Shown here: positions 1 through 40,506 of the stretch, one piece after another
How the letters are laid out: the number at the start of each line of letters is the position of its first letter
Position numbering within the stretch: the stretch's first letter is position 1
Assembly: GCA_964459335.1 (NCBI GenBank)
Contig: CAYWJX010000004.1
Location: 1-40,506, forward strand
Length of the DNA: 40,506 bases
Direction: 5' to 3'
DNA from: an uncultured Candidatus Saccharibacteria bacterium
GTDB lineage: Bacteria > Patescibacteriota > Minisyncoccia > Phycocordibacterales > SBAW01
The notes under the pieces: model-generated
The model's input: only the letters and a program-made list of their open reading frames with translations
Database searches by the model: none
What the model was told of the DNA's origin: nothing
Program-made: the position numbers and the translations under genes

Positions 1-1304
1 GCCATCATCTCTTTAACCGTGCGTTCCATGCGCATGCTTTGCGAGCCTTTAACTAACACGCAGTCGCCACTTTGGAGCAAAGCGGCAAGCTCCTCCCCTG
101 CTTTTGCGGAATCTTCATATTGCAAAATTGCATTTTCGGCAAGGCCGCCGTCGAGCGCGGCCTCGGCTATGTCACGCGCGCGAAAGCCAACCGTCACGAG
201 CATGTTGACAGCGCCGCCATCATTTGCGCGAGTTGCCACTTCGGCGCCAATTTTGCGATGCTCCTCTACCGATTGGCGGCCAAGCTCGAGCATGTCGCCC
301 AAGACTGCAATGCGGCGACCATTCGTGGGGATTGCCTTGAGCGCATCAAGTGCGGCAACAACCGCCGCCGGCGAAGAGTTGTATGTGTCGTCAATAATCA
401 GCGTATCTTTGACGCCGCGCACCAAGTGCATGCGCCCCTGCGGCGGCTCGTAGTTTTTAAGCGCATGTGCAATATCGCTCGGCGCTTTTCCAAGCGCAAC
501 ACCAACAGCCGCCGCTGCGAGCGCCGGCAAAAGTGTATGCATGCCAATGGCTCCCTCAACCTCGATAGGCACCGAGATGCCGTCTATGGTGAGGCGTGTA
601 CTCATCCCTATCGGCCAGTGTTCGATACCGCTCTCAAAAAGAATTTTGGTGTCTTCGGCACGGATATCGGCTCCCGGCGCAAAACCAAATGTAATTATTC
701 TTCCCCGACGCTCTGGTCGGGGCCCCGACCCAGAGGCGTCGGGGTTACCATTCGTAAAACGTAATTTAAACTCCTCCACCCGCTCATCGTCGGCATATAG
801 CACCAAGGTGCCCTCGGGGAGCAATGCGTCAATCAGCGCAGCTTTTTCCTCAACCACCGCCTCGGATGACTCAAAAAACTCCACATGCACCGGCACCTCG
901 GGGAGCCGGGTAATAACCGCAATATCAACCGGCAACCACGCGGTTACCTTTTTAATATCGCCCGGTCGGTCGGCTCCAACCTCAAGCACCAACCACTCGG
1001 GGTAGTGCGACCCAAACGCAATAAGCAAAAGCCCGTCAACTAAATTAAGTACCCATTTAAAAGGATTATTCCACGCATTGGGGCGCCCCAAGATAGTGAG
1101 TGGCAAGCCTATCTCGCTGTTAAAACTTTTTTGCGACTTGCGCACATGGGTGCCCTCGGCTACCACCTCATAGATGGCATCTTTGGTGGAAGTTTTACCC
1201 ACACTTCCGGTTATAGCAATAATGTGCGGCTTGTAACGCACCACCGCCAAGCGGGCCTCAAGTGACAGGAGCAACAGTATTGTTTTTTTAAAAGCGGTGC
1301 GCAT
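1..1304 (-). CDS. murF: UDP-N-acetylmuramoyl-tripeptide--D-Ala-D-Ala ligase (3' end runs off the window)
   Basis: Absent from the ORF track (no stop in window). Manual translation from ATG 1304 gives IAITGSVGKTSTKDAI, KSFNSEIGLP, LEVGADRPG, DDTYNSSP, VLGDMLELG, LVKGSQ (Mur ligase motifs). Follows ftsI. Confidence 0.93.
   Translation of the reverse strand, partial: MRTAFKKTILLLLSLEARLAVVRYKPHIIAITGSVGKTSTKDAIYEVVAEGTHVRKSQKSFNSEIGLPLTILGRPNAWNNPFKWVLNLVDGLLLIAFGSHYPEWLVLEVGADRPGDIKKVTAWLPVDIAVITRLPEVPVHVEFFESSEAVVEEKAALIDALLPEGTLVLYADDERVEEFKLRFTNGNPDASGSGPRPERRGRIITFGFAPGADIRAEDTKILFESGIEHWPIGMSTRLTIDGISVPIEVEGAIGMHTLLPALAAAAVGVALGKAPSDIAHALKNYEPPQGRMHLVRGVKDTLIIDDTYNSSPAAVVAALDALKAIPTNGRRIAVLGDMLELGRQSVEEHRKIGAEVATRANDGGAVNMLVTVGFRARDIAEAALDGGLAENAILQYEDSAKAGEELAALLQSGDCVLVKGSQSMRMERTVKEMM
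703..744. repeat. 42-bp double-hairpin palindromic element, copy 1 (inside murF)
   Basis: CCCCGAC-gctctg-GTCGGGG-CCCCGAC-ccagaggc-GTCGGGG, flanked by TT on both sides. Confidence 0.9.
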
Positions 1305-1309
1305 GAGGA

Positions 1310-3022
1310 TTATCGGTCGGGAGGAAGATTATAATAATTAATCAGAAAACGGGTAATGTCGATAAACGGATTGGACCATGTTTCAGAGGCATAAGGAGCG
1401 CCAACCGGCTTTAGCGCAAACAAAAAGATAATAAATCGCGCGTTGCTGTTGGCCGGTAGGTAGCCAAAGTAGCTGTGCAAATAGGTGTCCGGATAATACG
1501 CTCCGGTTGACGGATCAACTATTTGTGCGGTGCCTGTTTTGGCCGCAATACTGTAGTGAGCCATTTTGACAGCTCCGTTATCGAGCACGGTGTCGACCAC
1601 GGTGGTAAGCATGCCCGTAACCGTTGCAACTGTACTTGGCTTCAACACCGGGGTACCCGTGCCCCAATTGAGCGTCTTGGTAACACCCGTGTCATATTGT
1701 ATCGCACTTGCAAGATGAGGCATCACCAGCTTACCGCCGTTGGCGAGCGTCGCAAGACCCCGTATGGTTTCCATAGGTGTGATGGCAATGCCCTGCCCGA
1801 ATGCCGCCGTATCATAATCAACTTGGCGGTTGTGGTTTAAGTTGCTTACCAGCCCCGCCTGCTCCTCGGGCATATCGATACCGGTCGCCTCCCCTAAGTC
1901 GTAATGATTAAGAAAATAATCTTTCATAATTGCCGGCCCCATGCGCGTTGCAATAAACGAGGCGCCCACGTTGAGCGATTGGCTTAATATTTGCTGCATA
2001 GGTATCACGCCGCGCGCGGCATGGTCGTAATTGCAAATTGGTTTTGTATCAACGGTAATGCAACCCAAGTCGTCATACGTGGTGGTTGCCGTAATCACGC
2101 CGGAGTCGATGCCGGCCGCCATTGTGAGCGGTTTTATAATGGAACCCATCTCGTACACGTTTTGCACCAATGGGTTTGCAAAGATAAGCGGGTCGGTTTG
2201 CGCGCCAAAATTATTTAAATCAAAAGTGGGAGACACCGCCATCGCGTATATCGCGCCGGTTTGCGGATCCATGATGATACCGCCGGAGCTCGCCGGATGC
2301 CAGGTGTTATCGTAGGCAACGAGCTCGCGCTCGAGCTCGGCTTGCACCGACGGCTCGATGGTAGTGATGACGTCTCCGCTTTGCGGCGTTCCGTTTATCA
2401 CTCCCTGTGCGGTGCTAAAAAGCTGAACAAAAAAGTTGGCATACAAATCGTCGTCGGTTTTGTTGAGCGTGCCTTGATATTGCTTCTCAAGCCCATAGCG
2501 GCCTTCTTGCTCGTCGCCGTTGTATGCCACAAATCCTATCTCCTGCGCGGCAAGTGAGCCGCCCGGATAATAGCGCCAGCGGTCTTCGGCCAAAATAACG
2601 CCGGGCAATTGTTTTTGCTCGAGCTCAACTCCCAGCGCGGTGTCGAGATGGTCCGCAATGACACTGTACTCGGTGCTCGGCTTGGTCGCTTTGGCTAAAA
2701 AGTCGTTCTCGTCGAGTGGAATCAAACCGCTGAGAGATGTATAGAGCGCCTGTGCATCGGTAACTTTTGTCGGATTAACCGCAAGCGTAAAACCACTTTT
2801 AAGTGTTGCTGCAATGATGTGGTTGCCGTCTTTGTCGGTAAAATAAATTGAATCGCGGTCGGGCAAAGGACTCGCCGGCTCCATAAACTGTGCGTCGGCG
2901 CGGGCCATATATGCTTTGCCTTGCACAATTTGAAGGAAGTACAGCCGCCCCACAATGATAAGACCACCCAACACGATGCATGCCGTGAGGACACGCACTC
3001 GGCCGATAAAACGCGCATTCAT
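1310..3022 (-). CDS. ftsI: Penicillin-binding protein, FtsI/PBP3-like
   Basis: N-terminal TM, YEMGSIIK (SxxK), SLN (SxN), KTGTAQ; position in mraZ-rsmH-ftsL-ftsI-murF cluster. Confidence 0.9.
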   Translation of the reverse strand: MNARFIGRVRVLTACIVLGGLIIVGRLYFLQIVQGKAYMARADAQFMEPASPLPDRDSIYFTDKDGNHIIAATLKSGFTLAVNPTKVTDAQALYTSLSGLIPLDENDFLAKATKPSTEYSVIADHLDTALGVELEQKQLPGVILAEDRWRYYPGGSLAAQEIGFVAYNGDEQEGRYGLEKQYQGTLNKTDDDLYANFFVQLFSTAQGVINGTPQSGDVITTIEPSVQAELERELVAYDNTWHPASSGGIIMDPQTGAIYAMAVSPTFDLNNFGAQTDPLIFANPLVQNVYEMGSIIKPLTMAAGIDSGVITATTTYDDLGCITVDTKPICNYDHAARGVIPMQQILSQSLNVGASFIATRMGPAIMKDYFLNHYDLGEATGIDMPEEQAGLVSNLNHNRQVDYDTAAFGQGIAITPMETIRGLATLANGGKLVMPHLASAIQYDTGVTKTLNWGTGTPVLKPSTVATVTGMLTTVVDTVLDNGAVKMAHYSIAAKTGTAQIVDPSTGAYYPDTYLHSYFGYLPANSNARFIIFLFALKPVGAPYASETWSNPFIDITRFLINYYNLPPDR

Positions 3023-3038
3023 TATCCTATTCTAACCT

Positions 3039-3392
3039 CTATTTTATCTGCCCCAAGGAAAGTGAGCCACTCTCTCCGTGCGCATACACACTTGTCACGT
3101 TGGTAGGAGTGACCAATCCAAGCGCCGTGGCGCGCTCGGGCGTGAGCGACTGTGTCAGCGTTAAATACTGATTTTCGAGAGCGCTTAATTGCTCGGTAAG
3201 TTGCTCCGTACTGCGCTCGGCGGTCGTTTTGGCGGCGGCATTGGCAACCGCCTCAAGCAAAAACGCACAGTACAAAAAGACAGAAACGGTAAGTATTACT
3301 ACCAAAAATACGAGTGCGCGATTGAGATACGGCTGATATACGACCGCCGCTTGCTCGACCCCTCGTTGCATTTGGTTAGTTATCCTTTTCAT
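3039..3392 (-). CDS. FtsL-like single-TM coiled-coil cell division protein
   Basis: One TM then a leucine-rich coiled coil; lies between rsmH and ftsI. Confidence 0.65.
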   Translation of the reverse strand: MKRITNQMQRGVEQAAVVYQPYLNRALVFLVVILTVSVFLYCAFLLEAVANAAAKTTAERSTEQLTEQLSALENQYLTLTQSLTPERATALGLVTPTNVTSVYAHGESGSLSLGQIK

Positions 3393-4485
3393 ACGATTTT
3401 TCTATGACCCGGAGCTTTGCGCTCCGTGCCGAAGGATTTTGGATTATTTCTGCACGACTTGGGACTAAAGGTTTTCCCCGACGTTTCAGTCGGGGCCCCG
3501 ACCCAAAGGCGTCGGGGTTAACGAATGCTCCTTCACCTTTATCCACTAAATTTTGAAAAAGTTTTTTAACCGCGCGGTCCTCGATGCTGTGGAACGTAAT
3601 GACCGCTATGCGGCCGCCGAGTCTAAGGTGCTCCCACGCGGCACCTAACCCCTGCTCAATGCAGGTAATCTCGGCGTTGACCGCCATGCGCAAAGCTTGA
3701 AAGGAACGTGTGGCCGGATGCAAGCGCCCATGGCGGTAAGCGGCAGGCACTGCATCTTTGATTATTTCGGAAAGCTCAACGGTTGTTTCGATAGGCCGTA
3801 TCTCGCGGCGCTCCACTATTGCCTTTGCAATGCGGCGCGCATACGTCTCTTCTCCATAGCCGTAGAGCACATCGGCAATAACTTCCTCTTTCCACTCGTT
3901 TACTATCTCGGATGCAATAAAACCGGAGGCAGGCTTTGCGCCGTAGCTCATGTTGAGAGGCTCGTCGATTAAAAACGAAAACCCCTTGCTTGCCGCGAGC
4001 TGCTCGCGGTTCCAACCCAAATCAAATATAGCTTTATCAATCGTTTTGAGGCCTGCGTGTTTGAGCACTTTTCCTAAATCTTTAAAATTGGCCTCTACGA
4101 CCTCGGCGCGTGCGCCGTATGATACAAGACGCTTGCGCGTGCGCTCCACCGCCGCAAGGTCGGCATCAAGTGCCAGGAGGCGCGCGCCGGCTTTGAGGAC
4201 TGCCTCGCTATGGCCACCGCTGCCTGCCGTGGCATCAACCACCAGCTCGCCTTTTTGTATGTCTAATTGCTCAAGTACTTCCTTGAGCATGACGCTCACA
4301 TGTCTGCCCGCAGGAGTTTTAGAGGCTCCGGACACCGGCACTTGCTGCTGCCTGCCCCGACCTTCACGTCGGGGCTCGCGCAAAGTATCGTTCTCCTCTC
4401 GAGAGGAACGATAGAAGGTACGAACCCCGACGCTCCCTTCGGGAGGTACGGGGCAGGCAGTAGCTAATGTCGGTGTACTTTTCAT
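3376..4485 (-). CDS. rsmH: 16S rRNA m4C1402 methyltransferase RsmH, with ~60-aa N-terminal extension and a 14-aa internal insertion
   Basis: DATAGSGGH, FDLG, HPATRSFQALRMAVN, ITFHSIEDR, NPSARSAKLR; ATG lies 1 nt after the mraZ stop. Confidence 0.95.
   Translation of the reverse strand: MKSTPTLATACPVPPEGSVGVRTFYRSSREENDTLREPRREGRGRQQQVPVSGASKTPAGRHVSVMLKEVLEQLDIQKGELVVDATAGSGGHSEAVLKAGARLLALDADLAAVERTRKRLVSYGARAEVVEANFKDLGKVLKHAGLKTIDKAIFDLGWNREQLAASKGFSFLIDEPLNMSYGAKPASGFIASEIVNEWKEEVIADVLYGYGEETYARRIAKAIVERREIRPIETTVELSEIIKDAVPAAYRHGRLHPATRSFQALRMAVNAEITCIEQGLGAAWEHLRLGGRIAVITFHSIEDRAVKKLFQNLVDKGEGAFVNPDAFGSGPRLKRRGKPLVPSRAEIIQNPSARSAKLRVIEKSYEKDN
3476..3517. repeat. 42-bp double-hairpin palindromic element, copy 2 (inside rsmH)
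   Basis: CCCCGAC-gtttca-GTCGGGG-CCCCGAC-ccaaaggc-GTCGGGG, TT flanks. Confidence 0.9.
4344..4464. repeat. Composite inverted-repeat element forming most of the rsmH 5' extension
   Basis: CTGCCTGCCCCG (4348-4359) and CGGGGCAGGCAG (4449-4460) are a perfect 12-bp inverted repeat enclosing three internal hairpins. Confidence 0.75.
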
Positions 4486-4486
4486 A

Positions 4487-4921
4487 TTACAAAATGCCTA
4501 AGTCGCCCAGCGTCTGTGCCATTTGGTCGGCGCCTTTTTCAATCCGGCGCTTATACTCTTCCCAAGTCTTTTCGTTCCAGATTTCGATGCGGTCCGAGAC
4601 TCCTGCCAAGACTACGCGCGAGCGCAAGTCGGCAAACTCTTTTAAAAAGTCGGGCACCAAGATGCGCCCTGCCGCATCAACATCGGTCTCGACCGCGCCT
4701 GCCAAAATAAAACGGCTCATGCCGCGCGTGTCCGCTCCGCCCATGGGAAGATTGTGCAGTTTAGCTACAATTTCCTTCCATGCTGCAAGTGGAAACATAA
4801 ACAAGCATGAATCGAGACCGCGCGTGATGACAACCTTGCGCCCCACCTCTTTGCGAAACTTTGCCGGAAGTGAGAGGCGTTTTTTGCTATCGAGTGTGTG
4901 GAGATATTCACCAATCAGCAT
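4487..4921 (-). CDS. mraZ: Transcriptional regulator MraZ
   Basis: MLIGEYLHTLDSKKRLSLPAKFR, VITRGLDSCL, DAAGRILVP, GVSDRIEIW; start taken at ATG 4921. Confidence 0.95.
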   Translation of the reverse strand: MLIGEYLHTLDSKKRLSLPAKFRKEVGRKVVITRGLDSCLFMFPLAAWKEIVAKLHNLPMGGADTRGMSRFILAGAVETDVDAAGRILVPDFLKEFADLRSRVVLAGVSDRIEIWNEKTWEEYKRRIEKGADQMAQTLGDLGIL

Positions 4922-4925
4922 ACTT

Positions 4926-4991
4926 ACCACTCTATCCCACTTGGCTACCACTGCATAGCACTTTGCCCCACAAAACTGTGGATTACCCCAC
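4926..4991 (-). promoter_or_regulatory. MraZ-binding direct repeats (GTG-G/C-G/T pentamers at 10-11 bp period)
   Basis: On minus strand GTGGT, GTGGG, GTGGT, GTGCT, GTGGG begin at 4930, 4940, 4951, 4961, 4971, with another GTGGG at 4991; matches the established GTGGG-type MraZ autoregulatory repeats. Confidence 0.75.
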
Positions 4992-5024
4992 TTTGCAGTT
5001 GTTTATAGTTGCCTGTATAGCCGC

Positions 5025-5053
5025 TTGACAAAAGTATAGTTATAGATTAATAT
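5025..5053 (+). promoter_or_regulatory. sigma70-type promoter
   Basis: TTGACA-N17-TAATAT. Confidence 0.55.
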
Positions 5054-5114
5054 ATTAAGTGGGAAGAGTCGGACAGGCACGAGGAAATGGAGCCCCTAGC
5101 AAAAGAGGCTTATC

Positions 5115-5297
5115 ATGTGGCTGTTCCAAAAAAACAAAGGGATTCAGGCTTACACCGGCGTATTGGCCGAAACGCCTTTATTCCCCAAACGAGATATTGC
5201 CAAAGAGGCGCGGGATATCGCGCTGGCGTTTATCGCTCTCGCCGCTTTTCTATATCTTCTAATCCAACATTTCGGGCCAGCAGCTTGCCCGACGTGA
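5115..5297 (+). CDS. Small hypothetical membrane protein (60 aa)
   Basis: AGAGG upstream of ATG, one hydrophobic segment, lies between a promoter and a hairpin. Confidence 0.45.
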   Translation: MWLFQKNKGIQAYTGVLAETPLFPKRDIAKEARDIALAFIALAAFLYLLIQHFGPAACPT

Positions 5298-5306
5298 CGC
5301 AATCAA

Positions 5307-5334
5307 GGCCGGCGACCCATCTGGGACGCCGGCC
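5307..5334. terminator. GC-rich hairpin between convergent genes
   Basis: GGCCGGCG-ACCCATCTGGGA-CGCCGGCC. Confidence 0.55.
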
Positions 5335-5355
5335 ATTATTCTTTTTATATAAACT

Positions 5356-6933
5356 CTACGCTATTGCTTCTTGTAGACGCTTTACTACAAACTCTTTGTC
5401 GAGCACGGAGAGAAACCAGCCAATTTTCGGTCCGTACGATTTACCTAAAAACGAAAGGTAGAGTGCTCCAAACAAATCCTGTGGCTGGATGGCAAGTGTC
5501 TCTTTGATTTGGTGCAACTTTTGCTGTATTTCTTCGCCACTCGGCATCTTTTCACTTGTTTTTAAATAGTTTTGTAACTCACTAAGAGCCTTTTTTTGTA
5601 GCTCAGAAAGATTTTTGGCCGCTTCGGGCAACGTTTCTTGCAAAGTAAAGACAAATTTCTCCGGCGCATACTCGGCAAGCCATTTTTTGGCGTATGTGGC
5701 GCGCTCCGCAAGCTCTTGTTTGTCGGCAGATGTAAGCTCTCCACCTTTAAGCGTGGCAACTTCCCTCTCTAAATTTAAATGCGGCATCTGTACAAGAAAT
5801 GCAACCTGCGAAAATCGCGGGAAGAAGGTGCCCGCGGGCGGCAACGCACGCCCCGGATGAACAAACTCAAACAATCGCGCGTAATCGTCGTCTTGTATGG
5901 TTTGGTATCCCTCGGCCAACTTGTCGTACTGGTCGTAGAGCATAGGGATAGTATCGCCCTCCGGGTCAAAGTTAAACGCTTGGGTTATTTCTTTAGAAAG
6001 AAGCGCGAGCCTAAATATTTTTGGCGGCATGAGGTTTGCTATTTCGCGAGCACTTGATCCGCGACCTTTAGAGGTGGACATCTTTTTGCCGCCTATCAAA
6101 AAATGTTCATAAGGGACATCGAATGGCGGTTCACGTTTGAAAACTTGGCGAGAAATATGATTTGCTACATCCCGTGCTCCGCCTTTTGTCGATAAGTCCT
6201 TTCCTTCTCCTTCGACTGCAACGTCAAACACACTAAATTTTGCCGCCCATTCGACTTTCCAGGGAAGTTTTGCTTTTCCATCGAATGGGGAGCCTGCTCC
6301 CTCAAATCCGCATCCTTTTGCTCCCGACGCTTCTTGATCGCACATATAATGAACAATGTTTCCATCAAAAGATACCGCCCTCGTAGTCGCGATTTTGCCA
6401 CACTGTTCGCATATCATCATAATCGGCAACCATTCTTCCGCTCTGGTACCCCCGGAAACTTCTTCATAAATCGTGCGGATACTCCCGACATTCTCTAATG
6501 CTTTTTTTATAATGTCGTTATACTTTCCTGAACGGTAAGCGCTTATTGACGAATGAAACTGCGGCACATATCCGGTCTTTTTGATTACATCGGCAAATTC
6601 TTGACCAAAATAGTCGGCATAACTTTTTGTGCCGGCATCCGGCGACGGCACAGCAAAGAGAGGTTTACCGAGGTAAGGAGTAAACTTCTCGGCATCAAGA
6701 TACACGGGTACAGTATCAAACGCATCAAAATCATTGAGTTCGTACATAAAGACGTTGGATATGCCCTGTTCAGCAAGTGCTTCTGATATGGTTCCGTGGA
6801 TAAGTACCCCGCGCATGGCGCCAACATGGATACGGCCCGAAACCGTCTTTTCGTCGCGTATGACAATAGGCTTGGCGCCCGAGGGCTGGTAGCGCCCTAT
6901 AATTTCCTTAGCTAGCCTGTCTGCCCAAAACAT
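5356..6933 (-). CDS. lysS: Lysyl-tRNA synthetase, class I
   Basis: MFWAD start, SGRIHVG (HIGH-like), KLPWKVEWAAK, KKMSTSKG (KMSKS-like), GPKIGWFL. Confidence 0.93.
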   Translation of the reverse strand: MFWADRLAKEIIGRYQPSGAKPIVIRDEKTVSGRIHVGAMRGVLIHGTISEALAEQGISNVFMYELNDFDAFDTVPVYLDAEKFTPYLGKPLFAVPSPDAGTKSYADYFGQEFADVIKKTGYVPQFHSSISAYRSGKYNDIIKKALENVGSIRTIYEEVSGGTRAEEWLPIMMICEQCGKIATTRAVSFDGNIVHYMCDQEASGAKGCGFEGAGSPFDGKAKLPWKVEWAAKFSVFDVAVEGEGKDLSTKGGARDVANHISRQVFKREPPFDVPYEHFLIGGKKMSTSKGRGSSAREIANLMPPKIFRLALLSKEITQAFNFDPEGDTIPMLYDQYDKLAEGYQTIQDDDYARLFEFVHPGRALPPAGTFFPRFSQVAFLVQMPHLNLEREVATLKGGELTSADKQELAERATYAKKWLAEYAPEKFVFTLQETLPEAAKNLSELQKKALSELQNYLKTSEKMPSGEEIQQKLHQIKETLAIQPQDLFGALYLSFLGKSYGPKIGWFLSVLDKEFVVKRLQEAIA

Positions 6934-6942
6934 GCACCTATT

Positions 6943-7407
6943 CTACTCTACTTTGAGGATTTTATATTTGAGGGTGCCCTGCGGCGTGTGGAAGGAAAAT
7001 TCGTCCCCTTTTTTCTTGCCCATGAGCGCGCTCCCGAGCGGCGAGTGATACGAAACCTTGCCTTCGAGAATATTGGCCTCCTCGGCGCCCACGATTGTAT
7101 AGCTATGCTTGTCGGTTGAGCCCACCTTGGCAACCTGTACGGTCGTACCCATGCCCACTACATCGCTTTTACTGCCGCGTACGATTTTGGCGTTTTTTAA
7201 CATGGCCTCAAGCTTTTGCACGCGCTCCTCAACGGCCGCCTGCATCTCGCGCGCCTCCTGATACTCGGCGTTTTCCGAGAGATCACCAAGCGAGCGGGCA
7301 TACTCAAGTTGCTCGGCCACCTCCTTGCGGCGCGTGGTGCGCAGCTCGTCAAGCTCTTTGGTCAGTTCTTCAAATTTTTCCTGCGAAATGAATTCTTCTT
7401 TTGGCAT
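6943..7407 (-). CDS. greA: Transcription elongation factor GreA
   Basis: ARSLGDLSENAEYQEAR, ISYHSP-like KVSYHSPLGSALMGKK, TPQG. Confidence 0.96.
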   Translation of the reverse strand: MPKEEFISQEKFEELTKELDELRTTRRKEVAEQLEYARSLGDLSENAEYQEAREMQAAVEERVQKLEAMLKNAKIVRGSKSDVVGMGTTVQVAKVGSTDKHSYTIVGAEEANILEGKVSYHSPLGSALMGKKKGDEFSFHTPQGTLKYKILKVE

Positions 7408-7460
7408 AGTGAACAATCAGTGTATACAAAAATACGTTAAAGTCAAGATTGGGGAGATAG

Positions 7461-9143
7461 CTATTGTAAATATTGCGGGGCATTGGCTTCCATCCATTGC
7501 AAAAAGATGCCCATTGCCGAAGGAGATTCTATCTGTGTGCCTGCAGGACCCTTTTCCATCACCATAGCAAACGCGTAACGCGGGTTCTCGTACGGCCAAA
7601 AGCCAATAATCCACGAATTTTGATATTGATTTTGCAAACCAACTTGCGCGGTGCCGGTTTTTGCCGCCACGTGGACAAAATCAAACTTCACCGCTCCCGC
7701 AATTCCGCTTACCACACCCTCTCGCATGCCCTCGCGCACCACCTCAAAGTTTTGTTCCGGTAAATTAAGTTGCGTAAACGTAGACGTTGAGCTGGCAATT
7801 AAGGTCGGCGTGAGTAGTTTGCCACTATTGGCAATTGCCGCCGCCTCGCGCACCGCCTGGAGCGGCGTTATCTGCGTGCCGTATTGTCCGATGGCGGTGT
7901 GATACGTGTCGCCGAGGCGCCACGGGTCACCCGGGAAATTTGCCGCCTTCCACGTAACGCTCGAGATGGTGCCGGTAGGTTCCGTAAACCCAGCCAGACC
8001 CGTGGGCACGCCAAACCCAAACATGCTTAAGTATTTATCTATATTATTGATGCCGATGCCTGGCTGATTTTGATATCCGCCGCCAACCTCGTAAAAAAAT
8101 ACATCAGAAGAAACAGCCAGCGCGTCACGCACGGTCATAAGGCCATTAACACGCCAATCTTTAAATATGCTTGGGTGCGCGGGGTCATACGGGTTAGGCA
8201 CACTAATTGAGCCGGTTGAGAGAATTTGCGTGGTTGGAGTTATTACGCCCTCGGTTAACCCCGCTACTGCCATGATGGGTTTAATAATCGAACCCGGCGA
8301 ATACAAGCCGTCTACCGCGCGATTAAGAAACGGTAATTTTGGATCGTTATTAAAAGCCGCAATAGCGGCCGTGTCGCCGTCGGTGAGCGCCTGCGACGAA
8401 TACTCGGGATAGCTGGTCATCGCCAAGAGCTCGCCGGTCTGTACATCCATAATGACACCGGCGCCTCCCTGGAAGCCCGATTGTTCGGCCACCTTAGCGA
8501 GCGTGTCGTAGAGGCCTTGCGTGACGTTGGAGTCAAGCGAGAGTGTAACTTTCTGGCCCGGTACCGGCTCATTTTGTATACTTTCCGACACGACATTGCC
8601 GTGCGCATCGGTTTCGCTCAACTTACTGCCGTTGGTGCCGGAGAGTTCGGCATTGTAAGCCGCTTCGATGCCGTCCATACCTTCGAACACATCGCGATAG
8701 TAGGTGCCGCTTGAGTCCTTGGCCGGCGGTTTTACGTACCCAATCACCAGTGATACACCGCGCAAGGTTGAGTATACGCGCTTGGCAAAAGCATCGGTAA
8801 CCGACTCGCGCACATTGTATGCAAGCGGCACGCCGTTTCGATCGACAATGACGCCGCGGTCGGCAACGATTGTTTGCTGACTCAATTGATTATCCTCGGC
8901 CTGTTTGGCGTAGGCCACTCCACGGAGCAATTGGAGATCACCGGCGCGTACAAGAAGCCCTGCAAATGATATCCCGACAATTGATCCAATGAGCCAAAAA
9001 GAGTGCCGGCCGAGCGGCCGCTCGATGCGTCCCTCAAACTGGTCGCGGTCAAAATGGGCGACATTTTGCGAGTCTATAAGAATTTCATCAGGCTCTATCT
9101 GTGCTTTTATTTTTTTGCGCTTTCGAAATCGGCTAGGAAACAT
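7461..9143 (-). CDS. mrdA: Penicillin-binding protein 2 (MrdA)
   Basis: PGSIIK, SSD (SxD), KTGTAQ; downstream of mreBCD; start set at ATG 9143 behind a TATACT box. Confidence 0.88.
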   Translation of the reverse strand: MFPSRFRKRKKIKAQIEPDEILIDSQNVAHFDRDQFEGRIERPLGRHSFWLIGSIVGISFAGLLVRAGDLQLLRGVAYAKQAEDNQLSQQTIVADRGVIVDRNGVPLAYNVRESVTDAFAKRVYSTLRGVSLVIGYVKPPAKDSSGTYYRDVFEGMDGIEAAYNAELSGTNGSKLSETDAHGNVVSESIQNEPVPGQKVTLSLDSNVTQGLYDTLAKVAEQSGFQGGAGVIMDVQTGELLAMTSYPEYSSQALTDGDTAAIAAFNNDPKLPFLNRAVDGLYSPGSIIKPIMAVAGLTEGVITPTTQILSTGSISVPNPYDPAHPSIFKDWRVNGLMTVRDALAVSSDVFFYEVGGGYQNQPGIGINNIDKYLSMFGFGVPTGLAGFTEPTGTISSVTWKAANFPGDPWRLGDTYHTAIGQYGTQITPLQAVREAAAIANSGKLLTPTLIASSTSTFTQLNLPEQNFEVVREGMREGVVSGIAGAVKFDFVHVAAKTGTAQVGLQNQYQNSWIIGFWPYENPRYAFAMVMEKGPAGTQIESPSAMGIFLQWMEANAPQYLQ

Positions 9144-9180
9144 AGCCGCAGTATATCCTAGCGAAGCGAGAGAAACAAAA

Positions 9181-9471
9181 TTACAGTGTATCCTGATATT
9201 TTTTACGCATGTAGCGTGAAGCAATGTAGCGTCCGAGCATACACACGAGTGCAGTGAGCGTAAAAGGAATATACAACACGTGCCACCGCCCGACAGGCGC
9301 ACCGTAGGCGATGTCAAGAAGGAGCCCGAGTGTAATTGCCAGTATCCACCGACCGGTGAATGCCGCGAGCGCAATGCCGAGTACCGAGAGCGGCCAAAAC
9401 GGAAGCAAAAAACCCGCCGCCGCAAGCGCAAAAGACCCTGCCGTTATCCACCATCCCTTTTCGTTGCTCAT
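9181..9471 (-). CDS. Small membrane protein in the mreD position (MreD-like)
   Basis: Three to four TM segments, LGLLLDIAYG motif, synteny between mreC and mrdA. Confidence 0.6.
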   Translation of the reverse strand: MSNEKGWWITAGSFALAAAGFLLPFWPLSVLGIALAAFTGRWILAITLGLLLDIAYGAPVGRWHVLYIPFTLTALVCMLGRYIASRYMRKKYQDTL

Positions 9472-10196
9472 GGATTAGTTTGTACCTCTATATAGTGCAA
9501 CGAAAATAAGTTAACGGGAAGCTGTACATACAATGTGATAAAAGAGGAGCCCACTTCCTGACTTACATGAGACACCGACCCCACAAACGTCGAGCCGATG
9601 CCGGGCAAAACAATGGAGTCGCCTACCTTAACCGGCGTGTCGGCAGGAACCTCACCCGACATCGAGCCGGCACCTTGACCTGCAAGCGAAACGGGTACAC
9701 TGCCGTTGAGGAGCGCGTCGTATGTTTCGCCGGGGCTCGAGAGGAGTGTTACGCGCGAGGTGGTATCGTACACCTCGCTCACCGTGCCAACGACCGAGGT
9801 CCCTCCTGCAAACACTAAATCGCCCGGCGTTATATTATCTTGTTTGCCGATGTCTATAATAAGTGTGTCGTACGGTATGCCAGGCGGTTTTTGGAGCACT
9901 GCGCCAAGGACGCTGTGGTTGCTGGCACTGCGACCGAGCAGTTGTTTAAGCTCGGTATTTTCTGCATACAACGCGTTGCGGTCGGCAAGCGCCGCCGTGG
10001 TGGATGCAAGTTCGGCGCGCAAGACGGTATCCGTGTTTACACCAAGTGAATTACGAAATGTTATTACCGGAGAGACGGCGTTCCAAAAAAAATTACTTAT
10101 ACTACTGCGTAGGAGCACCGCAAGTACGATAACGCACGCGGTAAAAAAAAGAATTAACCAAAAACGGTTCCGATGTTTAGAAGATGTCGTCGTCAT
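9468..10196 (-). CDS. mreC: Rod shape-determining protein MreC
   Basis: TM, coiled coil ENTELKQLL, YDTLIIDIG..D..GD.V, VGTVSEV; follows mreB. Confidence 0.88.
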   Translation of the reverse strand: MTTTSSKHRNRFWLILFFTACVIVLAVLLRSSISNFFWNAVSPVITFRNSLGVNTDTVLRAELASTTAALADRNALYAENTELKQLLGRSASNHSVLGAVLQKPPGIPYDTLIIDIGKQDNITPGDLVFAGGTSVVGTVSEVYDTTSRVTLLSSPGETYDALLNGSVPVSLAGQGAGSMSGEVPADTPVKVGDSIVLPGIGSTFVGSVSHVSQEVGSSFITLYVQLPVNLFSLHYIEVQTNP

Positions 10197-11232
10197 GTTC
10201 GAGGAATACGTCGCGATGCGCTTCCAAATTTTCCAAAATGACCCCCGTGCCGCGCGCCACAGCGGTGAGCGGATCGTCGGCTACTATGACCGGCACCTTG
10301 AGCCATTGCGCGAGCAGGCTGTCGAGCCCTTTGAGCAGAGCACCGCCACCCACGAGCACTAACCCCGCGTGCATGATGTCGGATAAAATTTCGGGCGGCG
10401 TTGTCTCGAGCACCTCGCGCACCGACTCAACGAGCGTGTCTATCGATTGTGAGATAGCCTCGCGGATGTCCGAGTCGGTAATGATAATCTCGCGCGGCAA
10501 CCCGGTAATGAGATCGCGACCGCGCACGATGGCCTCCATGTGCTCGCCGCCTTCGATGGCGGTGCCTATTGCCATTTTTACGTTTTCGGCAGTCTTCTCG
10601 CCTATTAAAATTTTAAACTCGGAGCGCACGTACGAAATGATGTCTTGGTTGAGTTTGTCGCCGGCCACGCGCAAATTTTTGGAGCGGACGATGCCGCCCA
10701 AACTAATAACCGCAATATCAACCGTCCCGCCGCCGATGTCGACAATCATGCTCCCCATCGCCTCGCGCACGGGCAAGCGTATGCCAAGCGCCGCCGCCAT
10801 AGGCTCCTCTACTATATGTACCTCGCGCGCGCCCGCGTTTTGCGCCGCATCTTTAACGGCGCGTATCTCCACGTTGGTAATGCCGGAGGGTACGCCGATG
10901 ACCGCGCGCGGGCCCAGCATCCGACGCGATACGCCTTGTGCGCGATTAATTAAATACGCGAGCATCTCCTCGGTTGCCTCAAAGTCGGACACAACGCCGT
11001 CGATAAGCGGGCGTACGGCGACAAGATGCCCCGGTGTGCGACCGAGCATCGCCTTTGCTTCGGTGCCCACTGCTACCACCTGGCCGGTTTTTTGATTGAC
11101 CGCCACGACCGACGGCTCGGTCACCACAATGCCCTTGCCGCGCAAATACACCAGCGTGTTAGCCGTACCAAGGTCAATGCCTACATCGTTGGATATAAGC
11201 GGCAAAAATCGGTTTTGAAAATTTTTAAACAT
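10177..11232 (-). CDS. mreB: Rod shape-determining protein MreB (operon copy)
   Basis: IDLGTANT, EEPMAAA, VDIGGGT, GGGALL, VARGTG. Confidence 0.96.
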   Translation of the reverse strand: MFKNFQNRFLPLISNDVGIDLGTANTLVYLRGKGIVVTEPSVVAVNQKTGQVVAVGTEAKAMLGRTPGHLVAVRPLIDGVVSDFEATEEMLAYLINRAQGVSRRMLGPRAVIGVPSGITNVEIRAVKDAAQNAGAREVHIVEEPMAAALGIRLPVREAMGSMIVDIGGGTVDIAVISLGGIVRSKNLRVAGDKLNQDIISYVRSEFKILIGEKTAENVKMAIGTAIEGGEHMEAIVRGRDLITGLPREIIITDSDIREAISQSIDTLVESVREVLETTPPEILSDIMHAGLVLVGGGALLKGLDSLLAQWLKVPVIVADDPLTAVARGTGVILENLEAHRDVFLEHDDDIF

Positions 11233-11253
11233 CGAAATATGCGGAGGGTTCAG

Positions 11254-12507
11254 CTATGCGGTCAGATGTCCTATCAGCTCTTGCAAACTTTTGTGCGACA
11301 CTTTGCCGCTTGCACGCTCAACACACTCAAACTTGCCGGCGGCCAAGGTTTTTTCGGACACCACAACGCGGAGCGGCAACCCGAGTAAGTCGCTGTCGGC
11401 AAATTTTTCACCGGCGCGCGCGTCGCGGTCGTCCCACAACACCTCGATGCCCGCCGAAGTAAGCTCTTGATACAATTCTTTAGCTTCGTTGGCGACATCC
11501 TCGTTGTCTTGGCTGAGCTCCACCAAATGCACACGAAACGGTGCAACGCTCTCGGGCCACACGATGCCCTTTTCGTCGGCAAACTTCTCCACCAACAAAC
11601 CCATGAGGCGCGTAATACCAATGCCGTAGGAGCCCATCCACACGGGCACCTCCTCGCCCTTTTCGTTTTTATAATAAAGGCCAAGATCCTCCGATTTTTG
11701 TGTGCCAAAGTTAAAAATGTTACCCACCTCGGCTGTTTTTACCTCTGTTAACTCCGCACGCGTCACGTTAAGAGATTTGAGCGTCTCATCGTTGAGCACC
11801 TCCTCATTAATAGCAATCTTTTTTTCTTTATTGATATAGATAGTATCCTCGCCGGTGTCGACAACCGTTTGAAACTCGTGGCTAAACTGCGTAAATGCGC
11901 CGCCCGAGGCAAAGGTAACAAACGTATCCTCGCCTAGCCCCACGCGCTCGAACACGCGCAAGTACGCCTCTATCGACTCGTTGTAAAATTTGGTGTGATC
12001 GGCCTCGCCCACGCAAAAAGAGTATGCATCCTTCATAACAAACTCTTTGCCGCGCATGATGCCGCTTTTTGCGCGCAACTCGTTGCGCAATTTTGTTTGG
12101 AACTGATACACCACTATCGGCAAGTCTTTATAGCTCGCGATGTAGTTTTTCATCATCTCGGCAATCGGCTCCTCGTGTGACCAGCCAAAGCCCACCTCGC
12201 CGCCCGCTTTGAGCGCCGACTTAAACCACACATCAACTACCTCGTCGCTCCAACGCGAGGTCTTTTCCCACAGCTCTTTGCGCTGGAGGCTTGTCATGAT
12301 AATTTCCTGACAGCCTATTTTGTCCATCTCTTCGCGCACGATTGATTTTATTTTTTCGACAACACGAAGGCCGAGCGGCAAATACGCGTACACGCCGGCC
12401 ATCTCTTTGTGGATATACCCCGCGCGGATTAAAAGCTGTGCGTTTTTAGCGACCTCGTCCTTAGGAGCCTCCCGACGCGTTTTTGTAAAAAGTTGTGATT
12501 GGCGCAT
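11254..12507 (-). CDS. proS: Prolyl-tRNA synthetase (short, no editing domain)
   Basis: LLIRAGYI, FQTKLRNELRAKSGIMRGKEF, GSYGIGITR, DDRDARAGEKFADSDLLG. Confidence 0.95.
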   Translation of the reverse strand: MRQSQLFTKTRREAPKDEVAKNAQLLIRAGYIHKEMAGVYAYLPLGLRVVEKIKSIVREEMDKIGCQEIIMTSLQRKELWEKTSRWSDEVVDVWFKSALKAGGEVGFGWSHEEPIAEMMKNYIASYKDLPIVVYQFQTKLRNELRAKSGIMRGKEFVMKDAYSFCVGEADHTKFYNESIEAYLRVFERVGLGEDTFVTFASGGAFTQFSHEFQTVVDTGEDTIYINKEKKIAINEEVLNDETLKSLNVTRAELTEVKTAEVGNIFNFGTQKSEDLGLYYKNEKGEEVPVWMGSYGIGITRLMGLLVEKFADEKGIVWPESVAPFRVHLVELSQDNEDVANEAKELYQELTSAGIEVLWDDRDARAGEKFADSDLLGLPLRVVVSEKTLAAGKFECVERASGKVSHKSLQELIGHLTA

Positions 12508-12560
12508 ATGTGCCTATTCTACTGGCAATAGCAGAGCAAGGCAAAAAAATCCACGCACTA

Positions 12561-12590
12561 TTGACAAAAAGAGCTAAAACATGCTTTAAT
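12561..12590 (+). promoter_or_regulatory. sigma70-type promoter
   Basis: TTGACA-N18-TTTAAT. Confidence 0.55.
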
Positions 12591-12655
12591 TGTCCCAGAC
12601 TTCTTTCAAAGGTAGGAAGCAGACTGGGCTCACGCCCACACTAGGGAGATGTGTC

Positions 12656-13582
12656 ATGTTGAATGCAACTGGCGAACAGACTTCTGTCGTGCGTAATCAG
12701 TGGGGAGTTTCCAGAGAGAAAATGGTCATCGACTGGAAACACCCGCTCGGTACGATTCGAACCGATGTACGTCGATTCACAATCGGTGGGATCATCCAGA
12801 AAAGCCCGAGCACGTGGGCACCGATTATTTTGGGGCAAGACAAGCCAGACAGCATAGAGCTTGATTTTGCCCACGAAGTACGGGGTGACGTTTTCGTTCT
12901 GTGCATTCGAGAAAATGCAATTATTGAAGACGTCACACGAGGCGGAATCCCTTCAGTCGAAATGCCCATCGAATGGGACAACGGCATACCCCATACGCCT
13001 CAAAAAGAGAAGGGTCATTTTGATCTCATCCTTCTCAAAACGGACGGCACATTCATCCAAATCGAACCATCTGTCGCCACGCGCAACGGAAGGTTCTGGG
13101 TGTGCAAACAAGCAATCTTTGGCGGAGTGTTCGTCAAAGACGCTATGGGGCACATCATCGTAGTACCTTCGAATGCAGAAAACAACTACCCCGGCGTCGA
13201 TTACCTGAACTCGAAAATGTGCAGAGACGCGGCACCCGAACTTCTGAAGTTTGCAGCAGAGCATTGCAAACTTGCCGATATTCACACGGTCAAGGTCCCC
13301 CGTTGGGAACCGAACTGGAGCAAACCTCTTTCCGACCAAATGAAAAAGAACGGTTGGGTTAGGGCGGCCGTCCTTTTCTTCAATGTGGTGAACGGCTGGG
13401 GAATCGTACTCTGCGAAGACGGAAGGTCTTGCTTCGTCCACTTTAAGGACATTATGGACGAGTATGGCAAACCGATCTTCTCTCAAGGCGAGTTCCCTAT
13501 CTTGCAGCCGATGAGCGGCGTTGCCATCAAATACAAAGAAGAAGGCAATAAACGCAAAGCGACTGCAGTGCGCATCGTCTAA
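12656..13582 (+). CDS. Hypothetical protein with a C-terminal cold-shock (OB-fold) domain
   Basis: GGGAG upstream of ATG 12656; C-terminus FFNVVNGWGIV...CFVHFKDI...ATAVRIV resembles CSD RNP1/RNP2. Confidence 0.75.
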   Translation: MLNATGEQTSVVRNQWGVSREKMVIDWKHPLGTIRTDVRRFTIGGIIQKSPSTWAPIILGQDKPDSIELDFAHEVRGDVFVLCIRENAIIEDVTRGGIPSVEMPIEWDNGIPHTPQKEKGHFDLILLKTDGTFIQIEPSVATRNGRFWVCKQAIFGGVFVKDAMGHIIVVPSNAENNYPGVDYLNSKMCRDAAPELLKFAAEHCKLADIHTVKVPRWEPNWSKPLSDQMKKNGWVRAAVLFFNVVNGWGIVLCEDGRSCFVHFKDIMDEYGKPIFSQGEFPILQPMSGVAIKYKEEGNKRKATAVRIV

Positions 13583-13605
13583 CCGTCACTGACGGAACAA
13601 AAAAC

Positions 13606-13643
13606 AACGAGCAGAGAGGTTATCGTCCTCCTGCTCGTTTTTA
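13606..13643. terminator. Intrinsic terminator, probably bidirectional
   Basis: AACGAGCAG...CTGCTCGTT stem with T-run after and A-run before. Confidence 0.7.
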
Positions 13644-13658
13644 TTTTCATATATAAAG

Positions 13659-14768
13659 TTACCCTATGAGGCGCACAATGTCGTGGTAGGACACGACCAC
13701 CATAAGTAGGATGAGGAGCGCAAAGCCGACCATCGTGGCCTTCATCACAAGGCTCGGGCGTATCGGGCGGCGGATTATTGCCTCGATGATAATGATAAGC
13801 AAGCGGCCACCGTCGAGGCCGGGGATTGGTATGAGGTTGATGATTGCGAGGTTAATTGAGATGAGCGCGGTTAAGAGCGCCGCCGCAACCCAGCCTTGCT
13901 TGAGTGTTGCTGCACCAAATACCGTGATACCGATAGGGCCCGCCACCTGGCTAAAGTCGGCGGTGCCGGTTATCAGTTGCTTAAAAAATGTAGCAAGACC
14001 CTGTGCCGTGTTGATGGTAATGTCGTAGCCAAGTACCGCGCCTTGGAGCAGAGCCTGCGGGGGTGCGAGCCTTAGTGTGCCCACATCGGAAAGTTCAACA
14101 CCTATTGCTTTGTGCCCGGGAATTATGCCATCCTCAGCTTTAGCCAAAAATGATTTTTGTACGCCATCGCGCGACACGGTGACAATGACGCTCTCGTTTT
14201 GATGCGCCAAAATAAAGTTGGTGACGGTGTCAGCGGCGCCGGAGTTCTCTGTTTGGACAAGCGAGCGCACATCGAGCGCGGCTGTGGCGGTTTGGACCTC
14301 CTCTATTTGGTCGCTTGCGAGGAGGCCGGACTTTTCGGCCGGAGAGTTGGGTAATACATCGGTTATAAGTACCTGCACGTTGGTAACGGTGCCAAAGGTT
14401 TGAGTACCGGGCGAGGTTGGGATGCCCGCCAGGTAGCCTGCCGAGAGTACGAGCCATGCAAAGAGGAGATTAAACACGATGCCCGCGACAATCACGGCCG
14501 CTTGCACATAGCGCGGCTTGTTTACAAAACTGCGGGGCTCCATTTGCCCCTCGTTGTAGTTTTCGCCAAAGATTTTTACAAACCCGCCAAACGGCAGCCA
14601 GTTGATAGAGTACTCGGTCTCCCCTTTTTTAAAGCTCGCGATGCGCGGCGGAAAAAAGATGCCAAACTCGTCGACGCGTATGCCGCACAATTTTGCAACG
14701 ATAAAGTGCCCAAACTCGTGCACAATAACGAGCACCACCAAAATGAGAATAAAGTAGACGAGGGTCAT
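13659..14768 (-). CDS. rseP: Site-2 (RIP) metalloprotease RseP, family M50 with PDZ domain
   Basis: HEFGH, NLIPIPGLDGG, PDZ-like VLPNSPAEKSGL, VAGPIGI. Confidence 0.93.
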   Translation of the reverse strand: MTLVYFILILVVLVIVHEFGHFIVAKLCGIRVDEFGIFFPPRIASFKKGETEYSINWLPFGGFVKIFGENYNEGQMEPRSFVNKPRYVQAAVIVAGIVFNLLFAWLVLSAGYLAGIPTSPGTQTFGTVTNVQVLITDVLPNSPAEKSGLLASDQIEEVQTATAALDVRSLVQTENSGAADTVTNFILAHQNESVIVTVSRDGVQKSFLAKAEDGIIPGHKAIGVELSDVGTLRLAPPQALLQGAVLGYDITINTAQGLATFFKQLITGTADFSQVAGPIGITVFGAATLKQGWVAAALLTALISINLAIINLIPIPGLDGGRLLIIIIEAIIRRPIRPSLVMKATMVGFALLILLMVVVSYHDIVRLIG

Positions 14769-14784
14769 GTGCCTTATGATAGCA

Positions 14785-15336
14785 CTAGCCCGCTATCTCC
14801 TTCTCCTTCCGCGCGAGTGCGGTGTCAAAGGCGGCATTGGCCGCGTCAACGCGCTTTTGCATGTCTTCTTTTGCTTTAAACTTGTCATCTTCGGGCATAT
14901 GCCCCTCGCGCTCCAGTTTTTGGATGTCGCTCCACACCTCGTCGCGCGCGGAGCGCAATGCTGTGCGCAGTTCTTCAACTTTTTCTTTTGCAATTTTGAG
15001 GAGCGACATGCGGCGCTCCGATGTGAGCTCGGGGAAAAATACGCGGATGCCCTTTTCGTCCATGCCGACCGAGAGGCCGAGGTTTGCGGTTGTTATTGCC
15101 TTTTCAATTTCTTTGGCTAGGGCTTTATCCCACGGCACAATGCGCAAGGTGCGCGCGTCTTCAATCGATATATTGGCCACCTGCGTTATCGGCACACGCG
15201 TGCCATAACTCTCTACCAACACACCGTCGAGTATCGCCGGCCCCGCGCGCCCGGTGCGTACAGATGCCAACTCTTTAGTAAGCCGCTCGGTAATCTCCGC
15301 AATCCGCTTATCAAAAACTTTAAAATCGTATGCCAT
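14785..15336 (-). CDS. frr: Ribosome recycling factor
   Basis: VRTGRAGPAILD, IRVFFPELTSERR, RSARD; start at MAYDF (15336). Confidence 0.95.
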   Translation of the reverse strand: MAYDFKVFDKRIAEITERLTKELASVRTGRAGPAILDGVLVESYGTRVPITQVANISIEDARTLRIVPWDKALAKEIEKAITTANLGLSVGMDEKGIRVFFPELTSERRMSLLKIAKEKVEELRTALRSARDEVWSDIQKLEREGHMPEDDKFKAKEDMQKRVDAANAAFDTALARKEKEIAG

Positions 15337-15349
15337 ATATAATAGTATA

Positions 15350-16027
15350 TCAAACTCTAAATATGTTGGCCGCAGGCGGGTAGATTTTGACCAACGGGTC
15401 TTTATCGGTGTCATATATACGCGCGGGAGCCATCCGCCTGCCATACCAGATAACGCGGTGGGTAAACGCGCGCCACTCTTTGTGAGGCAGGAGTTGCATC
15501 AAATCTTTTTCGATTTTTTCGGGTGTTTTTTCGCTTGAGAGGTCAAAACGTTTTACAAACCGTACGACGTGCGTGTCCACAGTAACACCTGCAAGTATGC
15601 CAAACGCCTCGGCAAGCACGACATTGGCGGTTTTGCGCGCAACACCCGGTAAACGCAACAATTCTTCCATTGTTTTAGGAACTCGGCCCGCAGCCTCTTC
15701 TTTTATTATCCTTGCCGAGGCAAGGATGTTTTTTGCTTTGTTGCGATAAAACCCCGACGCAAAAATATCTTTTTCAAACTCGCGCTTCCCACGCGCGCTT
15801 GCACCTGCGCGCACATAAGCGTCGAGCGTTTTGTATTTTTTAAACAACTTTTCGGTAATTTTGTTGACCTGCTTGTCGGTCGATTGCGCGGAGAGTTGTA
15901 CAGCCACCAAAAGCTCCCACGGCGTTTTGTAATTGAGCTCAATTGCCGCATTGGGATACAACTTGGTAAGCGCACAGCTTAGCTTTTGCACGCGCAACTT
16001 TCTTTCTTGTAGTTTTTTAGGAGTCAT
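15350..16027 (-). CDS. nth: Endonuclease III, lacking the Fe-S cluster cysteines
   Basis: LLVAVQLSAQSTD, LPGVARKTANVV (HhH, catalytic Lys), VDTHV (catalytic Asp). Confidence 0.9.
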   Translation of the reverse strand: MTPKKLQERKLRVQKLSCALTKLYPNAAIELNYKTPWELLVAVQLSAQSTDKQVNKITEKLFKKYKTLDAYVRAGASARGKREFEKDIFASGFYRNKAKNILASARIIKEEAAGRVPKTMEELLRLPGVARKTANVVLAEAFGILAGVTVDTHVVRFVKRFDLSSEKTPEKIEKDLMQLLPHKEWRAFTHRVIWYGRRMAPARIYDTDKDPLVKIYPPAANIFRV

Positions 16028-16054
16028 AAGGACACTATGATATATCATAGTGAG

Positions 16055-16744
16055 TTATATCTTTGGCAGTACCAAGGCTAAATGCTCGAGCAACATTTTA
16101 AACGACGGCGAGCGGTCGCCTGCGTAGGAGCGCACCTTTGCAATATCCTCGAGCGCTTCGCGAAACTCTTTTTTGCCTTGTGATTGCAAGAGTTTTGTGT
16201 GGAGCTCGGTTTCGAGCCCGTTTACAAAAGCCCGCACGCGCTCTCGGGCGCCTTCGTCGTCTTTGAGCAACTCGGTAATAGCCGCACTCCGTGTTTTGTA
16301 TGGAGATTTTAGGAAAGTTAAAATTTGCTGAGCAAAAATGTCTGGTTGAGACGAAGATTTGGGAGCTAAACTCCCAAGGGAGTTTAGCTCCCTTACGTAT
16401 GGGTATGCGAGCATGCGCGAACGTAGTGTTGGCAACAGCACTCCATGTGGTAGCACGAGTACGAGCGTTAGTCCTGCCCGCGGCTCTTCAAGCAATTTGA
16501 GCAACGCTTGTTGCGCCTCAGTAGTAATTGACGAAATCGCGATAATAAAAAAGCTCTTTTCTCCCGCCGATTTAAACGATGCAAGAGTCCTTAGCTCCGC
16601 CGCTTCCTCAACACCAAATTTTTCGTATGCTCGCTCTAAAAAATCGGGGTCGTTCGGTTTGATATGCTCGCGTGCACGCACGTCATCACTCACCTCCCGT
16701 AAGAGATGCGTTTCGCCTTCTAAAAAATAAGCATGGTGAGTCAT
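16055..16744 (-). CDS. holB: DNA polymerase III delta-prime-like subunit
   Basis: HAYFLEG, AQQALLKLLEEP, LLPTLRSR; Walker A degenerate. Confidence 0.72.
   Translation of the reverse strand: MTHHAYFLEGETHLLREVSDDVRAREHIKPNDPDFLERAYEKFGVEEAAELRTLASFKSAGEKSFFIIAISSITTEAQQALLKLLEEPRAGLTLVLVLPHGVLLPTLRSRMLAYPYVRELNSLGSLAPKSSSQPDIFAQQILTFLKSPYKTRSAAITELLKDDEGARERVRAFVNGLETELHTKLLQSQGKKEFREALEDIAKVRSYAGDRSPSFKMLLEHLALVLPKI
16361..16392. repeat. 32-bp palindromic element inside holB
   Basis: GGGAGCTAAACTCCC-AA-GGGAGTTTAGCTCCC: perfect 15-bp inverted repeat, each half itself a hairpin. Confidence 0.8.
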
Positions 16745-16758
16745 TGGGTAAATTATAA

Positions 16759-16832
16759 GCTCCAAAAAAGATTTGTATTTTGTGAGCGCTGCGAGCTGCC
16801 AAGGGGAGCAAAATATAAATCTTTTTAGGAGC
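16759..16832 (+). repeat. Long intergenic hairpin, copy A
   Basis: 25-bp stem (2 G-T pairs, 1 mismatch) around the 24-nt loop GAGCGCTGCGAGCTGCCAAGGGGA. Confidence 0.85.
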
Positions 16833-17845
16833 TACCTTTTAGTAATGATGGCTTTTTTGTACGTATCGAGATGGTTGAGCGCAATACCCGTGCCGCGCGC
16901 CACGCAATAAAGCGGGTCCTCGGCCACGGTGGCTTTGACACCCGTGCGGCGGAGCACGAGCTCGGGAAAGTTGCGTAACAACGAGGTGCCCCCTGTCATG
17001 ATGATACCTCTATCAATAATGTCGGATGCCAGCTCGGGCGGCGTTTCTTGCAACACATCGCGTATCGCTTTGATTATCTCACGGAGCTCTTTGCCGATGG
17101 CTTTAACAATGTCGTTGGTTTTAATCTCAACCGTGCGCGGGAGCCCCGAGATAAAATCGCGGCCGCGCACCATCACCACAAGCTCCTCCTCCATCGGCAC
17201 CGCCGAGCCGATGGCGATTTTGACATCCTCGGCGGTCTTCTCACCGATCCCGAGGTTGTATGTTTTTTTAATATAATCGGCAATCGCGTGGTCGAGTTTG
17301 TCGCCCGCGCATTTAACGCTCGTGGAAGCAACGATGCCGCCGAGGCTAATCACCGCCACGTCGCAGGTTCCGCCGCCGAGGTCCACCACCATGTTGCCGC
17401 GTGCCTCTTGTATCGGAATGCCTGCGCCGATGGCCGCAAGCACCGACTCTTTAACCACGTACGCGCTTTTTGCACCCGCGCGTATCGCGGCCTCAACCAC
17501 TGCTCTACGCTCGGTTGAGGTAACGCCGGTGGGCACGCTAATCATCACCTCCGGTTTAAAAAACTGGAAGCGGCCGAGCGCCTTTTGGATAAAATAACGC
17601 AACATTGCTTGCGTCACGCGATAGTCCGCAATCACGCCGTCGCGGAGCGGCCGGTACGCGACAATCTCGCCCGGCGTGCGGCCTATCATCTCTTTGGCGG
17701 CAAAACCCACCGCCAAAATGCGCTTGTCTACTTCGGATATTGCCACCACCGAAGGCTCGTTGAGGATGACGCCCTTGCCGGGCACAAACACCAGCGTGTT
17801 GGCGGTGCCGAGGTCAATGCCGAGTTTTGGAGTAAAAAAGGCCAT
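16832..17845 (-). CDS. mreB: MreB/Mbl-family actin-like ATPase, second paralog
   Basis: GIDLGTANT, VDLGGGT, GGTSLLR, VARGTG; stand-alone copy. Confidence 0.93.
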   Translation of the reverse strand: MAFFTPKLGIDLGTANTLVFVPGKGVILNEPSVVAISEVDKRILAVGFAAKEMIGRTPGEIVAYRPLRDGVIADYRVTQAMLRYFIQKALGRFQFFKPEVMISVPTGVTSTERRAVVEAAIRAGAKSAYVVKESVLAAIGAGIPIQEARGNMVVDLGGGTCDVAVISLGGIVASTSVKCAGDKLDHAIADYIKKTYNLGIGEKTAEDVKIAIGSAVPMEEELVVMVRGRDFISGLPRTVEIKTNDIVKAIGKELREIIKAIRDVLQETPPELASDIIDRGIIMTGGTSLLRNFPELVLRRTGVKATVAEDPLYCVARGTGIALNHLDTYKKAIITKR

Positions 17846-17892
17846 AAATCACAGCAATGATACTGGATATGACGCAACATAACAAATCTTGC

Positions 17893-17921
17893 TTGACAAA
17901 GCTACTATATACCAGTACAAT
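17893..17921 (+). promoter_or_regulatory. sigma70-type promoter
   Basis: TTGACA-N17-TACAAT. Confidence 0.65.
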
Positions 17922-18064
17922 GATAACTAGATTCGCAGAACAAAGAGAGGCTCATCACGAGCCTCCAAACACAACAATAGAATCATGACGATAAAGCCGG
18001 AAGGTGAAATAAGGCACCATCCAATCGCAGTCTATCCAAAGCCAACAGTAGCAAGGAGACAATC

Positions 18065-18385
18065 ATGCGCGTAGTACCTGAGGGAGGACTTCATTCCCCA
18101 CTGTGGCGTTCGAAACTTGATGCGTCGGAGGGACAAAAAAACCGTATTGCACGGGAAGCCCTCAATCTTCTTAAAGTAATCGAAAATGAGCTGAACCCTG
18201 AGGGATTCACGCTTGAAGAGATGAGGGAAGAAGGCTTCGGCCTCGAGATTGACGAGAAGCGCTTCAACCTTCTCTTTGGTTTCCTCAAGGACATGGGATA
18301 TGTGGAGGCAATCGATGAAGACGGGAGCCAATATCGGTTGAACCAGGAGAAGCTGGCTCCTCCAATTCCGTCGTACCCGGTGTAA
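18065..18385 (+). CDS. Hypothetical protein (106 aa), possibly winged-helix-like
   Basis: AAGGAG RBS, own promoter and terminator; LKDMGYVE...YRL pattern. Confidence 0.65.
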   Translation: MRVVPEGGLHSPLWRSKLDASEGQKNRIAREALNLLKVIENELNPEGFTLEEMREEGFGLEIDEKRFNLLFGFLKDMGYVEAIDEDGSQYRLNQEKLAPPIPSYPV

Positions 18386-18411
18386 ACCGGCATTTGATTC
18401 GAAACAGACTT

Positions 18412-18443
18412 AAAGCCGCGGTCCAAAAGACCGCGACTTTTTC
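18412..18443. terminator. Intrinsic terminator
   Basis: AAAG-C-CGCGGTC caaaa GACCGCG-A-CTTT followed by T-run. Confidence 0.7.
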
Positions 18444-18453
18444 TTTTTGAACA

Positions 18454-19710
18454 TTATGCAGCCACCTCTCTTTTTATATTAAGGCCGAGCTTTTGGAGAC
18501 GTTCCTCTATATGCTCGTAGCCGCGGTCTATGACATAGGCGTTGCTGATGGTTGAGGTGCCTGTCGCAACCGCCGCGGCAATGATATATGCCAAGCCGCC
18601 GCGCAGGTCGGGGCTCTCAAGCTCTTTGCGGCTGAGTATTCTTGGCCCTTTAATTAAAATTTTATGCGGATTCATCACCGTGATGTCGGCGCCCATGCGC
18701 ACGAGGTCGTCGGCATATCTAAAGCGTCCGTCAAAAATCGTTTCGAGTATCGTGCCCTCGCCGGTTGCTTGCGAGAGCAGGACGGCCATCGGCGCTTGGA
18801 GATCGGTGGGGAATCCCGGATACTCGTGCGTGCGCACCGATACAAGCTTAAACGCATTATTTTGTATGCTACCTGCCGATACCTTTATATAGTCGTGGCC
18901 AACCTCAAGCGGTACGCCCGCGCGCTTGAGCAAGGTGATGAGTGCGCCCATGTGTTTTGGTTCACACTGTTTTATCGTGACCTCTTTGCCCGCAAGTGCA
19001 GCGAGTATCACAAAACTCCCCGCCTCAATCCTGTCGGGCGGCGTCACAAACGCTCTGCCTCCTGCTTTGAGCAATCCACCACCGGTAATGGTTATCGTGC
19101 TTCCGCCTGCGCCCTCGATGTGCGCGCCGCAGGAGTTTAAAAACTCTGCCAAGTGCGGTATCTCCGGCTCCATCGCGGCGTTTTCGAGTGTCGTTACACC
19201 TTCAGCGAGCACGGCTGCAAGCATAAGTGTCTCGGTTGCCGTTACCGATACAAATGGGAAGGTGATGTGCGCACCTTTCAATTTTTTATTGGGCGCAGTG
19301 ACTACAAACAAATCATCTTTTTCTTCAACGTTTGCGCCCATCGCTTTAAATCCTTCCAAAAACAAGTCAATAGGCCGCTCGCCGAGCACACATCCGCCGG
19401 GGAACGGGAAGGTTACGGTGCCGAGCCGCGCGAGCAAAGGGCCGGTCATCACAATCGAGGAGCGCATGCGCTCGGATATTTTTTTATCCATCACCGGGTT
19501 GAGCGTATTGCCTTGCTTAGCAATAGCCAAAAGTTCACGCATGCGTGCGACATCCTCTATCTCGGGCATATGTTCGTACTGCAACTCGTCTTCAAACAAA
19601 ATAGACGCGGCGAGCGCTTTGGTGGCCGCGTTTTTAGCACCGCCCACCACAATCTCGCCTTCCAATGTTTTTTTGCCCGCGAGCCCTTCGACGATAAATT
19701 TACTTTGCAT
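18454..19710 (-). CDS. murA: UDP-N-acetylglucosamine 1-carboxyvinyltransferase
   Basis: GAKNA, MRSS, PGGCVLGERPIDL (catalytic Cys), SVTATE, PGFPTDLQ, DLRGG, IDRGYE; start at MQSKF. Confidence 0.96.
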   Translation of the reverse strand: MQSKFIVEGLAGKKTLEGEIVVGGAKNAATKALAASILFEDELQYEHMPEIEDVARMRELLAIAKQGNTLNPVMDKKISERMRSSIVMTGPLLARLGTVTFPFPGGCVLGERPIDLFLEGFKAMGANVEEKDDLFVVTAPNKKLKGAHITFPFVSVTATETLMLAAVLAEGVTTLENAAMEPEIPHLAEFLNSCGAHIEGAGGSTITITGGGLLKAGGRAFVTPPDRIEAGSFVILAALAGKEVTIKQCEPKHMGALITLLKRAGVPLEVGHDYIKVSAGSIQNNAFKLVSVRTHEYPGFPTDLQAPMAVLLSQATGEGTILETIFDGRFRYADDLVRMGADITVMNPHKILIKGPRILSRKELESPDLRGGLAYIIAAAVATGTSTISNAYVIDRGYEHIEERLQKLGLNIKREVAA

Positions 19711-20023
19711 GGTTGTCAGGATGATTTTTAGGATTGATTTCCCACCAAAACTTTTTGGAAAAGTCCTTTGCATTGTCGCATACACTCTTGAGGTAGTACA
19801 AATCCTTGGTGGGTATGGCGAGGAGCAAGCGACCCATGCGCGGCATCGTAAGTTTGCCTAAACCATCGCGCACGCGCGCGGTATTGAGCCGCTCCATAAA
19901 GTATTGCATCAGCTCGCCGCGCTCGGTAACACGGCTTTTCCCCGACGCCTTGGTCGGGGCCCCGACCTCAGAGCGTCGGGGTTGAAGTCCTTTTTTTGAA
20001 ATGTGCGCGCTGATGTGGTCCAT
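19700..20023 (-). CDS. Hypothetical protein (107 aa)
   Basis: Packed between the DsbA-like gene and murA with near-zero gaps; helical, TERGEL...LYYL.S.C.....FSK.FWW. Confidence 0.7.
   Translation of the reverse strand: MDHISAHISKKGLQPRRSEVGAPTKASGKSRVTERGELMQYFMERLNTARVRDGLGKLTMPRMGRLLLAIPTKDLYYLKSVCDNAKDFSKKFWWEINPKNHPDNHAK
19940..19981. repeat. 42-bp double-hairpin palindromic element, copy 3
   Basis: CCCCGAC-gccttg-GTCGGGG-CCCCGAC-ctcagagc-GTCGGGG, TT flanks. Confidence 0.9.
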
Positions 20024-20025
20024 AG

Positions 20026-21102
20026 TTACTTGAGTTGCGCGGGTGCGAGTACCTCGCTGTAACGCTGTCCGCCAAAGAGGATGGTCGGGATTTTAACCGT
20101 GTGGATTTCCTGCTCGACTAGCTGCTTATTCGCGGCAAGTGCGCTTGCTACCTCGGGCGACGCGGCCTCTGTATCAAGCGCCGCTAGCTGGCTTTGTGAA
20201 TATCCCGCCGCAAGGAGGAGCGTGTGGAGTTCGGCGGTAGCTTGCTCGGTGGTGTAGTAGCCGTCAAAAAGGTCTTGCAACTGCGCACCGGTACTATCCT
20301 TGCCGGTAAACACCGCTTGGAGCACCTGCCAATCGGGTGGTGTTGAGCCAGCCGTTGCCGGGGCAATGTGCTTGGCGGCCTCAAGATACTCGGCAATCAG
20401 ATACGAGTTTTTAAACTTGTACTGACCCGGTTTTGTGGGGTTAGGGATTGGATACGCGACGTAGGTGAGGTTGTGGGTGTGCTCAAAATCGGCCGTCTCG
20501 ATGTTGGCAAATAATTTTGCACAATAAATACAGCCGGGGTCGATTATTTCGAGCGCGGTTTGTTTAGATGCGTCAAACGGCGCGTAGTAGGTATTGTCCG
20601 TCGTTATGTAATCCGCGACGTTCCAGTTTTTAAGCCTGTCCGGTATGCGCGTTATGGCCTCGCCAAGATCACTTATCTGATTATAGCCCCACGTAAACTC
20701 GTGATTATCGAGCACCGATTGCCAAAATGTTTCTTGCGCGCTTGCAATAGAGCATGTCTCGGAGCTCAGCGAACATGCCTCGGCATTTTGCGGGTCGCAG
20801 GTGCCATAGACAAAGAGATTGAGCCCCGCGATGAGCACCACAATAAGGCTCCAGATACTGAGCACCACAAAAATAAACGCGAGCACATCAAACCAACGCC
20901 CGAGCCATCGTGCGAGACGCGGATGCGTGATGATGAGCTTGCCCAATAGTTTACCCTTAAGCTCCTCGTCAAAACGTATTTCGCAGGGCCTAAAGGTTAG
21001 TTTGCGCGAGACGCAATACCACGCCTTGCCGGCAAGCCGGCGATAGCGTGCCGAAAAAATCCCGAGGATGCATAAAATGATAAACGCTGCAATGCAAAAC
21101 AT
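20026..21102 (-). CDS. Membrane protein with Cys-rich N-terminal region and C-terminal thioredoxin/DsbA-like domain
   Basis: TM segments; DPGCIYC (CxxC); KIPTILFGG (cis-Pro-like loop). Confidence 0.65.
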   Translation of the reverse strand: MFCIAAFIILCILGIFSARYRRLAGKAWYCVSRKLTFRPCEIRFDEELKGKLLGKLIITHPRLARWLGRWFDVLAFIFVVLSIWSLIVVLIAGLNLFVYGTCDPQNAEACSLSSETCSIASAQETFWQSVLDNHEFTWGYNQISDLGEAITRIPDRLKNWNVADYITTDNTYYAPFDASKQTALEIIDPGCIYCAKLFANIETADFEHTHNLTYVAYPIPNPTKPGQYKFKNSYLIAEYLEAAKHIAPATAGSTPPDWQVLQAVFTGKDSTGAQLQDLFDGYYTTEQATAELHTLLLAAGYSQSQLAALDTEAASPEVASALAANKQLVEQEIHTVKIPTILFGGQRYSEVLAPAQLK

Positions 21103-21105
21103 GGG

Positions 21106-22284
21106 TTATATATTGTTAAGAATTGTTTTTAATGTTGCAACCGCGTGCGTAATGTCCTCCTCCGTATTGTGCGCCCCGAGTGAAAATCGCACGAGCGGCG
21201 GATATTTTTTTAGTTTTTGGAGATAATAGTGACAACAAAAATATCCGCTCCGCACCATGATACCCTGCCCTGCCAACAAAAGCCCCAGCCGGTGCGAATC
21301 TACTTTGTCGCTGTAAAAACTCACAATCGAGCTCGGCTCGGAGTTTATAAGCTTGAGCGGCAACTCACTAAGCGACTTTGAAAGTTGCGTTGCAAGTTTT
21401 GCCTCTGCGCCGCTTGCTTCGTAAGCCGCGAGACGCGGCATTGCCGCATCAAGCCCCACAATGCCGCTGTAGTTTTGGAGACCCGGCTCGAGCAAATCGT
21501 TGGGCTCGATGCTTGTCAAAAAAGAATCCTTTTCGACATCGCGCACCATCCCGCCGCCCACAAACGAAAGTTCAAGTTCGTTGAGGAGTGCAATGCGCGC
21601 GGCCACAACGCCGAGGCTCGGACCATACATTTTATGTGCCGAGGCAACAATCGCATCGGCGCCACACCCACGCAGGAGCGCCGGCTCGTGCGCGGCCGCC
21701 TGTGCCGCGTCGAGTATCACGATGCCGCCATGCGCATGCGCGTCTTTTACTAACTCGCGTACATTGGTGAGCGCTTGCGCGCCAAAGTTGGAGCGTGTAT
21801 TAACCACCACCACCGCGCGCTCAAGATCACCGAGCTCGTAGTGGAGCGCGCCGTCCTCGGCGCGCGACAACACGATGCGCGGGATGCCGAGGCGCTTTGC
21901 AAGCGTCATCGTCGGCAAAAACACCGAGTTGTGCTCAATCTCCGAGGTCGCCACACGCGCGTACTTGCCTCCCGGCAATTGTGCAAGTAAAAGATTAATC
22001 CCGTAGGTGGTGTTGAGCGTAAAAGAAACCGCGTACTCTTTTGTCGAGAGCCCAAAATGCTCGAGCACCCCGGCACGCGCGTGCTCGGTAATTTCGTCGA
22101 CCTTCTCGCCCCACGGATACGAAACCCGCCCGCCGCAGGCGTTGAATGTTTCAAAATATAGACGCTCGGCTTCTATCACTTGCGAAGGCCGCAACGTTTG
22201 GCACGCCGAGTCAAAATAGTAAGCATTGGGCGCGAGATACCCAAAATCCTCTCGAGCATCACCTTTAGCCTTAAATAATGACAT
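21106..22284 (-). CDS. Class V PLP aminotransferase / SufS-like cysteine desulfurase
   Basis: YFDSACQT, EHNSV, LDAAQ, SAHKMYGP (PLP Lys), VRSGYFCC at the group II catalytic Cys position. Confidence 0.85.
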   Translation of the reverse strand: MSLFKAKGDAREDFGYLAPNAYYFDSACQTLRPSQVIEAERLYFETFNACGGRVSYPWGEKVDEITEHARAGVLEHFGLSTKEYAVSFTLNTTYGINLLLAQLPGGKYARVATSEIEHNSVFLPTMTLAKRLGIPRIVLSRAEDGALHYELGDLERAVVVVNTRSNFGAQALTNVRELVKDAHAHGGIVILDAAQAAAHEPALLRGCGADAIVASAHKMYGPSLGVVAARIALLNELELSFVGGGMVRDVEKDSFLTSIEPNDLLEPGLQNYSGIVGLDAAMPRLAAYEASGAEAKLATQLSKSLSELPLKLINSEPSSIVSFYSDKVDSHRLGLLLAGQGIMVRSGYFCCHYYLQKLKKYPPLVRFSLGAHNTEEDITHAVATLKTILNNI

Positions 22285-22307
22285 GTGTCTATTGTATACC
22301 AAATTTA

Positions 22308-22383
22308 AACCTAAAACAGAAATAAGATTTTATTCCCCTTGGCAGCTCGCAGCGCTCATAAAATCTTATTTCTGTTTTAGGTT
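22308..22383 (-). repeat. Long intergenic hairpin, copy B
   Basis: Perfect 26-bp inverted repeat AACCTAAAACAGAAATAAGATTTTAT around the reverse complement of the same 24-nt loop as copy A. Confidence 0.9.
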
Positions 22384-22426
22384 CCCCTTTCTTTTTTTTC
22401 CAAACATGGCATAATAAAAATCTCGT

Positions 22427-23002
22427 ATGAAAGACCCTATTGTGCAGGCGGGAGCGCTGGTGCTACGGCAAAAGGCAAAACCGGTCGCCAAAAAAGATAT
22501 TGCGTCGCCGACCATACAAAAGATTATCGCCCACATGAAAAAGGCCTTGTCTTGTGAGGATTTTGGCGTCGCCATCGCAGCCCCCCAAATCGGCGAGCCC
22601 TTGCGTATGTTTGTGATTGCCGGCAAAGCCTTTTTGACTGACGAGGATAAAAAAGCTTTTGAAGAAGACAAGCACACCAAGCGCGAGGTGCCGCCCGACC
22701 TGGTGTTTATAAACCCCGAGCTCACACGCCTCTCCCGCAAACAAAAAGAAATGTCGGAGGGTTGCCTCTCGGTGCGCGGCAAATATGGCACCGTGATGCG
22801 CCGCGAAAAAGCAACCGTCAAAGCACTCAACGAAACCGGCAAGCCATTTGTCTATCACGGTTCGGGGCTTATCGCACACATCTTTCAACACGAGTACGAT
22901 CATCTTGACGGCATTTTGTATACCGACAAAGCAGTTAAACTGGAGGAGGATCAGGATTTAAAAAGCGCCCGTAAAAAACTCAAAGAAAAACACCACGTCT
23001 AA
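22427..23002 (+). CDS. def: Peptide deformylase
   Basis: GVAIAAPQIG, EGCLSV, QHEYDHLDG. Confidence 0.97.
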   Translation: MKDPIVQAGALVLRQKAKPVAKKDIASPTIQKIIAHMKKALSCEDFGVAIAAPQIGEPLRMFVIAGKAFLTDEDKKAFEEDKHTKREVPPDLVFINPELTRLSRKQKEMSEGCLSVRGKYGTVMRREKATVKALNETGKPFVYHGSGLIAHIFQHEYDHLDGILYTDKAVKLEEDQDLKSARKKLKEKHHV

Positions 23003-23003
23003 C

Positions 23004-23864
23004 ATGAGTACAAAAAAACCGCTTTTTGCTTTTTTTGGCACGCCGCATTTTGCGGTCACGGTGCTGAGTGCACTTGAGAACCACAGCCTCCTGCCGGCCT
23101 TAGTGATAACCGCGCCCGACAAACCCGCCGGCCGCGGGATGGAGCTCAAAGAATCTCCCGCCAAAACGTGGGCCAAAGAGCGCGGTATCGATGTGCTTAC
23201 GCCAACCACGCTCAAAGATGAAGAGCTGTTTGCCGAGTTGCAAAACACCGAGTGGGATGTGTTTGTGGTGGCAGCCTACGCCAAACTCATACCAAAAAAG
23301 TTTCTTGAGATGCCGAGACGCGGCGCATTAAACGTGCATCCGTCGCTTTTGCCAAAGTTCCGCGGCCCGTCGCCTGCCCTCTCGGCGATACTGGCCGACG
23401 AGCGCACGACCGGTGTATCAATAATGCAGATGAGTGAGGCTATGGACGCGGGGCCGATTGTTGCGCAAGCACGGGTGGAGCTTGAGGAGGATGCTTGGCC
23501 AATGAAGGGCTCACAGTTTGAGGAGTTGCTCGCTACCGAGGGAGGCAATCTGCTCGCCGAGACGCTACCCTTGTGGCTAGCCGGCAAGATAACGCCCGAA
23601 CCGCAAGACGAGAGCCGGGTTACGTTTACCCGCAAGTTTACCGATGCCGACTCTCTCATCGATTTGGCAGGTGACGCTCGTGAAAATTATTTAAAAATCC
23701 GTGCGTTCGACAAAAATCCGCGTGCGCATTTTATTGCTGCCGAAGGAAAACGAGTCATCGTAACCGATGCCGAGTACAAAGACGGCGAGCTCACCATACT
23801 CAAGGTAATTCCCGAAGGTAAAAAAGAAATGCCCTATGGCCTGCTGCGAAATCCGCGGATATAG
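23004..23864 (+). CDS. fmt: Methionyl-tRNA formyltransferase
   Basis: FFGTP, PDKPAGRG, NVHPSLLPKFRGPSP, MDAGPI. Confidence 0.95.
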   Translation: MSTKKPLFAFFGTPHFAVTVLSALENHSLLPALVITAPDKPAGRGMELKESPAKTWAKERGIDVLTPTTLKDEELFAELQNTEWDVFVVAAYAKLIPKKFLEMPRRGALNVHPSLLPKFRGPSPALSAILADERTTGVSIMQMSEAMDAGPIVAQARVELEEDAWPMKGSQFEELLATEGGNLLAETLPLWLAGKITPEPQDESRVTFTRKFTDADSLIDLAGDARENYLKIRAFDKNPRAHFIAAEGKRVIVTDAEYKDGELTILKVIPEGKKEMPYGLLRNPRI

Positions 23865-24199
23865 TCTTTAATCCTCGCCGCTCCGCGGCGGAACACGTGT
23901 TGCTTCTTCTTTTTTTCGCGCGTGAGCTCAATAAATATATCGGCCGCCGCTTTGTCTATGGCCTCATACAAAGCGCCGCCCTCCGCCACGGCGCGGAGCG
24001 GTGTTGGTAAGCTCTGTTCAAACAACATAATTTCGGCACGATACATCTTTGCCTCGCCAACTAAGTAGCCAAGCTCCACGTCGGCGCGCGCTGCGTCTTG
24101 AGCAGACATAAACTTGTCAAAACGCTCCAGTTTTTTTGCCAGATAGTCGCGTATCTCGGGAGTCACCGTAACATCGGTGCCTTTAACGTTGTAGTTCAT
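23834..24199 (-). CDS. raiA: Ribosome hibernation factor (RaiA/HPF)
   Basis: MNYNVKG...TPEIRDYLAKKLERFDK, LYEAIDKA; sigma54-modulation/S30EA-like. Confidence 0.8.
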   Translation of the reverse strand: MNYNVKGTDVTVTPEIRDYLAKKLERFDKFMSAQDAARADVELGYLVGEAKMYRAEIMLFEQSLPTPLRAVAEGGALYEAIDKAAADIFIELTREKKKKQHVFRRGAARIKDYIRGFRSRP

Positions 24200-24207
24200 T
24201 ACATTCT

Positions 24208-24579
24208 CTATTTAGCATCATAATCAAACCACACCGCCTCTAGGTTGTGACCGTCGGCATCATGCACAAAAGCGGCATAGTATCCGGGCCAATACTCTTT
24301 GCGATATCCGGGGCCGCCGTTGTCCGTAGCTCCGGCATCGAGAGCCGCCTTATAAAAGGCCTCAACCTCCTCTTTGTTTTTGGCCATAAAGGCCACGTGC
24401 GCCGGCACCACACCCTTTTCGTTGGTGCCTATCCAAAAGTCGGTGTTGGTACCGTCGTTAAAGCCCGCAGCCTCGCCATACTCCATATTTTGCGTATAGC
24501 CCAAAGGCGCGAGCGCTTTTTGATAAAACAGCTTGGCCTTTTGGTAATTGCTCACCGCTATCGAGGTGTGCGCTATCAT
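24208..24579 (-). CDS. VOC (glyoxalase) family protein
   Basis: IAHTSIAV, FYQKALAPLG, HVAF, DNGGPGYR, YYAAFVHDADGHNLEAV. Confidence 0.9.
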   Translation of the reverse strand: MIAHTSIAVSNYQKAKLFYQKALAPLGYTQNMEYGEAAGFNDGTNTDFWIGTNEKGVVPAHVAFMAKNKEEVEAFYKAALDAGATDNGGPGYRKEYWPGYYAAFVHDADGHNLEAVWFDYDAK

Positions 24580-24713
24580 AAAAATATCCGCTTTTAATCT
24601 GATAAAAAACCCTTCTTCGACCTATTATCGATTATATCTTATAAAAATTGTATGAACTTTCCAAACGATTCCTTTTGGGCTATTATCCATGGATATCTCC
24701 ACGGTGGGGATAG

Positions 24714-24800
24714 ACATTCCGCGATAGGGCCGACGCAAGGTCGGCCTCCCGACCGAAGCGTCGGGACTCAATATTGCAGAGTGCGTACATTCCGCGATAG
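24714..24800 (+). repeat. 14-bp direct repeat ACATTCCGCGATAG enclosing a 39-bp double hairpin
   Basis: Copies at 24714-24727 and 24787-24800; GGCCGAC-GCAAG-GTCGGCC-TCCCGAC-CGAAGC-GTCGGGA at 24728-24766. Confidence 0.75.
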
Positions 24801-24862
24801 CTCAATGGTAGAGCAGCTCCCTGTTAAGGAGTTGGTTCCAGGTTCGAGTCCTGGTCGCGGAG
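24791..24862 (+). tRNA. tRNA-Asn (GTT), CCA not encoded
   Basis: Acceptor TCCGCGA/TCGCGGA, D arm GCTC/GAGC, anticodon arm GCTCC-CTGTTAA-GGAGT, T arm CCAGG-TTCGAGT-CCTGG. Confidence 0.96.
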
Positions 24863-26464
24863 CACTGTAGGATTTTCGAGGCATAAACGTTCAAAATCGC
24901 CTTGTTTATCAACGTTTTTTGGAGGTTCTAACCTTTCCTTTATCGCCATTACTTCCGGTGAGATTTTTTTCATCGGGAATAGGCATTTCTCCAAGTCAAT
25001 GCTGAGTTTTTTGTCTTTCAAGAGGAGGTTCGAACCGAGAGTCGAAAGCATCGTGCGTTTGGTCTGAAGGCTGCCGTTTTTGAAACGTATCTTCGCCTGC
25101 TCGATAAAGGTGAGCATCTCGTCGCCGGTGCGGTTCCATTGATCGACACGGTTGTCGGTTAGGTCGAGGCGTTTTTTGAAGTTGTGTTTTTCGGCAAAGT
25201 ACTCGGCTTGTTTTTTAGCAAAATCCTCGTGGGTAATCTCGCCGGAGGCCCGCATATCAAGCAGGTTGCTCAGCTTCGCCACAACGGCGTTATATGCCTT
25301 TTCCTGCGATCCTAGGACCGTTTGCTGTTCAGCTCCCTCCCGGGCGTTTTCGGCCCTAAACCACTTCATAGCAAAGCTATGGAACTCCGGCGGTATCTCG
25401 ATGCTGTCTATCTCTGCGACAACCTGTTTTTTGAACTCGCTGACCTCTATAGCGCCCTGTGTGCAAGCGGTCTTCCGGCGGTGAGTGCAATGATAGTAGA
25501 CGTAGGTGTGGATGTTGCCGTTTTGCTGCCGCTTGGTCTTGAGTTCGGCCGTCACCATTGCCCCGCAGTGGCCGCAGCGCACCATGCCGGTAAACTCAAA
25601 GAGCTGGGTCTTGGGCCGTGGCCTCCCATCGCGTCCCATGAGGGCCTGTACGCGGTCAAACTCCTCCGGGGTGACCATTGGCTCGTGGGTGCCTTGCCAC
25701 CACTGGCCAGTCCCTTTTGGGAACTCAAACATGCCGTAATAAAAGGGGTTGCGGAAAATCCAATAAATGCCACTCCGTGCGAGCTTTTTGCCTTTCTTGG
25801 TCCTCAGCCCCCACTCATTCGTCGCGATCTCGCGTATTTTGAGCGGAGAGTAGGTGCCGGTGAGCATCAACTCCCAGCACTTGCGGACGAGCACAAAACG
25901 CTCGGAGTCTTTAGGTATTTGCTTATCGCCTTTCTGCCCGTACTTGTCGTTGCCGTAGCCGATGGGCGCGAGGTTGGGCATAATACCCATCTCAGCTTTT
26001 TTCATGAGTCCGCGCTTCACGTCGACGCCTTTTTTGTCGTTCTCCATCTTCGCCTGCGTGCACTGCAGCATGAACATGAACTTATCAAAGGGCGTATTGC
26101 GGAAAGTCTGGCCCGGCGTCACTATCTCAACCAGTTTGCCGCGGTCCATACAATCAATGAGCATCGCAGAGTCGATGGCGTTGCGTGAAAGACGGTCAGG
26201 GTGCCAAGTGATGATGGCATTTATATCGCCGCGCTCAATACGCGCCACCATCTCTGAAAACTGCGCTCGCTTGCCAGTTACCTTAGCGGACTTCGACTCG
26301 CTCAAGATATTGTTTTCGTCGATCTGCACGCCGATTGACTTCGCAAGGTCACGCCCTTTGTCGAGTTGAGACTCAAGCGAAAGCACTTGCCGGTCCTCGG
26401 CCTCGCTTGATTTCCTGCAATACAGGCCGTGAATGGTCGTGATGGCGTTCGTTGTTTTTTGCAT
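24824..26464 (-). CDS. Large serine recombinase (resolvase, recombinase and Zn-ribbon domains)
   Basis: YCRKSS catalytic motif, DRLSRN, APIGY, CGHCG...YYHC, coiled coil; last residues LRDQDSNLEPTP are antisense tRNA sequence. Confidence 0.93.
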   Translation of the reverse strand: MQKTTNAITTIHGLYCRKSSEAEDRQVLSLESQLDKGRDLAKSIGVQIDENNILSESKSAKVTGKRAQFSEMVARIERGDINAIITWHPDRLSRNAIDSAMLIDCMDRGKLVEIVTPGQTFRNTPFDKFMFMLQCTQAKMENDKKGVDVKRGLMKKAEMGIMPNLAPIGYGNDKYGQKGDKQIPKDSERFVLVRKCWELMLTGTYSPLKIREIATNEWGLRTKKGKKLARSGIYWIFRNPFYYGMFEFPKGTGQWWQGTHEPMVTPEEFDRVQALMGRDGRPRPKTQLFEFTGMVRCGHCGAMVTAELKTKRQQNGNIHTYVYYHCTHRRKTACTQGAIEVSEFKKQVVAEIDSIEIPPEFHSFAMKWFRAENAREGAEQQTVLGSQEKAYNAVVAKLSNLLDMRASGEITHEDFAKKQAEYFAEKHNFKKRLDLTDNRVDQWNRTGDEMLTFIEQAKIRFKNGSLQTKRTMLSTLGSNLLLKDKKLSIDLEKCLFPMKKISPEVMAIKERLEPPKNVDKQGDFERLCLENPTVLRDQDSNLEPTP

Positions 26465-26479
26465 ATTCCTTGTTGTTTA

Positions 26480-27745
26480 TTATACCGCGCCCGGGCGTTC
26501 CGGCTCCAGCCCTACTACACCATCAATGCCGTAGGGTGCGAAAGAGTCAAGCTCGCTGTCCACTATGTCGATTATTCGCGATGGCGGCAGGTCTTGCAGA
26601 CAGAGCGCCGCATCGCGTATTTTGGCGTCGAGCCGGGTGCCGCAGGTCTTGGTGCTCCAGATCTTCTGTAGCTTCTTGCGGGCCTTGTTCGCGCCCATGT
26701 GATGCACGAGCTGCTGGATGGCAAAGGACGTGAGCGTGCGGTTAAGCGTGTGCACGTTCGACTTGTTGGCCGCCTCCCGGGTAATGAAATGGTTGAGGGC
26801 ATCCTCGGGCGTTATTTCCGTTTTGAACGCGAGCTGGTTGCCGGGGCGGCTGGTAATGTCCTTCCAGACGTAGATAAGGGCGTTTCTGCACAGCTCGTCA
26901 TTGAACAGCATCTCGAACGTGATTGGTTTCTCGCCGAGGCCGGGTATCAGACCGGAGAGGAAACGCTTGACGGCTCGCTGATCGTTGAACCGCGCCTCGA
27001 TCCGCAACACTTGCTTTTGACTGGAGAGCAGCTCGCGCATCTCGCGCTCTTTCGGCGTCTTGTTTTTATCAATCGACGCGCCGCGGTCTTTTTCTATATC
27101 GGCGAGCTTGTCGTAAAAAACAATCTGCCGGGAGGTCGTGTGAAAGTGCAGGCTCTCGCCGTGCTCGCGGTACTCGCGCATCCCGCCGTTGTCCAAGTAG
27201 TCGCGCATGTTGACCTGCATCCGCTCACCCATATCCGCCTTGTACAGCTCGCTCAATACTTCGCGTACCGTCAATGGAAACGGCAAAGCGATGTTTTTAC
27301 AGAAGTCGACTTTGGTAATGATTGCCGCTCGTATAGCCTGCTCGGTCGTTGCAATGCCCATGCGAAGCAGCCGGTCATGCAGTTTGGCGGCAACTCTGCC
27401 AAGGTGCCGTTGGCGCACTTCGTGCAGGTTCTCGCCAAAGAGCAGTTTCGGAAGCGACGCCCGTATGTGCAGATCGTGCTACAACTGATTATCGTCAAAA
27501 CGTCGATAGGCCGTCAGGGCGATGTTGGCAGCACCAGTCTTGCGCTCAAGCGTCGGGGTATTTTGGGTGTATTTTCTGTAGAGTTTCTTCATATCATAGT
27601 TGGGCGGTATTTCGTCTGCCCTTCTTATTTCAAGTGGCGGCGAAAACAGCCCGGGCGTGAGCACGATGAAAGCCGGATGTCGTATTTTAAGGTCGACGGT
27701 ATCAAGCATAGTGTCGAGCCCGCGTGCGTGCTTTGTTGAGCTCAT
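26480..27745 (-). pseudogene. Phage/plasmid replication initiator (gene II/X or Rep_trans-like) interrupted by one in-frame TAG at 27479-27481
   Basis: Track ORFs 27479-27760 and 26480-27418 share a frame; joined they read MLDTVDL...L*HDLHIRASLPKLLFGEN...IVFYDK...VLRIEARF. Confidence 0.7.
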
Positions 27746-27826
27746 AGTCGTCTCAGGCACTTACTTTGTTGTCCCTGTATACAGAGGAACCCGTCCGGGT
27801 CATCTTATTGACTAACAGAGAACCAC

Positions 27827-27856
27827 TTGACCTTCACAAAGGTGTGAGTATATAAT
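27827..27856 (+). promoter_or_regulatory. sigma70-type promoter facing the NYN 3' end, with no ORF downstream
   Basis: TTGACC-N18-TATAAT; TCACA-AAGG-TGTGA inverted repeat in the spacer. Confidence 0.5.
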
Positions 27857-27914
27857 AGAGCACATCAGACTTGAGCGGCATCTTTCGTAGGTGCCGCTCG
27901 CTGTATATATAGGT

Positions 27915-28556
27915 CTACTCCTCTTTTTCCTCCTCGTCTCGCGCGAGCCGGTGCTGTAACCGAGTGAAGTCTAAAAACTTATCTCCGGCAAACTTTTTAA
28001 TTTCTTTAGCGGTACGCGGTCCGCGCGAAAGTATCATTATTTCCTTGCCCTCTTTTCGCAAGAACTTCAACACCGGCAGAAAGTCGCCATCGCCCGAAAG
28101 GATGATTGCTCGGTCGTACTCGTCGCGGTCGCGCATCAGGTAAAAGGTCATATCGACATCGCAGTTTGCTTTGCGGCGCGGATTGCCGTCCTCGTCCTCA
28201 TACGTCTTTACCGGCTTGAGCACGAGCGTGTAGCCGAAGCTCTCCAGTTTGAGATAGAAGCGAACGCGGCGCAGGTGCCGGTCCAGCAAGAGCAGTTTTG
28301 CTTCAGTCATGTATTTACCCTTCTCGCGGATGAGATCGTCGAGATATTTTTTCAGGTCTTTAATTGGCACAGTGTCGTGCTCCAAATAGTCGAAGGGAAA
28401 GCGATGGATTTCGACTCCTCCAAAATAGTAGGTTGTTTCGACGCCGTATTTTTCGTGCAAATACTCGCGTAACTTTGCGTTATCAATGCTCCAGCCGAGC
28501 GACTTTTTGCCTCCGTAAAACAGGTTGGAGGCATCTATAAAAGCGATGGTTCTCAT
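27915..28556 (-). CDS. NYN (LabA/DUF88, PIN-like) domain protein
   Basis: IAFIDASNL, KANCDVDM, ILSGDGDF acidic motifs; TG-C-TACAAT 7 nt before ATG. Confidence 0.9.
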   Translation of the reverse strand: MRTIAFIDASNLFYGGKKSLGWSIDNAKLREYLHEKYGVETTYYFGGVEIHRFPFDYLEHDTVPIKDLKKYLDDLIREKGKYMTEAKLLLLDRHLRRVRFYLKLESFGYTLVLKPVKTYEDEDGNPRRKANCDVDMTFYLMRDRDEYDRAIILSGDGDFLPVLKFLRKEGKEIMILSRGPRTAKEIKKFAGDKFLDFTRLQHRLARDEEEKEE

Positions 28557-28718
28557 AGTGGTTATTGTAGCAGTCCTTCTTTTTTACACAAAACGCTCAG
28601 CAAAAAAGAGCGGTTACTCCATCTCCACAAGGCTCCCCCACTCGCGCACGATAGCGAAATGGTGTGCGTAAGTACTCTTAATAGCGGTTCTAACTTGGTA
28701 CAATCCGCGGAGCAATAC

Positions 28719-28746
28719 TTGACATTTATTCACATCGTGCTAATAT
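28719..28746 (+). promoter_or_regulatory. sigma70-type promoter just outside the putative attR
   Basis: TTGACA-N16-TAATAT. Confidence 0.5.
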
Positions 28747-28796
28747 AGCTTCAGCTGTATCTCAGCAGCTTGACTCATCGAACGCGGAGCATACAA

Positions 28797-29108
28797 ATGG
28801 TTAATTCCATCCCTGCCATCCGGCAAAACGCCGACGTGGCTACTGCTGTTGTCGAGAAGCACGGCAACAAGATTCATCCAATTCTTCGCCAGGCGATCGA
28901 TTCTAATTTTCGAATCGACATCGCAGAGAAGGGTGAGCTCTCGGTCGAATTCTTGCAGGGATTCTTTTCGGGTCTCATGTTCGCCAACATTTGGTTGACA
29001 GACTTAGGACGCGAAAGTACCCCACAAGGTCAATGCGTTGCCGACCTTACCGTCGAGGCGGCTCGAAAATATCTCGAGCGTATCGAAAAGGAAGTAAACG
29101 GGGTATAA
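28797..29108 (+). CDS. Hypothetical protein (103 aa)
   Basis: GGAG RBS, promoter upstream, terminator downstream. Confidence 0.6.
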   Translation: MVNSIPAIRQNADVATAVVEKHGNKIHPILRQAIDSNFRIDIAEKGELSVEFLQGFFSGLMFANIWLTDLGRESTPQGQCVADLTVEAARKYLERIEKEVNGV

Positions 29109-29134
29109 CCGCCAAATTCTCGTACAACGACCTG

Positions 29135-29160
29135 AGCTCCTGAGAAATCGGGGGCTTTTT
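29135..29160 (+). terminator. Intrinsic terminator
   Basis: AGCTCCTGA gaaa TCGGGGGCT followed by T-run. Confidence 0.65.
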
Positions 29161-29216
29161 CTTTTCCTACTTTCCTACCACGTAGGTTCGGACATCATCC
29201 GGCAGGCGGAGTTGGT

Positions 29217-29312
29217 TTATTTTTGGCCTATCTTGCACCCGCACGAGCACGAGCCGTCGGCCTCTTTGTGTTCATGATTACAGCTTGTACAAGTTTTTGG
29301 TGTCGTTTCCAT
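29217..29312 (-). CDS. 31-aa Cys/His-rich microprotein
   Basis: METTPKTCTSCNHEHKEADGSCSCGCKIGQK*; AT-rich leader; below ORF-track cutoff. Confidence 0.65.
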   Translation of the reverse strand: METTPKTCTSCNHEHKEADGSCSCGCKIGQK

Positions 29313-29334
29313 ATTTTTTAATTTAATTAATACG

Positions 29335-29507
29335 CCTGCCATAGTGTCACGGCCTACCTGTGTTTTGCATGTAGAAGCTCAAGCAGCGCCCGGCGACCAT
29401 TGTTCATCAAAAAAACATAGGAGATGGAGTATGCTTGCTTCACAAGGCGGTTATATCATATGTATGACCTCTTGGGCAGGAGCCCCCGATTTAAACGTCG
29501 GGGGTTT
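29335..29507 (+). ncRNA. Candidate structured ncRNA (long irregular hairpin, 6S-like) with terminator
   Basis: Nested pairings CCTGCC/GGCAGG, GTCA/TGAC, GAAGC/GCTTC, AAGCA/TGCTT, then hairpin CCCCCGAT/GTCGGGGG and a T-rich tail. Confidence 0.4.
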
Positions 29508-29755
29508 CTTCGTTTTTATTGGACGCTAACGACGATATTGCTGATTTTCTTAGTGAGACCCTTTGTTGTGATGGAAGCCCTTAAGAATCTCCGCGAGGCG
29601 CGCACGCTTCCCTTTTATACCGCCCTTCTTTGCAGCAGCGGCAAGTTTAGCGGCAGGAATTTTATCTCCCGCTTTCACGCCAAGCTCTCCGGTGAATTAC
29701 ATGGATTCACCGATGATTCATGAGGGATTCACGGGATATACGTATAGTTAAGAAC

Positions 29756-30286
29756 ATGCGTTTATACGCCCCTCCTACGGCCTTTTTTGCGGAGGTGCAG
29801 ACCTTTGATCCGCGCTCCTTTGACTTTCCCCGAACTATCGGAACTTTTTTGTTTGTGGGTGCTATCTTCTTTTTTGTTTTTTCGTTCTCCGTTTTCCTTT
29901 TTTCGCTTCCACCGCACAAAGTCGCGGCGGAAGGTGCTAGGCTTGCGCCCGCAGTTACCACAGGCGTCCCTCTCTTCCCTCTTGAGATGCATATCGCCAA
30001 CAACGGGCTCGTGCTTCTGCGCAGTGCACGAGTGGTGGCGGTACATGGAACTACCATAGCCGTCAGTACGGCATGGGGCTCGACGGATTTTAGGTGGATA
30101 GTACTCACCGACGCAAGCAGTTACGAAACGCACAATTTCGGAACACGCTTTCTCAACCGTGACGGCCAAGAGATTTCTCCTCAGGATGTACACGCGGGAG
30201 ATTATGTGACTATTACCGGCATGCTCGACGCCTCTGCGCAGGAGCCGACGCTCAACGCCGATTCTGTAAGAAACTTGGAGGAATAA
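29756..30286 (+). CDS. Hypothetical membrane-anchored protein with a beta-rich C-terminal domain
   Basis: TM segment, then V.G.V...G.T...D...GD.VTI.G pattern; TATAGT 7 nt before ATG 29756. Confidence 0.65.
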   Translation: MRLYAPPTAFFAEVQTFDPRSFDFPRTIGTFLFVGAIFFFVFSFSVFLFSLPPHKVAAEGARLAPAVTTGVPLFPLEMHIANNGLVLLRSARVVAVHGTTIAVSTAWGSTDFRWIVLTDASSYETHNFGTRFLNRDGQEISPQDVHAGDYVTITGMLDASAQEPTLNADSVRNLEE

Positions 30287-30315
30287 AATATGCTAGAGAG
30301 GTATATACTGTGGAC

Positions 30316-31062
30316 ATGATGTACATACTCCTCATCATTGTTGTTCTGGTCTTGCTCTCTCTGCGCATAGTCAAAGAATACGACCGTGGTGTTGTTTTCC
30401 GCCTGGGCAGAGTGGTAGGTGTACGCGGCCCAGGCCTCATTTTTCTCATCCCACTGATCGAAATGATGACTAAGGTAACGCTGCGTACTATTACCATGGC
30501 CATACCGTCTCAAAAGATAATTACCAAAGACAATGTTTCCATTGATATCGCTGCTGTGGCCTATTACCATATCGTCGATCCGATGAAGTCGGTCATTGCT
30601 GTTGAAAAGGTTCATGACGCGGTCAACCAAATAAGCCAGACCACGGTGAGAAATGTGGTGGGTCAATTCATGCTTGATCAGCTGCTTTCACAGACGGCGG
30701 ATATCAATACGCAAATCAAAAATGTGATCGATAAACATACAGAGCCCTGGGGTGCGCAAGTCACCGCCGTGGAAATCAAAGACATTGTCCTGCCGGAGAA
30801 TATGCAGCGGGCAATGGCAAAAGAGGCCGAGGCTGAGCGCGAGCGCCGTGCCAAAATCGTCGCGGCACTGGGAGAGATGCAAGCGGCGCAGAAGCTTGCC
30901 GATGCTGCGGATATTATGAGCAAACATCCGGTGGCTCTGCAGCTACGGACTCTCCAGACCATGGCGGAAATCAGCGTGGAGAAGAACTCAACTATCATCT
31001 TTCCCGCTCAGTTCATGAGTACAGTGAAGGAAGCGCTCAAATTTATCCAGTCAGACAAGTAA
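30316..31062 (+). CDS. SPFH / band-7 (stomatin-like) protein
   Basis: EYDRGVVFRLGR, ITKDNVS, QTTVRNVVG, RAMAKEAEAERERRAKI, ALQLRTLQT. Confidence 0.95.
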   Translation: MMYILLIIVVLVLLSLRIVKEYDRGVVFRLGRVVGVRGPGLIFLIPLIEMMTKVTLRTITMAIPSQKIITKDNVSIDIAAVAYYHIVDPMKSVIAVEKVHDAVNQISQTTVRNVVGQFMLDQLLSQTADINTQIKNVIDKHTEPWGAQVTAVEIKDIVLPENMQRAMAKEAEAERERRAKIVAALGEMQAAQKLADAADIMSKHPVALQLRTLQTMAEISVEKNSTIIFPAQFMSTVKEALKFIQSDK

Positions 31063-31090
31063 TAAGGCGGGTTCGAACATCATTTAGCAA

Positions 31091-31297
31091 ATGGATTCTA
31101 CTGTCTTAAAAATTTTAGCCATTGATACGGCTCTTCTTATAATCATAGGGTTAATTTTGTTTTCAAATCATAAAGCGTACGAAGAACGCCTACAAATCTG
31201 CATGGTGCAGTGCCGTTATGATTACACCAAACCAACGATGAGACCTATACCGGGTACCTATCAAACTTGCGTAGACGGCTGCAACGCACAAGATTGA
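31091..31297 (+). CDS. Small hypothetical membrane protein with two CxxxC motifs
   Basis: N-terminal TM; CMVQC and CVDGC. Confidence 0.5.
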   Translation: MDSTVLKILAIDTALLIIIGLILFSNHKAYEERLQICMVQCRYDYTKPTMRPIPGTYQTCVDGCNAQD

Positions 31298-31310
31298 TTT
31301 GACGGGATAC

Positions 31311-31338
31311 TTGACAATATTTATAAGATATGTATGAT
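31311..31338 (+). promoter_or_regulatory. sigma70-type promoter
   Basis: TTGACA-N16-TATGAT. Confidence 0.55.
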
Positions 31339-31381
31339 GTATACGTTGTTGCTACCAACAACCTGAAAAAGGAGAAAACCT

Positions 31382-31669
31382 TTGAAAAAGCACGTTCTTC
31401 TAGCGGTTACTGCCGCTATCATGCTGTCGGGCAGCACCCTGGCTTCGGCCAACGGCTGTGTGCCGCCGCCAATCTTCCATGCCGCCGGGGCGTCTGTGCC
31501 CTGGGGGGTGTTCGTTTGTCCGGCGCTGATCATCTTAAGTGCCGCGGTGGTCAACGCCCGCGACCACCGGGAGTTAACGTCGCAGGAGGCTTGGACCTGC
31601 GGCGTTGCAGGTCTCTTCTCTCCGTCACCGGCTGCGCCGCAGCCAGTGGTGCTGAAGGAAAAATACTGA
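31382..31669 (+). CDS. Small secreted/membrane hypothetical protein (TTG start)
   Basis: AAGGAG RBS, signal peptide MKKHVLLAVTAAIML...ASA, three Cys. Confidence 0.65.
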   Translation: MKKHVLLAVTAAIMLSGSTLASANGCVPPPIFHAAGASVPWGVFVCPALIILSAAVVNARDHRELTSQEAWTCGVAGLFSPSPAAPQPVVLKEKY

Positions 31670-31687
31670 CAGCGGCCCGACAACAGG

Positions 31688-31722
31688 TCGGCAACATCCT
31701 TAAGGATGTTGCCGGCTTTTTT
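31688..31722. terminator. Intrinsic terminator
   Basis: GTCGGCAACATCC ttaa GGATGTTGCCGGC followed by T6. Confidence 0.75.
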
Positions 31723-31743
31723 ACTATCGCCTTGTACCTACAA

Positions 31744-33111
31744 TTAATGGTTCCCACGGTCACCACGGCCACGGCCATTACCGTTGCCGTGTTGTGATCC
31801 TCCGGCAGCACTATGCTGTTGCGGGCCATTTTGATTATTGTTGTGGTTAGTGACGTTAGAATTATTATCGGAAGTTCCACTGGTAAACGGGAAACCGTTG
31901 CCGAAGGGATTACCATTACAGAACGGGAACCCGTTACAGAAAGATACTTGTCCGTTGCTAAATGAAACATTGTTGCCAGAACTGCCATGTTTAGTGTTGT
32001 TGGTGGTTGAGGCATTGGCAAAGTTGAGGCCGGTTTGGCTCGAGCCGTTACTGATGACGACTGCGTTAAAGTCGCTCGTCTCCTGGATCCAGCCCGACTG
32101 ATCGATCTCCTCTACTTTATAGGTACCGTCGGTGAGATTAGAAAAGGAGTAATTGCCGTTTGCATCGGTGACGGTTGTTGCGATTACTTCCTGCGTTGTA
32201 TTGCTCCCCCGATAGTTTTTAGAAGCACCGGAGAGCTGGACGGTAAAACCCGCAAGGCCCGGTTCGCCGGAATCAAGAATGTTGTTGTTATTGAGATCGT
32301 TGTAGACTTCCCCGCTTATCATGCCAGTGGTGGTTGCCACCGGCGGAGTCGTCGTTGCGGCAACGGTTAGTATTTCGCTCCCGCACGAACTGGTTGCCGC
32401 TAAGTTGTTTGTATCGCCGGAATAGACCGCTTGCCAGTAATACGTATTGGGAGTATTGAAGACTATCGTAGATGAGTTTGATACTATTCCATTGGTGACC
32501 GCTACTGCTCCTGCACTCTGAGTAAGAGCACTGCACGCGTTGTCACTGTAGATATTGTAGACAAGGGTGCCACTTGCATTGCTCGTAATGCCGGCAAGTG
32601 TTGCACTATCGAAGACAGAGGATCCTGCTAAGGCGCTGGTTGTCGAAAGCGTCGTTGAAAGCAATGTAGTTGAGGCTGTCGCAGTTAGCGCCACGCATGT
32701 ACTACTTGAAGGAGTATTGCTGGCGTCGCCATTATAGTTGATAAGGTAGGAGAGACCGCTACTGGGCACCGGAATGAGGTTTGACTGAGCAAAGCCGTTT
32801 GCTAAGGCTACATCACTTTGTACGGCGGCCGCGCCTGAACAGGCGGTGTTGGCATACAGATTAAAGTTGACCGTCCCGCTGGGGATTGTGGAGGAGGTCG
32901 AGGACGCGACGTTTACGCTTGCATAAACGAGAGAGCCTATTTGTGCCGACGTGGTTGTCGCATTGCCTGCGTTAAGAATCGCGACAGTCATTGTCGGCGC
33001 GGCATCTGCACGCGCCAGCGTTGCTGCAAAGACAGATACCATCATAGCGATACCGATAGCGACGACGGCCAGAGAGATATTACTATTATTGGAGAGTATT
33101 TTTATTTTCAT
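31744..33111 (-). CDS. Secreted Ser/Thr-rich surface protein with two Ig-like repeats, an SdrD-B/Cna-B-like domain and a Gly/Asn tail
   Basis: Signal anchor; SGTVNFNLY...CSG and SGTLVYNIY...CSA repeats; ISGEVYNDLNNN...GEPGLAG...TTVTDANGNYSFSNL.DG.Y. Confidence 0.8.
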   Translation of the reverse strand: MKIKILSNNSNISLAVVAIGIAMMVSVFAATLARADAAPTMTVAILNAGNATTTSAQIGSLVYASVNVASSTSSTIPSGTVNFNLYANTACSGAAAVQSDVALANGFAQSNLIPVPSSGLSYLINYNGDASNTPSSSTCVALTATASTTLLSTTLSTTSALAGSSVFDSATLAGITSNASGTLVYNIYSDNACSALTQSAGAVAVTNGIVSNSSTIVFNTPNTYYWQAVYSGDTNNLAATSSCGSEILTVAATTTPPVATTTGMISGEVYNDLNNNNILDSGEPGLAGFTVQLSGASKNYRGSNTTQEVIATTVTDANGNYSFSNLTDGTYKVEEIDQSGWIQETSDFNAVVISNGSSQTGLNFANASTTNNTKHGSSGNNVSFSNGQVSFCNGFPFCNGNPFGNGFPFTSGTSDNNSNVTNHNNNQNGPQQHSAAGGSQHGNGNGRGRGDRGNH

Positions 33112-33486
33112 ACAATCAATTTTATATTCTATTTATTTTAATATTTATTGTTAATTCAATGTTAATAAATAATAAACAACTAACCATGAAAACCTGGTGA
33201 GTATTATTTCTTTCCCAAAACTCTTCATTCTAAATCTGGAGGAAACTCCGATCCGGGTATTTCCCATTGTTTTTTTCAATAATGGATATATCATAGCTAG
33301 GTACACCCGGAAAGGTTCGGAGAAGCTGCGCTCTTCCTGCAGTTTCTTTTGTAAGTCGCGGGAAAGGAAGGGGCAGTCGGGTCCGTGACTGCATCTGGCG
33401 TATTGAGCCTCTAGTTGCGGGTGTACCTCGGCTGTCCCTTCCTTTCTTATGCACTGGATCCGATAGGACCGGCATAGCGTACACCT

Positions 33487-33855
33487 ATGTCTGCACCCCT
33501 TGAAACACCTCAACGTAAATTAGTTTTTATAGCCCATCCAATCAGAGGGGATGTGGCTAGCAATATGAAAAAAGTGTTTGCTATTTGCGAGCAAGTACAC
33601 AAAGAAGGACACACTCCAATCGCACCCTACCTTATAGCACCTACGCATTCGAATGACGAAGTACTTAAAAACCGGGAACTTGGAGTATGGGCGAACCTTA
33701 CTACTTTTGAGCATGGCTATGTTGACGAACTTTGGCTCTATGGCGACAGAATTTCTGAAGGAATGAAAATAGAGGTAGCTCTAGCGAAGAAATTAGGAAT
33801 CCCCGTGGTTGCAAAATCGGAAGGGACAAAGAGGGACCTGCACGCATCAGATTGA
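33487..33855 (+). CDS. DUF4406 / nucleoside-deoxyribosyltransferase-like Rossmannoid protein
   Basis: VFIAHPIRGD, PIAP, DELWLYGDRISEGMKIEVALAKKLGIPV. Confidence 0.65.
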   Translation: MSAPLETPQRKLVFIAHPIRGDVASNMKKVFAICEQVHKEGHTPIAPYLIAPTHSNDEVLKNRELGVWANLTTFEHGYVDELWLYGDRISEGMKIEVALAKKLGIPVVAKSEGTKRDLHASD

Positions 33856-34170
33856 GCTAAAAATAAATGACAAGAGTTTCATGATGAGCCAACCGATGAT
33901 GGCGTACCCGATCATGGCCACAACAATGATAAGCTCGGTTGCATAGCCGTTCCCAATCGAGAGTCCCGGGAACGCTCCTACAAACGGGCCGATGAGCGGA
34001 TCGGTAACGCCGTAGACCCAGGCAATAAATTGTGACGACGGATTTGCCCCAAGCAACTCTAGTACCAGTCGAAGTATGAGTGCGGCCTCAATAAGACCGA
34101 ATACACCATTAACAACTCTGGCAACAAAAGCTCCGGGATAATAATCGCGTTCAATGATGACATCTTCCAT
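33847..34170 (-). CDS. YggT family membrane protein
   Basis: LILRLVLELLGANPSSQFIAWVYGVTDPLIGPF. Confidence 0.85.
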   Translation of the reverse strand: MEDVIIERDYYPGAFVARVVNGVFGLIEAALILRLVLELLGANPSSQFIAWVYGVTDPLIGPFVGAFPGLSIGNGYATELIIVVAMIGYAIIGWLIMKLLSFIFSSI

Positions 34171-34243
34171 AGATAACCACTATATGCCAACCACAGTGGT
34201 GTACGTGTGAAGAGTACAAAAATCTGCTGATACAATGTGAGGA

Positions 34244-34720
34244 ATGAAACGGCAAAAGTTTAAGTTGTGGCACTCGCTTTTAGGCACCGCTGCTCTCTTG
34301 GCAATTGAAGGGGTGCTGATACGCCTCTCCCCAATGCAGGGCGCGAGCGAGTGGATTGTGTTGAGTTTTGCGCTACTGGGTTCGGTTGTGAATATATACA
34401 TCGCAACGGAAGTCATTGAAGAGGTTAAAAATACCTCGCATATGCTTACGCTCCTTTTTTTGATAGTTATGGAGTTCGTGGTCCTTTTTGCTTTTCAATA
34501 CTGGTATATGCTGCTCGCACAATCGGCGAGTTTCCCCACACTTACCTCCGACCCCACGAGCCTGCTTTTACACAGCACAATGATATTTGTTTTCAATCCG
34601 TTGTACCTGCCGGCCACGGGAGCCGGTCGGGCGCTATTGCTCATTAACACACTGACCTCCTTAGGGCTTGTACTGTTTATATTGCAGAACGTTTGGCAGT
34701 TTCGTTCTAAAGATAAATAG
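34244..34720 (+). CDS. Multi-TM hypothetical protein with a two-TM ion-channel-like C-terminal half
   Basis: FA.QY...SF...LLHS.M...P.T..GR.L pattern; no TVGYG filter. Confidence 0.6.
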   Translation: MKRQKFKLWHSLLGTAALLAIEGVLIRLSPMQGASEWIVLSFALLGSVVNIYIATEVIEEVKNTSHMLTLLFLIVMEFVVLFAFQYWYMLLAQSASFPTLTSDPTSLLLHSTMIFVFNPLYLPATGAGRALLLINTLTSLGLVLFILQNVWQFRSKDK

Positions 34721-34891
34721 CTGAGCGGCTACGTCAGCTTCCTTATCTTTTGTGTGTTGATCACCCATCATGGTGTAACTCTACCGTTACCATAGTGAGA
34801 ACAGCATAAATAAACAACGCTGTATAAAATTAATCTAAATTTCAGCCGCAATGTTTATAATCGGTTTCAGATTGTAGAGGAGGAAACTTCG

Positions 34892-35089
34892 ATGCCCTTT
34901 GTACAGAGTGCCCTCGCGGCTTGTCTCGCATTGCTCAGTATCAGGTCCTCGGCTCGAGCAACCGCAACGCAGCCTTTCATGCCGTACGAAGAACCGCCCA
35001 CAGAGGACCAGTCGTCCCTCAAACAGAAATTCGAGAGGCAAGCCGACAATCGCTTGAAGGCAATGCTTCAGTCGCATATCGGCGGTTGA
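34892..35089 (+). CDS. Small secreted hypothetical protein (65 aa)
   Basis: GAGGAGG RBS, signal-like N-terminus, terminator downstream. Confidence 0.55.
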   Translation: MPFVQSALAACLALLSIRSSARATATQPFMPYEEPPTEDQSSLKQKFERQADNRLKAMLQSHIGG

Positions 35090-35101
35090 CATGCCGCATT
35101 A

Positions 35102-35130
35102 ACCCGACCTTACCAGTCGGGCTTTTCTTT
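35102..35130 (+). terminator. Intrinsic terminator
   Basis: CCCGAC-N7-GTCGGG followed by T-run. Confidence 0.65.
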
Positions 35131-35191
35131 TTCTTTCTTTCCCTACTTCCCTATCATCTTCTTAATCAAAGCTATGTATATAGTGAGCGAA

Positions 35192-35223
35192 AGTCAGCCC
35201 CGCTTTTAGCGGGGCTGACTTTC
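35192..35223. terminator. Intrinsic terminator downstream of the SPW-like gene
   Basis: Perfect 12-bp stem AGTCAGCCCCGC/GCGGGGCTGACT. Confidence 0.7.
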
Positions 35224-35231
35224 CTGCGGGA

Positions 35232-35414
35232 TTAGACAGTCCGTATTCTTTTTGAAGAAGGAGCTTCGGTTGCACCCCAAAATCCGGCCACCGCTATGAG
35301 AGCACCTAATACCCCAAACGACATCCCTAATGTCGTCCCCATAGTTGCGTAACCGTAGACCGCCACCGCTATGATAACGAGCCCGAGTATCGCGTTTGTC
35401 CAATTTTGCCACAT
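35232..35414 (-). CDS. Small two-TM membrane protein (SPW-repeat-like)
   Basis: MWQNWTNAILGL start, two hydrophobic helices. Confidence 0.65.
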   Translation of the reverse strand: MWQNWTNAILGLVIIAVAVYGYATMGTTLGMSFGVLGALIAVAGFWGATEAPSSKRIRTV

Positions 35415-35553
35415 ATACGTTTTTAATTATTTATAAATAAGCTTCCATTATCATCCATAGTGTGTGTTGGTGGAGTGAATCAAAAAAATGATACAACGTT
35501 GATCGCTTTAACGTAGGCTTCATGAGTACTCCATATAATCAGCCTATCGATTT

Positions 35554-36432
35554 ATGGGAACATATGTTGCACCCAAGCCCCTTTTTGTTGTTGCCCTAGC
35601 GGCAGTTGTGGGGTTTGGTTGCCTGGCACTGTGGGGGTCGTTATCATTGCGACCAGGTGCGGGTCTACCAGCGGCAGTTGCGGCAACGCAAGACAATTCA
35701 GCATCTACAACTCCGGAGACGCTGAACATGGTCGAACCTGTGGGGTTCAACTATATCGAAATTATCAACGGCTGTGGACCGTACTACGACACTGGGGTAT
35801 GCGTTAACATGCGCTCGGGTCCAGGCGTTCTGTACCCAGTGGTTGGGCGTTTGCGCACCGGCGTCGTACTCAAAGTGGAAAAAACCACGACGCAAAGCCA
35901 AGACGGGCGGAGTTGGTACAAAATTATTTTTGATGGAGAAATCCGCTACCCCGAGCGTGTGGCCGGAGACTGGTATGTTGCGGCCGACCCTACCTCGGTC
36001 CAGTTGCTTGAAAATATCGGCGACGAGTTTCTTACAAAAGATACGCCGCCGACCACTAAACGTATCTTGGTTGACCTCTCGGAAGAGATGCTTTACGCCT
36101 ACGATGGCGATACGCTCTTTATGCAGGACCCTATATCGACCGGCCTCGATGGTACGCCGACACCTATCGGCACCTTTACGGTATACAAAAAGACCCCGAG
36201 CCGCTACATGCAAGGGCCGATACCTGGCGTGAGCGACCAATCCTACGACCTGCCCGGCGTGCCGTGGAATTTATACTTTACCAACGACGGCGCGGTTATC
36301 CATGGCGCGTACTGGCACAACCACTTTGGCGAACCGTGGTCGCATGGCTGTGTCAATTTGGCGCCGCAAGAGGCAAAAAAGCTCTATATGTGGGCCGATG
36401 TCGGCACAACGGTTACCGTCGTACAAAATTAA
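35554..36432 (+). CDS. L,D-transpeptidase (YkuD) with TM and SH3-like domain
   Basis: CVNMRSGPG..Y.VV; IHGAYWHNHFGEPWSHGCVN catalytic motif. Confidence 0.92.
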   Translation: MGTYVAPKPLFVVALAAVVGFGCLALWGSLSLRPGAGLPAAVAATQDNSASTTPETLNMVEPVGFNYIEIINGCGPYYDTGVCVNMRSGPGVLYPVVGRLRTGVVLKVEKTTTQSQDGRSWYKIIFDGEIRYPERVAGDWYVAADPTSVQLLENIGDEFLTKDTPPTTKRILVDLSEEMLYAYDGDTLFMQDPISTGLDGTPTPIGTFTVYKKTPSRYMQGPIPGVSDQSYDLPGVPWNLYFTNDGAVIHGAYWHNHFGEPWSHGCVNLAPQEAKKLYMWADVGTTVTVVQN

Positions 36433-36494
36433 GACACAATATGAAACCTGCGTGAAGTTACGAGGAAAAATATGTGTGGAAGAATGGCTAGGTA

Positions 36495-37085
36495 ATGCTC
36501 TCATTACCTCCTTCTATGACAGTGCCGCCGGTGACTTCTACTCTGGTCGCCACAACCAGTATTCCGGACGTACCGTTTTATTCTCAATTTAAAGACATCA
36601 CCTCCCCAACCTGGCAAAAAGTAGGTTGCGGGGTGACCAGCCTGGCGATGGTGATTGACTACTATACACCTGCTGCCGTACTGGTAAATACTTTGCTCAA
36701 ACAAGGTATCGCCGCAGGCGCATACGAGCCCAATGCCGGTTGGACATACAAGGGTTTGATTGATCTTAGTAATAAATATGGTCTCAATGGTGCCAGTTAT
36801 GACTTGGCAACATTGAGCACTGCCGCCGCCTTCGCGCAGTTTAGCGAATACCTAAAGGACGGCCCGGTGATAGTGTCGGTGCATTATAAGTTTGACCCCA
36901 AAAGCACGATACCGCACTTGGTAGTGATAAATGGGATTGTGGGCAACACTCTGTACTACAACGATCCAGCAGCCAAAACAGGAGAGGAACAAATCTCCAC
37001 TGCCAATTTTTTGAAAGGCTGGAAGAAACGTTTTATAGTCATCCGCCCCACAAAAGAAAGTGGCGTGGTTGCAGTAAACGAATAA
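36495..37085 (+). CDS. C39-like cysteine peptidase
   Basis: VPFYSQ, GCGVTSLAMV (Cys), PHLVVI (His), YYNDP (Asp). Confidence 0.85.
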   Translation: MLSLPPSMTVPPVTSTLVATTSIPDVPFYSQFKDITSPTWQKVGCGVTSLAMVIDYYTPAAVLVNTLLKQGIAAGAYEPNAGWTYKGLIDLSNKYGLNGASYDLATLSTAAAFAQFSEYLKDGPVIVSVHYKFDPKSTIPHLVVINGIVGNTLYYNDPAAKTGEEQISTANFLKGWKKRFIVIRPTKESGVVAVNE

Positions 37086-37121
37086 AAAATGAGGCAGTTG
37101 GTACTGCCCCGCTCTTGTCCT

Positions 37122-37391
37122 TCATACCCAGCAGGGCTGAATCGTTGTGATGCTGGTTCTGGCCCCCATGGACTCACTATTCAAATAACGAATAGCATTC
37201 GCATGCAAGCCATGTATAACCAGTGTGTTCATCCGCGCATGTGCTTCACGACGCATGTCGTCACGCCCTTCACCATGATCAAACTTGATTGGAGGGCCAA
37301 CAGACTCGCCCACATCTTGTCCAACCCATGAGAAACTTGGATCTTTTCTCTGGTGGACAAGCAGAAGAAAACTCTTCAATAATCCAACCAT
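37122..37391 (-). CDS. Possible hypothetical protein (89 aa)
   Basis: GGGAGG upstream of ATG 37391; fills a gap; no motif recognised. Confidence 0.3.
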   Translation of the reverse strand: MVGLLKSFLLLVHQRKDPSFSWVGQDVGESVGPPIKFDHGEGRDDMRREAHARMNTLVIHGLHANAIRYLNSESMGARTSITTIQPCWV

Positions 37392-37478
37392 CAAAGTATC
37401 CTCCCATCTTCACACCAAACACAGACCGACTTCCAATGGAAGCATGCGCCTGAATGGGAGCATTGTAAAGCACAGTTT

Positions 37479-37601
37479 TTATTTTGATTTGCGCTTGGGG
37501 ACTCGTATGCTTTCGGTAACGGTTGTTTTAGGGTTGGCTTTTGCCTTACCCTTGTGCACAAACCGCCCCGTTATAGCACTCCTCACTACTTTCTTTTTCA
37601 T
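37479..37601 (-). CDS. 40-aa basic microprotein
   Basis: MKKKVVRSAITGRFVHKGKAKANPKTTVTESIRVPKRKSK*; TAAAAT 6 nt before ATG; below ORF-track cutoff. Confidence 0.7.
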   Translation of the reverse strand: MKKKVVRSAITGRFVHKGKAKANPKTTVTESIRVPKRKSK

Positions 37602-37725
37602 GCCTCTATTTTACAACAGGTTTGCATGCTTCTAGCCTAATTTATAAACACTTGCGCTATATGGTAGGAGGCTTTAAACTCCAAAATACACGGACTAGAC
37701 CCTTCACCTCAGACAAGGAGAACCC

Positions 37726-38145
37726 GTGATGAGAACGTTCCTTTCAGCAATTCCGATAATCGGGTTGGCCGCTCTTCTGTCGACGTCCGCTTATGCTACC
37801 CCACCGCCTGTGGGTTGGGAGGGAGTTCCACTTGGTGTCAGAATCTCGTGCGACACACTCGACCAACTCAAGTCGCTGGCCGAGCAAGGCAACGTCTCGA
37901 TGGACGCCTTCGGCGCAAAGTACAAGGAATATCACGGAACCACAGGCGACAAGGGTGATCCTATGTGTGTCGTCGGCACTATCTCTGTGGTGGTTACTAT
38001 CGCGGATGAAGTTGACCTCGGAATCTCCTTCATGGAAGGTCATCCGGAGCACATCTGGGCGCTGCGTATAAAAACCGATGGCTCTGACTGGTGGCTTTTT
38101 GACGAAGAAAAGCTTACCAACTCATACTCTGAAACTCCTGCATAG
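37726..38145 (+). CDS. Secreted hypothetical protein (139 aa)
   Basis: AAGGAG RBS, signal peptide, two Cys, terminator at 38144-38166. Confidence 0.7.
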   Translation: MMRTFLSAIPIIGLAALLSTSAYATPPPVGWEGVPLGVRISCDTLDQLKSLAEQGNVSMDAFGAKYKEYHGTTGDKGDPMCVVGTISVVVTIADEVDLGISFMEGHPEHIWALRIKTDGSDWWLFDEEKLTNSYSETPA

Positions 38146-38201
38146 CCCTCACGGGGGCTTTTTTCTTTACCTCAGACAAGAAATGATACAATTGTGCTTA
38201 T

Positions 38202-38669
38202 ATGAAAAACACAATTAATAGTATGAGCAGGTTTTGGTACCAGCGGTCGTTGGGGTTGTTACTTATCCGCATTGCAACGGGTCTTATTTTTTTGGAGCAT
38301 GGATGGAGCAAAATCCACAATGTCGGCATGGTGAGCGGGATGATGGTGCACTTCGGGGTTATCGCACCGAGCTTCTTTGGCCCTTTTATCTCCTGGCTTG
38401 AAGTCATTGGCGGCCTTATGCTTATTTTTGGCATCCTTACACGCCCTGTTGCCGTTGCATTGGGTATCGAAATGCTTTTTGCAATCTTCCTTACCGGCTT
38501 TGGGCGCGGTTTAGGCGCACATGATTTGGAATTCATGCTTATGGCCGCCTCCTTCGGTATTGCACTCGCGGGGTCGGGCCGATTTTCGTTGTACCGGATG
38601 GAGTGTGCACACTGTGCCGGCATGCTCTGCAAGGGCGATGGAGATTGCCCGGCAAAAAAATCAGCTTGA
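38202..38669 (+). CDS. DoxX family membrane protein
   Basis: LLLIRIATGLIFLEHGWSKI, LEVIGGLMLIFGILTR, GSGRFSL. Confidence 0.92.
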   Translation: MKNTINSMSRFWYQRSLGLLLIRIATGLIFLEHGWSKIHNVGMVSGMMVHFGVIAPSFFGPFISWLEVIGGLMLIFGILTRPVAVALGIEMLFAIFLTGFGRGLGAHDLEFMLMAASFGIALAGSGRFSLYRMECAHCAGMLCKGDGDCPAKKSA

Positions 38670-38736
38670 TATCTTTGAAACTTTTTCGCCGCGGGCGCGT
38701 AGTATATATAGGAACGGCATAACATACGGAGCCCTC

Positions 38737-38985
38737 ATGCCTCAAGTTCTTCATCCTGCGGCTGGTTGCCTCCAGCTCCACTTTGGGACACTCGAAAGCG
38801 TTGAGGATGCAATCGACCTCTTCGACGCCGACCCGGTGATTGCCATCGTAATGCTACATAAGGCGCACCTGCTGTTTTCCAACAGCGGCTATGAGTTGCG
38901 ACTACCCAATCGCGCCAATAGGCGCGTCCTGAAGTTGCTGGAGCAGTACGGCATACCGTTTACGACAGACGTTGCGCTGTGTTAA
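38737..38985 (+). CDS. Small hypothetical protein (82 aa)
   Basis: GGAG RBS before ATG 38737; terminator GAGCC-CGACCC-GGCTC-T7 at ~39009-39030. Confidence 0.55.
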   Translation: MPQVLHPAAGCLQLHFGTLESVEDAIDLFDADPVIAIVMLHKAHLLFSNSGYELRLPNRANRRVLKLLEQYGIPFTTDVALC

Positions 38986-39155
38986 GCAGCTTCGTTCGTT
39001 ACCCAAGAGAGCCCGACCCGGCTCTTTTTTATATGGTGTACAAAAAAACAGAGCAGTTTCTATCCCGCAGACAATTACTGCGGGTTTTTATTTCCTATAT
39101 ATAAGCAACGGATTCGCATCCTCATACGTATAGTATCTTGTATTGCATTTTACTG

Positions 39156-40506
39156 ATGAAATATAACCGTATCGTTGAAATCATTTGGTTGCCTATAGTC
39201 TTGACGGTTCTTTTGGTTGCGGAGACACTCCTTTTTAACTGGTGGCTCAATATTGTGTGGGGGTCTTTTATGTGGCGCTGTGTTGCGGCATCGGTTGGTC
39301 TTAGTGTTGCCCTCTTTTTTCCATCGGTATTTTTTGCAAAGAGATATGCACGCTACCTGTACCTCACGGCGATATCTTTACTCGTGAGCCTTATTTTTAT
39401 TTCGCAATTCTTGTACTACCGATACTCCGGAGGATTTTTGCAGGCTTCATCACTTGTATACTCAAGCCAATCACTCGATCTCATCAGTACCATCAAGACA
39501 TTGCTCACGTACAAGTTGCTTGTTTTTATAGTGCCGTTGCTTGTGCTGACTGTGGGATATATTGCAATCGACACGGACACACAAGAGAAAAGACTTTCAA
39601 CAAAAGAAAAGGTTGTTGTATTTTTTTTGGTGGCCATTGTTATTTGCGGCGGATACGGCAGCCTCCTTATATCGGAGCATCTCACGTTTGGGAGCACCGA
39701 AGATTTATACGACAACAGCGACATGTACAACCTCTCTTCATTGGTGGCTAAAGTTGGTATCGTCAATTTTTATGCAGAAAGTTTAATCGAGTATGCCTTG
39801 GAGCCGCGTGTAGCAAGCGCATCCGATACGGCATTTTTAACCGAGTGGGCCAAAGGGAAGACACTGCCGCCACAGAGCTCCGACTTTGCTGCACTTAAGG
39901 GTAAAAATCTTATTTTTATTCAAGTAGAGTCGCTCGAAAATTGGGTCATAGGATACAGCGTCAACGGAGTAGAGGTTGCCCCAAATCTTACAGAACTTGC
40001 AGAAGACGGAACATACTTTACCAACTATTACTCGCAAGACGGTGAAGGCAACACCGCAGATGCGGAGTTTTCCACGCAAAACTCGTTGTATCCCCTTCCC
40101 GATGCAGTGGCGTTTAGCACCTATGCGGAAAATACGTACGATGCGTTGCCGCACCTGCTTGATACCAACGGGTATACCACAGCGGCAATGCACGGCGACG
40201 TTGCAACATTTTGGAATCGCTCCAATGCATATCCTTCGCTTGGCTACGAAGACGTATTCAGCAAGCCCGATTATATTGTGCCGCGACAAGTGGGGCCCGA
40301 AGGGTTGGGAGACGACGATTTTTTTGAGCAATCGCTCCCAAAATTAACATCTTTACGGCAACCGTTTATGGCAACGCTGATTACACTCAGCACGCACACG
40401 CCGTTTACATTGCCCGCCGATCTCGAAACGCTATCGATACCGAGTGACACAACGCTCACACCGACACAACAACAATATTTGGAAGCAGTGCATTACAGCG
40501 ACCAAG
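39156..40506 (+). CDS. LTA synthase family (LtaS-like sulfatase fold), runs off the window
   Basis: Absent from ORF track. About five TMs, then GKNLIFIQVESLE, GEGNTADAEF (catalytic Thr position), MHGD...FWNR, TLSTHTPF. Confidence 0.88.
   Translation, partial: MKYNRIVEIIWLPIVLTVLLVAETLLFNWWLNIVWGSFMWRCVAASVGLSVALFFPSVFFAKRYARYLYLTAISLLVSLIFISQFLYYRYSGGFLQASSLVYSSQSLDLISTIKTLLTYKLLVFIVPLLVLTVGYIAIDTDTQEKRLSTKEKVVVFFLVAIVICGGYGSLLISEHLTFGSTEDLYDNSDMYNLSSLVAKVGIVNFYAESLIEYALEPRVASASDTAFLTEWAKGKTLPPQSSDFAALKGKNLIFIQVESLENWVIGYSVNGVEVAPNLTELAEDGTYFTNYYSQDGEGNTADAEFSTQNSLYPLPDAVAFSTYAENTYDALPHLLDTNGYTTAAMHGDVATFWNRSNAYPSLGYEDVFSKPDYIVPRQVGPEGLGDDDFFEQSLPKLTSLRQPFMATLITLSTHTPFTLPADLETLSIPSDTTLTPTQQQYLEAVHYSDQ

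Follow-up and report, generated by a model that had tools for sequence, protein, structure and literature searches.

A short double-hairpin element, probably mobile, in protein genes and tRNA loci of Patescibacteria

Double-hairpin copies in the window

The window, the whole 40,506-nt stretch of DNA that was analysed, contains three exact matches on its + strand to CCCCGAC-N6-GTCGGGG-CCCCGAC-N8-GTCGGGG, and the ORFs around all three lie on the - strand. Copy 1 (703..744, -, 42 nt; covariance model 62 bits) is in murF (1..1304, -; Mur ligase Pfam domains and PDB MurF matches), the ORF of which runs off the left window end; copy 2 (3476..3517, -, 42 nt; pattern match and covariance model) is in rsmH (3376..4485, -; PF01795), which starts 2 nt past the mraZ stop; and copy 3 (19940..19981, -, 42 nt; pattern match and covariance model) is in the N-terminal linker of a conserved hypothetical 107-aa protein (19700..20023, -; recognised by its homologue family). 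On the coding strand copy 1 reads CCCCGAC GCCTCTGG GTCGGGG CCCCGAC CAGAGC GTCGGGG and encodes (N)PDASGSGPRPERR(G), while copy 2, encoding (N)PDAFGSGPRLKRR(G), splits a Lys codon of a V-K-K-P motif. The coding-strand flanks of the three copies are TAA/AAG, TAA/AAA and CAA/AAA (the slash marks the junction), and copy 3 differs in frame from copies 1 and 2. None of 100 dinucleotide-preserving shuffles of the window matched the exact double-hairpin pattern, which rules out a chance origin of the three copies; the repeat is therefore confirmed as real, and the coordinates reported for it in a first-pass annotation of this DNA were exact.

A fourth copy (24728..24766, +, 39 nt; covariance model 51 bits), missing from the first-pass annotation, has variant, compensated arms, GGCCGAC GCAAG GTCGGCC TCCCGAC CGAAGC GTCGGGA, and divides a 5' fragment of tRNA-Asn between nucleotides 10 and 11. 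The leader that holds it (24716..24790, +; MFE -36.6 kcal/mol, z -4.8) comprises, in order, tRNA nucleotides 1-10 (ATTCCGCGATAG), the element, nucleotides 11-16 (CTCAAT) and a degenerate 3' acceptor strand (TATTGCAGAGTG), its flanks pair around copy 4, and an intact tRNA-Asn(GUU) follows directly downstream (24791..24863, +; Rfam tRNA match). This leader copy is present in L046 and absent in the congener L078. 'Saccharibacteria' labels of TPA_asm MAGs are distrusted; L046 is so labelled, but its identity to the window is 85% in the tRNA region and 68-71% in coding DNA. The idea that the tRNA-leader copy served as master of the ORF copies found no support, the leader copy of the window differing in both arms and loops.

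The 5' end of rsmH carries a 113-nt palindromic structure (4348..4460, -; MFE -81 kcal/mol, z -8.7), in frame within the annotated ORF; its single hairpins were likewise missing from the first-pass annotation. It is a composite of a lineage-conserved long hairpin, with apex CTCGAG and bounded by CTGCCTG/CAGGCAG, and two mirrored single-hairpin insertions: H1 in the 5' arm (4425..4453, -; CCCCGtAC CTCCCGAAGGGAGC GTCGGGG on the - strand, recognised by sequence) and H2 in the 3' arm (4355..4374, -; CCCCGAC GTGAAG GTCGGGG on the - strand, covariance model 21 bits). The inverted units are separated by a 49-nt spacer, which fits a REPIN-like inverted pairing. The composite is 100% identical to that of the congener L006 over ~150 nt, against differences of 6-15% in the flanks of congeners. 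When Rfam covariance models were run on the window, only tRNA-Asn reached threshold; no known Rfam RNA family was found at gathering thresholds, and the rsmH leader region (4250-4550) gave only sub-threshold chance matches and no credible family match.

Structure of the repeat

The repeat unit is a ~20-nt hairpin with a 7-bp stem, NNCCGAC/GTCGGNN, and a loop of 4-12 nt; two such units, inverted and joined without a spacer, make up the 42-mer. The whole element is a pseudo-palindrome, its second half being roughly the reverse complement of the first, with 8-nt terminal inverted repeats (CCCCGACG/CGTCGGGG). Dimers range from 38 to 48 nt, 42 being the commonest length, and the outer two arm base pairs vary across the family. 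The first-pass annotation had described three copies of exactly 42 bp with invariant arms; this is accurate for those copies, but not for the family, in which length and outer arms vary and the single hairpin is the basic unit. Changes in the outer base pairs almost always affect both sides together (16 double changes vs 1 unpaired cell and 1 G-U), and the orthologous copy of the 107-aa gene in L078 has a C-G to T-A swap, a compensatory arm change. The 608 kb around the copies hold 81 exact dimers, about 11 variant dimers and additional single units, and adjacent perfect double hairpins in these sequences belong almost only to the NNCCGAC/GTCGGNN family. Predicted folding of the copies is strong (-30 to -38 kcal/mol), and the MFE structure of copies 1 and 3 is one long hairpin.

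Filled and empty sites in host proteins

The filled proteins read ...FTNG-NPDASGSGPRPERRG-RIITFG (MurF), ...AFV-NPDAFGSGPRLKRRG-KPLVPS (RsmH) and ...GLQ-PRRSEVGAPTKASG-KSRV (107-aa protein). At the RsmH site 118 of the 120 best homologues (55-100% identity) are empty and read V-K/K-P, the 14-residue insert occurring among them only in the window protein and a 91%-identical congener; removal of the element thus restores the canonical KKP motif, as had been proposed. The sequence AAA/AAA gains exactly 42 nt (14 codons) with no target duplication, which rules out a target-site duplication at this site, and the RsmH copy common to the window and L006 differs by two loop substitutions only. MurF relatives at 78-88% identity, L006 and L207 among them, are empty, and the MurF site of L206 (87% nucleotide identity) is filled in the opposite orientation. 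The MurF indel is 45 nt, and the 17 nt on its 5' side differ as well between alleles with and without the element, so that the clean 42-bp insertion suggested earlier applies to RsmH but not to MurF. The 107-aa protein family is conserved in Parcubacteria (662 homologues), and most members are empty at the site. These comparisons bear out in-frame insertion into all three protein genes.

Host genes of the family include MurF, RsmH, KsgA, Def, LigA, SecA and IleRS. In the two hosts for which AlphaFold models were mapped, as the first-pass annotation had recommended, the inserts fall in low-confidence regions: a loop in RsmH (pLDDT 61-69) and a disordered tail in the 107-aa protein. Among the other hosts, only for LigA and MnmA do Pfam domain borders point to a site in a loop or linker, the LigA insert lying between the OB domain and the region after it.

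Insertion signature and reading frames

The 5' flank of the element is a YAR trinucleotide (Y = C/T, R = A/G) in 69 of 81 copies (85%; expected 23%, p = 1e-31), occurring as xTAG at tRNA and intergenic copies and as CAA, CAG or TAA in ORFs; at the RsmH site the AA of YAR is target sequence and not part of the element. About 58% of copies (about 48 of the 81 exact ones) are inside ORFs, and 37 of 48 ORF-internal copies have a length that is a multiple of three, vs 10 of 33 outside ORFs (Fisher p = 3.5e-5). Some in-frame copies consist of a 41- or 44-nt core plus one extra base, ORFs are open even through these cores, and the arms are stop-free in all six frames. The two reading frames noted in the window become three across the family (14:25:8), and this usage, the compensated arm changes and the ortholog swap agree with the earlier proposal that the constraint is on nucleic-acid structure and not on the peptide. 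The element is probably read through in ORFs as 13-16 extra residues rich in Gly, Pro, Ser and Arg. Removal of ORF copies at the RNA level is unlikely, since the bias towards multiples of three and the open frames would then be needless. Orientation relative to transcription is weakly biased, with the longer loop first in roughly 27 of 40 ORF copies; loop order relative to YAR is mixed, (8,6) in 9 vs (6,8) in 6, and position relative to gene starts and ends shows no consistency.

Association with tRNA genes

The D-arm sequence xTAG/CTCA of tRNA genes is a favoured site: many copies lie there, inside a tRNA 5' fragment or a second copy of the gene and beside an intact tRNA. An intact tRNA is found just downstream at 67 of 116 sites, and promoter-like TATAAT boxes just upstream of tRNA-leader copies. 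Deletion of the element at 77 genome loci reconstituted no tRNA; the flanks are tRNA 5' fragments and not whole genes. In six metagenome loci deletion restored a full tRNA. Four of these six have an intact copy of the same tRNA directly upstream, and most of the interrupted copies have lost pairing of the 5' acceptor strand. The tRNA-Met CAT of L182 has a good acceptor stem and no second copy within 11 kb.

Distribution among bacterial lineages

The exact pattern was found at 77 loci among 185,579 species genomes, all but two of them labelled as lineages of Patescibacteria, mainly Parcubacteria/Minisyncoccia. The exceptions are a 'Planctomycetales' contig that is 69% amino-acid identical to a Parcubacteria locus and contigs of a MAG labelled only 'bacterium'. 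Essentially all 77 loci are thus of Patescibacteria, in keeping with the CPR assignment made at first pass. The 2.9 million viral contigs of IMG/VR gave no match to the pattern, which argues against phage as the vector. The element appears in the data of many independent studies and assemblers.

The arms are identical in genomes of 33-60% G+C, and very divergent Parcubacteria share an identical arm core, which is more readily explained by a conserved host factor or by horizontal spread than by a RAYT that co-diverges vertically. Species genomes hold at most three copies in a scan that counts exact arms and misses variant-arm copies; L080 has three in 8 kb. Copies with intact hairpins persist at orthologous sites across genomes of 70% amino-acid identity (L049/L055; L040/L051/L071, in the latter upstream of hpf), a view of persistence biased by the exact-arm search, which enriches for intact copies. 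Metagenomes searched for the precise empty MurF allele flanked by window-type sequence, one allele and the sole population test possible, gave no match, an outcome that says little about polymorphism.

Comparison with known palindromic elements

Rickettsia palindromic elements (RPEs) were reportedly described by Ogata et al. in 2000, and the classic RPE-1 is 100-150 bp long; we know of no description of an association between RPEs and tRNA 5' fragments. RPEs, including the short RPE-4 and RPE-6, resemble the present element in being palindromic, in frame in housekeeping genes, and next to or inside RNA genes (PMC3733652). As proposed for the present element, RPEs add translated segments at protein surfaces; like it, they vary in presence between related species and have no transposase of their own, and both occur in reduced, gene-dense genomes. 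RPEs differ in sequence and in host phylum; the present element is only 38-48 nt long, is a zero-spacer dimer of 7-bp-stem hairpins and lacks a CGTC-type terminus with A-T-rich stem feet, and its exact pattern is confined to Patescibacteria among the species genomes scanned, which places it outside the RPE sequence families of Rickettsia. The RPE analogy drawn at first pass holds for in-frame insertion with orthologues empty, and the element works like an RPE but, its sequence being unrelated, is not of the same family.

The element shares with REP/REPIN sequences a ~20-nt GC-rich hairpin unit and inverted dimers, some with 1-2-bp or structured spacers (PMC3733652; see also PMC3116915). Di Nocera et al. 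2013 (PMC3733652) report that inverted REP dimers can have spacers of 1-2 bp, that Opitutus terrae and Rickettsia conorii carry REPs inside genes, and that stop codons are provided by TAG termini. In both groups a single long hairpin can form from the complete dimer, copies abut stop codons and some are intragenic, and the xTAG-like 5' tag of REPs resembles the flank found here, which is YAR, with TAG in non-coding copies. The short palindromic unit and inverted pairing are thus those of REP/REPIN, but more than half of the copies are intragenic where REPs are predominantly extragenic. Further differences are the low copy number per genome, the same arm sequence across very divergent lineages and the lack of a RAYT or REPtron hit in the 608 kb of flanks; and the YAR flank, which might correspond to the GTAG/CGTC end-tetranucleotide of REPs, belongs to the target, clearly at RsmH and less cleanly at MurF.

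Single-strand 'peel and paste' elements of the IS200/IS605 family, and their miniature derivatives, likewise insert 3' of a particular short sequence, do not duplicate the target and have hairpins at both ends; here the exact RsmH gain and the YAR bias show insertion of this type. Precise excision of IS608 and ISDra2 leaves seamless empty sites, and the seamless RsmH empty sites match what such excision would leave. The hairpins are terminal here and subterminal in IS608, and therefore leave no space for guide sequences, unlike IS608; no TnpA was identified. Orientation is not fixed as in IS200/IS605, given the mixed loop order and a MurF site filled in both orientations, a comparison weakened because the element is nearly two-fold symmetric. 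The element has terminal inverted repeats as DDE-type MITEs do, but no RsmH target duplication. Mitochondrial double-hairpin elements were reportedly described by Paquin et al. in 2000. Like the present element, these, GC clusters and repetitive hairpin-forming elements are very short GC-rich hairpins, single or double, spreading through compact genomes and able to lie in coding regions and near tRNA genes (PMC4478555, PMC2800124); they are organellar and not bacterial, and unrelated in sequence. A literature search returned no paper tying REP, RAYT or MITE elements to Patescibacteria, and none containing the 14-mer GTCGGGGCCCCGAC.

Nature and mobilisation of the element

The favoured reading, with a probability of roughly 0.6, classes the repeat as a non-autonomous mobile element of the same kind as REP/REPIN and RPE sequences. 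The element is added directly 3' of YAR without target duplication and is gained and lost between close relatives, one site can hold either orientation, and the intragenic copies are those that keep the frame. Mobilisation may occur in trans, through an enzyme for which a hairpin foot on single-stranded DNA is the recognition site and which would cleave after YAR; a Y1/HUH transposase of the IS200/IS605-RAYT type, tentatively suggested at first pass, would be the best-fitting known chemistry. The needs of this enzyme, template switching at the quasi-palindrome, or both, could keep the hairpins complementary, and insertions into tRNA genes may survive only where a duplicate copy backs them. No mobilising gene was found in the window, where about half of the genes were covered, and tblastn of the 608 kb of copy flanks with IS608 TnpA and E. 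coli RAYT queries, a weak search, gave nothing below E = 1. A mobilising gene that acts in trans need not adjoin the copies. Several observations speak against a mobile element: the low copy number (at most three exact copies per genome vs tens to hundreds in known REPIN families), long-lived intact copies where decay is expected of a dead selfish insert, hairpins flush with the element ends with no room for guide sequences, the 17 altered nucleotides 5' of the MurF site, and the lack of population polymorphism in the one test possible, that of the exact MurF empty allele.

Retention of intact copies at orthologous positions (upstream of hpf, in the tRNA-Asn leader of the window and L046, and in L049/L055) is what would be expected if the hairpins were functional modules selected by the host, RNA or ssDNA structures that serve as binding or cleavage sites of a conserved Parcubacteria protein, for instance in mRNA or tRNA-precursor processing, stability or translation pausing, with spread being secondary. 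The invariant rsmH leader composite amid diverged flanks, the strong predicted folding, the compensated arm changes and the TATAAT boxes fit this as well, but compensated changes can arise mechanically via template switching at quasi-palindromes and the exact-arm search favours intact copies. Presence and absence differ between congeners in essential genes at unrelated positions, gene-relative position is inconsistent and the MurF site is occupied in either orientation, which makes host-selected modules rather unlikely. The untidy MurF junction, the extra base beside some in-frame cores, the partial duplications around the element at tRNA loci and the absence of transposase hits in the tblastn search would suit an origin without transposition or a dedicated enzyme, in which other copies serve as the template for local repair or gene conversion where A-rich or hairpin-prone DNA breaks. 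Such a process is distinctly unlikely, as it accounts poorly for a specific YAR junction at 85% of copies, the precise gain in RsmH and identical arms in genomes of such different G+C content, and an element confined to a single bacterial lineage points to a specific recognition system.

Archaeal bulge-helix-bulge introns and mitochondrial bypass elements offer parallels for an intervening sequence that is removed from RNA or bypassed in translation, so that proteins and tRNAs never contain it. The position between tRNA nucleotides 10 and 11, the six restorable tRNAs and the L182 tRNA-Met are in line with removal; set against these are intact tRNAs next to the element, upstream in four of the six and downstream at 67 of 116 sites, with interrupted 5' acceptor strands mostly unpaired, and ORF copies that favour multiples of three, none with an in-frame stop. 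On the length bias and open frames RNA-level removal is rejected for ORF copies, and the explanation, weakly possible at the one tRNA-Met locus, is very improbable overall. An assembly or sequencing artefact, for which nothing speaks beyond the GC-rich, palindromic nature of the repeat, is refuted by its recovery in independent studies and assemblies, by copies always in frame inside long ORFs and by orthologous copies with substitutions common to congeners, and its probability is negligible.

A more speculative and quite doubtful extension is that a nucleic-acid enzyme found throughout Parcubacteria uses the hairpin as its recognition module; its natural substrate would resemble the tRNA D arm (xTAG plus hairpin), and it would write loops into essential proteins and remodel tRNA loci. 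If so, the remodelled loci would yield promoter-proximal tRNA-like leader RNAs, an acceptor-stem minihelix plus double hairpin, which RNase P could free as discrete small RNAs, maybe the active or guide form of the element, and D-arm-like recognition would represent a new kind of mobile or processing system and not a REP variant.

Implications for Patescibacteria

As a probable mobile element of the REP/REPIN and RPE kind, the double hairpin extends palindromic elements of the Rickettsia kind to Patescibacteria, in which none had previously been described, and indicates that even these ultra-small, gene-dense genomes are still invaded by a minimal palindromic element. It provides a marker specific to the lineage and a source of variation at strain level. 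Additional Gly/Pro/Arg-rich stretches and N-terminal 'extensions' annotated in CPR proteins can be translated hairpins. The association with tRNA fragments and the YAR/hairpin junction provide a handle for finding the enzyme that moves orphan palindromes, a question shared with RPEs and CGTC-type REPs. MurF, RsmH, LigA, SecA, IleRS and other such essential enzymes tolerate the insertion and would carry 13-16 new residues, making the element a recurrent natural experiment in loop insertion.

Copies in the window and their distribution

A search of the window for CCCCGAC-N4-10-GTCGGGG returned seven matches, compared with none in 100 shuffles, and six of these lie back to back as three 42-nt pairs with plus-strand loops of 6 and 8 nt. 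The pairs coincide exactly with the three 42-bp copies reported in the first-pass annotation, each within a minus-strand ORF: murF (703-744; ...FTNG-NPDASGSGPRPERRG-RIITFG), rsmH (3476-3517; ...AFV-NPDAFGSGPRLKRRG-KPLVPS) and a hypothetical gene encoding 107 aa (19940-19981 within 19700-20023; ...GLQ-PRRSEVGAPTKASG-KSRV), with ...FVNPDAFGSGPR... as an example of a predicted insert-spanning peptide. MurF was identified from PDB MurF matches and Mur ligase domains and RsmH from a PF01795 match, and the 107-aa protein belongs to a conserved Parcubacteria family of 662 homologues without a Pfam domain. The three translations bear out the use of two reading frames, and the coding-strand flanks are TAA^AAG, TAA^AAA and CAA^AAA (caret, insertion point).

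A covariance model of the family (R1, trained on 46 members) recovered exactly four full copies in the window, the fourth at 24728-24766 in the leader of tRNA-Asn, with arms GGCCGAC/GTCGGCC and TCCCGAC/GTCGGGA, both altered on both sides. The earlier description of the arms as invariant fails on this copy and on the wider family, in which TCCC, GGCC, AGCC, CTCC and ACCC variants were found, and exact-arm searches undercount because such variants exist. Single hairpins related to the unit also occur at 29476-29503 (CCCCCGA TTTAAAC GTCGGGGG; 16 bits with R1), followed by a T-rich run that gives it a terminator-like look, and at 35102-35122 (ACCCGAC CTTACCA GTCGGGC; marginal). Other features of the window include two MreB paralogues (10177-11232 and 16832-17845), MreC, two PBP-type transpeptidases, an mraZ-rsmH-ftsL-ftsI-murF cluster and a class I LysRS (PF01921).

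A search of 185,579 species genomes gave 77 loci with the exact double-hairpin pattern (host-locus G+C of 33 to 60%); none of the 2.9 million viral contigs searched has it. All but two of the locus labels denote Patescibacteria lineages (Nomura-, Kaiser-, Lipton-, Adler-, Yanofsky-, Moran- and Jorgensenbacteria, Paceibacterota, Minisyncoccia and 'Saccharibacteria'), in agreement with the earlier proposal of a CPR element; the exceptions are a 2.5-kb 'Planctomycetales' contig, which shares 69% aa identity with a locus of Parcubacteria, and the contigs of a MAG labelled only 'bacterium'. One locus (L080) has three copies within 8 kb, and adjacent perfect double hairpins in 608 kb of fetched DNA belong almost exclusively to this family. 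Groundwater and peat metagenomes with these lineages include the SPRUCE and Hainich sets, and the class has a cultivated species, Minisyncoccus archaeiphilus (PMC12281837). Labels of the type 'MAG TPA_asm: uncultured Candidatus Saccharibacteria' (L046, L044 and others) seem untrustworthy; L046 matches the window at 85% identity around tRNA-Asn and at 68-71% in coding DNA, and L044 has 98% protein identity to the 'Nomurabacteria' locus L038.

Empty and filled sites

Among the best 120 RsmH homologues (55-100% identity), 14 extra residues are present only in the window protein and in that of a 91%-identical congener. The remaining 118 read V-K^K-P, from which it follows that insertion interrupted a Lys codon and lengthened the gene by exactly 42 nt, without any duplication. 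The congener copy (L006/L078; 82-88% nt identity) differs by two substitutions, both in loops. In MurF, the window shares the element only with a 90%-identical relative (P0242, locus L206), and it is absent from relatives at 78-88% identity, the congener included. The L206 copy is flipped relative to that of the window, with coding-strand loops GCTTCG/CCAGGGGC as opposed to GCCTCTGG/CAGAGC. This indel is not clean, as the gap measures 45 nt and filled alleles also depart from empty ones over the 17 nt on its 5' side. Nearly all of the 120 best-scoring of the 662 homologues of the 107-aa protein are empty; the same linker holds an element in the congener, in L080 (a relative at 63% identity) and, possibly in diverged form, in L205. 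Hairpin 2 of the congener copy departs from that of the window by a compensated change from C-G to T-A. These orthologue alignments uphold the earlier claim of in-frame insertion.

The tRNA-Asn leader copy is common to the more distant L046 and missing from the congener. Comparison of loci by tblastx gave further empty/filled pairs (L042/L067; L021/L053; the window def versus L046 and L013; L040/L071 versus L013) and orthologous shared copies (L049/L055; L040/L051/L071 upstream of hpf). In the congener (L078/L079 1-5700), the place of the window's element-bearing leader, next to tRNA-Asn and hpf, is taken by genes for an N6/N4 DNA methyltransferase, a ResIII/DEAD helicase and a large serine recombinase; the leader was probably replaced there by integration of this restriction-modification island.

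The trinucleotide YAR (Y, C/T; R, A/G) immediately precedes 69 of 81 copies at the 5' end on one or both strands, against 23% expected (p = 1e-31). It is CAA, CAG or TAA in ORFs and mostly TAG or TAA in non-coding DNA, where it is often the stop codon of the upstream gene, 0-1 nt away (L038, L044, L047, L011, L018 and L076); tRNA sites are xTAG^CTCA between nt 10 and 11, or CTCAG^ and CTCAA^ in the D loop. Copies differ in whether the long or the short loop lies nearer YAR, which fits the flipped murF copy of L206. The element is gained and lost between close relatives and enters at YAR^ without duplication, exactly at RsmH and less cleanly at MurF, in either orientation at one site, with hairpin complementarity kept and ORF frames kept open.

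Association with tRNA genes

The leader of the window tRNA-Asn contains, in order, a copy of the first 10 tRNA nt (ATTCCGCGATAG), the element, tRNA nt 11-16 (CTCAAT) and a degenerate copy of the 3' acceptor strand, and the intact tRNA (24791-24863) begins 24 nt past the element. Scanning of metagenomes for TAG^element^CTCA with variant arms allowed identified at least 119 loci. Among 116 distinct sites, 67 are followed by an intact tRNA no more than 130 nt away (of the types Thr, Phe, Ile, Lys, Val, Asn and others), and in 46 of the 129 matches listed the 11 nt upstream of the element are repeated at the start of the downstream tRNA. Four loci (L097, L131, L180 and L191) have two copies of one tRNA in succession, the first intact and the second interrupted by the element between nt 10 and 11. 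Past the element the two copies of L180, like those of L191, match at 100% identity, and the 10 nt upstream of it have diverged. On metagenome contig L182 (2553-2600), a 48-nt element interrupts a tRNA-Met(CAT) with a good acceptor stem and encoded CCA at the same position, and no second copy was found within 11 kb; this gene is either a pseudogene with a working copy elsewhere or a tRNA that needs removal of the element.

These arrangements suggest that D-arm DNA is a preferred target, that insertion into a single-copy tRNA would be lethal, leaving only insertions into a duplicated copy to survive, and that the interrupted copy would then decay to a leader mimic like that of the window. Alternatively, the tRNA duplication may be made by the insertion mechanism itself, or the minihelix-plus-hairpin leader may have a function.

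Group I introns (RF00028) were detected at L066 3790-4044 and L036 4923-5160 (minus strand), with 77 and 60 bits, and similar loci at L046 (about 4900-4960) and L072 (about 4010-4060), where a tRNA-Asn-like gene is broken after ...CTCCCTGT in the anticodon loop. These genes also have an element-bearing leader, and the window tRNA-Asn is without an intron. A second type of palindromic insert of about 42 nt, CCTGCCCGCC...GGCAGGCGGG, occurs in the D-stem region of element-bearing tRNA copies (L108, about 1540-1590; L023, about 3100-3160, minus strand), and its ends resemble the CTGCCTG/CAGGCAG borders of the window rsmH composite.

Basic unit and the rsmH leader

The 5' end of rsmH (4348-4460) has a predicted 113-nt palindromic fold (-81 kcal/mol, z = -8.7). 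Comparison with five other Parcubacteria reveals a lineage-conserved long hairpin here, about 15 nt into the annotated ORF, with apex CTCGAG and with pairing kept despite sequence change. Single units H1 (4425-4453) and H2 (4355-4374) occupy mirrored positions, one per arm, as also in L006 and L081, and L083 and L084 have an extra hairpin in one arm only. Because lone units sit in these arms, the basic unit is a single hairpin of about 20 nt and the 42-mer is a zero-spacer inverted dimer, as is also seen from its loops, the first beginning with G and the second ending with C to give 8-nt terminal inverted repeats (CCCCGACG/CGTCGGGG).

Across Parcubacteria, rsmH as annotated starts 2-36 nt (in most, 2-5 nt) past the mraZ stop, and the leader hairpin is 70-130 nt long with apex CTCTCGAGAGGAG (L006, 3560-3680; L081-L085, about 600-760). 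On paper it translates to a 'conserved' N-terminal extension, xLTSARAxHRLSREEGGxxREQ, which is unstructured in AlphaFold. The hairpin matches no Rfam family; it may act in cis as a regulatory RNA or derive from a palindrome domesticated long ago.

Copies inside protein genes and their proposed translation

About 48 of the 81 exact copies lie inside long ORFs. Core length is a multiple of three in 37 of these 48 and in 10 of the 33 outside (Fisher p = 3.5e-5), the latter consistent with the one-third expectation. The 41- or 44-nt cores in BipA, GrpE, fructose-bisphosphate aldolase and one other ORF leave the frame unchanged, the real addition being one base longer than the core. Use is split 14:25:8 over the three frames, giving PRRxxVGAPTxxSG, xPTxxxVGAPT... 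or NPDAxGSGPRxxRRG, and the arms are stop-free in all six frames. Host genes include holB, KsgA, RNase HII, DinB, LigA, SecA, IleRS, MnmA, P-type ATPases and an M13 peptidase, with Def and MurF each interrupted twice at different sites. In AlphaFold models, the RsmH insert is a low-confidence coil (pLDDT 61-69) linking two strands and the 107-aa insert is part of a disordered N-terminal tail; the LigA and MnmA inserts fall between domains. The length bias, frame use, stop-free arms and insert positions speak for read-through and translation of the element, not its removal at the RNA level, and for a constraint that acts on the nucleic acid, as first suggested from the window, and not on the peptide.

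Mechanism and relation to known elements

Across the 46 family members, the two outermost base pairs of both hairpins, positions left free in the variant-collecting regex, show 16 two-sided changes, one unpaired cell and one G-U, and no shuffle reaches these compensation values. Hairpin complementarity is therefore maintained. Template switching at quasi-palindromes can correct arms mechanically, and the compensated changes are expected alike under such correction and under selection.

Mobility could involve a trans-acting enzyme that recognises the hairpin foot on single-stranded DNA, for which the best-fitting known chemistry would be that of a Y1/HUH transposase of the IS200/IS605-RAYT type. 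No Y1/HUH gene was found in the approximately half of window ORFs scanned, or by a weak search of the 608 kb of flanks around copies. A simple REPIN model sits badly with the low copy number, the same arms in very divergent lineages and the persistence at orthologous sites.

The closest descriptions are those of the GTAG and CGTC REP superfamilies and the RPEs. Inverted dimers with 1-2-bp or structured spacers are described there, intragenic copies occur in Opitutus terrae and Rickettsia conorii, TAG termini supply stop codons, and CGTC-type families are without a dedicated transposase (PMC3733652). In the searched literature, no paper contains the 14-nt palindrome of the element or links REP, RAYT or MITE elements with Patescibacteria. 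The RPE analogy drawn earlier holds for in-frame gene insertion with empty orthologues, although the sequence family is distinct. The element behaves like REPs and RPEs but lies outside every described sequence family, and differs from them in being mostly intragenic, a zero-spacer dimer, restricted to Patescibacteria and tied to tRNA 5' fragments.

Follow-up and report, generated by a model that had tools for sequence, protein, structure and literature searches.

A family of short palindromic repeats with a conserved loop and covarying arms in CPR bacteria

Introduction

The Rickettsia palindromic elements are short palindromes found between genes and in frame within unrelated housekeeping genes, to which they add a peptide that is tolerated by the protein fold; they have neither a coding capacity of their own nor a known transposase (PMC10969869). 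Correia elements (CREE/NEMIS) have inverted-repeat arms of about 26 bp, lie next to or within genes and have been documented to invert, and their transcribed hairpins are cut by RNase III (PMC10969869). REP sequences and REPINs, which are mobilised by RAYT (Y1 HUH) transposases, are hairpin-forming, non-autonomous and vertically persistent repeats with compensatory stems, no target duplication and a presumed recognition as single-stranded DNA (PMC3116915, PMC5581495).

Here we describe two hairpins, copies A and B, located in a stretch of 40,506 nucleotides from an uncultured Candidatus Saccharibacteria bacterium (the whole of which is referred to as the window). They are members of a previously undescribed family of palindromic repeats of about 75 bp in ultra-small CPR bacteria of the Paceibacteria; full-text searches of the literature yielded no account of similar elements in CPR or Patescibacteria. 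The genomes of CPR bacteria are tiny and streamlined and are thought to carry few repeats, and hairpins of about 75 bp that reach tens of copies per genome and lie in frame in tsaD, tgt, uvrB and uvrC change both the protein and the intergenic annotation of this group. To our knowledge, the origin and mobilisation of the Rickettsia palindromic elements have been an open question since 2000, which becomes testable with the CPR family as a second, independent system that has many more sequenced relatives.

Results

The original prediction, of an identical 24-nt loop on two differing AT-rich stems of 25-26 bp, is borne out by loop matching and by an inverted-repeat finder. The window contains the loop GAGCGCTGCGAGCTGCCAAGGGGA exactly twice, at 16784-16807 on the plus strand and at 22334-22357 on the minus strand, where the count expected by chance is zero (100 shuffles of the window), and a scan of the whole window with up to three mismatches allowed returned no site beyond copies A and B. 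Copy A is a palindromic element of 76 bp at 16758-16833 (covariance-model match 16757-16834, 92 bits) with GAGCGCTGCGAGCTGCCAAGGGGA in the loop of its plus strand. Its 5' arm AGCTCCAAAAAAGATTTGTATTTTG (16758-16782) and its 3' arm (16809-16833) flank an unpaired loop of 26 nt (16783-16808) that contains the 17-mer CGCTGCGAGCTGCCAAG at 16787-16803. The element thus lies where it had been placed, with its real ends about 1 nt further out. The two G-T pairs and one mismatch foreseen for this stem come close to what was found, which is one G.T (A.C on the opposite strand), one T.T or A.A mismatch and one T.G adjacent to the loop; the arms, of 25 nt each and with 26 nt between them, are 92% complementary. 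Copy B, also of 76 bp, spans 22308-22383 (covariance-model match 22307-22384, 90 bits) and has its loop motif on the minus strand. Its first arm, AACCTAAAACAGAAATAAGATTTTAT on the plus strand (22308-22333), and its second arm (22358-22383) are 26 nt each, 24 nt apart and 100% complementary, so that this stem is as perfect as predicted; the 17-mer, which reads CTTGGCAGCTCGCAGCG on the plus strand, lies on the minus strand at 22338-22354. Folding of both strands of both copies gave z values of -3.9 to -9.7 for RNA and of -6.5 to -10 for DNA versus shuffles, and the stems have a GC content of about 20% versus about 52% for the genome.

Both copies are intergenic, and profile matches of the four neighbouring genes agree with the placement expected for them. 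Copy A lies between an mreB paralogue (MreB; 16832-17845, minus strand; PF06723, 6.8e-134), whose stop codon TAG (16832-16834, minus strand) overlaps the outermost bases of the palindrome at the end of the 3' arm, and a DNA polymerase III delta'-like (holB-like) gene (16055-16744, minus strand; PF13177), which starts 14 nt past the element. Copy B sits in the spacer common to the divergent genes of a class-V aminotransferase (SufS/IscS-like; 21106-22284, minus strand; PF00266) and of peptide deformylase (def; 22427-23002, plus strand; PF01327).

An exact 22-mer scan found seven hairpin copies in four CPR MAGs, and about 38 additional exact-22-mer copies were found in 31 metagenome stretches. 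A covariance model recovered 47 distinct copies in 448 kb, with A and B as the only ones in the window. The 47 copies come from CPR genomes of the Paceibacteria type and from metagenomes of wetland, peat and groundwater, and copy number differs largely between related assemblies. The unit is the whole hairpin, of about 70-78 bp, with arms of 24-27 nt and a loop of 22-26 nt; the 5' arm is A-rich and the 3' arm T-rich, the arms frequently ending in AG...CT. An exact 22-mer match in Olsenella genomes proved to be native sortase coding sequence (AERCELPRG) with no inserted element, and none of 2.9 million viral contigs contains the core. With Rfam at gathering thresholds only a tRNA-Asn passes in the whole window and neither hairpin is matched, and permissive E-values around copy A yield only generic miRNA-precursor hairpin models far below threshold. 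Instead of two isolated copies without covariation, there are clearly 47 copies with strong covariation. That the likeness arose by chance, from one local duplication or from faulty assembly, for which nothing speaks beyond the prediction having been drawn from only two copies, is refuted by the zero loop matches expected by chance, the recovery of the copies by independent studies and assemblers, their orthologous positions in independent assemblies and the preservation of ORFs through genic copies.

The notion of a conserved loop on a compensated stem holds quantitatively. Along the 24-bp helix 94.8% of cells pair, compared with 68% when shuffled and 45-57% when slid, and double-sided changes affect 21 of the 24 stem pairs, mean arm column identity being low. 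Between orthologous genic copies the arms differ at 15-28 of 48 positions (31-58%) and the loop edges at up to five of nine, and the 17-mer CGCTGCGAGCTGCCAAG shows no difference at any of its 17 positions in every pair, synonymous positions included. The arms therefore evolve through paired substitutions and the 17-mer stays fixed; of the 24-nt loop, identical in A and B, it is the central 17 nt that is truly invariant across the family. This invariance is partly ascertained because the database scans needed an exact core, and in the unbiased sample, which comprises seven secondary exact copies and three variants, the 17-mer is intact in all. The CGCTGCG strand carries 30 G.T pairs versus five on the opposite strand, an asymmetry that reduces to perhaps 15 independent events versus five because subfamilies share mismatches. 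A sigma-54 or NF-I-like reading of TTGGCAGCTCGCAGC was discarded on inspection by eye, the spacing being off by one, and a resemblance to SRP RNA (GCUGCCAAGG versus GCAGCCAAGG) was set aside in view of the many copies of the element and the lack of an Rfam match.

The arms group into subfamilies related by descent, and 7-9 copies from different loci have the same mismatch at the same place in the arm, which indicates that the whole hairpin is copied as a unit, both arms together. This bears on the idea of a hairpin guide RNA or a TIGR-like unit, in which a constant loop would serve as the scaffold for acquired arms that resemble guides or spacers. A constant loop with variable complementary arms is superficially like a guide scaffold, and TIGR-Tas systems, in which tandem units next to a Tas (Nop-domain) gene carry box C/D motifs and spacers in their loops, do occur in CPR bacteria (PMC12045711). 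However, arms related by descent are not unrelated spacers, and arm 20-mers match viral contigs at chance level only and without extension. Moreover, the copies are solitary and scattered, neither in arrays nor adjoining a Tas/Nop gene, neither box C/D motifs nor internal spacers occur in their fully conserved loop, and many of them are translated parts of genes. This idea is largely refuted and must be considered highly improbable.

At least ten copies lie in frame inside ORFs, in TsaD, Tgt, UvrC, UvrB (two copies) and an ArgS-like gene, and encode the peptide PLGSSQR in one orientation and AASCQGE when flipped. The TsaD insert amounts to about 19 extra residues relative to the solved E. coli TsaD. 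Element-derived inserts in conserved enzymes comprise 14-45 residues and represent mobile DNA rather than lineage-specific domains. The element is thus tolerated behind stop codons, in the gaps between convergent genes and, in frame, at surface-loop positions of essential proteins. Where sites in TsaD, Tgt and UvrC are identical, the cause could be repeated homing instead of descent. The family resembles the Rickettsia palindromic elements in being both intergenic and in frame (in TsaD, Tgt, UvrB, UvrC and ArgS-like) and in having no coding capacity of its own. In contrast to these elements, which measure 100-150 bp, it is half the size (about 75 bp) and belongs to a different phylum, conserves a 17-nt loop on freely varying arms and occurs in frame in both loop orientations. 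Homology to RPE-1 to RPE-10 is unlikely because all hosts of the family are CPR; RPE hosts are Rickettsiales, and the likeness is one of functional kind.

Several further families with different cores have the same architecture and even use the same insertion spot in TsaD.

Sites A and B were compared with syntenic relatives of about 85% nucleotide identity (about 15% divergence), and the elements take orthologous positions in assemblies made independently. The window and L033/L049 carry a full element at site A. The site is empty in L048 and L050, which have neither arm, and is reduced in L047 to a solo arm, CTCC-CAAAAAGATTTGCATTTTG-GGAG, which derives from the element because identical arms are present at L010 and L028, two unrelated loci. 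At site B a full element is found in the window and in L048, one of a different subfamily in L049/L012 and none in L047. At both sites the loop is inverted between the window and relatives. Related genomes thus differ by gain and loss of the unit, which decays when the loop is deleted along with one arm and inverts its loop in place between close relatives; neither these inversions, nor the in-frame genic copies, nor the confinement of true invariance to the central 17 nt had been anticipated. An origin of the arms from the target, by inverted duplication of the flank at insertion, was suggested by a TsaD insert of 15 additional residues and by site B of L012/L049. It was rejected as a general rule on account of the L047 solo arm and the many arms common to unrelated loci, the subfamily mismatches inherited in both arms, and the empty sites of L048 and L050 without either arm.

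Filled and empty sites A and B, whose flanks have diverged, show no clear direct repeat indicative of a target-site duplication, and no consistent flank motif beyond A/T was found across copies. Together with compensatory stem evolution of a hairpin, this likens the family to REP/REPIN-RAYT systems, which differ in that REPs conserve the stem, with a 5' GTAG/GTGG head, and vary the spacer. The reverse applies to the CPR family, which has no GTAG head and is not extragenic only, as REPs are. With Correia elements and MITEs it shares terminal inverted repeats (24-27 bp in an element of about 75 bp), the lack of coding capacity, element inversion and a location near or in genes. However, MITEs are characterised by terminal repeats that are conserved, by duplication of the target (TA or other) and by an autonomous IS related to them, none of which was seen for this family. 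Its interior is just 22-26 nt and constitutes the conserved part.

The covariation of the helix around a conserved loop, the concentration of G.U-type wobbles on one strand and the enrichment of intergenic copies at gene 3' ends (10 between convergent genes, three between divergent ones) would also fit a cis-acting structured RNA that serves, for instance, as a terminator, as a regulatory hairpin, as a site for RNase III or to stabilise the transcript, with stem pairing and loop sequence under selection in the RNA; RNases are known to act on Correia and ERIC elements (PMC10969869). However, orientation relative to genes and transcription is mixed, only about half the copies would have the wobble-tolerant strand transcribed as sense, and eight of 11 genic copies place the opposite strand in the mRNA. 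The loop also inverts between orthologues with the element retained, no regulatory logic is obvious for a 25-bp hairpin in the mRNAs of tsaD, tgt and uvrBC, and there is no Rfam match. As for termination, the recognisable terminators of this genome, including those of the region, are ordinary GC-rich hairpins located elsewhere, and the elements are not detected as such. The structured ncRNA initially considered is thus weakened by the two orientations relative to transcription, the in-frame copies and the flips between close relatives, and a role as cis-acting RNA appears quite unlikely.

Selection could instead act on a domesticated host DNA signal, in which the 17-mer, exposed in an extruded or single-stranded hairpin, would serve a chromosomal protein for binding or initiation (in nucleoid organisation, lagging-strand priming or as a repair/recombination landmark) and would be under purifying selection in every copy. 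A perfect 17-mer in old orthologous copies, unchanged even at synonymous codon positions and flanked by arms that differ by 31-58%, is not predicted by a purely selfish element and fits a host-level function better. The persistence of copies across genomes diverged by about 15%, the irrelevance of orientation to local transcription, the strand bias of non-Watson-Crick pairs and the stable folding of both DNA strands point in the same direction. On the other hand, the sites are dispensable, being empty or decayed in close relatives, copy number varies greatly among related assemblies, and families with other cores but the same architecture occupy the same TsaD spot, which looks like parasitism of permissive sites. 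Furthermore, a loop that flips freely would lose any strand-specific role relative to replication. A host signal of this kind is unlikely.

Discussion

We consider it probable that the elements form a dispersed, non-coding and non-autonomous palindromic repeat family, comparable with Rickettsia palindromic elements or REPINs, in which the loop is the recognised part. Four readings were initially suggested, namely a REP/MITE-like element, an HUH-enzyme target, a cruciform-forming site and a structured ncRNA. The REP/MITE-like repeat is supported by the 47 distinct copies, the present and absent sites, the decayed solo arm and the in-frame genic copies. A putative trans-acting enzyme would move or copy the element by reading the loop sequence on a stem of arbitrary sequence, most probably on single-stranded DNA of the strand with CGCTGCGAGCTGCCAAG, by analogy with HUH/Y1 enzymes acting on REP/REPIN and IS200/IS605 hairpins, and such movement would leave no target duplication. 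Arm complementarity may be kept by selection on the fold, aided by template switching within the palindrome, which would flip the loop too. With an invariant loop, a free stem, no clear target duplications and frequent loop inversion, the family is a clean natural data set for the study of structure selection versus palindrome template switching, and may help to find the loop-reading enzyme.

The subterminal hairpins of IS200/IS605 elements are recognised as single-stranded DNA on one strand only, with G.T tolerated and no target duplication. The CPR family resembles these elements and their miniature derivatives in a hairpin that would be read on one strand, in tolerated G.T pairs and in showing no clear target duplication. 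It is a single symmetric hairpin with no conserved flanking motif, whereas those elements depend on two dissimilar ends and on a tetra- or pentanucleotide target of fixed sequence. In REP/REPIN systems a single-copy RAYT gene is flanked by the cognate repeats. Neither a Y1 transposase nor any other linked enzyme was found in 532 kb of fetched loci around family copies, and none of about 45 exact-core loci holds a transposase or an autonomous element with the core. RayT-like Y1 transposase genes are very common in Patescibacteria and present in related CPR genomes. Those examined are flanked by short GTAG REP hairpins or other inverted repeats and not by the family element (one, examined closely, has classical GTAG-type REP hairpins). 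An HUH enzyme such as RayT, for which the hairpin was initially suggested to be a target, is no more than a candidate.

More tentatively, it is possible that CPR/Paceibacteria carry a whole undescribed class of loop-defined hairpin elements, comprising the present family and at least five others of the same build (a constant structured core and a freely covarying outer stem) that settle repeatedly in the same permissive spots of essential proteins, TsaD, Def, HolB, Tgt and UvrBC among them. What is inherited as the identity of such an element would then be the loop and not the termini, under purifying selection in every resident copy. If so, this would imply a dedicated hairpin-reading machinery, be it a new single-stranded DNA transposition or copying system or a host function, in coding and non-coding DNA.

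Finally, the repeats cause assemblies to break. In the source wetland run the core word has a depth of 339 versus 8.8 in flanking sequence, and contigs are interrupted where the element lies.

Two hairpins with a common loop

The 24-nt sequence GAGCGCTGCGAGCTGCCAAGGGGA, of which no occurrence is expected by chance in the window, is found there as two exact matches (16784-16807, + strand, and 22334-22357, − strand), and no further site was detected in the window when up to three mismatches were allowed. Both occurrences form the loops of long inverted repeats, so that the pair of hairpins with an identical loop described in the original prediction holds. The arms of copy A (16758-16782 and 16809-16833) are 25 nt long and 92% complementary, and those of copy B (22308-22333 and 22358-22383) are 26 nt long and 100% complementary. 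The arms of both copies have a GC content of about 20% against a window average of about 52%. Folding of both strands of the two copies gives z-scores relative to shuffled sequence of -3.9 to -9.7 as RNA and of -6.5 to -10 as DNA. The predicted gene neighbours are confirmed by Pfam: an mreB paralogue (16832-17845, −) ends with its stop codon at copy A, on whose other side a DNA polymerase III delta'-like (holB-like) gene (16055-16744, −) starts, and copy B occupies the divergent spacer between a class-V aminotransferase gene (21106-22284, −) and def (22427-23002, +).

A dispersed family of palindromic elements

One genome per species was scanned for exact matches to the central 22-mer of the loop, with nine stretches as the result; seven of these are long hairpins with other stems, from four CPR MAGs labelled Paceibacterota, Adlerbacteria and 'Saccharibacteria'. 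Metagenome contigs scanned in the same way yielded 34 stretches with about 41 matches, nearly all of them hairpins of the same build (family 1); most came from a single series of peat/wetland samples, others from groundwater and further sites. When run on 448 kb of fetched DNA, a covariance model trained on 44 distinct copies recovered 47 distinct ones, which makes the two predicted hairpins members of a wider repeat; in the window the model finds no copies besides A and B. In the wetland run containing the window, the core word reaches a depth of 339 versus 8.8 for the flanks and assembled contigs break off at the element, which is the pattern expected if a repeat is present in a few dozen copies. 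Chance or artefact is excluded as the origin of the family. In one locus (L030), a truncated second copy (…ACATTTTGCTCCCCGTGG…) lies about 40 nt upstream of a full copy at 13586-13673, a pattern indicative of insertion in tandem or nested fashion and of subsequent decay. The exact 22-mer is also present in Olsenella porci and relatives (L003 1813-1834, L008 1407-1428 and L038 321-342), flanked by a 7-bp inverted repeat with one compensatory difference between two species. In these Actinomycetota it is native coding sequence of a class-C sortase-like gene (…HAERCELPRGW…) rather than an insertion, and the match is probably a coincidence (chance expectation about 0.1-0.2).

Family 1 arms are 24-27 nt long and their complementarity stops abruptly. 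The 5' arm is A-rich and the 3' arm T-rich whichever strand is read, and about half of the copies have AG...CT ends with A/T outside. Arm subfamilies are recognisable (e.g., AAAAAGATTTACATTTTG and AAAACAAAAGTTTGATTTTG) and differ in their outer parts. Three core subtypes are distinguished by their loop edges, the first with ...TTTTG-TG/AG-CAAAA..., the second with ...GGATG-CG/AG-CAGGAG... and an internal loop, and the third with CTCAC.../...GTGAG and five additional base pairs of stem; the central 17-mer CGCTGCGAGCTGCCAAG is kept in all three. In a gap-free alignment of 78 columns with a 24-bp helix, 94.8% of the helix cells are paired, versus 68.3% after shuffling and 45-57% with slid partners, and 21 of the 24 pairs show double-sided changes. 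The covariation proposed for the stems is thus borne out, and it is strong. A strand bias is seen among the non-Watson-Crick pairs, with 30 G.T pairs on the CGCTGCGAGCTGCCAAG strand versus 5 on the opposite strand, although several are common to subfamily members and the independent events number perhaps 15 versus 5. Such shared mismatches show that both arms are copied together as the element spreads.

Gain, loss, decay and inversion

Four syntenic loci were found via homologues of the holB-like protein, and DNA identity to the closest relatives is about 85%. Site A is filled in the window and in L033/L049, and empty in L048 and in the outgroup L050, where only 9-12 nt separate the stop codon from the start codon. 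L047 has TAG-CTCC-CAAAAAGATTTGCATTTTG-GGAG-CTTATAAT at this site, i.e., one arm and the last four bases of the other, which reads as would be produced by deletion between TTTTG direct repeats. The unrelated loci L010 and L028 have arms of exactly the same sequence as this solo arm, which hence derives from the element and did not pre-exist as a target. Site B holds the same element in the window and L048, an element of another subfamily a few bases away in L049/L012, and none in L047. No clear target duplication is evident at either site when filled and empty relatives, whose flanks are diverged, are compared. Relative to the flanks, the loop and its asymmetric edges lie in opposite orientations in the window and in its relatives, at site A and site B alike, and in copy A an inner-arm mismatch is inverted along with the loop. 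Inversion has been documented for Correia elements as well (PMC10969869).

Copies within genes and the TsaD hot spot

Several copies lie in frame within long ORFs: in TsaD (L004, L005, L029 and L023), Tgt (L009, L021 and L022), UvrC (L006 and L022), UvrB (two adjacent copies in L022) and an ArgS-like gene (L041). The reading frame through the core gives (A)PLGSSQR(S) in one orientation and (S)AASCQGE in the other. In TsaD the family 1 segment corresponds to about 19 extra residues relative to the solved E. coli protein, between ...LSKMA.. and FPRPM. Among 120 CPR homologues, the PGGP...FSGLK stretch is 42 residues long in most and 44-87 in roughly half; its segment from PGGP..LA to LPRPM is an insertion hot spot, with 2-45 additional residues in about half of these proteins. 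The longer TsaDs contain family 1 in either orientation or one of at least five other recurring insert types (at least six in all), and some carry two inserts at once, nested or adjacent. The other inserts for which DNA was fetched (L023, L045, L046, L051 and L052) likewise form hairpins in which a covarying outer stem encloses a conserved structured core, so family 1 is one of several families sharing permissive spots. One TsaD (P0009, in L044) has a normal 42-residue segment yet retains …PIFVSLPRPM, and the outer arms of the element present in its closest relatives are matched by its DNA (GAGCAGGAACCGATTTTTGTTTCGCTC); the site is probably a deletion scar rather than one never occupied.

Nature of the element

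Comparison of orthologous copies within genes shows 15-28 differences over the 48 arm positions and up to 5 over the 9 positions of the loop edges, whereas the 17-mer shows 0/17 differences in each pair, synonymous codon positions included. This invariance is partly ascertained, since the public scans demanded an exact core, but the secondary copies that lay by chance in fetched flanks form an unbiased sample, and all of them (seven exact, three variants) have an intact 17-mer. The identity of the element is in its loop. A perfect 17-mer in old copies is also what speaks for the main alternative, a host DNA signal, against which stand the dispensability of the sites and the existence of sister families.

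Family 1 is most likely a non-autonomous palindromic element of the same type as RPEs and REPINs. This reading is based on copies that are dispersed, occur in a lineage-specific manner, leave decay products, are tolerated in frame and are enriched at the 3' ends of genes (10 convergent versus 3 divergent spacers among intergenic copies). It behaves like Rickettsia palindromic elements and REPINs, whereas it differs from REP/REPIN and from classical MITEs in their defining sequence and organisation features. The mixed orientation of copies relative to transcription, together with the strand-specific wobble tolerance, argues for single-stranded DNA of one strand, rather than RNA, as the molecule whose fold is under selection. 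A role as cis-acting RNA is weakened by these orientation data, by the copies within genes and by loop flipping; guide-like arms were rejected. Template switching within the palindrome, by which the loop would also be flipped, could likewise preserve arm complementarity. Nevertheless, many subfamily members retain G.T mismatches, whose strand bias favours selection on the fold.

HUH/Y1 enzymes read loop sequence plus stem shape. A putative enzyme acting on family 1 in this manner would explain both the reversed conservation and the apparent lack of target duplication. RayT-like Y1 (HUH) transposases of about 217-225 aa are very abundant in Patescibacteria (>5000 homologues), and none is present in the 532 kb around family 1 copies. 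The RayT-like gene inspected closely has classical GTAG REP hairpins on its flanks. The gene at L053 7872-8534 bears the REP-like hairpin GTAGCAAGGG-TAG-CCCTTGCTAC on both flanks, and the gene at L051 19652-20302 is flanked by inverted GCGGGAAGCTAAACTTC. No Rfam family matches family 1, and full-text literature searches returned no description of such elements in CPR bacteria.

Other elements in the window and its relatives

Other hairpin families occur in frame in syntenic relatives, one inside def (L049 2204-2287; its 'family 3' core recurs in TsaD) and one inside the holB-like gene (L047 10349-10427); the window's own def and holB are without these inserts. Two copies of a 112-nt hairpin family (L051 14584-14695 and 15376-15487) have a common core of about 70 nt (…GAGTGTCATAAGAYCCGACGGGGTCGATGCTAGGAAATTTT…) and quite different outer stems, i.e., the same build of constant core and variable stem as family 1. 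An unrelated GC-rich compound palindrome of about 145 nt with nested hairpins is located at 4332-4476 of the window, just upstream of rsmH/mraW; its two strands fold at -94.5 and -91.6 kcal/mol (z about -10), and it matches no Rfam family. The long ORF 3376-4485 probably reads through it, given that the Pfam match begins only at residue 61. Finally, directly after tRNA-Asn (24791-24863) comes the gene of a large serine recombinase (24824-26464, −; Resolvase, Recombinase and Zn-ribbon domains), downstream of which are genes including NYN-domain, SPFH, L,D-transpeptidase and C39 peptidase genes. This arrangement looks like an element integrated at the tRNA, and the relatives L048 and L050 carry a similar recombinase in the equivalent position.

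What the first reader, a model, noticed from the sequence alone, without database searches (positions are those of the whole stretch)
24824..28714. Minimal tRNA-Asn integrative element whose recombinase C-terminus is swapped by integration
Seen: the recombinase ORF runs antisense through the tRNA 3' half and stops at the anticodon loop (...TVLR-DQDSNLEPTP*). CGCGGAGCA (tRNA acceptor 3' strand plus GCA, 24856-24864) recurs at 28706-28714. Joining the copies gives a 3850-bp circle in which the recombinase frame stays open for 30 more codons (...TVLR-GLYQVRTAIKSTYAHHFAIVREWGSLVEME*, stop at 28614-28616), ending 57 bp before the NYN ATG. The circle would be a unidirectional Rep-recombinase-NYN replicon, and the tRNA stays intact in both states. 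Established analogy: att sites inside element genes are known (SSV1 integrase, mycobacteriophage BPs repressor). Inference: two state-specific enzyme isoforms could set directionality or stability without an excisionase; none is visible here. A 9-bp repeat alone could be chance, so the open frame and intergenic position are the main support.
Basis: partly seen in the sequence, partly recalled or inferred. Interest (0 to 1): 0.9.

Follow-up and report, generated by a model that had tools for sequence, protein, structure and literature searches.

The report
Serine integrase split by own attP
A 3.85-kb mobile element sits in a tRNA-Asn gene, and its serine integrase gene runs across the recombination site, so integration cuts off a conserved 25-30-residue protein tail; hundreds of relatives share this design, which I found no description of in the papers I could search.

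Summary
A large serine recombinase (LSR) gene (24824-26464, minus strand) ends antisense inside tRNA-Asn. The 9-bp core recurs at 28706-28714. Joining the copies gives a 3850-bp circle with the frame open for 30 more codons.

Family evidence supports this:
- In 57 of 83 related loci the LSR gene overlaps a tRNA 3' end in the same register.
- The DNA left of 28706 is an attP half-site. It copies the tRNA T-arm with 5 extra bp between GGA and T(A/C)GAACC, the published LSR attP/attB offset.
- The predicted tail (..VRTAIKSTY..FAIVREW) matches the C-terminus of 15 of 120 database homologues.

So attP lies inside the integrase ORF, and integration replaces a conserved tail.

- The Rep gene has a nonsense codon (27479-27481).
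- A third 9-mer copy at 28783 is the ribosome-binding site of a neighbouring ORF.
- A second, degenerate attP arm lies at 29185-29211, probably a relic.

Whether the two isoforms control directionality is untested. I found no circular form and no empty site. This is a new variant of a known kind: a bacterial serine-recombinase counterpart of archaeal "suicidal" SSV-type integrases.

The parts
24791..24863 (+). tRNA-Asn(GTT), intact. Its T-arm and acceptor 3' strand form the B arm of attL (T-loop GGTTCGAGTCC at 24841-24851).
   Evidence: ARAGORN. In 57 of 83 related loci a tRNA 3' end sits in the same register relative to the int ORF.
24856..24864 (+). attL core: the 9-bp identity CGCGGAGCA shared with attR. 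The probable crossover lies within 24860-24862 (tRNA positions 71-73; int codon L535).
   Evidence: The identity blocks of 12 attL/attR pairs all contain int-sense coordinates 2-4. The dyad position of the GGA motifs in the P and P' arms gives the same centre (inference).
24865..24895 (+). P' arm of attL/attP. It lies inside the int coding sequence (GGATTTT at 24870-24876, which encodes ..ENP..).
   Evidence: Family consensus AAAaTCC-N5-TG.
24824..26464 (-). Large serine recombinase, integrated-state isoform of 546 aa. Residues 1-536 are element-encoded. Residues 537-546 (DQDSNLEPTP) are read from the antisense strand of the tRNA.
   Evidence: Pfam Resolvase 1.8e-19, Recombinase 9.2e-10, Zn_ribbon_recom 1.1e-9. 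PHROG integrase 2.2e-68. 3433 homologues at E<=1e-20.
24924..24933 (+). GGTTCTAACC inside int (codons R-L-E-P). This is a second copy of the attP-arm word and is constrained at the DNA level. Its role is unknown.
   Evidence: 55 of 58 loci keep GTT[A/C]GAACC here. The Leu codon is TTA in 43 of 44 cases, against 14% TTA among Leu codons of these genes overall.
26480..27760 (-). Rolling-circle Rep (Phage_CRI/G2P-like), disrupted by an in-frame TAG at 27479-27481.
   Evidence: Pfam PF05144 1.2e-7. The translation shows the stop. The stop aligns with Tyr in the uninterrupted Rep homologues of L037 and L024, the closer of which is 46% identical. The sequence is identical in the Logan assembly.
27915..28556 (-). 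NYN-domain protein, 213 aa. It would lie 57 nt downstream of the int stop in the circular form.
   Evidence: Pfam NYN 3.3e-18. NYN genes also lie next to the attP arm in L102 and L022. NYN is not a constant member of the family.
28614..28706 (-). Detached 3' end of the int ORF: 30 codons (GLYQVRTAIKSTYAHHFAIVREWGSLVEME) plus the stop at 28614-28616. It is joined to int only in the attP (circular) state, giving a 566-aa isoform.
   Evidence: It matches the native C-termini of database homologues. HMM E = 0.0028, top of 1574 segments. Against L031, the VRTAIKSTY codons differ only by synonymous changes.
28680..28705 (+). P arm of attR/attP. GGTTCTAAC at 28686-28694 is the T-loop-like zinc-ribbon-domain motif, placed 5 bp further from the core than the tRNA T-loop.
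   Evidence: Consensus of 20 P arms against 41 B arms. The published offset is bp 16-24 in attP and 11-19 in attB (PMC3783163).
28706..28714 (+). attR core: the second copy of CGCGGAGCA.
28715..29211 (+). Probable relic of an earlier element. It holds a sigma70-like promoter (28719-28746), a 103-aa ORF (28797-29108), a terminator (29134-29157) and a degenerate P arm (GGTTCGGAC 29185-29193) with the core-like GCGGAG at 29206-29211. If used, this arm would give the tail LPDDVRTYVVGK*.
   Evidence: L017 and L031 show the same layout of a complete inner arm plus a degenerate outer arm 0.5-1 kb away. The ORF has no homologue in the other loci.

Best explanation
The region is an integrated 3850-bp mobile element (24865-28714) in a Patescibacteria genome. 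It belongs to a large, undescribed family of large serine recombinases (LSRs) that integrate into the 3' ends of tRNA genes.

The enzyme reads the tRNA T-arm and acceptor strand as the B half-site. The element's P half-site copies that T-arm, with 5 extra bp between the GGA and T(A/C)GAACC motifs. This is the known LSR way of telling attP from attB. Strand exchange occurs in the acceptor stem, at window 24860-24862. The element supplies the last tRNA bases, so the tRNA stays intact.

attP lies inside the integrase ORF, about 30 codons before its stop. Only the excised or circular form can therefore encode the full 566-aa enzyme with the family's conserved tail ([VAG]LD[ED]VRTxL-x8-9-Fx[IV]Vx[TS]W). 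The integrated copy encodes a 546-aa enzyme in which that tail is replaced by 10 residues read from the antisense tRNA.

Shown by computation: the anatomy, the family-wide register, the half-site offset, and protein-level conservation of the tail.

Inferred: the crossover position; that tail loss changes enzyme behaviour; and that this particular copy can no longer replicate on its own. I rate a disabled or attenuated integrated enzyme (a lock-in, as with SSV-type 'suicidal' integrases) as somewhat more likely than a switch to excision. Replication is judged lost because Rep has a nonsense codon.
For: LSR identity: and 67 (the coiled-coil helices at 360-462 were predicted for homologue P0074).

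Size of the family: 3433 proteins and at least 551 loci in GTDB species representatives, mostly Patescibacteria.

Register: 57 of 83 loci have the int 3' end antisense over a tRNA 3' end (Gln, Asn, Ser, Gly, Arg, Lys, Glu, Asp). In every locus where the register could be measured, the tRNA starts 3 nt after the same codon.

attR sites carrying the P-arm motif were found 3.9-11 kb upstream in W, L055, L068, L022, L017, L025, L031, L043, L047 and L058.

The P arm equals the B arm plus 5 bp. This matches the ZD-motif shift published for LI integrase.

The tail is a real C-terminus. 15 of 120 homologues are called genes ending ...LDEVRTSLM..F.IVNTW. The stop follows W in 8 of 9 type-1 tails. Differences between W and L031 in VRTAIKSTY are all synonymous, and pN/pS is lowest in the coding frame. 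HMM E = 0.0028.

The tail ORF is intact at the attR of 8 divergent integrated elements. This implies selection acting through the joined state.

The left boundary is confirmed: a different LSR element occupies the same tRNA in L090 and diverges right after GCGGAGCA.
Against: - No attP junction, empty attB or circular contig for this element was found.
- The attP-form gene also occurs inside large chromosomal contigs (L059 at 4.2 Mb; L062), so the attP form does not prove a free circle.
- A second P-arm-like site 4349 bp from attL leaves the outer boundary ambiguous.
- The B' arms show no conserved motif, which is unusual for an LSR attB.
- The first tail residues (..VRT) are dictated by the DNA half-site. 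In L051 the tail is out of frame with int.
- AlphaFold gives the tail pLDDT 38-56, so there is no structural clue.
- Rep is broken, so this copy may be a fossil.
Confidence: 0.8

Rival explanations
1. The true element is 4.35 kb (24865-29211). It uses the outer P arm at 29185-29211 as attR. The 28706 site is then an internal or second attP arm, or the two attR sites are used alternately.
For: The outer site has the P-arm motif in the same register and would also keep int in frame, giving LPDDVRTYVVGK*. Its right flank (TTGGTTTATTTTT) looks like a natural tRNA trailer. The Logan contig L002 ends exactly at 24862, where attL and a GCGGAG|TT junction would diverge.
Against: The outer arm has only 6 nt of core identity and a truncated tail that lacks the F.IV..W motif. 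The inner site has 9 nt of identity and the full conserved tail. In L017 and L031 the outer arms are likewise degenerate (VGT instead of VRT), as expected for relics. The Logan contig L005 runs unbroken through both sites.
Confidence: 0.12
2. The tail swap has no functional consequence. The ORF runs across attP only because the att site happens to sit at the gene's end, and tail conservation reflects DNA constraints of the half-site.
For: VRT is the translation of GTT-AGA-ACC, the ZD-like DNA motif. The same DNA word is conserved elsewhere in the gene through codon choice. Integrated-state tails range from 1 to about 20 arbitrary residues. Some free-form tails are short or unlike the consensus (P0014, P0053, P0012). 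In L051 the tail is frame-shifted.
Against: Conservation extends 15-20 codons beyond a 25-bp half-site. It shows synonymous-only changes, a conserved F-x-[IV]-V-x-x-W end and a conserved stop position, in homologues only about 50% identical.
Confidence: 0.18
3. The 9-bp repeat is chance. The recombinase merely abuts the tRNA, and the element's ends lie elsewhere (for example at the third copy, 28783).
For: A 9-mer recurrence is expected 0.63 times per window, and 3 copies were reached in 2 of 100 shuffles.
Against: The P-arm motif, its register, the in-frame conserved tail and the family-wide pattern all point to 28706. The copy at 28783 has no P arm and overlaps the ribosome-binding site of ORF103.
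Confidence: 0.03

Closest known systems
Phage large serine integrases (LI/A118, phiC31, Bxb1, SPbeta)
   Same: The domain order is the same: Resolvase, Recombinase, then zinc ribbon with a coiled coil. The att sites are short. The zinc-ribbon motif lies 5 bp further out in attP than in attB (PMC3783163).
   Different: The target is a tRNA 3' end, read through the T-arm, and only one attB arm is conserved. attP lies inside the integrase ORF. A conserved 25-30-aa tail is lost on integration. An extra copy of the motif lies inside the gene. Hosts are mostly Patescibacteria.
SSV-type 'suicidal' tyrosine integrases of archaeal viruses and plasmids (SSV1, pT26-2; PMC7253208, PMC8371274)
   Same: The recombination site lies within the integrase ORF. 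The targets are tRNA genes. Integration partitions the gene, and the full gene exists only in the free form.
   Different: That enzyme class is unrelated (tyrosine versus serine recombinase), and the hosts are archaea. In SSV the split yields two inactive pseudogenes. Here residues 1-536 of 566 stay intact, with the catalytic and DNA-binding domains, and 56 of 57 integrated copies keep an open frame.
Integration-dependent immunity of mycobacteriophage BPs (PMC4557955)
   Same: attP lies in the 3' end of an element gene. Integration therefore changes that protein's C-terminus and creates state-specific isoforms.
   Different: The affected gene there is the repressor, which loses an ssrA-like tag, and the integrase is a tyrosine recombinase. 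Here the recombinase itself is altered, and no degradation tag has been shown.
Engineered integrase-RDF C-terminal fusions (phiC31 Int-gp3)
   Same: A polypeptide attached to the LSR C-terminus can reach the zinc-ribbon/coiled-coil hinge and reverse directionality. The fusion was used for the excisive complex. That such fusions are active is from my own knowledge of Olorunniji et al. 2017.
   Different: Those fusions are artificial and the RDF is a folded protein. Here the tail is a natural peptide of about 25 aa, and its effect is unknown.
tRNA-targeting genomic islands with tyrosine integrases (Islander/TIGER; PMC4383910)
   Same: The element integrates at a tRNA 3' end, the element restores the tRNA, and the site is a hotspot with tandem relics.
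   Different: Those integrations are ascribed to tyrosine integrases and have long identity segments. Here the identity is only 3-10 bp and the chemistry is that of a serine recombinase.

Membership tests
Large serine recombinase / serine integrase | N-terminal resolvase catalytic domain with the conserved Ser nucleophile | tested here: met
   PF00239 E = 1.8e-19, residues 14-160. R17-K18-S19 are invariant in the alignment of 20 homologues.
Large serine recombinase / serine integrase | Recombinase domain plus zinc-ribbon domain with an inserted coiled coil | tested here: met
   PF07508 and PF13408. Two long helices at 360-405 and 411-462 in the AlphaFold model of homologue P0074, pLDDT 84-92. 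This was not modelled for the window protein itself.
Large serine recombinase / serine integrase | Short attP and attB with the ZD motif shifted 5 bp between them | tested here: met
   P arm GGA-CGAAG-TTAGAACC against B arm GGA-n-TCGAACC. Reference values from PMC3783163. This was shown for one arm of each site only; the B' arm is not conserved.
Large serine recombinase / serine integrase | Catalyses attP x attB without cofactors and needs an RDF for attL x attR | not testable with these tools
   Needs recombination assays.
SSV-type suicidal integrase | Tyrosine recombinase fold and catalytic residues | tested here: not met
   The protein is a serine recombinase. It is therefore an analogue, not a member.
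SSV-type suicidal integrase | att site inside the integrase ORF, so the gene is split by integration | tested here: met
Integration-dependent isoform switch (BPs type) | Integration changes the C-terminus of an element protein | tested here: met
   The 546-aa and 566-aa isoforms differ after residue 536.
Integration-dependent isoform switch (BPs type) | The C-terminal segment is a degradation tag or otherwise changes activity | not testable with these tools
   The tail ends ..IV(N/R)(T/S)W, not the ssrA-like ..AA that I recall for such tags. AlphaFold was uninformative.
Rolling-circle Rep (Phage_CRI / G2P) | Family domain present | tested here: met
   PF05144 E = 1.2e-7. PHROG replication protein.
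Rolling-circle Rep (Phage_CRI / G2P) | Uninterrupted ORF | tested here: not met
   TAG at 27479-27481, where homologues have Tyr.
Site-specific integrative element at a tRNA gene | Flanking att sites with a shared core and an intact tRNA at attL | tested here: met
Site-specific integrative element at a tRNA gene | Related genomes with the empty site, or reads with attP/attB junctions | tested here: inconclusive
   L090 has a different LSR element at the same tRNA. L093 has tRNA-GCGGAGCA followed by a promoter and an unrelated ORF. In L117, homology to the window starts only at about 29569. The metagenome scan found no attP or attB.

The most novel reading that the evidence does not exclude
The conserved C-terminal tail is a built-in, cis-acting directionality or activity module of a serine integrase. 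The full-length enzyme, which can only be made from the circle, would integrate. The tail-less enzyme, made only from the integrated copy, would be either excision-competent without a separate RDF or switched off. The element would thus sense and record its own state through its integrase gene. Recognition of the universal tRNA T-arm would also let the family move between tRNA species by changing only a few core bases.
Probability: 0.25. Interest if true: 0.9.

Novelty: new variant of a known kind. Interest (0 to 1): 0.75.

Why it matters
Serine integrases are leading tools for inserting large DNA, and their one-way behaviour is controlled by separate, hard-to-find directionality factors. Three features of this family would matter if confirmed:
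1. An enzyme whose own gene is rewired by the reaction it catalyses would be a natural, self-contained state switch. It is directly testable with three protein versions and four att sites.
2. The family targets tRNA genes by reading the T-arm. It includes a textbook-clear natural example of the 5-bp attP/attB offset.
3. The family is abundant in Patescibacteria, where mobile elements and genetic tools are poorly known.

It also extends the 'suicidal integrase' idea from archaeal tyrosine recombinases to bacterial serine recombinases.

Tried and rejected
- Third 9-mer copy (28783): no P arm, and joining there gives ..TVLRVR*. It overlaps the ribosome-binding site of ORF103. Rejected as attR.
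- Exact-protein look-up of int: not on record. The gene caller skipped it.
- Search for the empty site through neighbouring host genes. Glyoxalase homologues led to L090 (occupied by another LSR element) and L093 (unrelated promoter and ORF after the tRNA). An ORF188 homologue led to L117 (another mobile element; homology to the window only from about 29569). No clean attB was found.
- Degenerate-pattern scan of JGI metagenome contigs for attP/attB/attL/attR. It returned only three attL sites of a relative whose int is 42% identical. The window's own contig is not in that collection.
- Circularity: none of the contigs checked for this (attP-form contigs and IMG/VR contigs) has a terminal overlap.
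- AlphaFold2 of an attP-form homologue, to see where the tail docks: tail pLDDT was 38-56, which is uninformative. No fold search was run.
- NYN as a constant partner or RDF: it recurs near the P arm in only a few elements.
- attR search by long direct repeats: this failed because the identity is only 3-10 bp. It worked once anchored on the P-arm motif.
- Closest relative L010/L008 (87% identical int): it has neither a tRNA nor a P arm after the core and has different neighbours, so it could not identify the cognate arm.
- Literature: nine full-text searches found no description of tRNA-targeting LSRs with attP inside the ORF.

Full report
**Observation.** The window comes from a 234-kb JGI metagenome contig of a Patescibacteria (Minisyncoccia-type) bacterium. 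tRNA-Asn(GTT) lies at 24791-24863. A 546-aa ORF on the minus strand (24824-26464) ends ...NPTVLRDQDSNLEPTP*, and its stop sits in the anticodon loop. CGCGGAGCA occurs at 24856-24864 and at 28706-28714. Joining the copies gives a 3850-bp circle in which the frame continues GLYQVRTAIKSTYAHHFAIVREWGSLVEME*, ending 57 nt before the NYN start. The 9-mer alone is weak evidence: 0.63 copies are expected and 3 are seen, and 2 of 100 shuffles also reached 3.

**Genes.**
- The ORF is a large serine recombinase (LSR). It hits the Pfam families Resolvase, Recombinase and Zn_ribbon_recom and the PHROG integrase family.
- The next gene (26480-27760) is a Phage_CRI/G2P-type rolling-circle Rep. It has an in-frame TAG at 27479-27481. 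Two intact homologues, the closer 46% identical, have Tyr at that position, so this is a nonsense mutation. It is present in both independent assemblies.
- The third gene is an NYN-domain protein.

**Family evidence.** The recombinase has 3433 database homologues at E<=1e-20. At least 551 loci occur in GTDB species representatives, mostly Patescibacteria. In 57 of 83 loci examined, the int 3' end overlaps the 3' end of a tRNA gene in antisense (Gln, Asn, Ser, Gly, Arg, Lys, Glu, Asp). Wherever the register could be measured it is the same...AAAATCC-N5-TG, then the antisense tRNA starting from the discriminator base. Among the 120 closest proteins:
- 56 end in tRNA-antisense tails (xDSNxx...);
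- 49 fall in an 'other/short' class; many of these stop 1-3 codons after the core, and loci with such endings overlap a tRNA in antisense, while a minority have longer unrelated tails or are truncated;
- 15 end in a different, mutually similar tail.

**att-site anatomy.** I anchored on the conserved TG and searched upstream of int. This found attR sites 3.9-11 kb away in ten loci (the window plus nine relatives), twelve attL/attR pairs in all. Each carries TG-N17-(A/C/T)GTTAGAACC.
- The consensus of 41 tRNA-side arms is ...GGA-n-TCGAACC (the T-loop in antisense).
- The consensus of 20 element-side arms is ...GGA-CGAAG-TTAGAACC.

So the P arm equals the B arm plus 5 bp. Rutherford et al. showed that LSRs distinguish attP from attB by a zinc-ribbon-domain motif at bp 16-24 in attP and bp 11-19 in attB (PMC3783163). 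The window's 28680-28705 carries this arm (GGTTCTAAC at 28686-28694). Identity between attL and attR is only 3-10 nt, but every pair shares int-sense coordinates 2-4, which correspond to window 24860-24862. The dyad position of the GGA motifs gives the same centre. I therefore place the crossover in the acceptor stem, within codon L535. This is an inference. The B' arms show no conserved motif.

**The tail.** The 15 'other' proteins end [VAG]LD[ED]VRT[SA]L-x8-9-F-x-[IVF]-[VM]-x-x-W. Examples are P0074 ..VLDEVRTSIMFNFSTKFSIVNTW and P0096 ..GLDDVRITLQRITGYSPFAIVRSW, and the pattern holds down to about 50% identity.
- The same peptide is encoded right after the core at the attR of integrated elements (W, L017, L022, L025, L027, L031, L034, L036). 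It is open in all of them, and the stop follows W in 8 of 9 type-1 tails.
- 'VRT' is simply GTT-AGA-ACC, the DNA motif. Conservation nevertheless continues 15-20 codons beyond a 25-bp half-site.
- W and L031 (whose int is 57% identical to the window's) differ in VRTAIKSTY only by four synonymous changes. pN/pS is lowest in the coding frame (0.74 against 0.97 and 1.16, with synonymous sites near saturation).
- An HMM built from ten database tails, excluding the window, ranks window segment 28739-28617 first of 1574 six-frame segments, E = 0.0028.

The family's native C-terminus therefore lies beyond attP, and integration removes it. Residues 1-536 are common to both isoforms. The integrated isoform has 546 aa and the attP-form isoform 566 aa.

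**Complications in this window.**
1. Rep is broken, so the circle would not be an autonomous replicon.
2. Right of attR lie a near-consensus promoter (28719-28746), a 103-aa ORF with no homologues in the other loci, a terminator, and a second P-arm-like site (GGTTCGGAC 29185-29193, GCGGAG 29206-29211). That site has 6 nt of core identity and a truncated tail, LPDDVRTYVVGK*. L017 and L031 show the same layout of a complete inner arm and a degenerate outer arm. I read these as relics of earlier occupants, but a 4.35-kb element that uses the outer site is not excluded.
3. The site is a hotspot. L090 has the same tRNA followed by a different LSR element that diverges right after GCGGAGCA. L093 has tRNA-GCGGAGCA-AAAGGTTGACA... 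plus an unrelated ORF. In L117, homology to the window starts only at about 29569, next to another mobile element.
4. I found no attP junction, empty site or circular contig for this element. attP-form genes also sit in large chromosomal contigs.

**Mechanism.** The steps of integration by LSR chemistry follow from the anatomy above: T-arm recognition, the 5-bp offset, and restoration of the tRNA. What the isoform change does is not known.
- The tail's conservation argues that it matters for the free-form enzyme.
- The arbitrary integrated-state tails (1-20 residues) argue that the relevant event is loss of the tail, not gain of a new one.
- The LSR C-terminus lies near the zinc-ribbon/coiled-coil hinge where directionality factors bind, and C-terminal Int-RDF fusions are used as excisive enzymes. 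A cis-acting tail that sets directionality is therefore plausible.
- Equally, a tail-less enzyme may be inactive. That would be a lock-in like the SSV-type 'suicidal' integrases (PMC7253208), and it fits the relics and the decaying Rep here.
- Against a pure pseudogene fate, 56 of 57 integrated int genes keep an open frame of at least 500 codons, although those loci were chosen as the best matches.
- AlphaFold gave no confident placement of the tail.

My split is roughly 0.45 for attenuation or lock-in, 0.3 for a directionality switch, and 0.25 for little or no effect.

**Comparison and novelty.** By every feature I could test, the protein is a member of the large serine recombinases. The design is analogous to SSV-type suicidal tyrosine integrases (att site inside the int ORF, tRNA targets) and to BPs integration-dependent immunity (a C-terminus changed by integration; PMC4557955). 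It is a member of neither. Nine full-text searches found no description of tRNA-targeting LSRs with attP inside the ORF. I rate it a new variant of a known kind.

**Unexplained.** A second copy of the P-arm word (GGTTAGAACC in int sense; window 24924-24933) lies inside int, 23 codons before the core, in 55 of 58 loci. It is kept by codon choice: the Leu codon is TTA in 43 of 44 cases, against 14% TTA among Leu codons of these genes overall. The Logan contig of the same strain ends exactly at 24862, inside the inferred crossover.

Noticed in passing
window 27479-27481 (minus strand): In-frame TAG in the Rep gene, at a position where two intact homologues have Tyr. It is identical in the JGI and Logan assemblies. 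This copy has probably lost autonomous replication.
   Followed up: yes
window 29185-29211; also L017 (about 9555 nt upstream of its attL) and L031 (about 10303 nt upstream): A second, degenerate attP-type arm lies 0.5-1 kb beyond the functional-looking attR. In the window a promoter-ORF-terminator cassette (28719-29157) lies between the two. It looks like the right end of an earlier element left behind at the hotspot.
   Followed up: partly
window 24924-24933 (GGTTCTAACC, inside int); same position in 55 of 58 loci: The DNA word of the attP arm recurs inside the integrase gene, 23 codons before the core. It is maintained by codon choice (Leu = TTA in 43 of 44 cases, against a 14% background). 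It may be an accessory binding site. No function is known.
   Followed up: partly
L002 (Logan SRR6946416), which ends at window 24862; L005 starts at window 25711: A second assembly of the same strain (100% identical) breaks exactly at the tRNA discriminator base, inside the inferred crossover region, and resumes in the middle of int. This could reflect population heterogeneity at the att site or only low coverage.
   Followed up: partly
L090 1-1043; L093 1-281: In a related genome (neighbouring glyoxalase 89% identical) the same tRNA-Asn is occupied by a different serine-recombinase element. In another sample with the same glyoxalase protein, the tRNA is followed directly by a TTGACA promoter and an unrelated small ORF. 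This tRNA is an integration hotspot.
   Followed up: partly
L009, L098-L102 (upstream of int): In several relatives examined (int 61-79% identical to the window's), a roughly 370-aa Phage_integrase-family (tyrosine recombinase) gene sits directly upstream of the serine recombinase, where the window has Rep. L102 also has an HTH_17 gene overlapping the int start. The role of a second recombinase is unknown.
   Followed up: no
L101 5583-15580; L102; L117 1-5700: Larger relatives and neighbouring islands carry defence cargo (type I restriction-modification, a FokI-like nuclease, N6/N4 methyltransferases, helicases). Element sizes found range from 3.85 to about 11 kb, and one attP-form contig reaches 20 kb.
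   Followed up: no
L051 11552-11590; L059; L062: In L051 the conserved tail is out of frame with int by 1 nt (a mutation or a sequencing error). In L059 (a 4.2-Mb Methyloligellaceae chromosome) and L062, the attP-form gene sits in chromosomal context. The attP form is therefore not always a free circle.
   Followed up: partly
window 27827-27856 (plus strand): A near-consensus sigma70-like promoter (TTGACC-18-TATAAT, 11 of 12 matches) lies in the NYN-Rep intergenic region and points against the three genes. It may drive an antisense RNA, or it may lie within the replication-origin region.
   Followed up: no
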